From Bacillota bacterium (GTDB lineage Bacteria; Bacillota; Clostridia; Oscillospirales; Acutalibacteraceae), in contig JAEWRF010000228.1 in NCBI GenBank assembly GCA_023460155.1, forward strand, positions 1-59,941: a DNA stretch of 59,941 nt, given 5' to 3'. The position numbers and the translations under genes are program-made. The notes beneath the pieces were generated by a model that had not been told where the DNA came from, did no database searches, and saw nothing but the letters and a program-made list of their open reading frames with translations. Numbering within the stretch: position 1 is the stretch's first letter; every line of letters starts with the position of its first letter. Shown here one piece after another: positions 1-59,941 of the stretch.

Positions 1-66
1 GGTCTGATGATGATGATTACCGTGCTGGGGCTCCACAGCCTCGGCGACCGGTTACAGGATTTATAA
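1..66 (+). CDS. 3' end of ABC transporter permease (DppC/OppC/NikC-like), truncated by window edge
   Basis: Frame 1 reads GLMMMITVLGLHSLGDRLQDL*, resembling the DppC-family C-terminal 'LGDxLrD' motif. Confidence 0.6.
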   Translation, partial: GLMMMITVLGLHSLGDRLQDL

Positions 67-67
67 A

Positions 68-106
68 ACACGGCGCCCGGATGAAGATTTCATCCGGGCG
101 CCGTGT
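68..106. terminator. Hairpin between convergent genes, probable bidirectional terminator
   Basis: Perfect 18-bp inverted repeat ACACGGCGCCCGGATGAA/TTCATCCGGGCGCCGTGT. Confidence 0.7.
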
Positions 107-137
107 CTATGAAAAGGACAATGGAGAAATAATGAAT

Positions 138-1022
138 TCAGTCTTTGCTGCCGGTCATTTTGCGGTCCAGATTCCTGCCGACGGCGCGTGCGCCGATGCT
201 GAACGCGAACACCAGAATAATCAGCACGGCGGAGGAAATATCTGCGATCTGACCGGCGTTCGCCGCCACCGCCTCCGTGCGCTGCGACCAGATGTGCAGC
301 GAGAGCGTTTCGCCCGGACGGAACGGGTTCAGCGGGCAGGTTGGTGAAGCGAGGTTCCAGCGCGACCAGTTGATATCGGTGCTCATTCCGGCGGTATAGA
401 GCAGCGCGGCGGCTTCGCCAAAGCCGCGCCCGGCCGCGAGGATCACGCCCGTGATGATGCGCGGCACGCAGGCGGGCAGCATCACATGCGCGATGGTCTG
501 CCAGTGCGTGGCGCCCAGCGCAAAGCTGCCCTCCTTCCAGCTGTGGGGAACGGCGTGCAGCGCGTCCTCGGTCGTCGTTGTAATCAGCGGCAGGCTGAGA
601 ATGGAAATGGCGAGCGCGCCGGCAATCAGGCTCCATTTTCCGCCCACAAGCACGACGAACACGAGGTAGCCGAACAGGCCGACCACGATGGAGGGCAGAG
701 AGGAAAGCGTTTCGATGCAGGTGCGCAGGAAACTGGTCAGGCGGCCGGGCTTCGCGTACTCCGCCATATAAATTCCGGCCGCCAGGCCGAACGGAACGCT
801 GATGACGAGCGCCAGGAATACCAGATAGATGGTATTAAAAAGCTGGTTGCCGATGCCGTTCTCATTGAACGCGAGAAGCGCCGGACTGAAATTCCGGAAG
901 CCCCGGTACAGGATGTAAGCCGTAAAAGCCGCCAGCAGCAGCAGGAAAAATCCCGCTACAAAGTAAAGCACGACCGTCATGAAACGATCTACGGCAATGG
1001 CAGAATTATGCTTCTTTTTCAT
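138..1022 (-). CDS. pstA: Phosphate ABC transporter permease PstA
   Basis: 'LSSLPSIVVGLFG', 'EGSFALGATHWQT', 'GRGFGEAAALLYTAG' motifs; follows pstC. Confidence 0.93.
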   Translation of the reverse strand: MKKKHNSAIAVDRFMTVVLYFVAGFFLLLLAAFTAYILYRGFRNFSPALLAFNENGIGNQLFNTIYLVFLALVISVPFGLAAGIYMAEYAKPGRLTSFLRTCIETLSSLPSIVVGLFGYLVFVVLVGGKWSLIAGALAISILSLPLITTTTEDALHAVPHSWKEGSFALGATHWQTIAHVMLPACVPRIITGVILAAGRGFGEAAALLYTAGMSTDINWSRWNLASPTCPLNPFRPGETLSLHIWSQRTEAVAANAGQIADISSAVLIILVFAFSIGARAVGRNLDRKMTGSKD

Positions 1023-1903
1023 TTCTCAGCGGCCCCCTTTGCGGAAACTTTACGAACCAGCATGATAAACACATACGAGATCAGCAGCAAAAGCAGGGCC
1101 ATCGTCCACAGTGCGGTGTTGAACTCTCCGCCCTCGGCCGCGCCGCCCATGTCGGAGGCGATCGCGGAGGTCAGGTTGCTGGTGGGCGAAAGGATGCCGT
1201 CCGGAAACGCTTTCGTTTTGCCGATCACCATGGCGACGGCAAGCGCCTCGCCGAACGCACGGGAAAGCCCGAGAATCACGCCGGTCAGGATGCCGGGCTT
1301 CGCGGAGGGCAGCAGCACCTTGCGGATGACCTGCCAGCGCGTGGAGCCGAGGCCGTAGGCCGCCTCCTGATATTTATACGGCACGTTCCGGAGGGAATCC
1401 GCCGAAACGCTTGCGATCGTCGGGAAAATCATGACCGCCAGTACGATTCCGCCCGCCAGCACCGAATAACCGATCTGCTGATGGAACACTGTTTCAATAA
1501 ACGGCACCAGCACCGTGACGCCGACCCAGCCGTAAACCACCGATGGGATGCCGACAAAAATTTCGACGGCGGGCTGGAACAGCTTCGCGCTGATGCGCGG
1601 GGAAATGACCGCCATAAAGATTGCGGCGGCCAGACTGAACGGCGCGGCGATCAGAAGGGCGAGGAAGCAGACGCAGACGGAGCCGACGATGAAGATCGCG
1701 GCGCCCACCTGACCGCCGCCCGTAAAGTCGTCGGCCGGGTTCCAGTCGGAGGAAAACAGAAATTCCCAAACGCTGTGGTGGTAAGTAGTAAAAGTGCCGA
1801 TCCCGCGGTAGACCAGGAACACGCCGATGGCCAGCGTGAGCAGAATAATGAACAGTCCTCCCGCCGTAATGACGGCACGCCAGATTTCGTCTTTTCTCTT
1901 CAT
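1019..1903 (-). CDS. pstC: Phosphate ABC transporter permease PstC
   Basis: 'GIPSVVYG', 'EAAYGLGSTRWQ', 'RAFGEALAVAMVIG' motifs. Confidence 0.93.
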   Translation of the reverse strand: MKRKDEIWRAVITAGGLFIILLTLAIGVFLVYRGIGTFTTYHHSVWEFLFSSDWNPADDFTGGGQVGAAIFIVGSVCVCFLALLIAAPFSLAAAIFMAVISPRISAKLFQPAVEIFVGIPSVVYGWVGVTVLVPFIETVFHQQIGYSVLAGGIVLAVMIFPTIASVSADSLRNVPYKYQEAAYGLGSTRWQVIRKVLLPSAKPGILTGVILGLSRAFGEALAVAMVIGKTKAFPDGILSPTSNLTSAIASDMGGAAEGGEFNTALWTMALLLLLISYVFIMLVRKVSAKGAAEK

Positions 1904-1985
1904 GTATCAATCCGCTCCTCAGCAGGGCAAAAGACCGGACGGATATCCCGCCGGTCTTCTTGCCGAAATTGTGTGCGTCTGCAGT

Positions 1986-2966
1986 TTACCGGGTAACCTG
2001 CATCTTCGAAGTGACGTTATAGCCGAGGGTCTCAATGCTGGTGGCGTAAGCGTCGGAGCTCATATAATCGATGAGCGCCTTGGCAACGCCCTTTGCTTCA
2101 CCCTTTGTGTACATATGCTCATAGCCCCAGACCTTGTATTTGCCGGAGTAAGTATTCGCAAGAGTCGGCTCGACGCCGTCGATTGCTACCGTGCTGACGC
2201 TCGTGTTGTTGATGAGGTAGGAAAGCGCCACATAGCCGATTGCGCCCTTATGCTGGGCAACACTCTGCAGCAGGGTGCCGGAATCGTCTGTTTCCAGCGA
2301 TTTGTTGGAAGCTTCCTGAGCGCCGTTCAGCGCATATTGCTTAAAGAGAGCGCGCGTGCCGGAGGTGGAAGGACGGGTGACCAGTACGATGGGTTCATCC
2401 GGACCGCCGACTTCTTTCCAGTTCTTCGTCTTGGCGGTGAAAATATCAGCAAGCTGAGCAGCGGTCAGGCTCTTGACCGTTTTGGCTACATCCGGGTTCA
2501 CAACCGGAGCCATGGTGATAACGCAGACTTTGTGGTCGACCAGTTCTTTTGCTTTATCGGCAGTCAGTTTGGATTCCGCGGCAACGTCGGAGTTGCCGAT
2601 ATCGACCGTGCCGTCCGAAACCTGCTTCAGGCCCGTGCCGGAACCGCCGGCGTTCAGCGTAATGGAAGCGTCGGGATTATTCACTTTGAATTTCGCAACG
2701 GCATCCTTAACCAGCGGATACAGAGCCGAGGAACCGGAAGCCGTGATGCTGCCGGAAACCGGTGCAGCGGAAGCGGCGGCGGAGGACGCAGCCTCGGAAG
2801 ATGCCGCAGCAGAGGATGCAGCCTCGGAAGATGCAGCGGAGGAAACCTCAGAGGAAGCAGCGGAAGACGGAGCAGCCGCAGAAGAGGCAGCCGGAGCACC
2901 TCCGCAGGCAGTAGTCGCTGTCAGAAACAGAGCAGCCGTTAACATCAGGGACAGGATTTTTTTCAT
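1986..2966 (-). CDS. pstS: Phosphate-binding lipoprotein PstS with Ser/Ala-rich linker
   Basis: Lipobox-like TAC, 'SGSSALYP', 'GGSGTG', 'RPSTSGTR'; ATG at 2966 with AGGAG RBS. Confidence 0.92.
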   Translation of the reverse strand: MKKILSLMLTAALFLTATTACGGAPAASSAAAPSSAASSEVSSAASSEAASSAAASSEAASSAAASAAPVSGSITASGSSALYPLVKDAVAKFKVNNPDASITLNAGGSGTGLKQVSDGTVDIGNSDVAAESKLTADKAKELVDHKVCVITMAPVVNPDVAKTVKSLTAAQLADIFTAKTKNWKEVGGPDEPIVLVTRPSTSGTRALFKQYALNGAQEASNKSLETDDSGTLLQSVAQHKGAIGYVALSYLINNTSVSTVAIDGVEPTLANTYSGKYKVWGYEHMYTKGEAKGVAKALIDYMSSDAYATSIETLGYNVTSKMQVTR

Positions 2967-3020
2967 ATTACTTCTCCTTATCGTCATTTTTACTTCACGC
3001 ACCTAACAATAAAGTATCCG

Positions 3021-3081
3021 CGTTAAATTCAGGTTACGTCTGCTTTAGACGACTGTTATTTTTATGTTAAATCCATGTTAA
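3021..3081 (-). promoter_or_regulatory. Pho box array (PhoP-type direct repeats)
   Basis: Minus-strand hexamers TTAACA, TTAACA, ATAACA, CTAAAG, GTAACC, TTAACG at exact 11-bp period upstream of pstS. Confidence 0.75.
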
Positions 3082-3168
3082 GCAGGCGGAGTTTCCTGCC
3101 TCTCTTCGGGCCTTTTGTGCTTCATTACTATTTTTTATAAAATATTGATACATATGATTATTTAAAAA

Positions 3169-3226
3169 TTACTTTACTTGTCGTAGTAGCTGTGGTATTC
3201 TTTTACTACTACGACAGATAAAGTAA
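3169..3226 (+). promoter_or_regulatory. Inverted-repeat operator overlapping the PadR operon promoter
   Basis: TTACTTTACTTGTCGTAGTAG / CTACTACGACAGATAAAGTAA (19/21 match) flanking TTGTCG...TGGTATTCT. Confidence 0.65.
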
Positions 3227-3239
3227 TCGAGGTGACAGA

Positions 3240-3596
3240 ATGATCGGCAGCGACGTTCTCAGGGGATACAACGACACCATGATCCTGTGTCTGCTGATGG
3301 AAAAGGATTCCTACGGCTATGAAATTGAAAAGGAAATCGAGCGGCGTTCGGACGGCATTTACGCGATGAAGGAAACAACCCTGTATTCCGCATTTGTGCG
3401 TCTGGCGAAAAACGGGCTGATCGATTCCTATTCCGGAAGCGAAACCTTCGGGAAGCCGCGGACCTATTTCCGGATTACCGATGCAGGAAAAACCTATTAC
3501 CGGGAGAAATGCAGCGAGTGGGAGCTGACAAAACAGCTGATCGACCGCTTCGCTCGGAGCCCGGAAATCAGTGAAGGAGTGAAGTCTGATGAATGA
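3240..3596 (+). CDS. PadR family transcriptional regulator
   Basis: 'DSYGYEI', 'ETTLYSAFVRL', 'RTYFRITDAG' wHTH pattern. Confidence 0.9.
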   Translation: MIGSDVLRGYNDTMILCLLMEKDSYGYEIEKEIERRSDGIYAMKETTLYSAFVRLAKNGLIDSYSGSETFGKPRTYFRITDAGKTYYREKCSEWELTKQLIDRFARSPEISEGVKSDE

Positions 3597-4302
3597 GGTT
3601 GAGGAATATGTCAGCCGGATGTTTTCCGGCCTGCCGCAGACGAAGGTGGTGCTCGAAATGAAGCGGAACATTCTTGAGGCAATGCAGGAGCATTACGAGG
3701 AACTGCTTTCGCAGGGGAAAAGCAAAAACGAGGCGCTGGGCTCGGTGATCTCGCAGTTCGGGAACATCGACGAGATCAAAAAAGAGCTTGGAATCGCGGA
3801 CGAAGCGGAGGAGCGGCATTACGGGTTTCTGGAAACCTTTTTCGCCTATTTTGCCCCGGATGTGCTGTTCTGGCGGGCGCTGATCCACCGGAGCGCAGCG
3901 GAGCTCACCGTCTTCTTCGCATCCGTCGCGGCCTATCTCGCGCTCGGGTTTCTCCGGGGCCTGTGGCACCCGGGGTGGCTGATTCTCTGGGCGGGCGGGG
4001 GAATCGTTCTTCTGCTCAACCGGCGGAACCCCGCAAAAAGCGATTACGCCGCCGAGGTGCGGTCGCGCTACGGTTTTCTGGAGTCTCTGCTCGCGTATCT
4101 GGATGCGCCGGTCCTCTTCTGGCGGATTCTGATCCGCAGGAACGCGCCGGAAGCCGTCATCTTTTTCGCCGCGCTGGCCGTCCACCTCACGCTCGGGTTT
4201 GCCCTGAACCTGTGGCCGGTATGCTGGATCGTCTTCCCGGCGGCGGGTCTGGTCATTTTCGCGCGCGAGCGGCTGGAAGCCTCTCGTCAGAACGCGCAGT
4301 AA
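3589..4302 (+). CDS. Permease-prefix-domain membrane protein with internal duplication
   Basis: N-terminal 'EEYVSRMF...ISQFGNIDEI' domain typical of PadR partners; two similar hydrophobic repeats. Confidence 0.7.
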   Translation: MNEVEEYVSRMFSGLPQTKVVLEMKRNILEAMQEHYEELLSQGKSKNEALGSVISQFGNIDEIKKELGIADEAEERHYGFLETFFAYFAPDVLFWRALIHRSAAELTVFFASVAAYLALGFLRGLWHPGWLILWAGGGIVLLLNRRNPAKSDYAAEVRSRYGFLESLLAYLDAPVLFWRILIRRNAPEAVIFFAALAVHLTLGFALNLWPVCWIVFPAAGLVIFARERLEASRQNAQ

Positions 4303-4324
4303 CCGTTTAAAAGAGGTCTTTGTT

Positions 4325-4813
4325 TTGACAGAAACGCAGATTTTTATCATGCTTATCCTTGTCCTCTACATTCCCATCCACATTTCCGAGGAGGCGGCTG
4401 GAAATTTTCCCTCTTGGATGCGGAGGCATAAATGGACGCCGGATCAACTGTCCTACAGTCACTGGATGGCGGGCAACCTATTTCTATTCTACCCTCTGCT
4501 CCTGGCGGCATTCCTCCTCTATCTGCTCTGTGGAGTCCGTTTTTTCGGCGGCGGAATCCTGATCTGGGGAATCGTCAATTGTATGGAGCATCTGGCCTAT
4601 ACCGTGCACGACCGAAAAAAATCGCCAGGCCTGTTTACCGGCCTGCTGTTCGGCGCCGACTCCGCCGCAGGCTTTCTGAGTTTTTCTCGGCGGAGCGGCT
4701 TTGACGCCGAATTCCTGATTGCCTCGATCATCACCGGCATCGTTCTGTTCTCCGTTCCGATTCTGCTCAATATGGTTTTTCACGATCGCCTGAAGCTTCA
4801 TTTTAATTCATAA
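4325..4813 (+). CDS. HXXEE domain membrane protein
   Basis: 'HISEE' motif, conserved His and 'SPGLFTG'; hydrophobic. Confidence 0.75.
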   Translation: MTETQIFIMLILVLYIPIHISEEAAGNFPSWMRRHKWTPDQLSYSHWMAGNLFLFYPLLLAAFLLYLLCGVRFFGGGILIWGIVNCMEHLAYTVHDRKKSPGLFTGLLFGADSAAGFLSFSRRSGFDAEFLIASIITGIVLFSVPILLNMVFHDRLKLHFNS

Positions 4814-4912
4814 CACTTCGGTGGGCTTCCTGAAAACGAAATCTCCCTTTGCTTTTCCTGTTCCGTTCTGTTATAATTCGCGTGATGACAGAAAAGAATG
4901 GGGCGTGACAAA

Positions 4913-5332
4913 ATGGAGCTTTCCTACGGCAATACCCTTTCGGCGGAGGACTTCAATGGTCTGCGGAACGCGGTGGGCTGGGCGCAGATTTCCCCGCGTC
5001 AGGCAGAAACCGGCCTTGCGCATACCAAATTTCTGGTGGCCGCAAGAGACGGGGACCGCGCCGTCGGGTGCGCGCGGATCGTCGGAGACGGCGGCTACGT
5101 CGCCTACATCTGCGACGTGATCGTGCATCCGGAGTTTCAGGGACACGGAATCGGAAAGGCTATGATCGGGCTGCTTCTCGAATTTATCCGGTCGAACCTT
5201 GCCGAAGGTGAGCAGGTAATGGTCCTCCTGATGGCCGCAAAGGGGCGCGAATCCTTTTACCGGCAGTTCGGGTTCCTCGACCGGCCAAGCGACGCCTGCG
5301 GCGCGGGCATGATGCAGTGGATTAAAAAATAG
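4913..5332 (+). CDS. GNAT family N-acetyltransferase
   Basis: 'DVIVHPEFQGHGIG' acetyl-CoA motif; 'FYRQFGF'. Confidence 0.9.
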   Translation: MELSYGNTLSAEDFNGLRNAVGWAQISPRQAETGLAHTKFLVAARDGDRAVGCARIVGDGGYVAYICDVIVHPEFQGHGIGKAMIGLLLEFIRSNLAEGEQVMVLLMAAKGRESFYRQFGFLDRPSDACGAGMMQWIKK

Positions 5333-5515
5333 TTCTGTGCTGACACTCAATCATAAATTGTTTTTTACAAAATTGCTGCAAAGCTTTTCGGATTTTCGGA
5401 AGCTTTGCAGCTTTTTATTTCGAATCAGAATGATATAATGAATGTGATTTATTCTTTCAGAGAGCCCCGGCGCCGCCGCACTTGAAAATTCGGAAAGGCA
5501 GGAAGCGACAGGCAG

Positions 5516-6583
5516 ATGACCAGAAGAAACTATATCGACAATCTCCGGTGGGCGGCAATTTTATTGCTGTTCCCGTTCCACACCGCGATGATTTACAACG
5601 ACTACGGTGAAAATTTTTACATTCGCGGGCCGTCCCTCCCGGCGGTCACTTCAATTATTCTTGCAACCTATTCGTGGTTCATGCCGCTCCTGTTCGTTCT
5701 GGCGGGAATCAGCGCCGGTCTCGCGTTGGAAAAGCGCACGCCGAAGGAATTTGCAGCCGAGCGCTTCCGGAAGCTGCTTCTCCCGTTCGTTTCCGGCTTA
5801 CTTCTTCTTATTCCGGTTCAGACCTACTTTGCCGAGCGGTTCCACAACGGATATACCGGCGGTTATTTTCAGCAGTACATCCTGTTTTTCACGAAGAAAA
5901 CCGACCTCTCCGGCTATACCGGCGGGCTTACGCCGGGGCATTTATGGTTCCTTCTTTATCTGTTCGTCATCTCTCTCATCGCCCTGCCGATCATGTTTTG
6001 GTACCGAAAATCGGACCGCAAACTCAGCGTGGAAAGGCTGACTCTGCCGGTCCTTCTGCCGATGTTTTTGATCCCCTATCTCATGACGGGAATCGGGGAT
6101 ATCGGCGGAAAGAGTGTGGGCGAATATTTCACGCTTTTCCTGCTCGGCTTTTTCGTTCTGCGTTCGGAAAGCGTGATCGACCGGCTGGAAAAGAACCGGC
6201 GCGGCCTTCTTGCCGCCGGAATCCTCCTGACCGCGGTGGGAATGGGGTTCCATTACAATAACATTTTTACCCGCGGAATCATTGCCGACGCGTACCAGCG
6301 CCTGACCGGATGGGTCTGCATTCTGGCGCTGCTCAGCATGGCGAAACGTCATTTCGATTTCCGGAACAGGGCAATGGCGTACCTGACGAAGGGCTGCTTC
6401 CCGATCTATGTGATTCACCAGACCGCGCTGGTCGCCGTGGCCTACTGTGTATTCCAGGTTACTTCCGTCCCCGCCGCGCAGATTCCGCTGATTCTCCTTT
6501 TTACGGTGGCGCTCACCTTCGCCGCCTATGAGCTTTTCCGCAGGATCCCGCCGCTGCGGTTTTTGTTTGACATAAAAAAATAG
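5516..6583 (+). CDS. Acyltransferase-3 (OpgC-like) membrane acyltransferase
   Basis: 'YIDNLR', 'FMPLLFVLAG', 'HLWFL', 'IYVIHQ' motifs. Confidence 0.85.
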   Translation: MTRRNYIDNLRWAAILLLFPFHTAMIYNDYGENFYIRGPSLPAVTSIILATYSWFMPLLFVLAGISAGLALEKRTPKEFAAERFRKLLLPFVSGLLLLIPVQTYFAERFHNGYTGGYFQQYILFFTKKTDLSGYTGGLTPGHLWFLLYLFVISLIALPIMFWYRKSDRKLSVERLTLPVLLPMFLIPYLMTGIGDIGGKSVGEYFTLFLLGFFVLRSESVIDRLEKNRRGLLAAGILLTAVGMGFHYNNIFTRGIIADAYQRLTGWVCILALLSMAKRHFDFRNRAMAYLTKGCFPIYVIHQTALVAVAYCVFQVTSVPAAQIPLILLFTVALTFAAYELFRRIPPLRFLFDIKK

Positions 6584-6671
6584 GCGCAGACGCAAAGCGT
6601 CTTTTGCGCCTTCGGTGACTACGACTCCACCCAACAGGGTGCATGCCCTCGATCATCCGAGATAGAAAAAA

Positions 6672-6698
6672 GGCAGGGCAGTAAAATACTGTCCCGCC
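6672..6698. repeat. Collapsed inverted pair of the dispersed-repeat core (terminator-like)
   Basis: GGCAGGGCAGTA-AAA-TACTGTCCCGCC flanked by A tracts; core GGCGGGACAGT shared with other copies. Confidence 0.5.
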
Positions 6699-6766
6699 AA
6701 AAAAAATCCTTTAAATTAAAAACGCGGTTTCTTTTGGAATAACCTTTTCTTTGGAAAAAGAAAAGG

Positions 6767-7927
6767 TTATTCGCCGAAGGCGTCCTTGATCTTGTCGAAG
6801 AAGGACTTGCGCTTCTGGTAATTTTTATCCTCGCCGGAGTTTTCGAAGTCCTTTAAAATATCTTTCTGCTTCTGAGAAAGGTTCTTCGGCACCTCGACAG
6901 TAATGCGGACGTACTGGTCGCCGCGGCCGCGGCCGCCGAGCTTCGGGATGCCGAGGCTCTTAAGCTTGAATACGTCGCCCGGCTGAGTGCCCGCGTGCAC
7001 CTGATAGCTGACGCGCCCGTCGATGGTAGGGACGGTCACTTCGGCGCCCAGAGCCGCCTGCGGGAAAGTAATGGGCATTTCGCACCAGACGTCGTTGCCC
7101 TTGCGCTCAAAGATGGGATGCGGCCGCACGCTCACAAAGACGTGCAGGTCTCCGCTTGGGCCTCCGTTTGTGCCGGTGTTTCCCTTGCCTGTAACATTGA
7201 GGACCTGCTCGTTGTCGATTCCCGCGGGGATGCTGATTTCAATTGCCTTCTGCTTGCGGGTGCGGCCGGAGCCGCCGCAGGCGGGGCAGGGGTTGTCGAT
7301 CACGCGGCCGGATCCGCCGCAGCGGTCGCAGTTGCGCGAAGTCTGCACCACGCCGAACGGCGTGCGCTGGCTGACCCGAACCTGGCCCGAACCGTTGCAT
7401 TGGGGACAGGTTTTCGCCGCTGCTCCGCCCTGCCCGCCCGTGCCGTGGCATTCCGGGCACTCGTCGATCTGCTCGTAATCGATGGTTTTCACACAGCCTT
7501 TTGCGGCTTCCTCAAAGCTTATGTTCACCGTCGATTCGCTGTCGCTGCCGCGGCGCGGAGTATTCGGGTTGGCGCGGCGCCCGCCGCCGAAGCCGCCGAA
7601 CCCGCCGAAGCCGAACCCGTCAAACACGCTGTTGAATATATCGTCGATGTTGATGTTTCCCGTGAACGGGCTGCCGCCCGCGCCGCCGCCGAAGTTGGGG
7701 TCTACCCCCGCCTGCCCGAACTGATCATAGCGCGCGCGCTTATCCTTGTCGGAAAGCACCTCGTAGGCTTCGTTCAGCTCCTTGAACTTCGCTTCGGCTT
7801 CCTTGTCGCCCGGATGAAGATCCGGGTGATATTTTTTGGCGAGCTTGCGGTAGGTCTTCTTGATTTCATCTTCGGAGGCGTTTTTCGGGACGCCCATGAC
7901 TTCGTAATAATCCCTTTTTTCAGCCAA
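6767..7927 (-). CDS. dnaJ: Chaperone DnaJ
   Basis: J domain HPD, G/F region, four CxxCxGxG repeats; TTG start. Confidence 0.98.
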
Positions 7928-8054
7928 ACTGAATCACTCCTGAAATACGCGTTGAGGGCAGCCGAAGGGGCTGCCCCATACGCGGTTTATGTCAACGCCG
8001 CGCCGCCGCGGTGTTTTTTTGCTCCGCCGACGGCATTACGGGCGGTGTGCGGGG

Positions 8055-9911
8055 TTATTTCTTATCCTTGTCGTCCACATCGCGGTATTCGGCATCATAT
8101 ACGGTGTTGCCGTTCGCGTCCTGCGCCGGTCCCGCACCTGCCGCCGGTCCCTGCGGGCCAGGCTGGCCCTGCTGGGGCGCCGCGTTTTTATAAAGGTTCT
8201 CGCTGACGGCGTACATCGCCTTCTGCAGTTCGTCCGTCTTTGTTTTGATGTCCTCGAGGTTGTTGGCGGTAACGGCCGCACGGAGTGCAGCAACCTTTGA
8301 AGTCAGATCCGTCTTCGCGTCAGCCGGGATCTTGTCGCCGCTGTCGCTCAGGAGCTTCTCGACCGAGTAGCAGAGGTTTTCGGCTTCGTTCTTCTTGTCG
8401 ACTTCCTCGCGGTGCTTCTTGTCCTCGGCCTCAAATTTTTCGGCGTCCTTGACTGCCTTGTCGATGTCGTCCTTGCTCATGTTGGAGCTGGAGGAAATCG
8501 TGATCTTCTGCTGCTTGCCGGTGCCGAGGTCCTTCGCGGAAACGTTCACGATGCCGTTGGCGTCGATGTCGAACGAAACCTCAATCTGAGGAATTCCGCG
8601 CGGAGCCGGGGCGATACCGTCCAGCTTGAAGAGGCCGAGCTGCTTGTTGTCGCGGGCGAATTCGCGCTCGCCCTGAAGGACGTTGACCTCAACCTGAGTC
8701 TGGCCGTCCGCCGCGGTGGAGAAAATCTGGCTCTTCTTCGTCGGGATGGTCGTGTTGCGCTCGATGATCTTGGTCATCACGCCGCCCATGGTCTCGACGC
8801 CCAGCGAAAGCGGGGTGACGTCCAGGAGCAGCAGACCTTCGACCTCGCCGCCCAGAACGCCGGCCTGCAGGGCCGCGCCGATGGCGACGCACTCATCCGG
8901 GTTAATGCCCTTGAAGGGCTCTTTGCCGGAAAGGCTCTTTACGGTATCCTGTACGGCCGGCATACGGGAGGAGCCGCCGACCATGAGGATCTTGCTGATG
9001 TCGCTGAAGGAAAGACCCGCGTCCGAGAGGGCCTGCTTTACCGGGCCGACGGTCTTCTGGACCAGATCCGCGGTCAGTTCGTCGAATTTCGCGCGGGTGA
9101 GGGTCATGTCAAGATGCTTCGGGCCGGTGGCGTCCGCCGTGATGAACGGCAGGTTGATTGCGCTGGAGGTCATGCCGGAAAGCTCGATCTTCGCTTTTTC
9201 AGCCGCTTCCTTTAACCGCTGCATCGCCATTTTGTCGCCGGAAAGGTCGATGCCGTTCGCCTTTTTGAACTCGCCGACCATCCAGTCCATGACGCGCTTG
9301 TCGAAGTCGTCGCCGCCGAGGCGGTTGTTGCCTGCCGTGGCAAGAACTTCCTGCACGCCGTCGCCCATTTCAATAATGGAAACGTCGAATGTACCGCCGC
9401 CGAGGTCGTAAACCATGATCTTCTGCTCGGCGTCTTTGTCGATGCCGTAGGAAAGCGCCGCTGCCGTCGGCTCGTTGATAATGCGCTTGACGTCGAGTCC
9501 GGCGATCTTGCCGGCATCCTTGGTCGCCTGACGCTGGGCGTCGGTGAAGTAAGCCGGAACGGTGATGACGGCGGAGTTGACTTTCTCGCCGAGGTACGCT
9601 TCCGCGTCCGCCTTAAGCTTCTGAAGGATCATCGCGGAAATTTCCTGCGGAGTGAAGCTCTTGTCGTCGATTTTTACTTTATAGTCGGAACCCATTTCGC
9701 GCTTGATGGAACTGACCGTGCGATCCGGATTCGTAATGGCCTGACGCTTCGCAACCTGACCGACCATACGCTCGCCGGTCTTTGAAAACGCCACAACGGA
9801 CGGAGTCGTGCGCGCGCCCTCCGCATTGGGGATAACGACGGGCTTGCCGCCTTCAATTACGGCTACACAGGAGTTGGTGGTACCCAGATCAATACCAATC
9901 GTCTTTGACAT
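8055..9911 (-). CDS. dnaK: Chaperone DnaK
   Basis: 'GIDLGTTNS', 'DLGGGTFD'; ATG at 9911 with GGAGG RBS. Confidence 0.99.
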
Positions 9912-10058
9912 ATTTATTACCTCCACTTAAGTTCTTAATTATAATCTATACCTATGAATCTCTGCGCCCCGAAGGGCTGCCAGAGTTTCTTTCAGGAATG
10001 CACAGTGTCTTTTCGCGCCTACGGCGGACTTGACTTCAGCTTCCGGGAGTTTTGAATG

Positions 10059-10159
10059 ACTCTCCCGCCGGACAAAGCCCAACATTTTCACCGTGCTGAC
10101 TGGCGGGGCCATGACAGCGGCGTCGCGCCGCCGGGGATTTGCGTGCAGGCTCAGCCTGC
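10059..10159 (+). repeat. Dispersed structured repeat copy plus extra terminal hairpin
   Basis: CCCGCC(10064)-32nt-GGCGGG-9nt-GCGGCG.TCG.CGCCGC, then GCAGGC.TCA.GCCTGC (10145-10159) at the grpE stop. Confidence 0.75.
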
Positions 10160-10743
10160 TAATTTGCAACTTGGACCATCGCGTGGCGGACAACCTTACC
10201 GCCGATCGTATATCCCTTCTGGAAGACCTTTGCAATGGTATTTTCGCCTGCGTTTTCGTCTTCCACATGGGCAACCGCGTTGTGCAGGGCCGGGTCGAAG
10301 GGTTCTCCTTCTTTTCCCATTTCTTCCACGCCGAGCTTTTCCAGTGCGGCGGTAAGCTGCTTCTGCACCATTTCGACGCCCTTGCGGAGATTCTCCGCGG
10401 AGCATTCCTGCTGCTCCAGCGCCCGGCCGAGGTTGTCAGCCACCGGCAGGAACTCCAGCACGGCCGCCGCCGTGGCGTCGGCGTAAATGGAGCTTTTCTC
10501 CTTTGCGGTGCGTTTGCGGAAGTTATCGTATTCCGCCGCCGTGCGAAGAAGAAGATCCTTTTGCTTGTTCAGTTCCTCCTGCGTTTCGGCGAGCTGTTTG
10601 CGGGCTTCCTCCAGTTCTTTTCCCGAATCTTTCGGCGCCTCCTGCGGCTGCTCCGCTTTTTCCGGTTCCGCCGGGGTCCCTGCCTGCGTTTCCGCGCGTG
10701 CCGCGGATTCTTCGGGCTTCTTCCCCTTGTCTTTTTTCTCCAA
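10159..10743 (-). CDS. grpE: Nucleotide exchange factor GrpE
   Basis: 'AEYDNFRKR', 'FDPALHNAV', 'QKGY...VRHAMV'. Confidence 0.97.
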   Translation of the reverse strand: MEKKDKGKKPEESAARAETQAGTPAEPEKAEQPQEAPKDSGKELEEARKQLAETQEELNKQKDLLLRTAAEYDNFRKRTAKEKSSIYADATAAAVLEFLPVADNLGRALEQQECSAENLRKGVEMVQKQLTAALEKLGVEEMGKEGEPFDPALHNAVAHVEDENAGENTIAKVFQKGYTIGGKVVRHAMVQVAN

Positions 10744-10760
10744 AACTGGTGCCCCTTTCT

Positions 10761-11792
10761 TTAGTCCATATCCAGCAGTTCCGTAAGCATTCTTCCCACG
10801 GAGCCGGAAAGGTATTCGATATTGGAAATGACACGGCTGTAGTTCATTCGCATCGGGCCGATGATCGCAATGGCACCGGCATCATGCCCGCCCACGGCGT
10901 ATTTCGAAACCACGACGCTGGAATCGCTCAGCTCGGGACGCTTGCTTTCCTGCCCGATCAGCACCCGGGTGTTCCCTTCCTGCTGTGAAAGGAGCCTCGA
11001 AAGCTCCATCGGCCGGGAAAGAAAATCCAGAATTCGCTTTACGCCCGTCTGCCCGATCTCCGGGTAAAACAGCAGGTTCACCTGCCCGTCGAGGCAGATG
11101 TCCGAATGCATGGAATCCTGCGCAACGTCGGCGACCGCCATCAGCGCGGAACTCATCATCATGGCCATATCCCCGAGCGAAGCCGCCAGCGACTGAATGT
11201 AGCCCGGCGTAACCGACGCAACCGGAAGACCGACCAGCTTTTCGTTCAGCATGCGGAAAAAAATGCGCAGAATTTCGGGCGACAGATCAAAATCGCAGTG
11301 AAAAACACGGCTTTTCATCGTGCCTGCCGAAGTCATCAGAATGACCATCGCCGTGCGGCGGCTGGTCTGCACCAGCTGCACCGCCCGAATATCCGCCGAT
11401 TCGCTGCTCGGAGTGGTGGAAACCGCCGCAAACTTCGTCATGGAGGCCAACACCTTCGCGACCCCGTCCAGCAGTTTCTCCGGATCGTAGGCGCTCGGCA
11501 GAATCATGCTGTCAAGCACACGCTTTTCTTCCCCGGAAATCGGCTGCCTGCGCATGAGCGTGTCGATGTACAGGCGATACCCCCGCTGCGTCGGCACCCG
11601 CCCCGCCGAGGTATGCGGCTGCTCCAGCAGCCCCAGCTCGCTCAGCTCGCTCAGCTCGTTGCGCACGGTGGCGGAGGAAACGTTGAAATCGAGCGCGTCA
11701 CAGACGGATTTCGACCCGACCGGCTCGCCCGCGGCAATATAGATTTCCACCACCGCAGCAAGGATCTTCTGCTTTCTCAGGCTCAGTTCCAT
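10761..11792 (-). CDS. hrcA: Heat-inducible repressor HrcA
   Basis: 'PVGSK', 'SSATVRNE', 'QPHTSAGRVP', 'GPMRMNY'; CIRCE upstream. Confidence 0.97.
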   Translation of the reverse strand: MELSLRKQKILAAVVEIYIAAGEPVGSKSVCDALDFNVSSATVRNELSELSELGLLEQPHTSAGRVPTQRGYRLYIDTLMRRQPISGEEKRVLDSMILPSAYDPEKLLDGVAKVLASMTKFAAVSTTPSSESADIRAVQLVQTSRRTAMVILMTSAGTMKSRVFHCDFDLSPEILRIFFRMLNEKLVGLPVASVTPGYIQSLAASLGDMAMMMSSALMAVADVAQDSMHSDICLDGQVNLLFYPEIGQTGVKRILDFLSRPMELSRLLSQQEGNTRVLIGQESKRPELSDSSVVVSKYAVGGHDAGAIAIIGPMRMNYSRVISNIEYLSGSVGRMLTELLDMD

Positions 11793-11820
11793 CGTTTCCC
11801 CTCCTTTCGTTTTCGGGTTG

Positions 11821-11847
11821 TTAGCACTCTGTTTGTTAGAGTGCTAA
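11821..11847. promoter_or_regulatory. CIRCE element
   Basis: Perfect TTAGCACTC-N9-GAGTGCTAA. Confidence 0.98.
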
Positions 11848-11858
11848 CTCTATGTATT

Positions 11859-11887
11859 AGACTACCATTAGTTTGCCCGAATGTCAA
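11859..11887 (-). promoter_or_regulatory. Sigma-A promoter of hrcA operon
   Basis: TTGACA-17-TAGTCT with TG extension. Confidence 0.7.
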
Positions 11888-11917
11888 TATGTTAATTGTA
11901 AACTAATTATGAAATCG

Positions 11918-12128
11918 GCAGGCTGAGCCTGCTTTCAAAAGCCCGCCGTTTCGCAATTTTTGAAAGCGCAGCCTTTCTCCGGCGGGACAGTATTTACAAA
12001 TACCTATCTATATTTTTCAATGCGAAGCCCGTATCAACAATCGGCATTTCTTAAAACTGTCCCGGCAAACCAAACTCAAAACATTCTCCGTGCTGAATGC
12101 CGGGCCCTTGCATGCAGGCTCAGCCTGC
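11918..12128. repeat. Inverted doublet of the dispersed repeat (MITE/REPIN-like)
   Basis: Arms 11918-12004 and 12043-12128 are imperfect reverse complements; both outer ends are GCAGGCTGAGCCTGC. Confidence 0.8.
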
Positions 12129-13292
12129 AAATAAGATTTCCGCTGTCAGCGCGTCGGAAACAAGAAATCCTTTGGGGGTAAAATGAAACCCCTCGGGCGT
12201 GCAGACCGTCAGTCCCGCGGATTCATATTTCCGCGCGGCGCGCATAATCCGTTCCGGAACGGGCTGCCCGAACCGCGCAAGGCATACCTCGTCCGTCAGC
12301 CCTTCGGTCAGGCGCATTTTCAGCATGGCAAATTCCTCAAAGGAACCGCCTTCACCGTCCTGCTCCGGCCCCTCGCCGCGCAGGAACGCGCCGATGCTAC
12401 GGCCGTAGTGGAACCGCTTTCCATTCATAAAGGAATGCGCGGCGGGGCCAAGGCCCCAGTATTCCTCACAGCGCCAGTATTTCAGGTTATGCCGGCTTTC
12501 AAAGCCCGGCTCCGCGAAATTGGAGATTTCATACTGTTTCAGGCCGTGCCGCCCCAGCTCTTCGCACGCGAGCAGATACAGATTCGCCGCCGCGTCCTCG
12601 TCCGGAAGCGCGAGCTCCGCCCGGTTTTTATAGTAGGCCGTCCCCGGCTCGAGCTTTAACAGATAGGCCGAAACGTGGCGTACGCCCAGACCGGCGCAGA
12701 ACTCCACGGACCGGCGCAGGCTCTGCTCCGTCTGGCCCTCGATGGCCAGCATCAGGTCCAGCGTAATATTTTGGAATCCCGCCTTCTGCGCGCTTTCGAC
12801 GGCTTTCGCCGCCTGCGACGCGGAGTGCTTCCGCCCCAGTTCCTTCAGCTCTCCATCGTTCGCCGACTGAAGCCCGAATGAAAGCCGGTTGATTCCTGCC
12901 GCGCGGATTCCATGGAAAAAGTCATCATCGACCCCCTCCGGGTTCGCCTCCGCGGTGATCTCGGCGTTTTCCAGCCCGTATTTTCTTCTCGCCGCCTCCG
13001 TGATGCGGCAAAGGCGCTCCGCACCGAGCAGGCTCGGCGTTCCGCCGCCGAAGTACAGCGTATCGGCGGCTGTGATCTGCTCCGGATTGGAATTCAACAA
13101 TTCTATAATACTTTTTGTATATTCGTCCATCCGTTCTTCCGAAGCACGGACGGAATAAAAGTCGCAGTAAGGGCATTTGCCGTCGCAAAAAGGAATATGG
13201 ATATATAAGCCCCGTCGTTCGGTATGACAGAAAGCAGAGGCGTTGTTTGACGGGAGAGTTTTGGAATCCTGCGGACTTAACAAATCGCTCAT
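12120..13292 (-). CDS. hemW: Radical SAM heme chaperone HemW (HemN-like)
   Basis: 'LYIHIPFCDGKCPYCDF', 'YFGGGTPS', 'YEISNF', 'HNLKYW'; between lepA and hrcA. Confidence 0.92.
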   Translation of the reverse strand: MSDLLSPQDSKTLPSNNASAFCHTERRGLYIHIPFCDGKCPYCDFYSVRASEERMDEYTKSIIELLNSNPEQITAADTLYFGGGTPSLLGAERLCRITEAARRKYGLENAEITAEANPEGVDDDFFHGIRAAGINRLSFGLQSANDGELKELGRKHSASQAAKAVESAQKAGFQNITLDLMLAIEGQTEQSLRRSVEFCAGLGVRHVSAYLLKLEPGTAYYKNRAELALPDEDAAANLYLLACEELGRHGLKQYEISNFAEPGFESRHNLKYWRCEEYWGLGPAAHSFMNGKRFHYGRSIGAFLRGEGPEQDGEGGSFEEFAMLKMRLTEGLTDEVCLARFGQPVPERIMRAARKYESAGLTVCTPEGFHFTPKGFLVSDALTAEILFAG

Positions 13293-13408
13293 TCCATCTC
13301 TCCTATTCTCCGGGCAGTCTTGATTTTCTATTTTACATAAGCCCAAGGGCCCAGTGAGTTTAAGTCATATTTTCTTCTTGTTTTCAGTTTGTCCTCATGC
13401 CGGACGGG

Positions 13409-13429
13409 GCAGGCTGAGCCTGCATGCAA
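13409..13429 (-). repeat. Terminal hairpin of dispersed repeat
   Basis: 21/21 reverse complement of 12108-12128. Confidence 0.75.
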
Positions 13430-13745
13430 TTTTTATTTAAACTGGCTTAGTGGATTCCGAAGGTGAATGCATGACTTCTTCTTACGGCTGTCCGCAGTCA
13501 TGGTCTGCCGTAGGCGAGTTAGACGCTTTGCGTCCGACCCACCGACGGGAGGGTTATCTAAGCGCGCCCCCCTTGTATTCCCCCGGCACTCCCCATCTGC
13601 CAAGGCAATGTTCTAAAGCGCAGAGGTTTTCATTGACGTTTCCGGTCTGTTTCCTTCGCGCCATTCATGTGGCATTTCTAAAAACCATCCCGGGCAAAGC
13701 GTTAACCTGCAAATATCAGCAGCTCGTCAGATCGGTAGGTTTTTC

Positions 13746-13818
13746 CAACACTCCGGCCTAACCACACCCACAATTTTCGCCGTGGAAAACGGCCGGGCTT
13801 GGCAACGGCGACACGCCG

Positions 13819-13819
<1 letters not shown>
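13746..13819 (+). repeat. Dispersed structured repeat copy
   Basis: CCGGCC(13753)-32nt-GGCCGG-8nt-ACGGCG.ACA.CGCCGT touching lepA stop; loop resembles that of the 26.7 kb copy. Confidence 0.65.
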
Positions 13820-15627
<1,808 letters not shown>

Positions 15628-15732
15628 AAAAATCCACCTTTCTTTCAAAAAGGAGGCGGCCCGAAAGTGCGGAGCCGTTCGGCGGAAAACCCGCCTGCGG
15701 CCCGCGTTCCGGGACAGCCTCCGATGTTACTC

Positions 15733-16335
15733 TCAGTAGCGGTTGATATTCCGGTAATACCGGTCGTTGAGGAGGTGCTTGCCGCTTGACCGTTTCGATC
15801 TGCGGTAGCGTTTGCGGCCCATGCCCCGCGGCGGACGCCGGTTCGTGAGCACCACGACGAGAACCACCAGCACGCCGAGCGCGATGCAGGTCCAGGAAAT
15901 GATGCCGATCCACTTGTTGTTCTGGGCGGAGTCGGGGTTGGAAGCGGCGGAGCTGAGCGGATCCACCTCCGAAACGCTGCCGACGCTCGGCAGGGAAATC
16001 GAGCTGGAGGAGGATTCTTCACTGGAAAGGCCCCCTGCAGCGTCGCTGGAAGCCTCACTGGAAACCTCCGAAGAGGACTGCGCTTTTACCTGCTTGCTGG
16101 AAGCCGCCGAAGATGACGGCTTGGACGACGGCACCGAGGCCGCGGAGGAAGAGGGCTTTGCGCTTGAGGACGGGGGCACGCCCGGAATTGCGGACGTGTC
16201 AGGCTCGCTCGTCTGCGGGGATGAACTCCCTGCCGGAGAGGTCGCCGCTCCGAGAACAAATACACTCAGGGAACTGGTAAAAATCAAAATAACCAATATC
16301 ATAAAAATGGACAGCACTTTTCTGAGTCTGCTCAT
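15733..16335 (-). CDS. Hypothetical Ser-rich surface protein
   Basis: Signal peptide, Ser/Pro/Ala low complexity, C-terminal TM and basic tail; GGAGG RBS. Confidence 0.75.
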   Translation of the reverse strand: MSRLRKVLSIFMILVILIFTSSLSVFVLGAATSPAGSSSPQTSEPDTSAIPGVPPSSSAKPSSSAASVPSSKPSSSAASSKQVKAQSSSEVSSEASSDAAGGLSSEESSSSSISLPSVGSVSEVDPLSSAASNPDSAQNNKWIGIISWTCIALGVLVVLVVVLTNRRPPRGMGRKRYRRSKRSSGKHLLNDRYYRNINRY

Positions 16336-16598
16336 TTACAATCCTCCATCGGGCCCGCGGATGCGTGCATTTTCACACTGTTTTCCAAGAATATAAAGTT
16401 ATTATAGCATATTTCCGTGTCAATGCAAGACAAGTTCAAATTTTTGCCCGTGATCTCGTAAATCAGGGTCTTTCCGTCGCCGAAGCCGACCCGGCGGCTC
16501 TCGGAATCGACCGCAAGCAGCCCGAAGACCAGGCCGAGCACGCACAGCGTGCCGAAAAAGGCACCCAGGAAGATCCTCAGGTCGCGGTTGTGTCCCAT
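16332..16598 (-). CDS. Small hypothetical membrane protein
   Basis: One N-terminal TM helix; follows spoIIP, overlaps next gene. Confidence 0.6.
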   Translation of the reverse strand: MGHNRDLRIFLGAFFGTLCVLGLVFGLLAVDSESRRVGFGDGKTLIYEITGKNLNLSCIDTEICYNNFIFLENSVKMHASAGPMEDCK

Positions 16599-16645
16599 TC
16601 CTTCTTTTCACATCCCCCTCCGGTCTCCCTCCTTGGGAGCCGGAT

Positions 16646-17743
16646 TTATGTAAGCCCGTTCAGCACGGCGGCCAGCGCTTTCCCGAACAGTTCGCCGGAG
16701 TACTTTGCCTCGTCGAGCGTGTTGGCGTCCGTGCCGAATTCCACCAGCAGGGAGCCCCGCGTCAGATTCTCGTTGTAGCGGTCCGGGCAGAAGTCGATCG
16801 GGCGGGCCAGATCGGCGTAAAGGTCGCAGAGCGATTTCTGGGCGCGCACGGCCAGCCGAAAATTGTATTCCCAGTCCGGGTAGCCGAGGTCACCCGTGTC
16901 GTCGCAGCCGGCGACGATCATGATCTGCGCGGCCTTTTGCCCGTTGACCACGGCGGTCGGCTTCAGGCGGGTTCCGTCGTCGCGGCTCATGGCGTCGCGG
17001 TGGATGTCCAGCGTCACCTGAATGGACGGATATTTTTTGAGGTCGTTCGTCACCGTCGTGCAGGAGCGGTCGTAGGAGCCGTTGTAGGCCGGGTAATCGT
17101 GGTAGGTGGTGTCGTGCACCACGCCGATGCCAGCGTTCGAAAGCTGCTTCGCGATTTCGTCCCCCACCGCGCAGACGCTCAAGGATTTGTCGGTCGAGCG
17201 CGTCACGCCCTGAAATGCCTCCGTTGTGTGCGTATGATAGATCAACACCTGCGGCCCGGCGTTCTTTTTGATTTTTACGGCGGGCTGCTTCTGGAGTTCC
17301 TGCCCGATATCCACGGCGTGGTGCTTGTTCGAATTCTTCACCCAGAGGTTTTCATACTGCGAACCGCCGGAGTTGATGCACATCTCCAGAATTTTGCCCG
17401 GCAGCATGGAGGAACCTGGCTCGGATACCGCCGCGGAGGAGGAGCTTTCCGATACCGCCGAAGAAGAGCCCGGGTTCCCCGGGTAAACGGTAACGGTTCC
17501 CGAGGAGACCGGAGAGGAGGAAGCCCCGGAGGAAACGGGTGGCCGCTCCGTCTGGGGGGAGGAATCCGGCGCTTCTTCGCTGAAAAAGCCGTCCGCCGCT
17601 CCGGCCGGCAGAATAAAGCCCGCCGCGGTGACGGCCGCGAGCTGCCCCGCCTGCTCCGGCAGGCGCATACCGACGCATGTTACCGCAACTGCAGCGAGAA
17701 TTCCGGACAGGACCCCGGCCGCTCTTTCCTTTGCCTTTTTCAT
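16646..17743 (-). CDS. spoIIP: Stage II sporulation protein P
   Basis: 'IYHTHTTE', 'DIHRD', 'RYNE', 'LVEFG' amidase motifs; downstream of gpr. Confidence 0.93.
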   Translation of the reverse strand: MKKAKERAAGVLSGILAAVAVTCVGMRLPEQAGQLAAVTAAGFILPAGAADGFFSEEAPDSSPQTERPPVSSGASSSPVSSGTVTVYPGNPGSSSAVSESSSSAAVSEPGSSMLPGKILEMCINSGGSQYENLWVKNSNKHHAVDIGQELQKQPAVKIKKNAGPQVLIYHTHTTEAFQGVTRSTDKSLSVCAVGDEIAKQLSNAGIGVVHDTTYHDYPAYNGSYDRSCTTVTNDLKKYPSIQVTLDIHRDAMSRDDGTRLKPTAVVNGQKAAQIMIVAGCDDTGDLGYPDWEYNFRLAVRAQKSLCDLYADLARPIDFCPDRYNENLTRGSLLVEFGTDANTLDEAKYSGELFGKALAAVLNGLT

Positions 17744-17801
17744 ACGTTTCCCCCGACGGCGAACTTTATTCCGGATTTTTCCGGACCGGCCTATCGCTCA
17801 T

Positions 17802-17830
17802 ACTTATGCCGCAGGGAAAATTTTTATTCA
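17802..17830 (-). promoter_or_regulatory. Sigma-E-like promoter of spoIIP
   Basis: GAATA/ATA-16-CATAAGT. Confidence 0.6.
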
Positions 17831-17831
17831 A

Positions 17832-17917
17832 CCAGCGTGACGCTGGACCCAGAGGCCCGCCGTTTCGTCATGAGTAGGAATGCGCCCTCATCCGGCGGGA
17901 CAGTAAAAACAAATACC
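17832..17917 (-). repeat. Dispersed structured repeat copy
   Basis: CCAGCG.TGA.CGCTGG-9nt-CCCGCC-32nt-GGCGGGACAGTA...ACAAATACCT; aligns with 11918-12005. Confidence 0.8.
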
Positions 17918-18065
17918 TGCCGGATACTTAGGCTCGCCGTGTTGCACGCGACGAAACACACCTGTTTTGAGAGAACAGTCTAAAAATGCCGGCGGATTTT
18001 GCCAAACCCGGCCCGCGTTTTTCCCTGTCTGTTCGGCGGGCCACTACCCGAGGAGGCACGTCTCC

Positions 18066-18878
18066 TCAAGTCAGCTCTTCGAACTCCCCGATGCTCAGGC
18101 TCGGGTTCAAAGCACGGTTGATGCCCATGCTGAGCAGATGCGCGCCGCGCTGGATGATGAGGTCAATTTCGCGCGGCGTGACCATCATGGAAGCTCCGCG
18201 CGGGGAAACGGCATCGGCGGGGGCATCCTCCCCCAGCAGGTCGGCGGCAAGGGTCGAGGCGTCAACGACGGTGGGGATTCCCATGCCGATGACGGGCACG
18301 CCGAGCGTGGCCGAGTCGATGCGCGGCCGCGCGTTGCCTACGCCCGCGCCGGGCGAGATGCCGCCTGAGCAGAGCTGCACCGTGCAGCCGAGACGCGAGG
18401 GACTGCGGGCCGCGAGCGCGTCCACGGCGATGACCGCGGCGGGCTTCACCTCGCTGACCACGCCCTTTAAAACCTCGAACGCCTCGATTCCCGTGCAGCC
18501 AAGCACGCCAGGGCTGACCACCGCGACCGGACGCAGCCCCTCCAGCCCGGTCACGCGGGCGATTTCCCCCTGAATGTGGCGCGTGGCGAGAATCTTCTCC
18601 GCGCAGAGCGGCCCGAGCGCGTCCGGGGTGACGGCCCGGTTGCCGAGACCGGCCGCGAGCACCTGCCCCTCCTCCGGGAGCAGGTCGGCGAGCTGTTCGG
18701 CAACAAGGCGCAGCAGCGTGTTGTTTTCGTCGATATGGTCGGATATTGCCGGCACCTCCAGGGTAATATAGACGTTGCCGCCGTCTTCGATGCGCGTGAC
18801 GACGCAGCCGTCCTCCTCGCGCCTCTGCTGTTTTGCGGGCTCTGTGTTTTCGAGCGCCAGATCTGTGCGGAAATTCAA
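18066..18878 (-). CDS. gpr: Germination protease GPR
   Basis: 'RTDLALE', 'GLGNRAVTPDALGP', 'AVDALAA', 'VTPREID'; TTG start with GAGGAG RBS. Confidence 0.95.
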   Translation of the reverse strand: MNFRTDLALENTEPAKQQRREEDGCVVTRIEDGGNVYITLEVPAISDHIDENNTLLRLVAEQLADLLPEEGQVLAAGLGNRAVTPDALGPLCAEKILATRHIQGEIARVTGLEGLRPVAVVSPGVLGCTGIEAFEVLKGVVSEVKPAAVIAVDALAARSPSRLGCTVQLCSGGISPGAGVGNARPRIDSATLGVPVIGMGIPTVVDASTLAADLLGEDAPADAVSPRGASMMVTPREIDLIIQRGAHLLSMGINRALNPSLSIGEFEELT

Positions 18879-19023
18879 TGGAATCGGCTCCTCTCTTTTT
18901 ATGGCGATTGTGGGATTCGGCCGCGGTCCGTTCTGGCCGCGGGGCCTTCCAGAAAAATTAGCTTGCTTTTTTTCGCAGGGAATGATATGATAAATCGTAA
19001 AGCTCTCTAAAGGAGGTGGAAAG

Positions 19024-19290
19024 ATGCCCAACATTAAATCGGCTAAAAAACGCGTCAAGGTGATCGCCGTAAAGACCCTGATCAACAAATCCGCTTCCGC
19101 GGAGCTGAAAACGGAAATCAAGAAGGCGGGCAGCGCTCTTGAAACTGCCGGTGCCGACAACGCCGAGATTCTGAAAGCGGCGGTAAAGAAGATCGATCAG
19201 GCCGCGGCAAAGGGAATTCTGCACAAGAATACCGCAGCCCGGAAAAAGTCCGCTCTCGCGCACAAGTTCAACGCAGCGGCAAAAGCCTGA
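19024..19290 (+). CDS. rpsT: 30S ribosomal protein S20
   Basis: 'MPNIKSAKKR', 'HKNTAARKKS'. Confidence 0.99.
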   Translation: MPNIKSAKKRVKVIAVKTLINKSASAELKTEIKKAGSALETAGADNAEILKAAVKKIDQAAAKGILHKNTAARKKSALAHKFNAAAKA

Positions 19291-19368
19291 AAAAAGCCGG
19301 GAAAGCAGAGCTGACGCCCTGCTTTTTTTCTACCCATGCACCGGCGCCCCGGAAATTCCCGGCAGACG

Positions 19369-19397
19369 TTGACATTTGGGCGGCTTTTGATTATTAT
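19369..19397 (+). promoter_or_regulatory. Sigma-A promoter of small ORF
   Basis: TTGACA-17-TATTAT. Confidence 0.7.
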
Positions 19398-19452
19398 AGA
19401 ATTGAAAAGCGAGAAACACACCGATACAACATGGAAAACGGAGGTGCTCAAT

Positions 19453-19605
19453 TTGAAGAAATCCGGAAGTCTGAACCTGTTGTTTACGATATTGTCCGCA
19501 TTGGCCGCGATGGCTGCTGTGGCGGTTGCCGTTGCCCTTTTCTTTGAACGGAAGAAAAAGGACGACGAGGAACTTGAGCATTATCTCGATTGTTCCATTC
19601 AGTAA
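19453..19605 (+). CDS. Small single-TM hypothetical protein (50 aa)
   Basis: GGAGGTG RBS, TTG start, own promoter and terminator (~19640-19677). Confidence 0.7.
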   Translation: MKKSGSLNLLFTILSALAAMAAVAVAVALFFERKKKDDEELEHYLDCSIQ

Positions 19606-19830
19606 TCCCTTCGCAGAAACAACCGGAAAACCGGAATCGACGCGGACAGGTGTTTTTACGCCTGCCCGCGTTTCTTTCGCCGCCGGGCCACCCGGTCCCG
19701 CAGGCTGCGGTAAAGCAGTCTTGCCACCTGCCACAGAAGGCTGATCAGCCAGTTTCCGCTGATAATGCGGAAAGCCATCCACGCGAGGCCCGCGTAACGG
19801 GACCCCGTGCGGGCGTAGCGGTAGATCGGG

Positions 19831-20190
19831 CTACGTCTTATCGCCTGATTTTGAAAACAAAGCGGCCAGATAGCCGAAGAACACCGCCGCCGCGATTCCG
19901 GCAGCCCCCGCCGCAACGCCGCCGGAGAAGACCCCGATGATCCCCTTCTCCCGCACCGCCTCCAGCGTGCCTTTCGCCATAAGATAGCCGAACCCCGTCA
20001 GCGGAACCGTCGCCCCGCACCCCGCAAAGTCGACCAGCGGGCCGTAGATTCCCACCGCGCCGAGCACAACCCCGGCCGTCACGAACGACACGAGAATCCG
20101 GGCCGGCGTAAGCTTCGTGAAATCAATGAGCAGCTGGCCCACGGCGCAGAGCGCCCCGCCGACCAGAAACGACCATACATACTGCAACAT
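19831..20190 (-). CDS. spoVAE: Stage V sporulation protein AE (SpoVAC/AEb family)
   Basis: 'FLVGGALCAVGQLLID', 'GATVPLTGFG'. Confidence 0.9.
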   Translation of the reverse strand: MLQYVWSFLVGGALCAVGQLLIDFTKLTPARILVSFVTAGVVLGAVGIYGPLVDFAGCGATVPLTGFGYLMAKGTLEAVREKGIIGVFSGGVAAGAAGIAAAVFFGYLAALFSKSGDKT

Positions 20191-20206
20191 TCGTCACCTC
20201 GGCTTT

Positions 20207-20236
20207 TAGTTTCGCCCGGCGCCGTTTTCTCTATAC
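20207..20236 (-). promoter_or_regulatory. Forespore sigma-F/G-like promoter of spoVAE
   Basis: GTATA-15-GGCGAAACTA. Confidence 0.65.
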
Positions 20237-20316
20237 ATTCGAATTTTCCAGAACAAACACAATTTTGGAATCGGGCTCGGCCCGCCCGGTGTTTTTTTAA
20301 AAGGATCGTGATCGCA

Positions 20317-21108
20317 ATGAATCCGAAAACTATTTTTTTCGACATCGACGGTACTCTTCTCGGCACCCGGGACGGGAAGCGCTTCCAGATCCCGCCGAGC
20401 GCACTGGAGGCGCTTGATGCGCTGAAAAAGAACGGCCACCGTGTCGTCGTCTGCTCCGGGAGGCAGGAGGCCTTCATCCGCCGGTTTTTTCCCGGAATGT
20501 TCGACAGCTTCGTCGCCCTGAACGGAGCACACATCGTCTTTGAGGGAAACACCGTTCTGGACCGCCCTCTGTCCGGCGAACGGGTGAAGACCCTGATGCA
20601 TCATTTCGACGCCTACGGCTGTACGTACGTCTTCATCGGCAAGCACAACGGCTGGGCGCGCCGCTTCCCGGAAAAATACCTCGGGAAGATGGACGCCGTC
20701 TACGGGCTCCCCGATTTTCTCATTACGGAATGGGAACCGGAGGAGGTAGACGCCAGCATGATGGACTTCGTGTTCGAAACCGACGCCGACTATGAAAAAT
20801 GTGCGGAAGCCTTTACGGATTCCATGGTGCTGAACCGTCACCCGGGCGCCCTGACTAACGACCTGAGCTTCCGCGACTGGGACAAGGCCAAAGGGATTGC
20901 GGAGTTCCTCGCCTATTCCGGTATCCGGAAGGAGGATACCGTCGCCTTCGGTGACGGCTACAACGACATCGCCATGATGGGCGCCGTCGGCCTCCCCGTT
21001 GCGATGGGCAACGCCGTGGAAGAGGTAAAAAAAACCGCCGCGTACGTCACGGCGGCGATTTTCGAGGATGGAATTTCCAAAGGACTTCGGCACCTGGGGC
21101 TGATCTGA
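20317..21108 (+). CDS. Cof-type HAD-IIB hydrolase
   Basis: 'FDIDGTL', 'SGR', 'FGDGYNDIAM', 'AMGNA'. Confidence 0.9.
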   Translation: MNPKTIFFDIDGTLLGTRDGKRFQIPPSALEALDALKKNGHRVVVCSGRQEAFIRRFFPGMFDSFVALNGAHIVFEGNTVLDRPLSGERVKTLMHHFDAYGCTYVFIGKHNGWARRFPEKYLGKMDAVYGLPDFLITEWEPEEVDASMMDFVFETDADYEKCAEAFTDSMVLNRHPGALTNDLSFRDWDKAKGIAEFLAYSGIRKEDTVAFGDGYNDIAMMGAVGLPVAMGNAVEEVKKTAAYVTAAIFEDGISKGLRHLGLI

Positions 21109-21174
21109 ATGGCAGGTAAATTATGTCAAGAAAAAAACCATTGTGAAGTGTAAATAAACGCAGTATAATGAATT

Positions 21175-21387
21175 TGTAAGGCACAGAAAAATGCAAAGCA
21201 GGCAGGCGGTATTGGAAGTACCGTCTGCCCTGCATACGGAGACTAGCCCTCCATACGCAGCGGGAAACCCGCGCATCGCAGATTCATTATACTTCTCCGT
21301 TCTCTTTTTGTACAGAGAAGATAGGAGAGTTTCGCTGTGCATTCCAAACGCCTGTGTATGGGTTCCGATCCGTACAGGCGTTTTTTT
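21175..21387 (+). ncRNA. Candidate structured RNA or leader with own promoter and terminator
   Basis: TTGTGA-17-TATAAT (21141-21169), several stems, terminator 21346-21387 with T7. Confidence 0.5.
21186..21279 (-). ncRNA. Candidate antisense small RNA (~90 nt)
   Basis: TGTACA-17-TATAAT on minus strand (21314-21286); hairpin 21198-21233 followed by TTTGCATTTTT. Confidence 0.45.
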
Positions 21388-21555
21388 GTCGCCTTGCGGA
21401 GGATGCCGCGGGGCCGCCCGTAAGGGCGGGGCCCTGCGCGCCGAATCCGACAGGCTGCGGGCCCGGCGCCGGTTTTTTCGTTTTGGAAGGCAATGACGTT
21501 TTGTGAAAAGAAGTGTCGTTTTTTAAAGATCACCGGTCGCTTACGGCAACGCGCA

Positions 21556-21602
21556 AGAAAAGGGACAGGAAGGGAGAACCCTTCCTGTCCCTTTTCTGTT
21601 TT
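21556..21602 (+). terminator. Strong intrinsic terminator
   Basis: AGAAAAGGGACAGGAAGGG-AGAA-CCCTTCCTGTCCCTTTTCT perfect stem. Confidence 0.8.
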
Positions 21603-21702
21603 CCGGCGCGGGGGAAACCGTATTATTGCAATTGGGAATCATCGTGCTATAATAAAAATCAGACCATCGGGAAAACTCCGGGTCGATAAGGAGAATATAA
21701 AA

Positions 21703-22152
21703 ATGAAAAAATGCCTCATCATTTATTATTCCTACCATCACGGCAACACGAAAAAGGTGGCCGAGGCCATGGCAGAGGCCTGCGGGGCGGAGCTCTGCCC
21801 GATGGAAGAAGCCGGCGGAAAAAATCTGGACGGCTATGAAATCATCGGGCTCGGCGCGGGAATTGACCGCGGCAGGCACTACGCTCCGCTGTTTGACGCT
21901 GCCGAAAAGCTGAATTTCAAGGGCAGGAGCGTGTTCGTCTTTTCCACCAGCGGGACGGGGAATAAAAGCTACAACGACGCCCTGATTCAAAAGCTGAAGG
22001 AAGCGGGCGCGGCCGTCGCGGGAAACTTTACGTGCCGCGGATACGACACCCAGGTTCTCAGGCTGATCGGCGGAATCGCGAAGGGCCATCCGGACGCCCG
22101 GGAACTCGAAGCCGCGAAAGCGTTTGCCAAAAGCATGGTGAAAGACAGCTGA
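21703..22152 (+). CDS. Flavodoxin family protein
   Basis: 'YYSYHHGNTKKVA' FMN loop, 'KGHPD'; AAGGAG RBS. Confidence 0.88.
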   Translation: MKKCLIIYYSYHHGNTKKVAEAMAEACGAELCPMEEAGGKNLDGYEIIGLGAGIDRGRHYAPLFDAAEKLNFKGRSVFVFSTSGTGNKSYNDALIQKLKEAGAAVAGNFTCRGYDTQVLRLIGGIAKGHPDARELEAAKAFAKSMVKDS

Positions 22153-22209
22153 ACAAAAAGAGGAGCAGACAGCGTGTCTGCTCCTTGTTTTATTGCTTTG
22201 CTCTCAGGC

Positions 22210-24078
22210 TCAGTCTGCCACAATGGGCATATCGCCGGGCTCGTGGGAAGCGCCCTTGAAATAGATATCGTACCATACAAGAAAGATGAAGGCCGTCCAG
22301 ATCTGGCGGCTGTAATCGCATTTTCCGGCAAAATGCGTGTTCAGGTACCGGAGCAGCTCGTCCGTGTTGAAAAATTCCTCCGCTGTTTTGGAGGTAAAGG
22401 CCTGCTTTACAATATTATAGTATTTTTCCTCGCGCAGCCATACGCGGATCGGCACCGGGAAACCGAGCTTTTTCTTCTGGGCGGTTGCCTCCGGCAGATG
22501 CCGGGCCGCAGCCTTGCGCATGGTATATTTGGTGTTCTGTTTGTTGACTTTCAGGTTTTTCGGGATGCGGGAGGCAACCTCAAACACTTTTTTGTCGAGG
22601 AACGGCACGCGGAGCTCCAGCGAATTCGCCATGCTCATGCGGTCGGCCTTTAGCAGGATATCGCCCACCATCCAGACGTTGATGTCAAGGTACTGCATCT
22701 TGGTAACATCGTCCTGATCCTGCACGCGGTCGAAATAGGGCTTGGTGATCTCCTGCGGCATGCTCACGGGGATGTCGCTTTTGAGCAGACGGCGTTTTTC
22801 CTCCAGCGTAAACATGCTGCAGTTGCCGATGAAATGCCCCTCGATGGGCAGAGCGGCGCGGATGAGGAAGTTCTTGCCCTTAAACGAGAACGGAATCTTT
22901 TTCGCCACTGCCGCAAAGAAGCGGCGGAGCCAGAGCGGAAGCTTCTGGTACCCGGCGAGATCGTCCGGTTCGTGGTAAATATTGTAGCCGCCGAACAGCT
23001 CGTCGCTGCCCTCGCCGGAGAGCACAACTTTCACATAGTCGCGCGCGATTTTGGAAACGAAATAGAGTGCGATGCAGGAGGCGTCCGCCAGAGGCTGATC
23101 CATGTGGTACATCACCTTGCGGATGTTTCCCCAGTATTCGTCGGGCGAAATGGTTTTGTAATGGTGCTCGAGGCCGATCTTTTCCGAAAGTTCCTTCGCG
23201 TAGCCGATCTCGTTGTAGTGCTCGTCCTCGCCGAAGCCGACGGTGAAGGTTTTCTGCCCCTCGAAGAAGGTGGAAACATAGCTCGAATCCACGCCGCTCG
23301 ACAGGAAGCACCCGACCTCGACGTCGCTGATCTTGTGCGCCTCCACGGAATCCGCGAAGACCTTCTCGATCTGGGAGACCGCCTCGTCCTCCGTCATGTT
23401 CTCGTCCGGGTCGAATTTCGGTTCCCAGTAGCGGTGCGTCTCCACCTGGCCGTCGCGGTACCAGAGGTAATGCGCGGGCATCAGGCAGAAGACGTTCTCA
23501 AAAAACGTCTCGGGCGGCACCATATATTCAAAGGAAATGTAGTTGCTTAGCGCATTCCGGTTCAGTTTCTTTTCAAAACCGGGGAATTCGAGGATGCTCT
23601 TGATTTCGCTGGCATAGACGAAGTTATCGCCCACCTGCGTGTAGTGCATCGGCTTGATTCCGAAGAAATCGCGGGCGATGAACAGGCTTTTGTCGTTTTT
23701 ATTCCAGATGGCGAACGCGAACATGCCGCGCAGCTTGTTGAGCAGCTCTTCATGCCACTCCTCAAAGCCGTGAACCAGCACCTCGCTGTCGGTCTGGGTG
23801 GTAAACGTGTGCCCTTTCGCGATCAGGATCTCGCGGAGCTGCTGGTAATTGTAGATTTCGCCGTTGAACATCAGCACCAGAGAACGGTCTTCGTTATAGA
23901 TCGGCTGGTCGCCTGCGTTCAGGTCGATGATGCTCAGGCGCCGGAAGCCCATTGAGATGTTCCCATCCGAAAAAACGCCGTTGGAATCCGGCCCCCGGTG
24001 GGTGATCACATCCGTCATGTTTTTGATGACCGCGTCGCGGTCAATCACTTCCCCCGTAAAGCCACACAATCCGCACAT
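22210..24078 (-). CDS. asnB: Asparagine synthase (glutamine-hydrolysing)
   Basis: N-terminal MCG, 'HRGPD', 'NGEIYN', 'LSSGVDSS', 'SGEGSDELFGGY'. Confidence 0.95.
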   Translation of the reverse strand: MCGLCGFTGEVIDRDAVIKNMTDVITHRGPDSNGVFSDGNISMGFRRLSIIDLNAGDQPIYNEDRSLVLMFNGEIYNYQQLREILIAKGHTFTTQTDSEVLVHGFEEWHEELLNKLRGMFAFAIWNKNDKSLFIARDFFGIKPMHYTQVGDNFVYASEIKSILEFPGFEKKLNRNALSNYISFEYMVPPETFFENVFCLMPAHYLWYRDGQVETHRYWEPKFDPDENMTEDEAVSQIEKVFADSVEAHKISDVEVGCFLSSGVDSSYVSTFFEGQKTFTVGFGEDEHYNEIGYAKELSEKIGLEHHYKTISPDEYWGNIRKVMYHMDQPLADASCIALYFVSKIARDYVKVVLSGEGSDELFGGYNIYHEPDDLAGYQKLPLWLRRFFAAVAKKIPFSFKGKNFLIRAALPIEGHFIGNCSMFTLEEKRRLLKSDIPVSMPQEITKPYFDRVQDQDDVTKMQYLDINVWMVGDILLKADRMSMANSLELRVPFLDKKVFEVASRIPKNLKVNKQNTKYTMRKAAARHLPEATAQKKKLGFPVPIRVWLREEKYYNIVKQAFTSKTAEEFFNTDELLRYLNTHFAGKCDYSRQIWTAFIFLVWYDIYFKGASHEPGDMPIVAD

Positions 24079-24203
24079 TGCAATACCCTTCCTTACTTTA
24101 ACACAGGCCGCCGATAAATCCGCCGGCAAAACGCCCGGCAGGCCTTCGGCGGCCGCACCTCAATCCAGAACTAAAAATAGTGTGCTCCCCACACCGGGCT
24201 TGT

Positions 24204-24860
24204 TTATTCGGCTTCGCCGCGGTATTCTTCCAGAATTTTCCCCGCCGTTACGGAATCCACCGGCAGGAATCCGCTTCCCGCGGAAATTCCCGCATTTTTT
24301 ACGATCTCAAGGGATTTGCGGTACGCGTCCATCCGCGTGCTTCTGCCGACGGGCTCGTCCGCCCCTTCCGGAAAAAAGGAAAAAGTGATCTTGTTTTCCG
24401 CTTCGTCGCAAAAGCAGAAATAGCCGTTCGACGCCTTTTTGCCGTATTTCTGTTCCAGGACCCCAGAGAGCGCGAGCTTTACCAGCTCCACCGCGGCATC
24501 GTCGAGCCCCGCCTCAAAAATCAGCACTTTTTCCTTCAGGCCCGCCAGCGTGGAAACCATCCGCTTTTTCACCCCGGAAAGCTGAGGAAACTTCTCCTCG
24601 GCGTCCGCCGTTTCTGATTTTCCGCAGCCGTTCGGCTCCACGTAAACCATGAACCGCCGCTCGGGGTCGTGATACAGGCACGGATACATCAGCTGGGCCG
24701 TGTAGCCGCACTGAGGGCACTTCCAGTCGAACAGGGTTTCGTCAAGCACGCGTTCCCGAAGCTCGGGGTTGTCCCGCGCGCTGATTGCCGGCCACATGCC
24801 GGTTTTCACCGCCGCGCCGCAGTGCGGACATCCCACTTCCTTGCTAATTTGCGTCGACAT
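24204..24860 (-). CDS. CpXC domain protein
   Basis: CPHC and CPQC motifs, 'LYHDP'. Confidence 0.8.
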   Translation of the reverse strand: MSTQISKEVGCPHCGAAVKTGMWPAISARDNPELRERVLDETLFDWKCPQCGYTAQLMYPCLYHDPERRFMVYVEPNGCGKSETADAEEKFPQLSGVKKRMVSTLAGLKEKVLIFEAGLDDAAVELVKLALSGVLEQKYGKKASNGYFCFCDEAENKITFSFFPEGADEPVGRSTRMDAYRKSLEIVKNAGISAGSGFLPVDSVTAGKILEEYRGEAE

Positions 24861-25009
24861 TCGCTCTTCTCCTTATTCTCTGCGTGTTCGTTCATTATAT
24901 CACAAGAACATAAAAAAAGGAATAGATGAAATACTACTGTTATGAAACGCGGATTTGCGGTATAATATTGGAAAAGCAAGGCCGCAGTGAGCGGCAGGGA
25001 GGCAGCATT

Positions 25010-25510
25010 ATGGGTTTTTTAAAAAACGTTACCGATTCGATGGGCCGCGCGGCAGGCTTCGTGGTAGAACAGAACCACAGGGCGGCTTTGGCCAACCGTC
25101 TCAAAATCGTCATCCGCAATGAAAAAGAGGTTCAGGCCCGTGCTTATATCGAGCTCGGAAAATACTACTACCAGAATCTCCGCGACCCCGAAAACCCCCA
25201 GGCTGAACGGCTCTGCACCGCCGTTGAAAACTCCGGCAGCCGCCTGAAGCGCGCGTTTGAAAAGCTGGATGAGCTGGTCGCCCCCGCGGGCTTCCCGGGC
25301 GAAGCGGACGGGGAAGCCGACGTGTACGATCCCGAAGCCGCCGACGCGGCGGGACCCGACTCCTTCCTGACCTCGGCCGAGCCGGACGAACCCTCGAAGG
25401 AGGAGGACGACGAGTTTTTTCGCCCCTTCTCCGAAGCGAAGGACAAGAACGGCTGCTGCTGCCCCCCGGACGAGGAAGCTGCGGACGACGGAATCCACGA
25501 GGTCCCATGA
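25010..25510 (+). CDS. Hypothetical protein with acidic tail
   Basis: GGAGG RBS; helical N-terminus 'YIELGKYYY'; ATGA overlap with mnmA. Confidence 0.7.
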   Translation: MGFLKNVTDSMGRAAGFVVEQNHRAALANRLKIVIRNEKEVQARAYIELGKYYYQNLRDPENPQAERLCTAVENSGSRLKRAFEKLDELVAPAGFPGEADGEADVYDPEAADAAGPDSFLTSAEPDEPSKEEDDEFFRPFSEAKDKNGCCCPPDEEAADDGIHEVP

Positions 25511-26613
25511 GCAAAGGAAAGGTTCTTCTCGGCATGAGCGGCGGCGTGGACAGTTCCGTCGCCGCTCTTCTTTTGCTGCGGCAGGGGTACGACGTTACGG
25601 GCGTGACGCTTCGCCTGCGCCCGGACGAATTCTCCGGGCGCATTTCGGGCGGCTGCTGCTCGTTAAGCGACATCGAGGACGCCCGGCGCGTCTGCTACAA
25701 ACTCGGCATCGACCATCTCGTGCTCAACTTCATCGACCTCTTCGAGCGGGACGTGATCGCCGACTTTGCCGCGCAGTATGCCACGGGCCTCACCCCGAAC
25801 CCCTGCATCGCCTGCAACCGGCACATCAAATTCGGCGCCATGCTGCGGCGCGCGGAGCTGCTCGGCTTCGATTTCATCGCAACCGGGCATTACGCGCTGA
25901 TTGAGCAAAGCCCCGCGGGGCGGTATCTCCTCAAAAAATCGCCCGCGGCCAAGGACCAGAGCTATGTTCTCTACATGCTCACGCAGGAGCAGCTTGCGCA
26001 CACCCTGCTGCCGGTCGGGAGCTATTCGAAACCGGAGATCCGCGCCCTCGCGGAGGAAGCGGGGCTGACGGTGGCCAAAAAGCCGGACAGCCAGGAAATC
26101 TGCTTCGTGGAGGACGACGACTACGCCGGGTTCCTGGAGCGCTACACGGGCAAGAAAGCCCCGCCGGGCGATTTTCTCGACACGGCGGGACAGGTGCTCG
26201 GGAAGCACCGGGGCATCACGCATTACACGGTCGGTCAGCGCAAGGGCCTCGGCGTGTCGTTCGGCCGCCCGATGTACGTGACCTCCGTCGACGCGGAACA
26301 TAACGCGGTGACGCTCGGGGAGGAAGGCAGCCAGTACTCCTCCGTCCTCACGGCCCGGAAAATCAATTACATTCCGTTCGATGCGCCCGACGGCGAACTG
26401 CAGGTCGAGGCGAAGGCGCGCTACGCGGCAAGGCCCGCGAAGGCGAAGCTCATTCCGCTGGAAAACGGCCGGGCCCGCGTGGAGTTTCAGGAGCCGCAGC
26501 GGGCGGTCACGCCCGGACAGGCCGTCGTCTTCTATGACGGCGACGTCGTCCTCGGCGGAGGAACCATCGAACGGCCTGAAACCGGAACGACGGATCAAAG
26601 TTTAAGCCGTTAA
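25507..26613 (+). CDS. mnmA: tRNA 2-thiouridylase MnmA
   Basis: 'MSGGVDSS', 'TPNPCIACN', 'ATGHYA', 'KDQSY', 'DSQEICF', 'TPGQ'. Confidence 0.98.
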   Translation: MSKGKVLLGMSGGVDSSVAALLLLRQGYDVTGVTLRLRPDEFSGRISGGCCSLSDIEDARRVCYKLGIDHLVLNFIDLFERDVIADFAAQYATGLTPNPCIACNRHIKFGAMLRRAELLGFDFIATGHYALIEQSPAGRYLLKKSPAAKDQSYVLYMLTQEQLAHTLLPVGSYSKPEIRALAEEAGLTVAKKPDSQEICFVEDDDYAGFLERYTGKKAPPGDFLDTAGQVLGKHRGITHYTVGQRKGLGVSFGRPMYVTSVDAEHNAVTLGEEGSQYSSVLTARKINYIPFDAPDGELQVEAKARYAARPAKAKLIPLENGRARVEFQEPQRAVTPGQAVVFYDGDVVLGGGTIERPETGTTDQSLSR

Positions 26614-26645
26614 AAACGGCTGATCGGTTTAGATGTTAAGATTGA

Positions 26646-26783
26646 TTGGCGGGACAGTTTTTCAACTGTTCCCGCCGTTTTTATACCCTTTATACTGGCG
26701 CAGCTTGAAACCGTCCCGCCAAAACGAACTACAATTTTTCCGCCGCACTGAACGGCGGGCCCTTGAAAACGGGCTCGGACCGC
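26646..26783. repeat. Dispersed repeat: partial inverted core plus full copy
   Basis: TTGGCGGGACAGTTTTT at 26646; CCCGCC(26715)-33nt-GGCGGG-9nt-degenerate hairpin 26769-26783 adjacent to a stop codon. Confidence 0.75.
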
Positions 26784-27383
26784 TCAGCGTGCCGGCTGTG
26801 AAGAATCGGTTGTAAAAAACAGATCAATCCCTTCGGTCGAGCCGTCGGGTTTTTCCCCATTAAAGCTCGAAAACGGTGCAGGCTGAATTGTTTTGCCGGT
26901 TTTGTCCACCGCAGGCATCACATTTTTCGGTACCCGGTCCCCCGTAATGGTGTCCATCGTTTTGCCCTCGTGCCTGCAGACAAGCGTAACGCTGTCGATT
27001 CCGGCGGAAAAAGGGCCGGCAGTCAGTTCTTCACGCACCGCCTCCAACACGAACAAGTAGCTGGTCATCATCAAATCACGCTGCGGCGAGTACTGACCGT
27101 TTTTTATCTCATTTTGGGTTGGCTTCGTTTCTTTTTCCGGGGAAGCGTTCGGGAACTCCAGTGTCACGGTCAGCGCAGACCCCGACTTCGCACACGAAAC
27201 CACCTGCGCATTTACCGTTCCGATGCGCCTCGCCAGCCGGTCGGAAAGCGAAATTCCGACGTTCCGTTCCAGAACGACTCCGAGCACAGTGCCGCCCAGC
27301 AGCGCAATTGCCGTCAGGGCTATCGTGCAAAAACGACGGTGCTTTTTTACGGTATCTCCCACAAACGAAAGCGAAATTTTCAT
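26784..27383 (-). CDS. Hypothetical membrane-anchored protein
   Basis: One N-terminal TM; GAGGTG RBS before ATG 27383. Confidence 0.65.
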   Translation of the reverse strand: MKISLSFVGDTVKKHRRFCTIALTAIALLGGTVLGVVLERNVGISLSDRLARRIGTVNAQVVSCAKSGSALTVTLEFPNASPEKETKPTQNEIKNGQYSPQRDLMMTSYLFVLEAVREELTAGPFSAGIDSVTLVCRHEGKTMDTITGDRVPKNVMPAVDKTGKTIQPAPFSSFNGEKPDGSTEGIDLFFTTDSSQPAR

Positions 27384-27538
27384 GGAAAGCACCTCTTTCC
27401 CCTCCATTTTAATCCCGTTTGTGAAAAAAGCAAGCGTTATATTCTACTTTGGGGCAATTTCAGCGTCCGCCGGAATTTCTTGACATTTTGCCGAATTGAA
27501 AATACAATAAAGAAAAAAGTGGAAAAGAGGCACACATC

Positions 27539-27889
27539 ATGTCGGACAAGCTCCAGAAAAGGGTTATTTTTGGGTTCCTCGGCGCGATTGTGCTCTATTT
27601 TGCGGTTATGAGCTTCTTCGTGTGGAACGGCAAAAGCCCGGTATCCCGCTATCTTCAGGACACGCAGCCCGTTTCCTCGGAGGCGGGGCTTTCCTATGAG
27701 GCCTCCTACACCGTGAACGGGCAGACGATTTCCGTGACGGTACCCGCGCAGGAGGACTCCGTCAGCCTGGAAACGGCGCGGGACATCGCGGCGGTTGGCA
27801 TTCTGAACTCGGCCGACCAGCTCGGCCTGACGCTCCCCGATCACTTCGAGCAGGACATCAAAATCGTTCCATCCACGGAGAAGCAATGA
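27539..27889 (+). CDS. Hypothetical membrane-anchored protein
   Basis: N-terminal TM; TTGACA-17-TACAAT promoter at 27480-27508. Confidence 0.7.
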   Translation: MSDKLQKRVIFGFLGAIVLYFAVMSFFVWNGKSPVSRYLQDTQPVSSEAGLSYEASYTVNGQTISVTVPAQEDSVSLETARDIAAVGILNSADQLGLTLPDHFEQDIKIVPSTEKQ

Positions 27890-27895
27890 ATTGCC

Positions 27896-29374
27896 TTATA
27901 AATCTATAACCAGCGTGGCGACGGCCTCCTGAAACGCGCGATCGTGCTCCACCAGAACCATGGTGGGTTTAAATTCCCGGATCAGCGTTTCGAGCTGCAT
28001 CCGCGAAAGAACGTCCACATAATTGAGCGGTTCATCCCAGACATACAGGTGCGCCGGCCGGCATAAACTCGCAGCCAGCAGCACCTTTTTCTTTTGCCCC
28101 TCGCTGTAGCCGGAAAGGTCCTTTTCAAACTGCTCCCGCGAAAAATTCAGCTTGCGCAGGATGGCCCGGAACAGACTTTCGTCAAGATTCCGCTCCCGCT
28201 CGAAATCGCGCAGGCCGCCGGAAAGCCCGGAGCAGTCCTGCGGGACGCAGGAAATCACGAGCCCGCCGCCCCGGGTTAAAGTGCCGGAATGCGGCACGTT
28301 CTCCCCTTCCAGCAGCTTTAAAATGCTGGATTTTCCCGCGCCGTTCGCGCCGCGCAGGAGCAGGCGGTCGCCGCTTTTGATGCGGAATGAAACCGGCCCG
28401 CAGACTTTTCGGTCTCCGTAGTTAATTTCCAGACCGATGGCCTCCGCCAGCACCGGCTTCGGATACGGCATCGGGTGGATTTTCAGCTCCTCGGCGGAAT
28501 CGACGTTCCGGAGCAGCTTCGATTTTTCCTCCAGCTCGGCCTGACGGCGCGCCTCGATCGACTTCGCGCGTTTCATCAGCTTGGCGGCCTGATGCCCGAC
28601 ATGCCCTTTATCCGGTTTCAGCCCGGAATCGAGCCTGCCGTTTTTGGTCTTTTCCACCTGTGCGGACCACCCGGAAGCGCGGCGCTGGGCCTCCGCGAGT
28701 TTTGCGGCGCTCTTTTCGAGTTTTTCGTTTTCCGCGAACTCAAATGCGTCCCTTTTCTGTTTGTTCTCCCGCCACGAAGAAAAATTCCCCCGCTGAATCT
28801 CGATGTTCGCGCGGTTGATCGATAGAATGTGATCCACGCAGGAATCGAGGAATGCGCGGTCGTGCGAGACGAGGAGAAACCCCTTTTTCCGGTTTAGATA
28901 CCGTCCGACCAGCTCTCTCCCGGTGAGGTCGAGATGGTTGGTCGGCTCGTCGATCAGCAGAAATCGGTTTTCCCGCAGAAACAGGGCGGCGAGCAGGAGC
29001 TTGGTCTGCTCCCCGCGGCTCAGCGTGGAAAACGGGCGCTCAAGGACGTCCTCCGGGACGTTCAGCAGCGAAAGCTCCCGCTGAATCTGCCAATCCTCGG
29101 CGTCCGGCGCGGCACAGCGGAGAACATGGAGGGATTCCCGCCCGGGCTCGGGCACCGCGAACGGAAAATAATCGAACCCGACCGGAGAGGAAATCGTTCC
29201 CCGGTATTCGTATCTGCCCATCAGCAGGTTCAGAAAGGTGGTTTTCCCCTTTCCGTTCCGGCCGGTAAAGCCGAGTTTCCAATCGGTATCGAACTCAAAG
29301 GACACGTTTTCGAACACGTTGTCCGCACTGCCTTCGTATCCGAAGGTCAGATTTTCTATTTTTATCTGTGACAA
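27896..29374 (-). CDS. Lsa-like ABC-F ribosomal protection protein
   Basis: Two NBDs, no TM; N-terminus 'FDTDWKLGFTGRNGKGKTT' and 'YVWDEPLNY' resemble the Lsa family; TTG start after GGGAGA. Confidence 0.85.
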   Translation of the reverse strand: MSQIKIENLTFGYEGSADNVFENVSFEFDTDWKLGFTGRNGKGKTTFLNLLMGRYEYRGTISSPVGFDYFPFAVPEPGRESLHVLRCAAPDAEDWQIQRELSLLNVPEDVLERPFSTLSRGEQTKLLLAALFLRENRFLLIDEPTNHLDLTGRELVGRYLNRKKGFLLVSHDRAFLDSCVDHILSINRANIEIQRGNFSSWRENKQKRDAFEFAENEKLEKSAAKLAEAQRRASGWSAQVEKTKNGRLDSGLKPDKGHVGHQAAKLMKRAKSIEARRQAELEEKSKLLRNVDSAEELKIHPMPYPKPVLAEAIGLEINYGDRKVCGPVSFRIKSGDRLLLRGANGAGKSSILKLLEGENVPHSGTLTRGGGLVISCVPQDCSGLSGGLRDFERERNLDESLFRAILRKLNFSREQFEKDLSGYSEGQKKKVLLAASLCRPAHLYVWDEPLNYVDVLSRMQLETLIREFKPTMVLVEHDRAFQEAVATLVIDL

Positions 29375-29393
29375 TTCGATTCTCCCATCAATC

Positions 29394-29645
29394 CGAAAGG
29401 GCCGCGGGAAATTTCTTTCCCGCGGCCCTTCAACTGACGTAACAAGGACAAAACACCGTTTTTCCATGAAAACGGCGTTTTATCCCTCCGAAAAGGAGCC
29501 CGGATGCGAAAATTTCCTGCGGCCGCACGGCAAAGCAGGCAGACGTTCCCCGTCCGCCATGCGGCGATCAATGAACCGCCAAAGCGGTCCCCTTGAAAAT
29601 TCAGCAGGAAATTTTGCGCATCTTCCCAACTCCAATCGTGATGAT
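29394..29645 (-). promoter_or_regulatory. Attenuator-type 5' leader of the ABC-F gene
   Basis: Promoter TTGACA-17-TATGAT (29680-29652), uORF, its complement at 29503-29520, GC hairpin 29395-29431 before the RBS. Confidence 0.75.
29601..29621 (-). CDS. Leader peptide MRKISC
   Basis: ATGCGCAAAATTTCCTGCTGA preceded by GGAG/GGGAAG. Confidence 0.6.
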   Translation of the reverse strand: MRKISC

Positions 29646-29681
29646 AGCTCCATCATATCGACGGCGCGCCGTTTTGTCAAG

Positions 29682-29733
29682 CGAAAATTTGTTCGTCTTT
29701 CCCTTGTAAGGAACATACGTTTTGTGCTATACT
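29682..29733 (+). promoter_or_regulatory. Two LexA (SOS) boxes and promoter of radical SAM operon
   Basis: CGAAAATTTGTTCG and GGAACATACGTTTT vs Firmicute CGAAC-N4-GTTCG; second lies between TTGTAA and TGcTATACT. Confidence 0.7.
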
Positions 29734-29758
29734 GAATCAAACGAAAAGAGGGAACGGC

Positions 29759-31057
29759 ATGGACGTGTTCGACAAGCTGAAAATTCTGACCGACGCGGCG
29801 AAATACGACGTTGCCTGCACCTCCAGCGGGGTGGATAAAAAAGCCGCGCCGGGCGGCATCGGGAGCGCTTCGGCCTGCGGAATCTGTCACAGCTTTGCGG
29901 GGGACGGGCGGTGCATCTCGCTTTTAAAGGTGCTGTATTCCAACGCCTGCGTATACGACTGCGAGTACTGCGTGAACCGCCGGTCGAACGATTCGCCACG
30001 GGCGACGTTCGAGCCGCGCGAGCTGGCGGAGCTGACCATCCAGTTTTACCGCCGCAACTACATCGAGGGGCTTTTCCTCAGTTCCGGCGTCGTGAAAAAT
30101 CCCGACTACACCTGCGAGCGGATGATCGAGGTGCTGCGCATTCTGCGGGAGGAATACCGCTTTTACGGCTACATCCACGCGAAGGCGATCCCCGGAGCGG
30201 ACAGCGCCCTCCTTTCCCGGCTCGGCACGCTGGCGGACCGCATGAGTGTGAACATCGAGCTGCCCTCGCAGAGCAGCCTTTCGCTGCTCGCTCCGGATAA
30301 GTCGAGGCACTCCATCCTCGCGCCGATGGGTTTCATTCAGAACCGGATTCAGGAAAACTCAACGGAGCTGGTGCGCTACCATCACGCGCCGAAGTTCGCG
30401 CCCGCCGGGCAGAGCACGCAGATGATCGTCGGCGCGACGCCGGAGACGGATTTACAGATTCTGAATCTGACGGAGGGCCTTTATAAAAAGTACAGCCTGA
30501 AGCGCGTATTTTTCTCCGCCTATATGCCGGTGACGGAAAGCGCCCTTCTGCCCTCCCTCGGCACGAAGCCGCCGCTGCTTCGGGAGCACCGGCTTTATCA
30601 GGCGGACTGGCTCTTACGCTTTTACGGGTTTCAGGCGAACGAGCTGCTGGACAAGGACCACCCGAGCTTTCACCCGCTGCTGGATCCGAAATGCAGCTGG
30701 GCGTTAAACCACCTGGAATTTTTCCCGGTTGAGGTGAAAACCGCGCCGTACCGCGATCTTCTGCGGGTGCCGGGCATCGGCGTAACCGGCGCGAAGCGCA
30801 TCGTCACGGCGCGCCGGGCCGGATCGATCGACTTTGCGGGGCTGAAAAAGCTTGGGGTCGTGCTCAAGCGGGCGCAGTATTTCATCACCTGCGGCGGCAG
30901 GCTGGCGGACGGGCTGAAGGTGACGCAGGACGCCGCCCTTCGTGCGCTTCTTCCCGAAAGCGGCCTACCGGAGGCCCCGCCGGAGCAGCTTTCGCTTTTC
31001 GCGCCGCAGAACCCGACGAGGGAGGATGTTCGGAAATGCCTGACCGGCCAAATCTGA
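29759..31057 (+). CDS. Putative DNA modification/repair radical SAM protein (TIGR03916-like)
   Basis: 'AAKYDVACTSSG', CVYDCEYC, 'EHRLYQADWL', HhH 'LRVPGIG'. Confidence 0.92.
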   Translation: MDVFDKLKILTDAAKYDVACTSSGVDKKAAPGGIGSASACGICHSFAGDGRCISLLKVLYSNACVYDCEYCVNRRSNDSPRATFEPRELAELTIQFYRRNYIEGLFLSSGVVKNPDYTCERMIEVLRILREEYRFYGYIHAKAIPGADSALLSRLGTLADRMSVNIELPSQSSLSLLAPDKSRHSILAPMGFIQNRIQENSTELVRYHHAPKFAPAGQSTQMIVGATPETDLQILNLTEGLYKKYSLKRVFFSAYMPVTESALLPSLGTKPPLLREHRLYQADWLLRFYGFQANELLDKDHPSFHPLLDPKCSWALNHLEFFPVEVKTAPYRDLLRVPGIGVTGAKRIVTARRAGSIDFAGLKKLGVVLKRAQYFITCGGRLADGLKVTQDAALRALLPESGLPEAPPEQLSLFAPQNPTREDVRKCLTGQI

Positions 31058-31848
31058 CCTACCGCTACGACGGCACCTTCGAGGGTCTGCTTTGCTGTGT
31101 GTTTGAAAGCTATGACAAAAAACAGCTTCCGCTCGACATTCTCGCCCCGGACGCGCCCCCGACGCTTTTTCCCGAGTGGGAAATTGAAACGGACGCGGAA
31201 AAGGCGCGGCGGGTGCTGGTTTCCATCCCCCGGAAGATGGGTTCGGAGGCGCCGGGCTTTCTCCGGCGCGCGTTTCTGACCTGCCTCCCGCACAAGGAGC
31301 TGCGCACGCTGGAATTCCTGCGGCTCGGATACCGCGTTGGCCCGAACGTCATGAACCTGCTGACCGACGACACCGTACACGAGCTGACAACGGCGGTGCG
31401 CTTTCTGGAGCGGGAAGCTCACCTTTTTAAGGAATTCATCCGATTTTCCGATTTCAGCGGCGCGCTGGTTGCGGAAATCAAGCCGAAAAACCTTGTTCTC
31501 CCGCTCCTCCTCACGCATTTCTGCGAGCGCTTCCCGGAGGAGCAGTTCCTCATTTACGACCGGGTGCACGGCATGGCGCTGATTTACCACCCCCACCACG
31601 CGGAAATCGTACCGATTGAAAGTCTCGACCTGCCTGCGCCGGACGAAACGGAACGGAAGTACCGAGAGCTGTGGCGGATGTTTTATAAGACCATCGAAAT
31701 CGAGGGGCGGCACAATCCCCGCTGCCGCATGGGACACATGCCCAGGCGCTACTGGGACTGCATGACCGAGTTCCAGCAGCGCGACGCTGCACCCAAGGAC
31801 CCGGCCTCCGACACGGAGAAAAAATCAGGGCTGAGTTTGCCGGGATAG
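31036..31848 (+). CDS. DUF4130 / TIGR03915-like putative DNA metabolism protein
   Basis: 'YDGTFEGLL', 'FIRF', 'HFCERF', 'MPRRYW'; overlaps radical SAM gene. Confidence 0.88.
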   Translation: MPDRPNLTYRYDGTFEGLLCCVFESYDKKQLPLDILAPDAPPTLFPEWEIETDAEKARRVLVSIPRKMGSEAPGFLRRAFLTCLPHKELRTLEFLRLGYRVGPNVMNLLTDDTVHELTTAVRFLEREAHLFKEFIRFSDFSGALVAEIKPKNLVLPLLLTHFCERFPEEQFLIYDRVHGMALIYHPHHAEIVPIESLDLPAPDETERKYRELWRMFYKTIEIEGRHNPRCRMGHMPRRYWDCMTEFQQRDAAPKDPASDTEKKSGLSLPG

Positions 31849-31895
31849 TACTGGGACGCTCCCAGAGGATAAATTTCTTATGACTAATAAAATAT

Positions 31896-31981
31896 GGCAT
31901 TCCCAAAACCGTCCCGCCAAACAAAGACTGAATTTTTACTCCCAGCAAAACGGCGGGCCTTTGGATGCAGCGGCACGCTGC
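31896..31981 (+). repeat. Dispersed structured repeat copy
   Basis: GGCATT..AAAACCGTCCCGCC-33nt-GGCGGG-9nt-GCAGCG.GCA.CGCTGC. Confidence 0.8.
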
Positions 31982-32039
31982 CCGATTGCAAAGAATGGCA
32001 GACTATGGTATTCTTGACTCATAAAAGGAGGAATGAAAA

Positions 32040-32816
32040 ATGGCAAATTATTTTGATCTGGCCGGAAAAGTGGCCGTGATCACCGGAGCTTCCAGCGGAC
32101 TGGGAGCGGACGCCGCGCGCGCTTACGCGGAGCAGGGCGCCGATGTGGCTCTGCTGGCCCGCCGCAAGGAAAAGCTGGACGCCGTGGTGAAGGAAATTCA
32201 GGCCGCGGGGCATAAGGCGATCGCCGTACAGTGTGACGTTTCCAAAGAAGAAGACGTAAAGGCGGCTGTCGCAGAGGTTCTGGGGCACTACGGTAAAATC
32301 GACATTCTGCTCAACAACGCCGGCATTGCGGCGGGCGGCTCCGTCGAGACGCTGACGACCGAGCAGTGGGACGCTTCCATGGACATCAATGTCAAGGGAA
32401 TCTTCCTGATGTGCAAATACGTGATCCCCGGAATGAAAGAACAGAAATACGGCCGCATTGTCAACGTGGCCTCCGTCAACGCCATTCTCGCGGATAAACC
32501 GGCCGCTCTGGTTCGCCACGTCTACAACACCTCAAAGGCCGCTGTTCTGGGGCTGACCAAGGGCATGGCAGCTTCCTACGCGCAGTACGGAATCACCGTG
32601 AACGCGGTGGGACCGGGCCTGTTCGAATCGGAAATGACGGCGGATACGCTCTTTAAGCACCAGGAATTCATGAACATGTACAATGCGCTGTGCCCGGCTT
32701 CCCGCCCCGGCGCGCGCGGAGAGCTGAACGGCCCCGTGCTTTTCTTCTCCTCCGAGGGATGCGGCTACACCACCGGCCAGTTCCTTGTGGTTGACGGCGG
32801 CTTCAGCATTACCTGA
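32040..32816 (+). CDS. SDR family oxidoreductase
   Basis: TGASSGLG, NNAG, YNTSK. Confidence 0.92.
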   Translation: MANYFDLAGKVAVITGASSGLGADAARAYAEQGADVALLARRKEKLDAVVKEIQAAGHKAIAVQCDVSKEEDVKAAVAEVLGHYGKIDILLNNAGIAAGGSVETLTTEQWDASMDINVKGIFLMCKYVIPGMKEQKYGRIVNVASVNAILADKPAALVRHVYNTSKAAVLGLTKGMAASYAQYGITVNAVGPGLFESEMTADTLFKHQEFMNMYNALCPASRPGARGELNGPVLFFSSEGCGYTTGQFLVVDGGFSIT

Positions 32817-32838
32817 TTTCTCTTTCACTTAAGCAGAC

Positions 32839-32873
32839 AAAAACACCCTGCCGGGTTCCGGCAGGGTGTTTTT
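32839..32873. terminator. Bidirectional terminator
   Basis: AAAAACACCCTGCCGG/CCGGCAGGGTGTTTTT. Confidence 0.85.
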
Positions 32874-32893
32874 CGCATGCGGTTTATTTTTTC

Positions 32894-33895
32894 TTACGGA
32901 TTGTTCTTAATAAAATTCCAGCTGTCGCGGCACATGTCCTCAAGGGAATACTTCGCTTCCCAGCCGAGTTCGTTCTTTGCGCGGGAGGCGTCGGCGTAGC
33001 AGGTGGCGATGTCGCCGGCGCGGCGCGGCGTGATTTCGTAAGGGATCGTTTTGCCGCTGGCTTTTTCAAAGGCGTGAAGTACGTCGAGGACACTGCTGCC
33101 CTTGCCGGTGCCGAGGTTGATGGCGCGGGCGCCCTCAATCGAATCGATCTTTTCGAGCGCCTTCACGTGCCCGGTCGCGAGGTCGCACACATGGATATAG
33201 TCGCGCACGCCGGTTCCGTCCGGGGTCGGGTAGTCGTCGCCGAACACGCGCAGTTTCGGCAGCTTTCCGACGGCAACCTTCATGATGTAGGGCATCAGGT
33301 TGTTCGGGATGCCGTTCGGGTTTTCGCCGATCAGCCCGCTCGGATGCGCCCCGATCGGGTTAAAGTAGCGCAGCAGAGCAACCTTCAGGCTCTTGTCGGC
33401 AAAGCAGACGTCCCGCAGGATGTCTTCGATCATCAGCTTCGTCATGCCGTAGGGGTTTGTGGCGGAAAGCGGCATCTCCTCGGTGAACGGGGCGGTGTTG
33501 TTCATGCCGTACACGGTGGCGGAGGAGCTGAATACCAGGCGGGTGACGCCGTATTTTTTCATCAGGCGAAGCAGGTTCAGCGTGCCGGTCAGGTTGTTGT
33601 GGTAATACTCGAGCGGCTTTTCCACCGATTCGCCCACGGCCTTGAGGCCCGCGAAATGGATCACCGCGTCGATCTTATTCTCTTTGAATACCTTTTCGAA
33701 CGCGTCGTAATCCAGCATGTCGCATTCGTAGGCCGGGCACTTTTTGCCCGAAATCTTCTCAATTTTGCCGATTACCTCGGGAGAAGCATTGCTGTAATTA
33801 TCCATGACCACGACGCCGAAACCGCTCTGAAGCAGTTCCACGCAGGTGTGTGAGCCGATATAACCGGCGCCTCCGGTGATCAGTACGTTCATCAT
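32894..33895 (-). CDS. galE: UDP-glucose 4-epimerase
   Basis: 'TGGAGYIGSHT', 'AGLKAVGES', 'LRYFNPIGAH'. Confidence 0.97.
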   Translation of the reverse strand: MMNVLITGGAGYIGSHTCVELLQSGFGVVVMDNYSNASPEVIGKIEKISGKKCPAYECDMLDYDAFEKVFKENKIDAVIHFAGLKAVGESVEKPLEYYHNNLTGTLNLLRLMKKYGVTRLVFSSSATVYGMNNTAPFTEEMPLSATNPYGMTKLMIEDILRDVCFADKSLKVALLRYFNPIGAHPSGLIGENPNGIPNNLMPYIMKVAVGKLPKLRVFGDDYPTPDGTGVRDYIHVCDLATGHVKALEKIDSIEGARAINLGTGKGSSVLDVLHAFEKASGKTIPYEITPRRAGDIATCYADASRAKNELGWEAKYSLEDMCRDSWNFIKNNP

Positions 33896-34869
33896 TTTTT
33901 CTCCTTTTCGTTCCGGAACCGTTCATAGGCCGCGCGAAGCTCCGCGGCGGTCTCCTCGGGGCAGGTGGGGTTGCAGGCCGCCCAGGCGCCCGTTTCGCTG
34001 GAAGCGTTGAACTTCTGCTTTTCCGCGCTGCGCATCGGCGGGTAAAATTCAATGTGGAAGTGGAAATCCTTTGAATAATCGCCGAGGTTCACCGGCGCGT
34101 TGTGCATGCACATCATGTAGGGGAACCGGTAGCCGAACAGGCTGTCGAGCATGCCGGCGGTATCGCGCACGGTCACGCCGAGCGCAAGGCGCTCCTCCGG
34201 GGTGAAGTCGGTGATGTACTGCTTATGCGCGTTGGAAAAGATATACACGCCGTAGGGATAGGCGCTGAAAAACGGAAGCAGAACGGTGAAATGTTTGTTT
34301 TCGAAGATAATGCGCTTTCCCTCTTTTTTCTCGTTTGCAAGAAAGTCGCAGAAAAGGCACTTCTTTTCCTTTTCATAATACTCCGAAGCGGACTTCGTTT
34401 CAAGCTCCAGCTTTTTCGGCAGGAAGGAGTACCCGTAAATCTGCCCGTGCGGGTGCGGCATGGTCACGCCGACGGCATCGCCGCGGTTTTCAAAAATGAA
34501 AACATACTTGATGCCGGGGTCGCTCCGCATTGTGGTGAAGCGCTCGCACCAAAGATCGGCCAGCTTCCCCATATGTTCTTCCGAAAGCTCCGGCAGAGTC
34601 AGCGTGTGCTGCGGGGAATACAGGATTACCTCACACTTGCCGTAATTCGGCTGTACCTTGAAAAAGTCTGTTCCGACGTCGTCGGGCTCCGGCGGGTTCT
34701 GCGTCAGCGCCGGAAAATCGTTGTCGTACTTCATCACCTCATACTCGGGCACATTCCCGGAGGAGGGGCAGAATGGGCACCAGTCCTTCGGCATCTGCGG
34801 CCGGCCCTGCCGGTTCGAGGCCACCATCGTCCAGTCTTTGATAAACGGATCCCATCTCAACTCAGCCAT
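33892..34869 (-). CDS. galT: Galactose-1-phosphate uridylyltransferase
   Basis: 'CPFCP', 'FENRG', 'HPHGQ'; ATG 34869 with AGGAG RBS. Confidence 0.95.
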   Translation of the reverse strand: MAELRWDPFIKDWTMVASNRQGRPQMPKDWCPFCPSSGNVPEYEVMKYDNDFPALTQNPPEPDDVGTDFFKVQPNYGKCEVILYSPQHTLTLPELSEEHMGKLADLWCERFTTMRSDPGIKYVFIFENRGDAVGVTMPHPHGQIYGYSFLPKKLELETKSASEYYEKEKKCLFCDFLANEKKEGKRIIFENKHFTVLLPFFSAYPYGVYIFSNAHKQYITDFTPEERLALGVTVRDTAGMLDSLFGYRFPYMMCMHNAPVNLGDYSKDFHFHIEFYPPMRSAEKQKFNASSETGAWAACNPTCPEETAAELRAAYERFRNEKEKK

Positions 34870-34903
34870 TATTCTAAAATACTCCTTTTCACAGTCTGAA
34901 AGT

Positions 34904-36190
34904 TCACAGGATACGGATGCCGCCGTCCGGCCGCACCGAAAGCGGCAGGCAGGCGCCCTCGCCGAACACGGCTTCCATCCGCCGTGTGAATTCCTCCAGA
35001 TAATCGGCAGGCACATAGGTCTGCACGGTGCCGGCAAATCCGCCGCCGTGTACGCGCCATGCACCGCCGCGGCTGCCGAGCAGCCGGTCGCACAGAGCGA
35101 GCGCGAGCGCGACGCCCTGCTCCCGGATGCGGGAGGGTGAATAGACGTTCTGCAGATACATAAAGGAGGAATAGCCGCTCTCCAGCACCAATTTGCGGAA
35201 ATCGTCAAATTTGTTGGCACGCAGGGCTTCTGCTTCCTTCACCACGCGCGCGTTTTCCTCAAAGAAATGGATGGCGCGCAGTGCGGCGCGGTCACCCACG
35301 GCGGAACGCAGGTTGCCGAGGTCCGTGTAGAAATCCTTCTCGTTCACCTCGGAGAGGACGTCCTTGCCGAAATACCCGGCGACCTCCCGCATCTCCTGCG
35401 GGATCGCGGCGTAATCCGGCGTCAGGTCGGAGTGGCTGCCTCGCGTATTGATCATGCAGAGCCGGAATCCGGATTTGGCGAAATCAAACGGAATCTGCTG
35501 TGCCACCGGTTTTTCGGAATCGCGGAAATCCAGCATTGTAAAGCCGCCGACGGCGCTTGCCGCCTGATCCATCAGGCCGCAGGGCTTGCCGAAATACGCG
35601 TTTTCCGCTTTGCGCCCGATCACGGCTACCTGCAGGGGCTCCACTTTTCCGCCGCAGTACAGGTGATTGACGATGGTGCCGAGCAGCACTTCAAAGGCCG
35701 CCGAAGAGGAAAGCCCCGAGCCCGGGAATACTTCGGAGGTGGTGTAGGCCGAAAAGCCGCCGATTTTGTAACCGAGAGCCGCGAAGCCCGCGCAGACCCC
35801 CCGCAGCAGCGCCGCGGAATGCCCGCGCTCCGCCACAACCGGGTCGAATGTGTCGAGCTTCACAACGTCCTCCGGGAAGCCAGCCGACTTCACCCTTACC
35901 GTCCCGTCGTCCGTCGGCGAGACCACGGCGATCACATCCAGATTCACCGCGGCGGCCAGTACGCGCCCGCCCTGATGGTCGGTGTGGTTTCCCCCGACCT
36001 CCGTGCGGCCCGGCGCGCTGAAAACGGCGATCTCCCTCCCGGTTCCGTACAGGTCCTCGAATTCCCCGACCGCGCGGACAAGCCGGGTTCCCCGCTGTGC
36101 GGCCTCTTTCTCCCCGCAGCAGTAAAGTCTTTTGATTTCCTTTTCAAAGGCTCCTTCCGTGATCTTTTTCACGGCTTCCGTAGTTTTCAA
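34904..36190 (-). CDS. galK: Galactokinase
   Basis: 'APGRTEVGGNHTDH', 'GSGLSSSAA', 'CGLMDQ', 'GGGFAG'. Confidence 0.92.
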   Translation of the reverse strand: MKTTEAVKKITEGAFEKEIKRLYCCGEKEAAQRGTRLVRAVGEFEDLYGTGREIAVFSAPGRTEVGGNHTDHQGGRVLAAAVNLDVIAVVSPTDDGTVRVKSAGFPEDVVKLDTFDPVVAERGHSAALLRGVCAGFAALGYKIGGFSAYTTSEVFPGSGLSSSAAFEVLLGTIVNHLYCGGKVEPLQVAVIGRKAENAYFGKPCGLMDQAASAVGGFTMLDFRDSEKPVAQQIPFDFAKSGFRLCMINTRGSHSDLTPDYAAIPQEMREVAGYFGKDVLSEVNEKDFYTDLGNLRSAVGDRAALRAIHFFEENARVVKEAEALRANKFDDFRKLVLESGYSSFMYLQNVYSPSRIREQGVALALALCDRLLGSRGGAWRVHGGGFAGTVQTYVPADYLEEFTRRMEAVFGEGACLPLSVRPDGGIRIL

Positions 36191-36321
36191 AACCAATCCC
36201 CTCCGTCTTTTCACAGGTTTCCCTTACTGCTTCCATTTTATGACCTTCGGCGGCCGCGCGCAAGTTCGTTTATTATCAGTTATATGGATATTTGTTGCAA
36301 TTCTCGCCGTCCCCGCTCCAT

Positions 36322-36351
36322 GTATATTTTTCGCCGCCCGAGGACACGCTA
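36322..36351 (+). promoter_or_regulatory. Forespore sigma-F/G-like promoter of ger operon
   Basis: GTATA-15-GGACACGCTA, same geometry as the spoVAE promoter. Confidence 0.55.
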
Positions 36352-36458
36352 TTTTCAATCTGCAGGCGGCCGGGCAGCTCCGGAGCGGAAAACCGGCGGC
36401 GGAGTTTCAGCCATTTTGCGGGAGAACAGCGCTGCGGGCTCCCAAAGGAGGAATCGCA

Positions 36459-37973
36459 TTGAAAAACAGCGAGACGTTCAAGGGGGCCAAACTTCCCTCC
36501 GACACTCTGGAAGCGAACATCCGGTATTTCCGCGACATTTTTACGGACGACGACACCCTGGTGACGCGGAACCTGAACAGCCCCAACCGGCCGGAGCAGC
36601 GGTTCTGCCTGATTTACGCGGACGGAATGGTGAACAACCTGATCGTGGATCAGGATATCATCCGGCCGCTTCTGAGGTTCCGCTTCCCCGAGGAAGATTC
36701 CCAGGTGCCGCTGATCGAGCGGCTCGCGCTGGAGGGCACCTTTTCCAACAGCGTGGAAAAGACCTCGGGCATGGAGCAGTTGGTGCAGGCCGTTGTGTAC
36801 GGCGACACGGTTCTGCTGGTGGACGGCTGCGCCGAGGCGCTGATTCTGAACACCAAGGGCTGGAGCACGCGCTCGATTTCCGAACCGGAGAGCGAGCGCG
36901 TGCTTCGCGGCCCCCGCGAGGGCTTCACCGAGTCGATTCTGATGAATCTCTCCATGGTGCGGCGCAAAATCCGGACGCCGGACCTGAAAATGCGCTTCCG
37001 CGTCTTCGGCCGACGGACCCAGACCAAGGCCTGCCTCTGCTACCTTGACAGCCTCGTGAACAAGAGCGTGCTGCAGGAGCTGGAAAAGCGGCTTGACCTG
37101 ATCGACATCGACGGCACGATTGATACCAACTACATCGGCGAAATTGTCAAGGACGCGCCGTATTCCGCGGTAAAAACCGTGGGCAGCACGGAGCGGCCGG
37201 ACATCGTCGCGGCAAAGCTTCTGGAGGGGCGCGTGGCCCTGTTTCTGGACGGGACCCCGGTGGTGCTGACGGTGCCATACCTGTTCATCGAGCACATGCA
37301 GAGCGACGAGGATTACTACATCAACTATGTCTTTGCCTCCATTGGAAGATTCCTGCGGATTCTGGCGGTGATTGTGTCATTGATTCTGCCAGCCACCTAT
37401 GTCTCGCTGGTCACCTTCCACCAGGAAATGCTGCCCACTCCGCTGCTCATCAGCATTGCCTCCTCCCGGCAGGGGGTTCCGTTCCCGACCGCGCTGGAAA
37501 CGATTCTGATGCTGATCGCGTTTGAAATGCTGCGCGAATCCGGGACGCGCATGCCCGGGCTGATGGGGCAGACGCTCAGCATCGTCGGTGCTCTCGTCAT
37601 CGGGCAGGCGGCCGTGGACGCCAAGGTGGTCAGCGCGCCGATTATCATCATTGTGGCCTTTGCGGGAATCTGCGGCCTGATGGTTCCCCGCCTGAAGGGG
37701 TACCTGATCGTACACCGGTTTCTGCTGCTGCTTTTTTCCTGCGTTCTCGGCCTGTACGGCCTGATGCTCGGCCTGACCTGCATGCTCGCCCGGCTTTACA
37801 ACATCGAGTCCTTCGGCGTGCCCATTATGAACGACACCTATACTCACAGCCTGCAGGATCTGAAGGACCTGTATGTGCGCGCGCCGTGGGGCACGATGAA
37901 AAAGCGGCCGAGGTTCCTTTCGCCCAATGTTTACCGCCAGGCCGAGAGCCAAACGGGGGATAAGTCGAAATGA
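36459..37973 (+). CDS. Germinant receptor A subunit (GerA/GerKA family)
   Basis: 'RGPREGFTE', 'TERPD', 'PFP', 'SIVGALVIGQAAV'; TTG start after AAGGAGG. Confidence 0.95.
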   Translation: MKNSETFKGAKLPSDTLEANIRYFRDIFTDDDTLVTRNLNSPNRPEQRFCLIYADGMVNNLIVDQDIIRPLLRFRFPEEDSQVPLIERLALEGTFSNSVEKTSGMEQLVQAVVYGDTVLLVDGCAEALILNTKGWSTRSISEPESERVLRGPREGFTESILMNLSMVRRKIRTPDLKMRFRVFGRRTQTKACLCYLDSLVNKSVLQELEKRLDLIDIDGTIDTNYIGEIVKDAPYSAVKTVGSTERPDIVAAKLLEGRVALFLDGTPVVLTVPYLFIEHMQSDEDYYINYVFASIGRFLRILAVIVSLILPATYVSLVTFHQEMLPTPLLISIASSRQGVPFPTALETILMLIAFEMLRESGTRMPGLMGQTLSIVGALVIGQAAVDAKVVSAPIIIIVAFAGICGLMVPRLKGYLIVHRFLLLLFSCVLGLYGLMLGLTCMLARLYNIESFGVPIMNDTYTHSLQDLKDLYVRAPWGTMKKRPRFLSPNVYRQAESQTGDKSK

Positions 37974-39166
37974 GGCTGTTAGAAAAACCGCGCCGCTTTT
38001 CCTTCCTGCGGCGGCTGCTTGCGAAATTTCTCGCCGTACTCCTTGCGCTTCTGCCCGCGGTTCTGTTTTCCGGCTGCTGGGATTACCGCGAGGTGGAAAG
38101 CCTCAATATCGTCGGCGGAATCGGCGTGGACAAGGGCCAGAACGGCTACCGGTACCATCTGACCTTCGAATGCATGAAGATGACCGGCGACCTGAAATCC
38201 GGAGGGGTGCAGCCCCTCATCATCGAAACGGACGGGAATACGATTTTCGACGCGGTGCGGACTGCCCTCAACGAATCCGACAAAAAGCTGTACTTCAGCC
38301 ACATGAAGGTTCTCATCCTTTCCAGCGACATCGCAAAGGAGGGGATTCTTCCGGTGCTTGACTGGTTCAACCGGGACGCCGAGCCGAGAATCTCGCTCCA
38401 GATTTTAATCTCGAAGGAAAAAACAGCCGGGGAGATTTTAAAGCTGAAGCCGGAATCCAACCAGCTCACCTCCTTTCAGATGTCACAGGCGCTGCTGGAG
38501 GCGACCTCCTATTCCGCCGCCATCAATCAGGTTCGGCTGTTCGAAGTCTACAACGTACTGAATTCGCAGGACGCCACCAGCCTGACTCTGCCCGGAATCG
38601 AAACCAAGAAGGAGGGTGACGTTTCCGTCCCGCAGCTTGCGGGCAACGCCGTTTTCAGCGGCGACCGGCTGATCGGCTGGCTGGATAAGCAAAGCAGCAA
38701 ATTTTTGATGTTCGTCCTCGGCAAGGTTCACGGAGGCCTGCTTCTGACCGGCGTTCACCCGAACGACAGCAGCGTTACCCTGGAGATTCTGACCTGCAAA
38801 ACCACCGTAAAACCCGTTATTTCCGGGAAAACGATCACAATGAAAATCGACGTCAAAATGAACGCGTCTTACGCGGAGCAGAACTCCCGGAAAAATTTTC
38901 TGGATATTTACCCGCTGAAAACGTTCGAAACCTCCGCTTCCCAAACGCTGAAGAACGGGATTGAAAACGTGATTGAGCTGGCACAGCAGCAGTATTCCAC
39001 CGATATTTTCGGGTTTGGGTCAAAGGTTTACCAGGATGACCCGAAGGTGTGGAACAGTCTGCGCACCGATTGGAACAAGACGTTCCCGTCGGTGAAATAC
39101 GAAGTGACCGCCGAGGTGGCAATCCGGAACACCGCCACTCTGGCCGGAAAGAAGGAGGCGCAGTAA
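37970..39166 (+). CDS. Germinant receptor C subunit lipoprotein
   Basis: 'SGCWDYRE' lipobox, 'DIFGFG'. Confidence 0.93.
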   Translation: MRLLEKPRRFSFLRRLLAKFLAVLLALLPAVLFSGCWDYREVESLNIVGGIGVDKGQNGYRYHLTFECMKMTGDLKSGGVQPLIIETDGNTIFDAVRTALNESDKKLYFSHMKVLILSSDIAKEGILPVLDWFNRDAEPRISLQILISKEKTAGEILKLKPESNQLTSFQMSQALLEATSYSAAINQVRLFEVYNVLNSQDATSLTLPGIETKKEGDVSVPQLAGNAVFSGDRLIGWLDKQSSKFLMFVLGKVHGGLLLTGVHPNDSSVTLEILTCKTTVKPVISGKTITMKIDVKMNASYAEQNSRKNFLDIYPLKTFETSASQTLKNGIENVIELAQQQYSTDIFGFGSKVYQDDPKVWNSLRTDWNKTFPSVKYEVTAEVAIRNTATLAGKKEAQ

Positions 39167-39168
39167 CC

Positions 39169-39381
39169 TTGCAGGATATCCTGATTCTGCTCGTTCTGTA
39201 CGGCATCCTCGTCGCGGTGGATCTCGTGCCCCTCCTGCGGGGAAAAGACAAGAGCTACCTGTATTTTGTCATTCCAGCTTATGCGGTCACACTGACGCTG
39301 AATCTGATGGCGGTGCTCGGGGTGCAGTTCCCCAGTCTTTTCTCGCTGATTCAGAAAATGCTTTCCGGTGTCGTAAAGTAA
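39169..39381 (+). CDS. Small two-TM protein, possible receptor D subunit
   Basis: AAGGAGG RBS, TTG start, 70 aa hydrophobic, inside ger operon. Confidence 0.7.
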   Translation: MQDILILLVLYGILVAVDLVPLLRGKDKSYLYFVIPAYAVTLTLNLMAVLGVQFPSLFSLIQKMLSGVVK

Positions 39382-39394
39382 GGAGGGATTCGCC

Positions 39395-40558
39395 CTGAGC
39401 CGAACAAAAATTTCAGCAAAGCAGATGGAGGCGCTTCTCGCCCTTTACTATTTCGGCAGTTCGCTGGTGACCGGCGGAGGAGGCATCTCAAAGCAGGACG
39501 GCTGGCTGTGCATTATCATCGGCACCGGCCTCGCTGTTCTGCTCGTATGGATCTATTCCGCCGTGCTGGAGCTCTATCCGGGCCGGAACTTCTACGACAA
39601 CATCATCCGGGCCTGCGGCAAAATTCCGGGGAAAATTCTGGTGCTTCTTTTTTGCCTGTATCTGATCCTTTTCAGCGGACAGGTTCTGCGCAACGAAGCC
39701 GAATTCATTCACATCATCAACCTGAAGATCACCCCGCTGCCGGTGATTCTTGCCGCGCTGATCGGAGCATGCATTTATATTCTGAGCCACCGGATTTTTT
39801 CGCTTGCGCGCATTGCAAAATTTATTGCACCGTTCGTTTTTGTGTTTATTTCCCTCACGGTTGTGCTCTCCATCAAGGACTGGAATTTCTCCCATATGAA
39901 GCCGTTCCTCGGGAGCGGCTTTTCCTCCATCGCGGGCGGGAGCCTGCTGGTTCTTTCACTTCCGTTCGGGGAAAGCGCAATATGCGCCCCGCTGTTCGGC
40001 CAGTTGGACCCAAAGGTAAAAAGCTACCCTGTGTTCGTGAAGGGCATTCTGCTCGGGTCCAGCATCATGGTTGCGGCCAGTCTCAGGAACATTCTGGTTC
40101 TCGGCTATAGCGACGGATCCTATATGTTTCCCTCCTATTCGGCCGTCAGCGTCATCGCCGTGGGGGAATTTTTCACCCGGTTTGAGGTGCTGATCAACAT
40201 CAACCTGCTTCTCGCGGGCCTTTTCAAGATCGCGGTCATCATTTACGCGCTTGCCTCCGCTTTTGCGAAGGTGTTCGGCATGAAGGATTACGAGCCGCTT
40301 GTCGCCTCGTGCGCCCTGATTATGCTTACCGATTCCCTCTATTTCGTCAGTAATACGCAGGAAATTCTTCAGGTGGTCCGCAGCATTCCGGTGCTTTCCT
40401 ATCCGTTCCAGCTTGTGATTCCGCTCATCGCGCTGATTGTCGGCAAGCTGCGCAGCCGCCTCGCGCCGAAGGAGCCTGGCTCCGGCCCGCCGCCGAAGGA
40501 AAAGCCGAAGCTTTTCCGCCCGCGGGCAAAGCCGAACGCGGAACCGCCGCCCGCCTGA
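39395..40558 (+). CDS. Germinant receptor B subunit, copy 1
   Basis: 'QDGW', 'TP', 'PFGE', 'FFTRFE'; multi-TM; probable CTG start. Confidence 0.9.
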   Translation: MSRTKISAKQMEALLALYYFGSSLVTGGGGISKQDGWLCIIIGTGLAVLLVWIYSAVLELYPGRNFYDNIIRACGKIPGKILVLLFCLYLILFSGQVLRNEAEFIHIINLKITPLPVILAALIGACIYILSHRIFSLARIAKFIAPFVFVFISLTVVLSIKDWNFSHMKPFLGSGFSSIAGGSLLVLSLPFGESAICAPLFGQLDPKVKSYPVFVKGILLGSSIMVAASLRNILVLGYSDGSYMFPSYSAVSVIAVGEFFTRFEVLININLLLAGLFKIAVIIYALASAFAKVFGMKDYEPLVASCALIMLTDSLYFVSNTQEILQVVRSIPVLSYPFQLVIPLIALIVGKLRSRLAPKEPGSGPPPKEKPKLFRPRAKPNAEPPPA

Positions 40559-40598
40559 AACAGAAGACCGCCTGATTCCGCAGAAGGAGGAACGGACC

Positions 40599-41726
40599 CT
40601 GAAAAAAACGGAAATTACCGCCTGGCAGATGGAATGTCTGCTGGCCGTCTTTTATGTGGGAAGCTCCACGGTTACAGGGGGAAGCGCCATTGCAAAACAG
40701 GATACGTGGTTCTGCCTGATCGTCGGCACATTTCTCTCCTTTTTGCTTTTTTGGCTGTATTCCGCCGTCATTGAGCTTTACCCCGGCCGGAACTATTACG
40801 ACAACATCATCAAAGCCTGCGGAACCGTTCCCGGAAAAATTCTGGTGTCCGTTCTCGCCCTGTACGCGCTGTTTACCGGCGCGCTCGTGCTGCGCGACGA
40901 CGCCGAGTTCATTCAAATCGAGAACCTGACGGAGACTCCTCTGATTGCCCTTTATGTGAGCATGCTCGGAGCGGCGCTCTATGTTCTGAGGGACCGCATC
41001 TATGTGGCTGCAAGGCTCGCAAAGTTTTTTCTCCCGGTTATTTTCGGCTCCATTGCCATTACGGTGATCTTTTCCATGAAAGATTGGGACCTTGCCCATA
41101 TCAAGCCGTACCTGAACACCGGATTCTCCTCCATTGCAGGAGGCAGTCTGCTGGTGCTCTCGCTCCCGTTCGGGGAATCCGCCGTCTGCGCCTCCCTGTT
41201 CGGCCAGCTGGATTCCCGCGTCAGGCCCTTTCCCGTGTTTGCAAAGAGCGCCGTCCTCGGCTCTTTTGTTCTGCTGATTGCCAATCTGCGGAACATTCTC
41301 ACCCTCGGCTACTCCTCGGGTCTCTACTCGTTTTCCTCCTATGAGGCGGTAAGCATGATCGCACTGGGCGAATTCTTCACAAGGATCGAGGTTCTCATCG
41401 GAATCGTTCTGCTGCTGACCGGCTTTTTCAAGGGCTGCGTTTTCCTTTTCTGCTGTGCTTCCGGCGTGGCCAAGGTGCTCGGCCTCAAGGATTACGAGCC
41501 GATTTCCGCCTCCTGCGCGCTGTTTCTGCTGACCGCCACCATGTTTGCCGTGAGCGACTCGCAGGAGTTGATGAAAATCGTGCCCCTCGTCCCCGTTTAT
41601 TCCCTGCCGATTCAGGTTCTGGTGCCGCTCGCCGCGCTGATTGCGGGGAAGCTGAGGAACCGCCGGAGCCCGAAAAAGCAGATGTGCAGGCAGCCGAGGA
41701 CAGCCCCGGAGCCCCCTTCCCTGTAA
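40599..41726 (+). CDS. Germinant receptor B subunit, copy 2
   Basis: 'QDTW', 'ETP', 'PFGE', 'FFTRIE'; probable CTG start. Confidence 0.9.
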   Translation: MKKTEITAWQMECLLAVFYVGSSTVTGGSAIAKQDTWFCLIVGTFLSFLLFWLYSAVIELYPGRNYYDNIIKACGTVPGKILVSVLALYALFTGALVLRDDAEFIQIENLTETPLIALYVSMLGAALYVLRDRIYVAARLAKFFLPVIFGSIAITVIFSMKDWDLAHIKPYLNTGFSSIAGGSLLVLSLPFGESAVCASLFGQLDSRVRPFPVFAKSAVLGSFVLLIANLRNILTLGYSSGLYSFSSYEAVSMIALGEFFTRIEVLIGIVLLLTGFFKGCVFLFCCASGVAKVLGLKDYEPISASCALFLLTATMFAVSDSQELMKIVPLVPVYSLPIQVLVPLAALIAGKLRNRRSPKKQMCRQPRTAPEPPSL

Positions 41727-41758
41727 GCCGCCGGATTTCGCAAAAGGAGGAATGAGCC

Positions 41759-42889
41759 CTGAAAAAGACAGAGATTACATCCAGACAGATGTCGTGCCTG
41801 CTGGCCGTCTTCTTCTTCGGAAGCGCCACGGCTCTTGGGGGGAATTTTGAGTTTCAGGACTCCTGGGTCTGCATTGTAATCGGTTTTTCGCTCTCTCTCC
41901 TTCTGTTTTCTCTTTATGCCGCCGTCATTGAGCTGTACCCCGGGCGGAACTATTATGACAACATCATCAAGGCCTGCGGCTGCGGCGGAATCCCCGGTAA
42001 GATTCTGGTGCTCATTCTTTCGCTGTACTCGCTTTTTACCGGCGCGCTGCTTCTGCGGGAGCAAACCGAGTTCATCCACATCGTCAACCTGTCGGGAACC
42101 CCGCTGCTGGCCATTGAAGCCGCCCTCACGGGAACCGCTGTCTTTGTTATGAGAACAAGAATGAATGTTTTGGCGCGGCTGGCGAAATTCCTGCTGCCGA
42201 TTCTGATCGTCATCAGCGGTATCACCGTGGTTCTTTCCGTAAAGGATTGGCATTTCTCCCATCTCAAACCGTTCCTTTCCACCGGCTTCCCCGGCATTGC
42301 GGGAGGAAGCCTGCTTGTGCTCTCGCTCCCGTTCGGGGAATGCGTTGTGTGTGCTTCCATGTTCGGGCAGCTGGAACGCAGTGCAAAGCCGTTCCGCGTT
42401 TTCCGGAACGGCGCCCTGATCGGCGCCGCCGTCATTCTGTGGTCGAACATGCGGAATATTCTGATTCTCGGCTATTCAAACGGTCTTTACGCGTTTTCCT
42501 CTTATACGGCCGTCAGCGTAGTCGCTTTGGGAGAATTTTTCACCCGCATTGAGGTGATGATCGGCATTGTCCTGCTGTTCAGCGGCCTTGCCAAAATCTG
42601 TGTGTTTCTGTTCAGCTGCACCTCGGGATTCGCGAAGGTGCTCGGCCTGAAGGATTACGAACCGCTTTCAGCGGCCGGCGGGCTCCTGATCCTGAGTGTG
42701 GCAATGTTTATTGTAAAGGATTCGCAGGAACTGCTGAAATTTATCCCGCTCATCCCCTGTTATTCGCTTCCGATTCAGATTCTGGTGCCTCTTGCCGCGC
42801 TGATTGCGGGGAAGCTCCGGAACGGCGGCAGCGCGAAAAAGAAGCGGGTTCCGAAAAGCGAAGACCGGGAGGCGGCCCGGGCGGAGTAG
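41759..42889 (+). CDS. Germinant receptor B subunit, copy 3
   Basis: 'QDSW', 'TP', 'PFGE', 'FFTRIE'; probable CTG start. Confidence 0.9.
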   Translation: MKKTEITSRQMSCLLAVFFFGSATALGGNFEFQDSWVCIVIGFSLSLLLFSLYAAVIELYPGRNYYDNIIKACGCGGIPGKILVLILSLYSLFTGALLLREQTEFIHIVNLSGTPLLAIEAALTGTAVFVMRTRMNVLARLAKFLLPILIVISGITVVLSVKDWHFSHLKPFLSTGFPGIAGGSLLVLSLPFGECVVCASMFGQLERSAKPFRVFRNGALIGAAVILWSNMRNILILGYSNGLYAFSSYTAVSVVALGEFFTRIEVMIGIVLLFSGLAKICVFLFSCTSGFAKVLGLKDYEPLSAAGGLLILSVAMFIVKDSQELLKFIPLIPCYSLPIQILVPLAALIAGKLRNGGSAKKKRVPKSEDREAARAE

Positions 42890-43144
42890 CGGGCGGCTCA
42901 TCTTCCGGAGAACCTTCTCCGGAAGATTTTTTTCGCCCGGCGCGGCCGGTCGGATTGTTTACAAATTTTCTTTATTTTTGATTTTTCCCATGTTATAATG
43001 AAAAAGAATACGGGGTGGAAAATGCCCTGTTGAAGAAAGACAAGTCCCTTACGGGTTTGTTGAGCAGACAGGCCGTTCTATGATTTTATTGACAGGCCAG
43101 GCGGCATTTCGTGCCGCGATCCTATTTTGAGGTGATAAATAAGC

Positions 43145-45895
43145 ATGAGCAATAATATTCTGACCGCTTTTTTCGGCAACTACAGCCGACGTGAAATCAA
43201 GCGGATCCAGCCGCTGTGCAGGGAAGTTCTGGACCTGGAGGACCGCTACAAGCAAATGAGCGACGAGGAACTCAAGGCGCAGACTCCCGCCCTGAAGGCC
43301 CGGCTGGAAGAGGGCGCAACCCTCGACGACATTCTGCCGGACGCCTTCGCCGTCTGCCGCGAAGCCTCCGACCGCGTGCTGGGCATGCGGCACTTCCCGG
43401 TGCAGATTCTCGGCGGCATCGTCCTGCATCAGGGCCGCATCTCCGAAATGAAGACCGGCGAAGGAAAAACGCTGGTGGCGACTCTGCCGGCCTACCTGAA
43501 CGCCCTTTCGGGCAAAGGGGTTCACATCGTCACGGTCAACGATTACCTGGCACGCCGCGACTCCGAGTGGATGGGCAAAATCTACCGGTTCCTCGGTTTA
43601 ACCGTCGGCCTGATCGTCCACGACCTGGACAACGACCAGCGCAAAGCGGCCTACGGCTCCGACATTACCTACGGCACGAACAACGAGTTCGGGTTCGATT
43701 ACCTGCGTGACAACATGGTCATCTATCAGGAGCAGAAGGTGCAGCGCGGCCACAATTACGCCATCGTCGACGAAGTCGACTCTATCCTGATCGATGAGGC
43801 GCGCACACCGCTCATCATTTCCGGCCAGGGCGAAAAATCCACGGAGATGTACACCATCGCCGACCACTTCGCCAAATCCCTCCGCTGCGTGAAGGTGGCG
43901 GAGCTGAACGAAAAGGAAGACAACGACGAGCTTTATCAGGACGCCGATTACATTGTGGACGAGAAGGCGAAAACCGCCACTCTGACGCGCGCGGGCGTGA
44001 AAAAGACCGAGACGTTCTTCAAAATCGACAACCTGACCGACGCCGAGAACATCAACATCCAGCATTACGTCAACCAGGCCATTAAGGCGCGCGGCGTCAT
44101 GCAGCGGGATATCGACTACGTCGTCAAGGACGGCGAAGTTCTCATCGTCGACGAGTTCACCGGCCGCCTGATGTACGGCCGCCGCTACAACGAAGGCCTG
44201 CACCAGGCCATCGAGGCGAAGGAGGGCGTCACCGTCGCGCACGAGAGCAAGACGCTTGCCGACATCACCTTCCAGAACTACTTCCGCATGTACGCGAAGC
44301 TCTCCGGCATGACGGGCACAGCCATGACGGAGGAAGCCGAATTCCGCGAAATCTATAAGCTGGACGTCATCGAGGTTCCCACGAACAAGCCGATGATCCG
44401 TCAGGATCTGCCGGACATCGTCTACAAGACGGAGGCGGCGAAGTTCAACGCGGTCATCGAGGACATCATCGAACACCATAAATCCGGGCAGCCGGTTCTG
44501 GTGGGCACCATTTCGATTGAAAAATCGGAGGTGCTGAGCTCTCTGCTGAAAAAACAGGGCGTTCCGCATGAGGTGCTGAACGCGAAGTTCCACGACAAGG
44601 AAGCGCAGATCGTCGCACAGGCCGGCCGGAAGAACGCCGTAACCATCGCGACGAACATGGCCGGACGCGGCACCGACATCGTGCTGGGCGGCAACTCGGA
44701 ATACATGGCAAAAGCGGAAATGCGCAAGCAGGGCTTTACGGAGGAACTGATTGCCGAGGCCGACGCGCACTCCGATACCGACAACGAAGAAATCCTCGGG
44801 GCCCGCGAAACCTTCCGGGTCCTCGATGAAAAATACAAGGAACAAACCAAAGCCGAGGCGGAGGAGGTCCGGGCTGCCGGCGGGCTTTACATCATCGGCA
44901 CCGAGCGGCACGAATCCCGCCGCATCGACAACCAGCTGCGCGGCCGTTCCGGCCGTCAGGGCGACCCCGGCATGAGCCGGTTCTACATCTCGCTGGAAGA
45001 CGACCTGATGCGCCTCTTCGGCGGCGACCGCATCACCGCACTGATGGAGCGCCTCAAGGTGGAGGAAAACGTTCCGATCGAAGCCAAGATGCTCTCCGGC
45101 ACCATTGAAAGTGCCCAGCGCAAGATTGAGGGCCGGAACTTCGGCATCCGCAAAAACGTGCTGCAGTTCGACGACGTCATGAACCGCCAGCGCGAGATCA
45201 TCTACGGGCAGCGCGATCAGGTTCTGAACGGTGAAAACCTGAAGGAACAGATTCTGAAAATGATCGAACAGGCAATCAACGACCAGACCTTCACCTTCCT
45301 GCCGAAGGAAGCCGAGCGCGAAACCTGGAACCTGCAGGGCCTGCGCGACCACTATATGGGCTGGCTGATCGGCCCGGAGGACCTCGTCTATACCGAAGAG
45401 GAAAAGGTCCGTCTGGAGCCGGAGGACGTTGCGAAGGATCTGTACGCGAAAGCGGAAGAACTTTACGAGAAGCGCGAAGCCGCCTTCACCCCTGAAATCA
45501 CCCGCGAGCTGGAGCGCGTGGTGATGCTCAAGAACGTGGATACCGAGTGGATGGATCACATCGACGCCATGGAGGAGCTGCAGAAGGGCATCCGCCTGCG
45601 CGCCTACGGCCAGAAGGATCCGGTCGTCGAGTACCGCATCGAGGGCTTCGACATGTTCGACGCCATGATTGCCCGCATCCGCGAGAACACGGCCCGCATG
45701 ATCCTGACCGTGCAGATCCGCACCTCGGAGGAACCGAAGCGCGAACAGGTGGCCCAGCCCACAACGACGAGCGGCGGCGACGGCTCTGAGGCCAACACCC
45801 CCGTGCGCAAGGGCAAAAAGCCCGGCCGGAACGATCCCTGCCCCTGCGGCAGCGGCAAAAAGTACAAAAAGTGCTGCGGCCGGAACGAAGCCTGA
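43145..45895 (+). CDS. secA: Preprotein translocase ATPase SecA
   Basis: 'MKTGEGKT', 'DEVD', '[10 protein letters not shown]', C-terminal SEC-C motif. Confidence 0.99.
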
Positions 45896-45996
45896 TTTCT
45901 CCCGAACTAATTTGCCGCCGTGTCTTAAGACACGGCGGTTTTCCATGCAAAAAAACGGCTGAGGAAAAATCCCCAGCCGCTCATAATTTTACCGGA

Positions 45997-47694
45997 TTAT
46001 TGAATTCCAAGGGCCGACGGAACAGCCGCGCGCAGCTTTTCGATCACCGCGAGGGAGGCTTCCTTCGTTTCGGCCTTGCCGGAGAGGTAGACCTTGATCT
46101 TCGGCTCGGTGCCGCTCGGGCGGACGATCACCTTGCTGCCGCCGCTCAGGCGGTACTCCAGCACGTTCGACTTCGGCAGATCGATTGTTTCGGTCTTCCC
46201 GCCCTTGCTCTTAACGGAGGCCTCGTAATCGCTCCAGCCCGAAACGGCGTAGCCGGCAATCTCCTTCGGCGCGTCCTTCCGCAGGGAGTCCATAATCGAG
46301 CCCATGCGGATCATGCCGTCCTCGCCCTCGAAGCCGAAGTTCATCAGCGCATTCTCATAATACCCGTGCTTTTTGTAAAGGGCCTCCATCGCGTCCACGA
46401 GGGTAAGGCCGTTTTTCTTGCACTCGTACGCCATCTGGCAGATGAGCATGCTGGCGTCCACGGCGTCCTTGTCCCGCACGTAGCCGCCGGAAAGATAGCC
46501 GTAGCTTTCCTCAAACCCGAACACGTACCGGTCTGCGCCGCCCTCTTTCTCCAACGTGGCGATCTGGTCGCCGATAAATTTGAATCCGGTCAGCACGCGC
46601 CGCAGTTCGATGCCGTATTCCTCCGCGACGGGCGTCGTCATGTCGGTGCTGACGACCGTCGTGACGGCCACCGGGTTTTTCGGCAGGGTGCCGAGCTCTT
46701 TGCGCTTTTTCGCGACGAAGTCAAGCAGAAGCACGCCCACCTCGTTGCCGCTCATCAGCACGAATTTACCGTGCTGATTGACCGCAATGCCGCAGCGGTC
46801 GCAGTCCGGGTCGGTTGCAACCAGCAGGTCCGGCTGCAGCTTTTCGCTCAGCTCCAGGCCCTTCTGAAGAGCCTCGCGGATCTCCGGGTTCGGGAACGGG
46901 CAGGTGGTGAAATTCCCGTCGGGGAATTCCTGCTCCGGCACGACCGTAACGCTGCCGACGCCGATTTCCTTCAGGATGCGCGTCACGCAGACGCGGCCCG
47001 TGCCGTTTAAGGGCGTGTAGACCACCTTGAGCGAATCGCATGGCTCCGTGAAAACGCGCTGCTTCATCACCTCGGCGAGGAACGCGTCGATCACTTCATC
47101 CGGAATCGTGACGATTTTCCCGCTTTTGACGCCTTCTTCATATCCAATCAGTTTAACATCTTTGAAAATGTCCAAGCTGTTGATTTCGGCTAACACGTCG
47201 TCCGCCATTTGGTTCGTGATCTGGCAGCCGTCGCTGCCGTAAACCTTGTAGCCGTTGTACTTGGCCGGGTTGTGGCTCGCGGTCACGCAGATGCCCGCGT
47301 CGCATTTCAGGCGGCGCACCGCCCAGGAAAGCGTGGGCGTGGGCGAAAGCCACGGGTATATGTGAGCGGTAATGCCGTTCGCCGCCAGCACTGCGGCCGC
47401 CTGCTTCGCGAACAGGTCGGACTTGATGCGGCTGTCGTAGGCGATGGCAACCGACGGGTTTTTCCCGTTTTTATTGAGGTAATTGGCGAGCCCCTGCGTC
47501 GCCTTGCGGACGGTATAGACATTCATCCGGTTGGTGCCCGCGCCGATTACTCCGCGCAGACCCCCGGTTCCGAATTCCAGATTGCGGTAAAAGCGGTCGT
47601 TGATCTCTTCGGGCTGCTCCCGTACGGCCTCCAGTTCTTTTTTCAGATCCGGATCGTCCAGTTCCTGATTCAGCCATCTCTCATACTCGGTCAT
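45997..47694 (-). CDS. pgm: Phosphoglucomutase/phosphomannomutase
   Basis: 'TASHNP', 'DPDCDR', 'FEESYG', 'RPSGTEPK'. Confidence 0.93.
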   Translation of the reverse strand: MTEYERWLNQELDDPDLKKELEAVREQPEEINDRFYRNLEFGTGGLRGVIGAGTNRMNVYTVRKATQGLANYLNKNGKNPSVAIAYDSRIKSDLFAKQAAAVLAANGITAHIYPWLSPTPTLSWAVRRLKCDAGICVTASHNPAKYNGYKVYGSDGCQITNQMADDVLAEINSLDIFKDVKLIGYEEGVKSGKIVTIPDEVIDAFLAEVMKQRVFTEPCDSLKVVYTPLNGTGRVCVTRILKEIGVGSVTVVPEQEFPDGNFTTCPFPNPEIREALQKGLELSEKLQPDLLVATDPDCDRCGIAVNQHGKFVLMSGNEVGVLLLDFVAKKRKELGTLPKNPVAVTTVVSTDMTTPVAEEYGIELRRVLTGFKFIGDQIATLEKEGGADRYVFGFEESYGYLSGGYVRDKDAVDASMLICQMAYECKKNGLTLVDAMEALYKKHGYYENALMNFGFEGEDGMIRMGSIMDSLRKDAPKEIAGYAVSGWSDYEASVKSKGGKTETIDLPKSNVLEYRLSGGSKVIVRPSGTEPKIKVYLSGKAETKEASLAVIEKLRAAVPSALGIQ

Positions 47695-47765
47695 CGTATC
47701 CAGTTCCTTTCGTCAACTGATTCAAAATCCACCTAAAGATTACCATTCGGCGGCCTGCGTGTCAA

Positions 47766-48230
47766 TCAGATTTTCACAATGCCGGTCACGATGCCCGCGC
47801 CGGTGATATCCAGGATGCCGTATGTGCCCTCCGCGCCGCACAGGCTGCCGGGGTTCATGATGTAGAGGCCCCCGCAGTATTCCGTCACACTCCGGTGCGT
47901 GTGGCCGAACAGGAGCACATCCGCATTTTTCCGCCGCGCCGCCGCAATCAGCTCCTCCGTGCCGTACTTCACGTTATAAGTATTACCATGCGTATAGAAT
48001 ATATTTTTGCCGAGGAAAGTTTGCTGCCCTTCGAGCGGGAGACCGCCGCCCCAGTCGCAGTTTCCGCGCACCAGAAAAAACTTTTTCTCGGGGAATTTCT
48101 CCCGCATTTCCAGAGCTTCGTCGGCGCCGTCGCCGAGGTGGATCACTGCCTCCGCCTCCGGCTGCCGAAGGATCGCCTCGCGGAGCGCAAAGCGGTCGCG
48201 GTGGGTATCGGATACGACCAGAATTCTCAC
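47766..48230 (-). CDS. YfcE/YsnB-like metallophosphoesterase
   Basis: 'SDTH', 'HLGD', 'GNCD', 'FGHTH', 'NPGS'; GTG start. Confidence 0.9.
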   Translation of the reverse strand: MRILVVSDTHRDRFALREAILRQPEAEAVIHLGDGADEALEMREKFPEKKFFLVRGNCDWGGGLPLEGQQTFLGKNIFYTHGNTYNVKYGTEELIAAARRKNADVLLFGHTHRSVTEYCGGLYIMNPGSLCGAEGTYGILDITGAGIVTGIVKI

Positions 48231-48256
48231 AGGATGCCTCCCTTGCACGCCGGGCG

Positions 48257-48285
48257 GGTATATCCGGAATGCATTCCACATAAAT
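48257..48285 (+). promoter_or_regulatory. Sigma-E-like promoter
   Basis: GTATA/ATA-16-CATAAAT, same spacing as the spoIIP promoter. Confidence 0.55.
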
Positions 48286-48298
48286 ATGATTCGGGGTG

Positions 48299-48478
48299 AT
48301 GAATATGCCGCAAAACGGGGAAATGAGCCCGGAGCTTCTCGAAGCGCTGGCCTCGAAGCTTGGGCCGGAGGACAAAAAACTTCTGCAGTCGCTTCTTTCC
48401 GACCGCGACGCCTGCCAGAAGATCCTGAACACACCGGAGGCGCAGCAGCTGCTCCGGAAATTCAAGGGAGGAAAATAA
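48299..48478 (+). CDS. Small hypothetical protein (start uncertain)
   Basis: Helical ~58 aa; stop abuts next ATG. Confidence 0.65.
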   Translation: MNMPQNGEMSPELLEALASKLGPEDKKLLQSLLSDRDACQKILNTPEAQQLLRKFKGGK

Positions 48479-48934
48479 ATGGATGACCTCGCCTCCAGGC
48501 TTGGCGAACTGCTCGGCAACCCGGAGAGCCTGGAGAGGATCAAGGCCCTGGCCGGAATGCTGGGCGGCGGCGAAACCGCTCCGCTTCCGGCACAGGAAGC
48601 CCCTGCGCAGAGTGCTCCAAAGCCCGCCGAACCTTCCTTCGGTCCGGAGGGCATGGAAAAGTTGCGGGCTTTGGCCGGCATGCTGGGCGGAGCCGCGCAG
48701 AGTTCCCCGTCTTCCGCACAAAGCGCCCCGGAGCCGGACGCCGACATGATGGGGATGGTGATGAGGCTGGCGCCCATGCTTTCCCGCGCCCGTCAGGAAG
48801 ACGACAGCACACGGCTGCTGCGCGCACTTCGGCCGTTTTTGGGCGAAGCGAGGAGAAAGAAGCTGGATGAAGCGATTAAGCTCATGCAGTTGGTCCGCAT
48901 GGTCCCGTTCCTGCGGGGCAGCGGCCTGTTCTGA
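48479..48934 (+). CDS. Hypothetical protein
   Basis: GGAGG RBS; repeated 'ALAGMLGG'; C-terminal 'LLRALRPFL...KLDEAIK'. Confidence 0.75.
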   Translation: MDDLASRLGELLGNPESLERIKALAGMLGGGETAPLPAQEAPAQSAPKPAEPSFGPEGMEKLRALAGMLGGAAQSSPSSAQSAPEPDADMMGMVMRLAPMLSRARQEDDSTRLLRALRPFLGEARRKKLDEAIKLMQLVRMVPFLRGSGLF

Positions 48935-48945
48935 GGTGGAATTTC

Positions 48946-49353
48946 ATGGCTGAAAACCGAAACGAAGAAACATACAACATGCAGAGCCTGCAGCAGGACG
49001 CCATCCGCCGCGCGCGGGAGATGCAGGCACGGGCGCGTTTTCCCTCAGGCTACATGCCGGTCTCCGCGGTACAGCACGAAGAGCCGCACCCGCACACCGA
49101 GGAAATGCCGGTGAATACCCGCGCGCCCGAGCCTCCCCGCCAAAGCGGCGGAAACTCGCCCGCACGCCCCGAACCGCCCAGACCGGCCCCGCCGCCGGAG
49201 GAGGAGCCTATGCCCGAAAAATTTGCCGGCGGCGCGCTCGATTTTCTGCTGAAGGACAGCGAAAAAACGCTCATTCTCGTTCTCATGCTCATCCTTCTGG
49301 AGGAAAAAACGGACTCTTCGCTGATTTTCGCCCTGATGTATCTGGTTATTTAA
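48946..49353 (+). CDS. Hypothetical protein
   Basis: 'QQDAIRRAREMQ', Pro-rich linker, hydrophobic C-terminus. Confidence 0.75.
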   Translation: MAENRNEETYNMQSLQQDAIRRAREMQARARFPSGYMPVSAVQHEEPHPHTEEMPVNTRAPEPPRQSGGNSPARPEPPRPAPPPEEEPMPEKFAGGALDFLLKDSEKTLILVLMLILLEEKTDSSLIFALMYLVI

Positions 49354-49361
49354 ACGCAGAG

Positions 49362-50285
49362 CTATCCGTCCGACTTCCGGACGGCGTAGATATACTGCTT
49401 TTGGGTGGAAGGGTCGGTCTTGAGGACATAATCCATATATTTCGTCGGCTTCGGCACCGCGCCGGAGCTGACCGCCGCGCCGGACTGCGCGCGCGTCCGG
49501 TCACTGGGCGGAACGTAACCGACATGCACGACGGTTGCGTCGCCCTCTTTTTTTGCATACTCCGAATAAGGCACGTAGGTGCTGTCCAGCGAATACAGTG
49601 AGACATGGAACTGCGCCTTTGCGGAATCATACTTGAAGAAGGACTCCGAAGCCGGATTCTGCGGCTGGAGGCGGCAGTCCGGCCCGAACAGCTCGCGGCA
49701 AGCCGACGCCACGTCGCCCAGCGGGACAAGCGTCCACCCGGCGTCGTCGTAGGAAGTGTAATTCGTCCCGTTTGTGGCGAGAGCCTGCCACAGGGAAGCG
49801 TTTAAAACGAACTCCGGGTCCGCCTTCTCCGGCGAAGCAAACGGTGCCGGGTCCTGCGCCACCGCGATGGTCAGCATGCGGTCGTAGGCACGCAGCTTGG
49901 AGTCATCCGTCAGCGCGGCGTGGATTTTCCCGCCCACCGCCGCCGCAAGGAAGCCCACGCCGCAGAGCGCGAGCAACAGGACAACGGTGCCGACAAATAT
50001 GCCGTAGCCGTGCTTCCCGCGCCGCCGGGCCTTCGGCTTTTCGTCGAACGGCCCCGGCTCCGGGCCGAGCCCGTCGTCCCATTTGGAGAGCAACTGCTCC
50101 CCTTGACCGGATTCGCCCTCCGGCAGGAAGTCGTCCACCTCGGTCTCAGCCGGAAGCCGTTCCTCCGGCTCCGGCGGCAGGGCCGCCTTCCGGGGCTCCG
50201 GCTTCGGTTTCTTTTTTTCCTGCGCGTGTACGCTGCGGTAATCGGCCGAATAACCGCCGATATCCTTGTTGGAATCTTCGCTCAT
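49362..50285 (-). CDS. Hypothetical single-TM protein
   Basis: Charged disordered N-terminus, TM, external domain; follows proA. Confidence 0.7.
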   Translation of the reverse strand: MSEDSNKDIGGYSADYRSVHAQEKKKPKPEPRKAALPPEPEERLPAETEVDDFLPEGESGQGEQLLSKWDDGLGPEPGPFDEKPKARRRGKHGYGIFVGTVVLLLALCGVGFLAAAVGGKIHAALTDDSKLRAYDRMLTIAVAQDPAPFASPEKADPEFVLNASLWQALATNGTNYTSYDDAGWTLVPLGDVASACRELFGPDCRLQPQNPASESFFKYDSAKAQFHVSLYSLDSTYVPYSEYAKKEGDATVVHVGYVPPSDRTRAQSGAAVSSGAVPKPTKYMDYVLKTDPSTQKQYIYAVRKSDG

Positions 50286-50304
50286 CCGACCATTCCCCCT
50301 TTTT

Positions 50305-51549
50305 TTATCGAATCTGCCCGTTGCCGCGGATCACGAACTTGGTGGAGGTCAGCTCCCCTGCCCCCATCGGGCCGCGCGCGTGCAGCTTCTGCGTCGAAAT
50401 TCCGATCTCCGCGCCGAGGCCGAACACGCCGCCGTCCGTAAAACGCGTGGAGGCGTTTACATAGACCGCAGCGGAATCCACCTCCGCGGCGAACCGCTCC
50501 GCGTTCTCATAGCTTTGGGTGAGGATTACCTCGCTGTGGCCGCTGGAGTACTTCGCGATGTGGGCGAGCGCCTCCTCGAGGCTGTCCACCACCTTCACGG
50601 CGAGGATATAGTCGTCATACTCGGTCGCCCAATCCTCCTCCGAAGCGGGCACGACACCCGCGCCGAGGATCGCCCGCGTCCGCTCGCAGCCGCGCAGTTC
50701 CACGTTCTTTTCCGCCAGCTTCGCCGCGATGGCAGGTAGCGCGGTTTGGGCGATATCCCGGTGAACCAACAGCGTCTCAATGGCGTTGCAGACGGAAGGA
50801 CGCGATGTTTTTGCGTTAAATACGACCGAAACCGCCGTCGAAAGATCCGCCGAGGCATCCACAAACGCGTGGCAGTTGCCCCAGCCCGTTTCAATGACCG
50901 GAACGCGGGAGTTTTCCACCACTGATTTGATCAGTCCCCTCCCGCCGCGCGGAATCAGAACGTCGAGGTATCCCCTGAGGCGCATCAGCTCCACCGCGGA
51001 TTCCCGGGAGGTATCCTTTATAAGCTGAATGCAGTCCTCCGGCAGCCCCGCTTCCTTTGCCGCCGCGCGCATTGCATCGGCGACGGCGGTGTTGGAGTGA
51101 ATCGCTTCTTTTCCGCCGCGCAGGATCACCGCGTTGCCGGCCTTCAGACAGAGAACGGCCGCGTCGGAGGTCACGTTCGGGCGCGCCTCGTAGATGATGC
51201 CAATCACGCCGAGCGGAACGCGGACCTGTTCGATCCGCAGACCGTTGGGGCGCACTCCTCCGGACACAATTTCGCCGATCGGGTCCTTCTGCGCTGCGAC
51301 GGCGCGGATCCCCCCGGCCATCTCCCGCACCCGCCGCTCCGTCAGGGTCAGCCGGTCCAGCAATGCCTCGCTCATCCCGTTTGCGCGCGCGGCTTCCGTA
51401 TCCAGCCGGTTCGCCTCCAGAATCTCCGGCAGGGCCTGCTCCAGTGCGAGCGCCATCTTCTGCAGCGCCGCGTCCTTCAGGGGGCCGGCCTGCGCGAGAA
51501 AGCGCGCGGCTTCTCTGGCATTCTTACCCATTGCTTCCAGTTGAGTCAT
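50305..51549 (-). CDS. proA: Gamma-glutamyl phosphate reductase
   Basis: 'IYEARPNVT', 'RPSVCNA', 'ISTQKLHARGPMG'. Confidence 0.98.
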   Translation of the reverse strand: MTQLEAMGKNAREAARFLAQAGPLKDAALQKMALALEQALPEILEANRLDTEAARANGMSEALLDRLTLTERRVREMAGGIRAVAAQKDPIGEIVSGGVRPNGLRIEQVRVPLGVIGIIYEARPNVTSDAAVLCLKAGNAVILRGGKEAIHSNTAVADAMRAAAKEAGLPEDCIQLIKDTSRESAVELMRLRGYLDVLIPRGGRGLIKSVVENSRVPVIETGWGNCHAFVDASADLSTAVSVVFNAKTSRPSVCNAIETLLVHRDIAQTALPAIAAKLAEKNVELRGCERTRAILGAGVVPASEEDWATEYDDYILAVKVVDSLEEALAHIAKYSSGHSEVILTQSYENAERFAAEVDSAAVYVNASTRFTDGGVFGLGAEIGISTQKLHARGPMGAGELTSTKFVIRGNGQIR

Positions 51550-51590
51550 AAATAAACCCCCATTTAGTTGAGCGATGCTTTATTATTATC

Positions 51591-52391
51591 TTATCGCGGC
51601 GAACCGCAGAAAAAGGTCCCAATTTGCACCCCATCGAACAGGTCGTACAGTTTTTCCGGGGCCGCTCCGCTCAGGATGCAGCAGCCGATGCCCGCGCCGT
51701 TTACCGTAGCGGCGGCTTCCACCTTGCTGCGCATTCCGCCTGTTCCGCGGTTCGATCCGGTTCCACCCGCCAGCGCCCGGATTTCCTCGGTCACCTCCGC
51801 CACATAGGGGATCCGCTTCGCGGTGGAGTCGGAGCGCGGGTTCTTATCGTACAGCCCGTCGATATCCGTCAGAATAACCAGCAGATCCGCCCCGACCAGC
51901 TTGGCAACGATTGCGGAGAGCGTGTCGTTGTCGCCGATCTGATTTCCGACCAGCTCGTCGACCGCCACCGTATCATTCTCGTTTACGATCGGGATAATAT
52001 CCATGTGCAGCAGTTCCTGAAAGGTGTTTTCCGTGTTGACGCGGTTGCGCCCGTTCGCAACGTCGTCCCCGGTCAGCAGCACCTGAGCCACCGTGCGGTT
52101 ATACTCGCCGAAAAATTTGTCGTAGGTGAACATCAGCTCGCACTGCCCTACGGCCGCCACCGCCTGCCGCTTTTCAGTCTCCTGCGGGCGTTCCCTGAGC
52201 CCCAGCTTCCCGACCCCGACGCCAATTGCTCCCGACGTGACCAGGATCACCTCTTTGCCCGAGTTCTGCAGGTCGCTCAGCACCCTGCAAAGGCGCTCGA
52301 TGCGCCGCAAATTGAGCTTCCCGCTTTCATAGGTCAGCGTGGACGTGCCAACTTTAACGACAATCCGCTTTGACTGTGTGATGCTCGACAT
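51591..52391 (-). CDS. proB: Glutamate 5-kinase (no PUA domain)
   Basis: 'VVKVGTS', 'NENDTV', 'GDNDTLSA', 'GTGGM'. Confidence 0.97.
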   Translation of the reverse strand: MSSITQSKRIVVKVGTSTLTYESGKLNLRRIERLCRVLSDLQNSGKEVILVTSGAIGVGVGKLGLRERPQETEKRQAVAAVGQCELMFTYDKFFGEYNRTVAQVLLTGDDVANGRNRVNTENTFQELLHMDIIPIVNENDTVAVDELVGNQIGDNDTLSAIVAKLVGADLLVILTDIDGLYDKNPRSDSTAKRIPYVAEVTEEIRALAGGTGSNRGTGGMRSKVEAAATVNGAGIGCCILSGAAPEKLYDLFDGVQIGTFFCGSPR

Positions 52392-52579
52392 AATCCGACT
52401 CCCTTTGCCCTTCGTCATATTTAGAATTTATTATAACATAAAACGCCGGGTTGGGGAAGCGATCTTCGTCTACGAAAAAGTTTCAAAATGAGGATTCCCA
52501 AAATAAAGGAATTTTTATCATCGTTTTGTAATCTAACGGTGAACCAAAATTCGGTAAACTCATAACAGGAGGAATAAAC

Positions 52580-52888
52580 ATGATATTTGACTTCGGATAC
52601 CGGCTCCGTGAACTGCGGGTCAGCAAAAACCTGACTCAGGCGCAGGTTGCAAGCCGGCTGAATCTCTCCAAGACCACGATCAGCGGTTACGAAAACAACA
52701 TCAAGACGCCGTCCCTCGACATGCTGGTCAACCTCTCCATCCTCTACGGAGTGACATCGGATTACATTTTAGGCATTGACAACCGCAGGATGCTGATGAC
52801 CGAGGGGCTGACCCAAAGGCAGCAGGAGATTGTAAAGGAACTCGTGGACGAGTTTATGAACGAAAGGCGAAAGAACTCTCTGGGATAA
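52580..52888 (+). CDS. XRE family HTH regulator
   Basis: 'LTQAQVA', 'ISGYEN', 'SDYILG'. Confidence 0.9.
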   Translation: MIFDFGYRLRELRVSKNLTQAQVASRLNLSKTTISGYENNIKTPSLDMLVNLSILYGVTSDYILGIDNRRMLMTEGLTQRQQEIVKELVDEFMNERRKNSLG

Positions 52889-53056
52889 CAGGATGTACGG
52901 GGGAAGGGCAGCACCCGGTTTCACCGCACGAAAAGCACGCGTCCCGACCGGAATTTCCTGACCGTTCGGAACGCGTGCTTTCTATGGGAACTCTGACTTC
53001 CGAGCGGTCGGACAGGGTATAAAAAGAGCGCAGCCTTTCGGCTGCGCCCGGATATT

Positions 53057-55273
53057 TTATTCCTTCGGTCTCGGCTTGTTCAGGTTGGGACGGAACCCGT
53101 TGGAGCCCCGATGGTCGTCACGGCGCGGCATGGGGCGGCGCGGCATGCGTTCCTCCGGCTCGTTTTCGGGCACAAGACCCTCCACTTCGATCAGGGCGTC
53201 GCGGCGGGACAGGTTCAGTCTGCCCTTGTCGTCGATGTTGAGCACCTTAACCATCACTTCGTCGCCGGCGTTGACCACGTCGGTCACCTTATCGACGCGC
53301 TTGACGTCAAGCTGCGAAATGTGCACAAGGCCTTCCTTGCCCGGGGCGATTTCGACGAACGCGCCGAAATCCATCAGGCGGGTAACCTTGCCGTTGTAGA
53401 TGGCGCCGGGCTCCGGATCGTTCGCGATGGTGTCGATGATGGTCATGGCGCGTTTGCAGTTCTCGGCGTCGATGCCGGAAACGAACACGTGGCCGTCTTC
53501 CTCCACATCCACCTTGACGTCGCATTCCGCGCAGATCTTCTGGATCACCTTGCCGCCGGAACCGATGACCTCGCGGATCTTATCCACCGGGATCACGGTG
53601 GAAAGCATCTTCGGCGCGTAGGGAGAAAGCTCCTTGCGCGGCTCCGGAATCGCTTTCAGCATAATCTCATCGAGGATATAATTCCTCGCCTTGTGGGTTT
53701 TATAAAGGGCTTCTTTAATCATATCGGGGGTCAGGCCGCTGATCTTCAGGTCCATCTGGATGGCGGTGATGCCGTCATGCGTTCCGGCAACCTTGAAATC
53801 CATATCGCCGAAGAAATCTTCCACGCCCTGGATGTCCACCATGGTCATCCAGCGCTCGCCCTCGGTGATGAGGCCGCAGGAAATTCCCGCAACCGGGGAT
53901 TTGATCGGCACGCCCGCGTCCATCAGAGCCAGCGTCGAGCCGCAGATGGAAGCCTGCGAGGTCGAGCCGTTGGAGGAAAGCACCTCCGAAACCAGACGGT
54001 ACGAATACGGGAACTCCTCCACCGACGGAATCACGGGGAGCAGCGCGCGCTCGGCGAGTGCGCCGTGGCCGATTTCGCGGCGGCCCGGGCCGCGGCTCGG
54101 TTTCGTTTCGCCCACGGAATAGGAAGGCATATTGTACTGGTGCATATAGCGCTTATCTTCCTGCTCGTCGATGCCGTCAAAGGACTGGGCGTCGCTGACG
54201 GGACCGAGGGTGGCAATCGTGAGCACCTGGGTCTGGCCGCGGGTGAACATTCCGGAGCCGTGTACGCGCGGCAGGATGCCGACTTCCGCCGCGAGCGGGC
54301 GGATCTCATCCATTTTCCGGCCGTCCACGCGCTTCTGCTCATCGAGAAGCCAGCGGCGGACAACGTATTTCTGGGTTTTATACATGCACTCGTCGATCTT
54401 TGCCTGCTGGTCGGGGTAGACCTCGTCGAACTTCTCATGGACCTTCTCGTAGATCGGCTTCATGCGTTCGTCGCGGACATTCTTGTCGTCGGTGTCAAGC
54501 GCGTGGCGCACGTCTTCCAGTGCGAAGCTCTTGACGGCCTCCAGCATATCGGCGTCCGGCTCAAGGCTCGGGTATTCGAACTTCGGCTTCCCGATCTCGG
54601 CCTTAATGGAATTGATGAATTCAATAATGGCCTGATTCGCCTTGTGCCCGGCCATAATGCCGCTGTACATGATGTCGTCCGGAATCTCGTCCGCGCCGGC
54701 CTCGATCATGGCGATGCGGTCGGAGGTGGAGGCAACGGTGACGGCCATCTTCGAATTTTTGCGCTGTTCAGCGTTCGGGTTAATGACGTATTCGTTGTCC
54801 ACATATCCGACGGAAACGCCCGAGATGGGGCCGTTCCACGGAATATCCGAAATGCTGATGGCAATGGAGGTGCCGACCATCGCCGCAATTTCCGGCTGGC
54901 AGTCGTGGTCCACGCTCATCACCGTGCAGACGACGGAAACGTCGTTGCGCAGATCCTTCGGGAACAGCGGGCGGATCGGGCGGTCGATCACGCGCGAGGT
55001 CAGGATGGCCTTGTCGCTCGGACGGCCTTCCCTCTTCAGATAGGAACCGGGAATCTTGCCCACCGAATACAGCTTTTCCTCAAAATCAACGGAAAGCGGG
55101 AAGAAATCCACGCCATCACGCGGCTTCGAGGAAGCGGTAACGGCCACATGAACCACGGTTTCGCCGTAGCGCACCAGGCACTCGCCGTTGGCGAGCTGCG
55201 CCATTTTACCGGTTTCCACCACAAGCGGGCGGCCGGCAAAGTCCGTTTTGTAGACTCTGTAATTTTCGAACAT
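53057..55273 (-). CDS. pnp: Polyribonucleotide nucleotidyltransferase
   Basis: 'RREIGHGALAE', 'GDMDFKVAG', KH and S1 domains. Confidence 0.99.
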   Translation of the reverse strand: MFENYRVYKTDFAGRPLVVETGKMAQLANGECLVRYGETVVHVAVTASSKPRDGVDFFPLSVDFEEKLYSVGKIPGSYLKREGRPSDKAILTSRVIDRPIRPLFPKDLRNDVSVVCTVMSVDHDCQPEIAAMVGTSIAISISDIPWNGPISGVSVGYVDNEYVINPNAEQRKNSKMAVTVASTSDRIAMIEAGADEIPDDIMYSGIMAGHKANQAIIEFINSIKAEIGKPKFEYPSLEPDADMLEAVKSFALEDVRHALDTDDKNVRDERMKPIYEKVHEKFDEVYPDQQAKIDECMYKTQKYVVRRWLLDEQKRVDGRKMDEIRPLAAEVGILPRVHGSGMFTRGQTQVLTIATLGPVSDAQSFDGIDEQEDKRYMHQYNMPSYSVGETKPSRGPGRREIGHGALAERALLPVIPSVEEFPYSYRLVSEVLSSNGSTSQASICGSTLALMDAGVPIKSPVAGISCGLITEGERWMTMVDIQGVEDFFGDMDFKVAGTHDGITAIQMDLKISGLTPDMIKEALYKTHKARNYILDEIMLKAIPEPRKELSPYAPKMLSTVIPVDKIREVIGSGGKVIQKICAECDVKVDVEEDGHVFVSGIDAENCKRAMTIIDTIANDPEPGAIYNGKVTRLMDFGAFVEIAPGKEGLVHISQLDVKRVDKVTDVVNAGDEVMVKVLNIDDKGRLNLSRRDALIEVEGLVPENEPEERMPRRPMPRRDDHRGSNGFRPNLNKPRPKE

Positions 55274-55302
55274 TTCTTTTCCTCCGTGCGTTAATAAAAT
55301 CT

Positions 55303-55394
55303 GCGGAGGGTCCCAGGTTTAGCAATAAAACCGGCGTCTTTTCCGGCTGCCGCGAAAGGCGCCCGTTTCACTGCTAAAATCCTGTGCTCCCCGC
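55303..55394 (-). promoter_or_regulatory. Long hairpin in pnp leader
   Basis: 55314-55331 pairs with 55365-55384; mismatches become G-U on the minus strand. Confidence 0.55.
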
Positions 55395-55464
55395 TTTCCC
55401 TTACCGATTGTGCGCAAAAAGCCCGAAGGCAGGCGGCTCGCTGCCGCCTGCCTAGGTTTTTTAA

Positions 55465-55728
55465 TTACTTGCGGATGCCGAGCTTTTCAATAATCGTGCG
55501 GTACCGCGTGATGTCGCTCTTCATGAGATAGTTGAGCATATTCCTTCTCTGGCCAACCATTTTGAGGAGGCCGCGGCGGGAATGATGATCCTTTTTGTGG
55601 GCTTTGAGGTGCTCGGTCAGCGCATTGATCCGGGTCGTGAGAATCGCGATCTGAACCTCCGGCGAGCCGGTGTCTCCCTCGTGCATGGCATACTGCTGAA
55701 TGACTGCGGTTTTCTCTTCTTTTAACAT
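55465..55728 (-). CDS. rpsO: 30S ribosomal protein S15
   Basis: '[10 protein letters not shown]', 'KDHHSRRGL'. Confidence 0.99.
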
Positions 55729-55739
55729 GTTTTTTCCAC

Positions 55740-55830
55740 CTTTGCATAAATTCGCCCGCATTCGCAGAACAGGGCCGGTGAAATTCTCCCGTGCGGGAGA
55801 TTCCCCCTGATCCGGGAAAGGGGTCTCATA
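55740..55830 (-). promoter_or_regulatory. Probable S15 autoregulatory leader
   Basis: Structured ~100-nt UTR after TTTACA-17-TATACT promoter (55866-55838); called by position. Confidence 0.5.
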
Positions 55831-55868
55831 TTGATTCAGTATAACACAACGATATTCTTTTGTAAACT

Positions 55869-56804
55869 CTATTTTTGCCCGGAAGGAAACGCCGTTCGAT
55901 AGAATTCGCGTGCCCTTGCGCCATCCCTCCGGATGGCCTCGCGGAGCTCGTCGATTCCGCCGAAGCGGCGCTCCGGCCGCAGGAAGCGGAGCAGCTCCGT
56001 GCGGACGGTCTTCCCGTAAAGCTCGGGGCCCTTGTAATCCGGCATCCAGGTTTCGACCCAGACGGCGTCGGAGCCGACCGTGGGCTTTACCCCCACGTTG
56101 GTCACCCCCGCGTACTGCGCGCCGCCCGGCAGCGTCACCTTGGAAACGTAAACGCCGAACCTCGGCAGAACAAAGCCCTCCGGCGCCGCCTGATTGAGCG
56201 TCGGCGTCCCGAGCTGCCGCCCGAGCTGCCGCCCGTGCAGAACGGGGGACTCATAGGAAAACGTCCGGCCGAGCAGGTCTGCGGCCTCTTCCACGCGCCC
56301 GTTTTCAATGAGCCCGCGGATGCGGGTCGAGCTGACCGGGGTTCCCCCCGCCATCACGGCCTCGGCCACGGCGGTGCGGATTCCTTCTTCGGCGCAGAGC
56401 TGGCAAAGCGTTTCGCTCCCCGCCGTTCCGCCCCTGCCGAAGGTGAAATTGAAGCCGCAGCAGGCTTTTTTCGCGCGGAGGGTCCCCCCGAGAACGTTCC
56501 GGACGAATTCCTCCGCGCTGAGGTCCCGGACGGATTCAAAATCGAGCAGATACAGCTGTTCGACGCCGAGCTGTCCGAGAACGCGGATCTTTTCCGCGCG
56601 GGAAAGGATCTTCCCGCCCGATTCCCCGCCCAGCGCTTCCAGCGGGTTCGCGGAAAACGTCAGCACGGTGGGCACCAGGCCGTTCGGGATCTCCTCCAGA
56701 GCGAGGGAAATCACCTTTCGGTGCCCGAGGTGCACCCCGTCAAAATTCCCGAGTGCAACGGCGGTCTCCCGCTCCGAAGGCGTCAGCTTCTCAAATATTT
56801 TCAT
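55869..56804 (-). CDS. ribF: Riboflavin kinase/FAD synthetase
   Basis: '[10 protein letters not shown]', 'SSTRIR', 'PTLN', 'NVGVKPT'. Confidence 0.96.
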
Positions 56805-56807
56805 GAA

Positions 56808-57752
56808 TCATTCCCTATTCTCTCCAAAAACGGATTCGCTATCCGCGTTCCGGCAAAACAGGCGCAGAATGCCCAGCTCGCCCCGCTCCGCCGAAACGCG
56901 CCCCAGCCCGAGGAACGCCCCCTGCGGGGAATGGACGCGGTAAACGGTGCCGTCCGCCGGGAGCTCCTGTGCAAGGGACGTGCGCTCCAGCGAAAGCGCG
57001 CCGCCGTTCGCGAAGCGCACCGCCTGCGGGGAAGTCACCCGAAGCGCGGGATGCTCCGAAAACAGCGATTCCACGGGCAGCAGGCGCTCCGCGAGCCGCC
57101 CCTCGGCGGCAAGCGCCTTCGCGCCGTCAAGAGTGACGGCATCGGCAAGGGAAAAGCCCGCCGCGCGCGTGCGCCTTAGGGCGGTCATCACACCGAGTGT
57201 GCCCAGTGCCTCGCCGAGGTCGGCGCACAGGGTACGGATGTAAGTGCCCTTCGAACACGAAACCGTGAGCTTTCCGGTCTGCGTTTCTTCGTCGAAGGCG
57301 GTCAGCTCCAGTTTATAAATCGTCACGGGGCGGCTTTCCCGCTCCACGACGATGCCTTTTCGGGCGAGGTCGTACAGGCGCTGCCCGCCCACGCTTACGG
57401 CGGAAACCATCGGAGGAACCTGCCGGATGTCCCCGCGGAAGCGCGAAAGAGCTTCCTCCACCTGCCGCGCCGATACGCGTGTTTCACTTTGGGCCACGGT
57501 TTTCCCCGTGGAATCCTGCGTATCCGTCGCTATCCCGAAGCGGAAGCCCGCCTCGTACTCTTTGTCGGTATCCTCCAGGAGTGCTAATGCACGCGTCGCG
57601 TTCCCGAGGAGGAGCGGCAGCACGCCGGTTGCCATCGGGTCCAGCGTGCCCGTGTGGCCGATCTTCCGTTCCCGGCACAGCCCGCGCATGACGGCCACCG
57701 CGTCGAACGAGGTAAACCCCGCAGGTTTGTCAAGAATCAGTACGCCGTTCAA
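56808..57752 (-). CDS. truB: tRNA pseudouridine(55) synthase
   Basis: 'GHTGTLDPMATGVL', 'CSKGTYIR'. Confidence 0.98.
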   Translation of the reverse strand: MNGVLILDKPAGFTSFDAVAVMRGLCRERKIGHTGTLDPMATGVLPLLLGNATRALALLEDTDKEYEAGFRFGIATDTQDSTGKTVAQSETRVSARQVEEALSRFRGDIRQVPPMVSAVSVGGQRLYDLARKGIVVERESRPVTIYKLELTAFDEETQTGKLTVSCSKGTYIRTLCADLGEALGTLGVMTALRRTRAAGFSLADAVTLDGAKALAAEGRLAERLLPVESLFSEHPALRVTSPQAVRFANGGALSLERTSLAQELPADGTVYRVHSPQGAFLGLGRVSAERGELGILRLFCRNADSESVFGENRE

Positions 57753-57790
57753 ATCTCCACCCCATTGTCAGAATTCGCAAAAGCTCCGCT

Positions 57791-58339
57791 TTACCAGGTT
57801 TCGTAACGAACCAGCTCTTCCATCGGCTTCCGCGGGCGCGGGGCGGGGGCTTCGTCGGGATACCCGAGCGTAAGAACGCAGCAGACGTACTTGTCCTCCG
57901 GAATGTTCAGAACCGGGCGGATTTCCTTTTGCTCGTACCACCCCGTCCAGCAGGTGCCGAGGCCCTGCGAAACGGCTTCCAGCGCCATATGCTCCACCGC
58001 GATGGAGGCGTCCCGGATGACCCGCTTCAGGCTTGATTCAGGGCTTTCCTCATCCACCGAAAACACCGCGCCCTCTCCGCCGTTTTCCATCTGGCAGCGG
58101 GGATCCGCGACGCAGACAATGAAAACGGGGGCAGAAAGCATCCAGCTCTGATTGTGGTCCGCAAGGCAGAGCTTTTCCCGCGTTTCCTTGGAACGCACGA
58201 CGAGAAAGCTCCAGGGCTGGGTATTGCTGCCCGAGGGCGCGAGGCGCCCGCTTTCCAGAATATCGTTCAGCACGTCTTCCGGAACCGGTTTGTCCTTATA
58301 TTTCCGGATGCTCCGCCGGTCTTCGATCTCTTTGAGCAT
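57791..58339 (-). CDS. Nitroreductase family protein
   Basis: 'RRSIRKY', 'APSGSNTQPW', 'GLGTCW'. Confidence 0.92.
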   Translation of the reverse strand: MLKEIEDRRSIRKYKDKPVPEDVLNDILESGRLAPSGSNTQPWSFLVVRSKETREKLCLADHNQSWMLSAPVFIVCVADPRCQMENGGEGAVFSVDEESPESSLKRVIRDASIAVEHMALEAVSQGLGTCWTGWYEQKEIRPVLNIPEDKYVCCVLTLGYPDEAPAPRPRKPMEELVRYETW

Positions 58340-58395
58340 GAGGGTCCCTCCTTTTCAGTTGAAAAGAAACACAGACCCCGAAGGGGGCCTGTCCT

Positions 58396-59349
58396 TTATT
58401 GGTGTGCTTCGATGTACTCCCTAACCGCTCCGAGCAGAGCGGCCTTCGCCTCCGCGAGCGGCATGCAGAGGGTGCAGCCCGCCGCGCCTTTATGACCGCC
58501 GCCGCCGAATTTTTCGCAGATATGGGAGGCGTTTGCCGGCGGACGTGCCCGCAGGGAAACTTTCCATGCGCCGTCTTCTTTTTCGCGCAGGGTCACGCCG
58601 ATCTCCACACCCTCGATCTCGCGCGGGATGGTGGCGAGGCCGTCGAGGTCGTCCTCTTTCGCTCCGGATTCTGCGATCATCTGCCGGGTGATCTCAATCA
58701 CGGCGACTCTGCCGCCGCAGTCGTAGACGATGGAATCCAGCACCCGGCGCTCCATGTCGAGCCGCGCGCGGCTTTTGGTGTCGAACATGGCGCGGTTGAT
58801 GCCCGGGGCGTCGATGCCCGTCTCCACAAGGTCCGCCGCGATGCGGTAGGTGGTCGGGGTAACGTTCACGTATTTAAAACAGCCGGTGTCGGTTGTGATG
58901 CCCGTGAAAAGCGCCGCGGCAATGGGCTGATCGATCGGCACGCCCATTCGCAGGAGCAGGTCGAAGATCATTTCGCAGGTCGCGGCCGAGTGCGGATTCA
59001 GGAGAACCTGCTTTGCGTAGCGCGTGTTCGAGGGGTGGTGGTCGATGCAGAGGCCGATTGCTTCCCCGTATTCCGAGAGAAGCGGTTCGCCGAGCAGCGC
59101 CTTGTCCGCGATATCCACCGCAACGACGAGATCCGGCTCAAATTCGTCGTCCGGAAGGTTCTCAAACAAGAAAGCGTATTTCGGACCGATAGGGTCGGAG
59201 CAGCGCACGCGCGCGCGCTTCCCAAGCCAACGCAGCCCGCGGCAGAGCGCCGAAGCGCAGCCGAGCGTGTCGCCGTCCGGAAACTGATGGCTTAAAATCA
59301 GGGTTTTTCCGGCGCCTGCGAGCAGGCCGGCCGCTTCGTCAGCGTTCAT
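58396..59349 (-). CDS. nrnA: DHH family phosphoesterase (NrnA-like)
   Basis: 'PDGD', 'DHH', 'TDTG', 'GGGGH'. Confidence 0.88.
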   Translation of the reverse strand: MNADEAAGLLAGAGKTLILSHQFPDGDTLGCASALCRGLRWLGKRARVRCSDPIGPKYAFLFENLPDDEFEPDLVVAVDIADKALLGEPLLSEYGEAIGLCIDHHPSNTRYAKQVLLNPHSAATCEMIFDLLLRMGVPIDQPIAAALFTGITTDTGCFKYVNVTPTTYRIAADLVETGIDAPGINRAMFDTKSRARLDMERRVLDSIVYDCGGRVAVIEITRQMIAESGAKEDDLDGLATIPREIEGVEIGVTLREKEDGAWKVSLRARPPANASHICEKFGGGGHKGAAGCTLCMPLAEAKAALLGAVREYIEAHQ

Positions 59350-59698
59350 CGGGGTGCTCCTCCTTCAGTCCGTTCAGAATACGGGAAATATTCGCCCCGT
59401 ACTCAATGGAATCGGTAGCCTTGAAAATCAGCGCCGGAACCTTGCGCAGGGGCAGACGCGACCCCAGCTCGTGCCGAATGTGCCCGGATGCGGATTTTAA
59501 GCCCTCCACGGCGACCTTCGCGCGTTCCAGCCCTTCCATGGCGCTGATCTGCACCGTACAGAAGGAAAGATCGTTCGTCACTTCCACACGCACAATGCTG
59601 ATGAGCCCCTGCACGCGCGGATCCTTCAGTTCCCGCAGGATCGCCGAAAGCTCCCGGCTGATATCCTCCGTCACACGTCCCATTCTATGGCTTGCCAT
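59339..59698 (-). CDS. rbfA: Ribosome-binding factor A
   Basis: 'KDPR', 'VTNDLS', 'LRKVP', 'DSIEYG'. Confidence 0.96.
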   Translation of the reverse strand: MASHRMGRVTEDISRELSAILRELKDPRVQGLISIVRVEVTNDLSFCTVQISAMEGLERAKVAVEGLKSASGHIRHELGSRLPLRKVPALIFKATDSIEYGANISRILNGLKEEHPDER

Positions 59699-59752
59699 TT
59701 CTGCCTGTCCTCCGTAACCCGGGGCGCGGAAAACCGCGCCCCGGATGATCTG

Positions 59753-59941
59753 TTATTCCTGATATTCTTCCATTATGAAGGCTTCGAATACGTCGCCCTC
59801 GCGAAGATCGCTGTATTTCTCCAGCCCGATGCCGCAGTCGTAGCCATCCGCTACCTCCTTGACGTCGTCCTTGAAGCGCTTGAGCGAAGCAATTTTGTCC
59901 TCCGCCAGCACGATGCCGTCGCGCACAACGCGGATCTGCGC
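59753..59941 (-). CDS. infB: Translation initiation factor IF-2, 3' end (truncated)
   Basis: 'RVVRDG...[18 protein letters not shown]' C-terminus. Confidence 0.96.

Follow-up and report, generated by a model that had tools for sequence, protein, structure and literature searches.

Repeat copies in the window and among relatives

The window, a contig of 59,941 nt from a member of the Acutalibacteraceae, carries dnaJ, dnaK, grpE, hrcA, hemN, lepA, gpr and spoIIP, and contains copies of a folded repeat of about 95 bases that, in one group of Clostridia, follows housekeeping genes directly after their stop codons (Table 1). In the 5' part of the unit, a CGGGAG box is followed, after about 10 nt, by the 5' strand of a 7–8 bp stem with a bulged T. 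The 3' part comprises a loop of 31–33 nt, the 3' strand of the stem, a linker of 7–8 nt, and a 6-bp end hairpin with a 3-nt loop.

The first-pass annotation had listed seven full copies, all of which are real and lie where it placed them. R1, a covariance model built from these seven, was applied to the entire window without filters and adds one full copy (copy 8) and one partial copy (copy 9). In a set of 80 related loci, R1, although trained on window copies only, also yields 27 matches at E ≤ 1e-3, and the family is therefore not a product of chance. A further model, R2, gives 40 matches in 15 of the 80 loci, mainly in relatives of Caproicibacter and Anaeromassilibacillus. In total, 49 matches were analysed, 38 of them with a full end hairpin.

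The nine window copies all fall inside 22 kb, and their pairwise identity is 41–64% (mean 54%). No near-identical dispersed pair is seen among them, so recent transposition in this genome is without support. Comparison with Rfam families gave no match, in keeping with the first reading, which had recognised no family; blastn against plasmids and phages likewise gave none, and no exact match to the core pattern of four window copies occurs in 185,579 representative genomes. The family is probably lineage-specific to the Caproicibacter branch of Oscillospiraceae/Acutalibacteraceae, with a few copies in Anaeromassilibacillus relatives.

Table 1. Copies, fragments and related hairpins of the repeat family in the window
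Feature	Position	Strand	Context	Model support
Copy 1, full	10041..10136	+	grpE–dnaK spacer, antisense to both	R1 87.4 bits, R2 84.5 bits
Copy 2	11913..12009	-	Distal half of head-to-head dimer with copy 3	R1 and R2
Copy 3	12038..12133	+	Proximal half of dimer with copy 2	R1
Copy 4	13730..13824	+	Immediately 3' of lepA	R1
Copy 5	17827..17922	-	gpr–spoIIP spacer, sense orientation, distal half of decayed dimer	
Copy 6	26692..26788	+	Between convergent genes	R1
Copy 7	31890..31986	+	Distal half of dimer, upstream of short-chain dehydrogenase gene	
Copy 8, additional to first pass	31771..31867	-	Proximal half of dimer with copy 7	R1 63.9 bits, E 8.8e-15
Copy 9, partial	13196..13277	-	Long stem, without end hairpin	R1 33.3 bits, R2 45.3 bits
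Solo linker and end hairpin	10138..10160	+	3' piece of further unit	R1 14.4 bits
Solo linker and end hairpin	13409..13429	-		R1 15.0 bits
Weak fragment	17989..18069	+	Decayed proximal partner of copy 5	R1 8.2 bits, E 1.7
Terminator-like hairpin	26646..26680		ACTGTCCCGCC motif and its complement, then T run	
Two-way terminator-like hairpin	6672..6698		After dnaJ; 3' arm is ACTGTCCCGCC motif	

Rigid geometry and compensatory pairing

Alignment of the seven original copies with MAFFT and folding with RNAalifold recover the two-helix layout proposed earlier, with 14 pairs, 8 of which show two-sided changes. The stem variants listed by the first pass are as written, including copy 6, in whose end hairpin just 4 of 6 pairs form. 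The geometry is nearly invariant: the long-stem loop measures 31–33 nt in 46 of 49 copies, the bulged T is present in 47 of 49, and the end-hairpin loop is 3 nt in 37 of 38. Such rigidity despite divergence suits a selected RNA or a protein-bound fold as well as a replicator.

In A3, an alignment of 49 rows that are related to one another and fitted to the model structure, 91.9% of paired cells are complementary, against 72.8 ± 1.1% after shuffling (0 of 500 shuffles reach 91.9%) and 36–59% in slid controls. Two-sided changes occur in 11 of the 14 pairs, and both stems covary; the earlier statement that pairing persists while sequence drifts therefore holds. Subfamilies with complementary stem variants exist, and the stem sequences differ among copies of one genome, which is easier to reconcile with single-strand pairing than with recognition of an invariant duplex site. 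The complementarity of quasi-palindromes can also be maintained by templated repair, with no need for selection.

The AAAACYGT lead-in described by the first pass stands for this genome and fails as a family trait, since the relatives carry the CGGGAG box instead. The box is present in 34 of 49 copies, yet in the window it is intact only in copy 1 (1 of 9).

Anchoring to stop codons

The element is antisense to its upstream gene, and its end hairpin touches the stop codon of that gene. This anchoring and the dimer organisation described below are additional to the first-pass annotation. Among the 38 matches with a full end hairpin, examined with reading frames of at least 130 codons, the stop lies at offset -3 (11 copies), -2 (4), +6, where it falls in the hairpin loop (4), -6 (1) or -13 (1). 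One further frame end, at offset -14, was rejected as spurious, being antisense to hrcA. The offsets -3, -2 or a stop in the loop thus account for 19 of 38 copies at 11 different genes, namely lepA, spoIIP, gpr, grpE, hemN, dnaK, a HAD hydrolase, an ABC permease, an FGGY kinase and two unnamed ORFs; applied to the opposite end of the element, the test gives 1 of 38. Of the 20 sites with offsets from -6 to +6, 11 have TAG as the stop, compared with 8 of 52 window genes. At the edge of the hairpin, TAG or TA is confined to copies in which it terminates an ORF, the other copies having mostly CG there, and a conserved GTAG or CGTC tag is absent from the copies.

Orientation follows the gene. In relatives, plus-strand copies adjoin minus-strand genes (L023 1256–1351, L061 613–708, L031 3256–3349 and L026 3700–3794), and this flipping with the gene argues against an effect of replication direction. 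The strand transcribed with the upstream gene is the reverse of that given by the first pass.

In the window, the hemN stop TGA forms the end-hairpin loop of copy 3 (offset +6), with the last two hemN codons as a hairpin arm, and the first hairpin base of copy 4 is the A of the lepA stop TAA (offset -2). The hairpin of copy 6 adjoins the stop TGA of the minus-strand ORF 26784–27407 (offset -3). In the case of copy 8, the TIGR03915/DUF4130 gene extends into the element and stops at 31846–31848; the hairpin-edge codon is CAG, where other sites have TAG. Copy 9 falls within the 5' portion of the long reading frame of hemN, which makes the true hemN start uncertain.

Dimers, arrays and fragments

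Neighbouring copies on opposite strands are arranged head-to-head with their hairpins outward in all seven cases, and for three of these seven dimers the fold is one long hairpin. The family probably exists naturally as head-to-head dimers of about 215 bp, each with a small hairpin at either outer end; singletons would then be dimer remnants, and the head-to-tail arrays that also occur would be local amplifications. Some pairs enclose 113–450 nt of other sequence (L031 3066–3349, L010 210–476 and window 13196–13824). At the four dimers with flanks in view, no target-site duplication is seen by eye.

The linker-plus-hairpin module is found on its own too, as well as within a second repeat type. 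Of the fragments listed earlier, those at 10145 and 13409 are such solo modules, that at about 17998–18066 is weak, and those at 6672 and 26646 are plain hairpins. The edge of the 10138..10160 hairpin is overlapped by the grpE stop TAG (10159–10161, minus strand; offset -2), the flank of the 13409..13429 fragment resembles the second repeat type, found in L025, and the fragment beside copy 5 has a hairpin with a 6-nt loop that overlaps the gpr stop TGA. The ACTGTCCCGCC motif has 12 matches with at most one mismatch, against 3.6 expected (0 of 100 shuffles reach 12). The hairpin after dnaJ is related to the family through this motif only, and that at 26646..26680 may be a collapsed dimer centre beside copy 6. 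A fragment at 13671 is visible by eye only.

Occupancy among relatives

Occupied sites are distributed patchily over the species tree, and close relatives differ in them, as the comparison of empty and filled sites suggested in the first pass makes clear at dnaK. L026 carries a unit within the last dnaK codons, with the stop in the hairpin loop; its close relative L031 lacks it, and the flanks are nearly identical. In L022, a unit lies directly after the TA of the lepA stop, within a 1,259-nt extra block absent from the sister L016. Since that block includes a whole acyltransferase gene, the difference is not a clean element-only event. Post-lepA occupancy is scattered in a 14-row clade of the LepA tree. 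In ten loci, the empty lepA–hemN site measures 26–35 nt from the lepA stop to the conserved hemN start, and by eye the hemN start overlaps the lepA end in most of the ten; the LepA C-terminus is identical in all 20 sequences compared.

Persistence is observed as well. The hairpin of copy 2 precedes the hrcA start by 126 nt, and the same position (121–126 nt upstream) is occupied in L010, L023 and L047. The HrcA proteins of species keeping copies at the same sites are 75–80% identical.

Candidate explanations

We give a probability of roughly 0.55 to the reading that these are REP/REPIN-like, non-autonomous palindromic elements with an architecture different from that of REP/REPINs. The first pass had proposed this likeness, and it is supported by the outward-hairpin doublets, the post-ORF position, the complementary subfamilies and the gain or loss between close relatives. 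Counting against it are the absence of transposase domains from the ORFs searched, of a conserved tag and, by eye, of target-site duplications at four dimers, together with the divergence of the window copies, their clustering in 22 kb, the lack of exact core-pattern matches in the representative genomes, the acyltransferase gene in the L022 block, and templated repair as another source of complementarity.

A cis-acting structured RNA at the start of 3' UTRs and in intercistronic spacers, selected for its function and not spread as a replicator, is a possible but rather unlikely alternative. The terminating ribosome would melt the hairpin next to the stop, and mutually exclusive helices, with the CGGGAG box or a distal strand pairing with the CTCCCGCC segment, would form a switch setting mRNA 3'-end stability, processing or expression of the next cistron. 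Such an RNA would account for the orientation tied to the upstream gene, the hairpin 0–1 nt from the stop, the loop, linker and bulge that stay fixed though sequences differ by 36–59%, and the same-site copies across species, as upstream of hrcA. The CGGGAG box is indeed complementary to the 5' strand of the long stem, and either helix appears in predicted lowest-energy folds (13 of 36 on the first-pass strand; 10 and 12 of 36 on the opposite strand). However, covariation is absent from the box, which 8 of 9 window copies have lost, the 32-nt loop yielded no additional covarying pairs, single-copy folding energies are ordinary (z from -2.0 to +0.5), and no Rfam family matches. G-U pairs are also rare and without strand bias (7 on the first-pass strand and 8 on the other, of 581 cells), the distal dimer halves are transcribed in the other sense, and the head-to-tail arrays and the insertion into the dnaK 3' end resemble repeat dynamics.

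It is improbable that the family is a MITE or PATE derived from a conventional IS, either with a DDE transposase and terminal inverted repeats or with IS200/IS605 ends, in which the dimer would be a deleted transposon and the units its long terminal inverted repeats. The dimers form long imperfect palindromes whose ends are of identical type, some enclose other sequence, and close relatives differ in occupancy; but inspection by eye shows no direct target duplication at four dimers, transposase ORFs are absent between and near all pairs, the end hairpins change compensatorily where transposase-bound ends are usually constant, and blastn links the repeat to no plasmid or phage. Still more doubtful are duplex-DNA sites bound by a protein of the nucleoid, of replication or of segregation, with CGGGAG-type half-sites spaced at constant distances. 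The rigid spacing, the clustering in one 22-kb stretch and the predominance of Watson-Crick pairs, valid on both strands (554 of 581 cells), agree with such sites, but a sequence-reading protein would not need stems that differ within a genome and stay complementary, nor does it fit that orientation tracks gene direction and stop codon. Intrinsic terminators, ordinary or lacking a U tract and alike by chance, are scarcely credible even though the units sit after ORFs and two plain terminator-like hairpins carry the ACTGTCCCGCC motif: of 40 terminator-like sites at 5000–24999, none coincides with the end hairpin or long stem of a full copy and one overlaps the weak 17989–18069 fragment; neither helix is followed by a T run; the 32-nt loop is atypical; units lie inside operons (grpE–dnaK, lepA–hemN); and canonical terminators are used elsewhere in this genome.

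If the elements are REP/REPIN-like, new copies would arise from a folded single strand transposed by an enzyme encoded elsewhere, the obvious candidate being an HUH enzyme of RAYT type; PMC5581495 reports Group 1 RAYTs from Clostridia. No transposase or recombinase domain was found in the 64 window ORFs, as the first pass had stated for mobilising genes, or in 82 ORFs of the 15 element-bearing loci. Insertions at the very end of an ORF would be tolerated, as the stop codon is either spared or provided by the hairpin edge or loop. The element would then be transcribed as the reverse complement of the first-pass strand, and as a 3'-UTR or intercistronic RNA it could form a barrier to 3' exonucleases and uncouple neighbouring cistrons.

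Comparison with known repeat systems

Correia/NEMIS, ERIC, BOX and RUP elements are transcribed intergenic repeats of 100–200 bp that form long hairpins at gene ends, may overlap start or stop codons, and have defined terminal inverted repeats, several with TA duplications. The present family differs in sequence, and no target duplication is seen by eye at four dimers. It shares GC-rich hairpins after ORFs with intrinsic terminators, but has no U tract, has a long loop and lies within operons. BIMEs consist of degenerate REP units joined to unrelated stem-loops. According to portions of PMC3733652, BIMEs, composite REPs and TIRYT TIRs are modular mosaics of a REP-like hairpin and other stem-loops in dimers and clusters, as here. 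In contrast, this family shows no sequence relationship with them and is not known to flank a transposase gene, and the GGGGWSAS motif of TIRYT TIRs is not evident.

The closest likeness is to REPs and REPINs, for which PMC3337134, PMC3116915 and 10.1101/2021.07.10.451892 were also consulted in part. As described in portions of PMC3733652, REPs have stems of 6–13 bp, loops of 2–3 nt and subfamilies with complementary stem changes, prefer head-to-head dimers with singletons as dimer remnants, and lie within 20 bp of upstream ORF ends, their termini providing TAG stops. Comparably, the present family has a short GC-rich hairpin with a 3-nt loop and complementary subfamilies, head-to-head dimers foldable into one long hairpin, positions a few bases from upstream ORF ends with the stop sometimes supplied, and long vertical persistence. 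In contrast to the REP/REPINs of Proteobacteria, the GTAG/CGTC tag is not conserved, the copies are far more diverged (41–64% identity), and no RAYT is seen among the ORFs of the window and the element-bearing loci. Furthermore, the hairpin is one module of a 95-nt unit that adds a second covarying stem, the bulged T, the fixed loop and the CGGGAG box. The host is a Clostridium-class Firmicute, and the words Firmicutes and Clostrid* are absent from the main text of PMC3733652. If the REP/REPIN-like reading is correct, the REP-type behaviour of Proteobacteria would have a counterpart in Clostridia built on a different architecture.

Copies of the element in the window and in related loci

The repeat feature is real and statistically solid. 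All seven copies reported by the first-pass annotation are present, with the stems and spacing that it described, and the covariance-model search that it proposed finds more copies, both in the window and in the loci of relatives. R1, a covariance model built from the seven copies and run unfiltered across the whole window, recovers an extra full copy, a partial copy and solo pieces consisting of linker and hairpin, as listed in the table. R1 gives 27 matches at E ≤ 1e-3 over 80 loci around hrcA of relatives (designated L001, L002 and so on), and R2, a second model built from the first matches, gives 49 at E ≤ 0.1. Of the R2 matches, nine belong to the window and the other 40 are spread over 15 of the 80 loci; the five Caproiciproducens loci L004, L017, L019, L021 and L038 have none. 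The nine copies in the 60 kb all lie inside 22 kb, and relatives contain up to nine copies per 21-kb locus. The window copies are mutually just 41–64% identical. Identity clustering of the copies, which is informative on orthologous versus paralogous descent for very close species pairs only, gives 91% for L001/L002, 76% for L031/L026 and 55–70% for all other comparisons.

Coordinates of additional copies, related repeats and arrays in the window and in related loci
Feature	Location	Strand	Model and score
Extra full copy (copy 8)	window 31771-31867	-	R1, 63.9 bits
Extra partial copy (copy 9)	window 13196-13277	-	R1, 33.3 bits
Solo linker-plus-hairpin piece	window 10138-10159		R1
Solo linker-plus-hairpin piece	window 13409-13429		R1
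Second repeat, ~220 nt	L025 7250-7500
Second repeat, ~220 nt	L025 9470-9720
Second repeat, ~220 nt	L010 lepA-hemN spacer
Second repeat, ~220 nt	window 13330-13470	-
Head-to-tail array	L001 1297-1826	-
Head-to-tail array	L002 3278-3546	-
Head-to-tail array	L002 7816-8107	-

The window has a G+C content of 58% and, by Pfam, carries on its minus strand the gpr-spoIIP-lepA-hemN-hrcA-grpE-dnaK-dnaJ region of a sporulating Firmicute; after the dnaJ region follow mnmA, a radical-SAM/TIGR03915 pair and more housekeeping genes. In a collection of 185,579 representative genomes, which does not include the window's own genome, the closest HrcA relatives are Caproicibacter and Caproiciproducens, at 73–80% identity. 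In a LepA tree, the window shares a 14-row clade (support 100/100) with allied MAGs and Caproicibacter fermentans. Just upstream of hrcA, between copy 2 and the hrcA start, an inverted repeat of 12 perfectly matched bp around a 5-nt loop (11820-11848) resembles the CIRCE operator of HrcA. Three tandem paralogous genes of spore-germination permeases (39425-42889), located beside gerA- and gerC-type genes, are the source of the window's largest direct-repeat families.

The core of four window copies, used as an exact pattern, has no match in the 185,579 representative genomes. The comparison with Rfam, also proposed at first pass, gives no match at the gathering score of Rfam 15 in the window or in seven related loci (99.6 kb in total), and nothing relevant at the loose cut-offs of E ≤ 5 and E ≤ 10. 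Similarly, blastn finds no match for a window dimer among plasmids or for an L001 array among phages, and literature searches found no description of this repeat family.

Architecture and base pairing

The unit of approximately 95 nt consists of a CGGGAG box, a long stem with a bulged T, a long loop, a linker and a small end hairpin. In the 49-match R2 alignment, 91.9% of the cells pair, compared with 72.8 ± 1.1% after shuffling, a level reached by 0 of 500 shuffles, and with 36–59% in slid controls; since the alignment was fitted to the structure and its rows are related, these figures lean in the structure's favour. Two-sided changes occur in 11 of the 14 pairs and the geometry is rigid, bearing out the earlier observation that the sequence drifts while pairing and spacing persist. 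The position flanking the bulged T changes cleanly (C-G 27, G-C 18, A-U 1). The loop of the long stem measures 31–33 nt in 46 of 49 matches, and the bulged T is present in 47. The linker is 7–8 nt long in 37 of 38 copies. The end hairpin has a 6-bp stem and a loop that measures 3 nt in 37 of 38 copies and reads GCA, TCA or ACA in 27 of the 38. A search of the 32-nt loop for further covarying pairs or pseudoknots gave just the two known helices.

The CGGGAG box is conserved in relatives, and its sequence complements the long stem's 5′ strand, which makes the box helix and the long stem mutually exclusive. The box is missing from eight of the nine window copies, and covariation of the CGGGAG/CTCCCG helix is absent in either register. 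In 13 of 36 copies, either helix is part of the predicted lowest-energy fold.

The linker-plus-hairpin module also occurs in a second repeat type of about 220 nt, joined to other conserved, apparently foldable sequence; in L025 this repeat precedes both hemN and hrcA. The 452 nt that separate copies 9 and 4 (13278-13729) contain no convincing ORF and no Rfam match. Apart from one 43-nt match in L023, they are related only to short stretches that coincide with the hairpin module or adjoin it, in L025, L021, L026 and window 12108-12128. Terminator-like hairpins at 6672-6698 and 26646-26680 are formed by pairing of the element's ACTGTCCCGCC motif with its complement and precede T or A runs; they may be the collapsed centres of head-to-head dimers.

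Dimers and arrays

All seven pairs of close opposite-strand neighbours are arranged head to head with the hairpins pointing outward, and for three such dimers the lowest-energy fold is a single long hairpin. Most units in the window are halves or remnants of dimers, namely the pairs 2/3 and 8/7, copy 5 together with its decayed partner, and the pair 9/4, whose members are separated by 452 nt. In addition, L001 and L002 contain head-to-tail arrays with a period of approximately 87 nt, in which the units are 87–98% identical and the repeat junction falls inside the end hairpin. The copy number of the arrays differs between these two close species, with six units in L001 versus three in L002 after spoIIP, and one versus about three after lepA.

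Anchoring at the stop codon of the upstream gene

The unit is usually antisense to its upstream gene; hence, transcription yields the reverse complement of the sequence as it was first described. The small end hairpin contacts the stop codon of that gene. Of the 38 matches whose end hairpin is complete, 20 have a frame of at least 130 codons that ends between −6 and +6 of the hairpin start, compared with 1 of 38 when the same test is applied at the other end of the unit. The offsets of the frame ends are −3 (11 copies), −2 (4), +6 (4), −6 (1) and −13 (1); at −2 the last base of the stop is the first base of the stem, at +6 the stop forms the hairpin loop, and a single further end, at −14, belongs to an antisense frame that is spurious. 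Eleven different genes are anchored, including grpE, hemN, lepA and ORF 26784-27407 in the window, where gpr is additionally associated with a decayed hairpin. The unit is reversed where the gene lies on the other strand (L023, L061, L031 and L026), so its orientation follows the gene rather than the direction of replication.

The stop is TAG at 11 of 20 anchored sites versus 8 of 52 window genes, a count in which sites shared by descent enter repeatedly. In the 12 nt preceding the hairpin in the 38 copies, TAG or TA is found only where it closes an ORF, and the rest mostly end in CG. At 22198-22222, the TGA stop of asnB lies within what seems to be the decayed remainder of an end hairpin, in which 4 of 6 pairs form and which has nothing else of the unit next to it.

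Gain, loss and effects on gene ends

At the empty lepA-hemN site, observed in ten loci, 26–35 nt extend from the lepA stop to the conserved hemN start, and by eye the hemN start overlaps the lepA end in most (L004, L007, L015, L017-L019, L031 and L038). At filled sites, the unit starts right at the lepA stop, the two genes are 170–630 nt apart (13190-13824 in the window), and hemN has a new start and a different N-terminus. The C-terminus of LepA is unchanged in 20 of the 20 sequences shown, and occupancy after lepA is scattered inside the 14-row LepA clade. In L026, a unit lies within the final codons of dnaK, where it replaces the terminal residues and carries the stop in its hairpin loop. 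The close relative of this locus, L031, has no unit at the dnaK end, and the flanks are nearly identical. In L022, an extra block of 1,259 nt after lepA (7499-8757), missing as a whole in the sister L016, comprises one unit, which begins straight after the TA of the lepA stop, and an Acyl_transf_3 gene; owing to this gene, the difference is not a clean single-element event. The window has an acyltransferase gene 63% identical to that of the block, located elsewhere (5516-6583).

The terminal residues of Gpr (L025, L026 and L031) and of HemN (window) are encoded by the hairpin arm. The tail of the TIGR03915/DUF4130 gene (31036-31848) is read from copy 8 and exceeds the conserved end by about 24 residues; copy 8 has CAG at the hairpin edge, in place of the TAG codon of other sites. 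Relatives (60–93% identity) have similar but variable tails. For annotation, the element reshapes gene ends in four ways: it supplies stop codons, substitutes the C-terminal residues of DnaK, HemN and Gpr, appends a tail to a TIGR03915 protein, and breaks the start-stop overlap of lepA and hemN.

Possible roles of the unit

Ordinary intrinsic terminators are ruled out by the missing T runs and by positions inside operons. T runs are absent from the flanks of the copies, and a terminator scan of 5000-24999 gives 40 sites, none on the helices of the full copies in that range and one overlapping the weak fragment at 17989-18069. Inspection by eye led us to drop the readings as a CRISPR array, a small-RNA gene, a promoter or an integron attC site: spacer structure, cassette context and a terminator tail are all missing, and the upstream ORF dictates the orientation. 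Binding sites in duplex DNA are unlikely, because the stems vary among the copies of one genome yet remain complementary. The pairing has no G-U bias on either strand: G-U and A-C counts, compared as a guide to the functional strand, are 7 versus 8 of 581 cells. This lack of bias, the two-way dimers and the head-to-tail arrays argue against a selected RNA device of the 3′-UTR, a possible reading to which the rigid geometry, the long persistence at fixed sites and the stop-codon anchoring lend weight.

It appears rather improbable that the unit is, beyond a merely selfish repeat, a stop-anchored RNA or ssDNA device kept by selection and read and copied by a dedicated protein. In such a device, the terminating ribosome would open the hairpin that starts 0–1 nt past the stop, and the CTCCCGCC segment would pair, over a strictly measured spacer of 31–33 nt, with one of two alternative partners, the distal GGCGGGG strand or the CGGGAG box. 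This choice would decide what becomes of the 3′ end or of the cistron that follows, and the dedicated protein, possibly a domesticated HUH enzyme, would read the geometry and copy the element. If true, this would represent a REPIN-like partnership of replicator and host in Gram-positive anaerobes, with its own architecture.

Comparison with REP/REPIN and other known systems

To our knowledge, REP/REPIN systems are known almost entirely from Proteobacteria. Structured stop-anchored repeats in caproate-producing Clostridia would extend this kind of long-lived intragenomic replicator to Gram-positive anaerobes, and the rigid geometry with its clean compensatory changes offers a tractable case for what reads such a fold. 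In the GTAG and CGTC superfamilies of REPs, more than 90% of the members retain the tag, which is unpaired and terminal; the repeat flanks a RAYT (Y1/HUH) gene present in single copy, and each genome has tens to hundreds of similar copies. Unlike REPs, the Clostridia unit has no conserved GTAG/CGTC tag (GTAG precedes the hairpin once, in L008, among 38 copies), its end hairpin is just one module of a larger unit, and its copies are only 41–64% identical. The window was reported to lack a mobilising gene, and indeed neither a transposase nor a RAYT (Y1/HUH) gene is found among its 64 ORFs or among 82 ORFs of the 15 element-bearing loci. MITEs derived from DDE transposons combine terminal inverted repeats with a direct target-site duplication; the Clostridia dimers have long inverted halves, but no direct repeat is seen by eye in the flanks of four dimers. 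PATEs derived from IS200/IS605 have sub-terminal hairpins at both ends, insert 3′ of a fixed tetra- or pentanucleotide and have a matching TnpA; the hairpin flanks of the Clostridia unit vary.

As described by Di Nocera et al. (PMC3733652), REPs have stems of 6–13 bp and loops of 2–3 nt, a definition that the end hairpin fits, and their subfamilies differ by complementary stem changes, as do the stems of the Clostridia unit. The same source reports that REPs prefer head-head dimers, with singletons as dimer remnants, and lie within 20 bp of upstream ORF ends, where GTAG termini often supply a TAG stop; the Clostridia unit is likewise extragenic, sits close to where the upstream ORF ends and may itself supply the stop. 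The main text of that source describes REPs across eight phyla and leaves Firmicutes unmentioned; Clostridia are reported to harbour Group 1 RAYTs (PMC5581495). REPINs are described as inverted REP doublets moved by RAYTs and vertically inherited over very long times (PMC3337134, 10.1101/2021.07.10.451892, 10.1101/2022.05.22.493013), and the inverted doublets of the Clostridia unit are similarly able to form one long hairpin.

The REP/REPIN-like reading of the first-pass annotation therefore stands for the doublets, the stop-adjacent position and the complementary stems, and fails for the conserved GTAG/CGTC tag. We treat the element as working like REP/REPIN but keep it out of the tagged REP superfamilies because of the missing tag, the modular unit, the divergence, and the absence of a transposase from the window and locus ORFs and of a visible target duplication at four dimers. 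REP biology offers precedents for most of what the element does, and it is not a new principle; the best reading, to which we assign a probability of approximately 0.55, is a new architectural variant of REP/REPIN-like elements in Clostridia.
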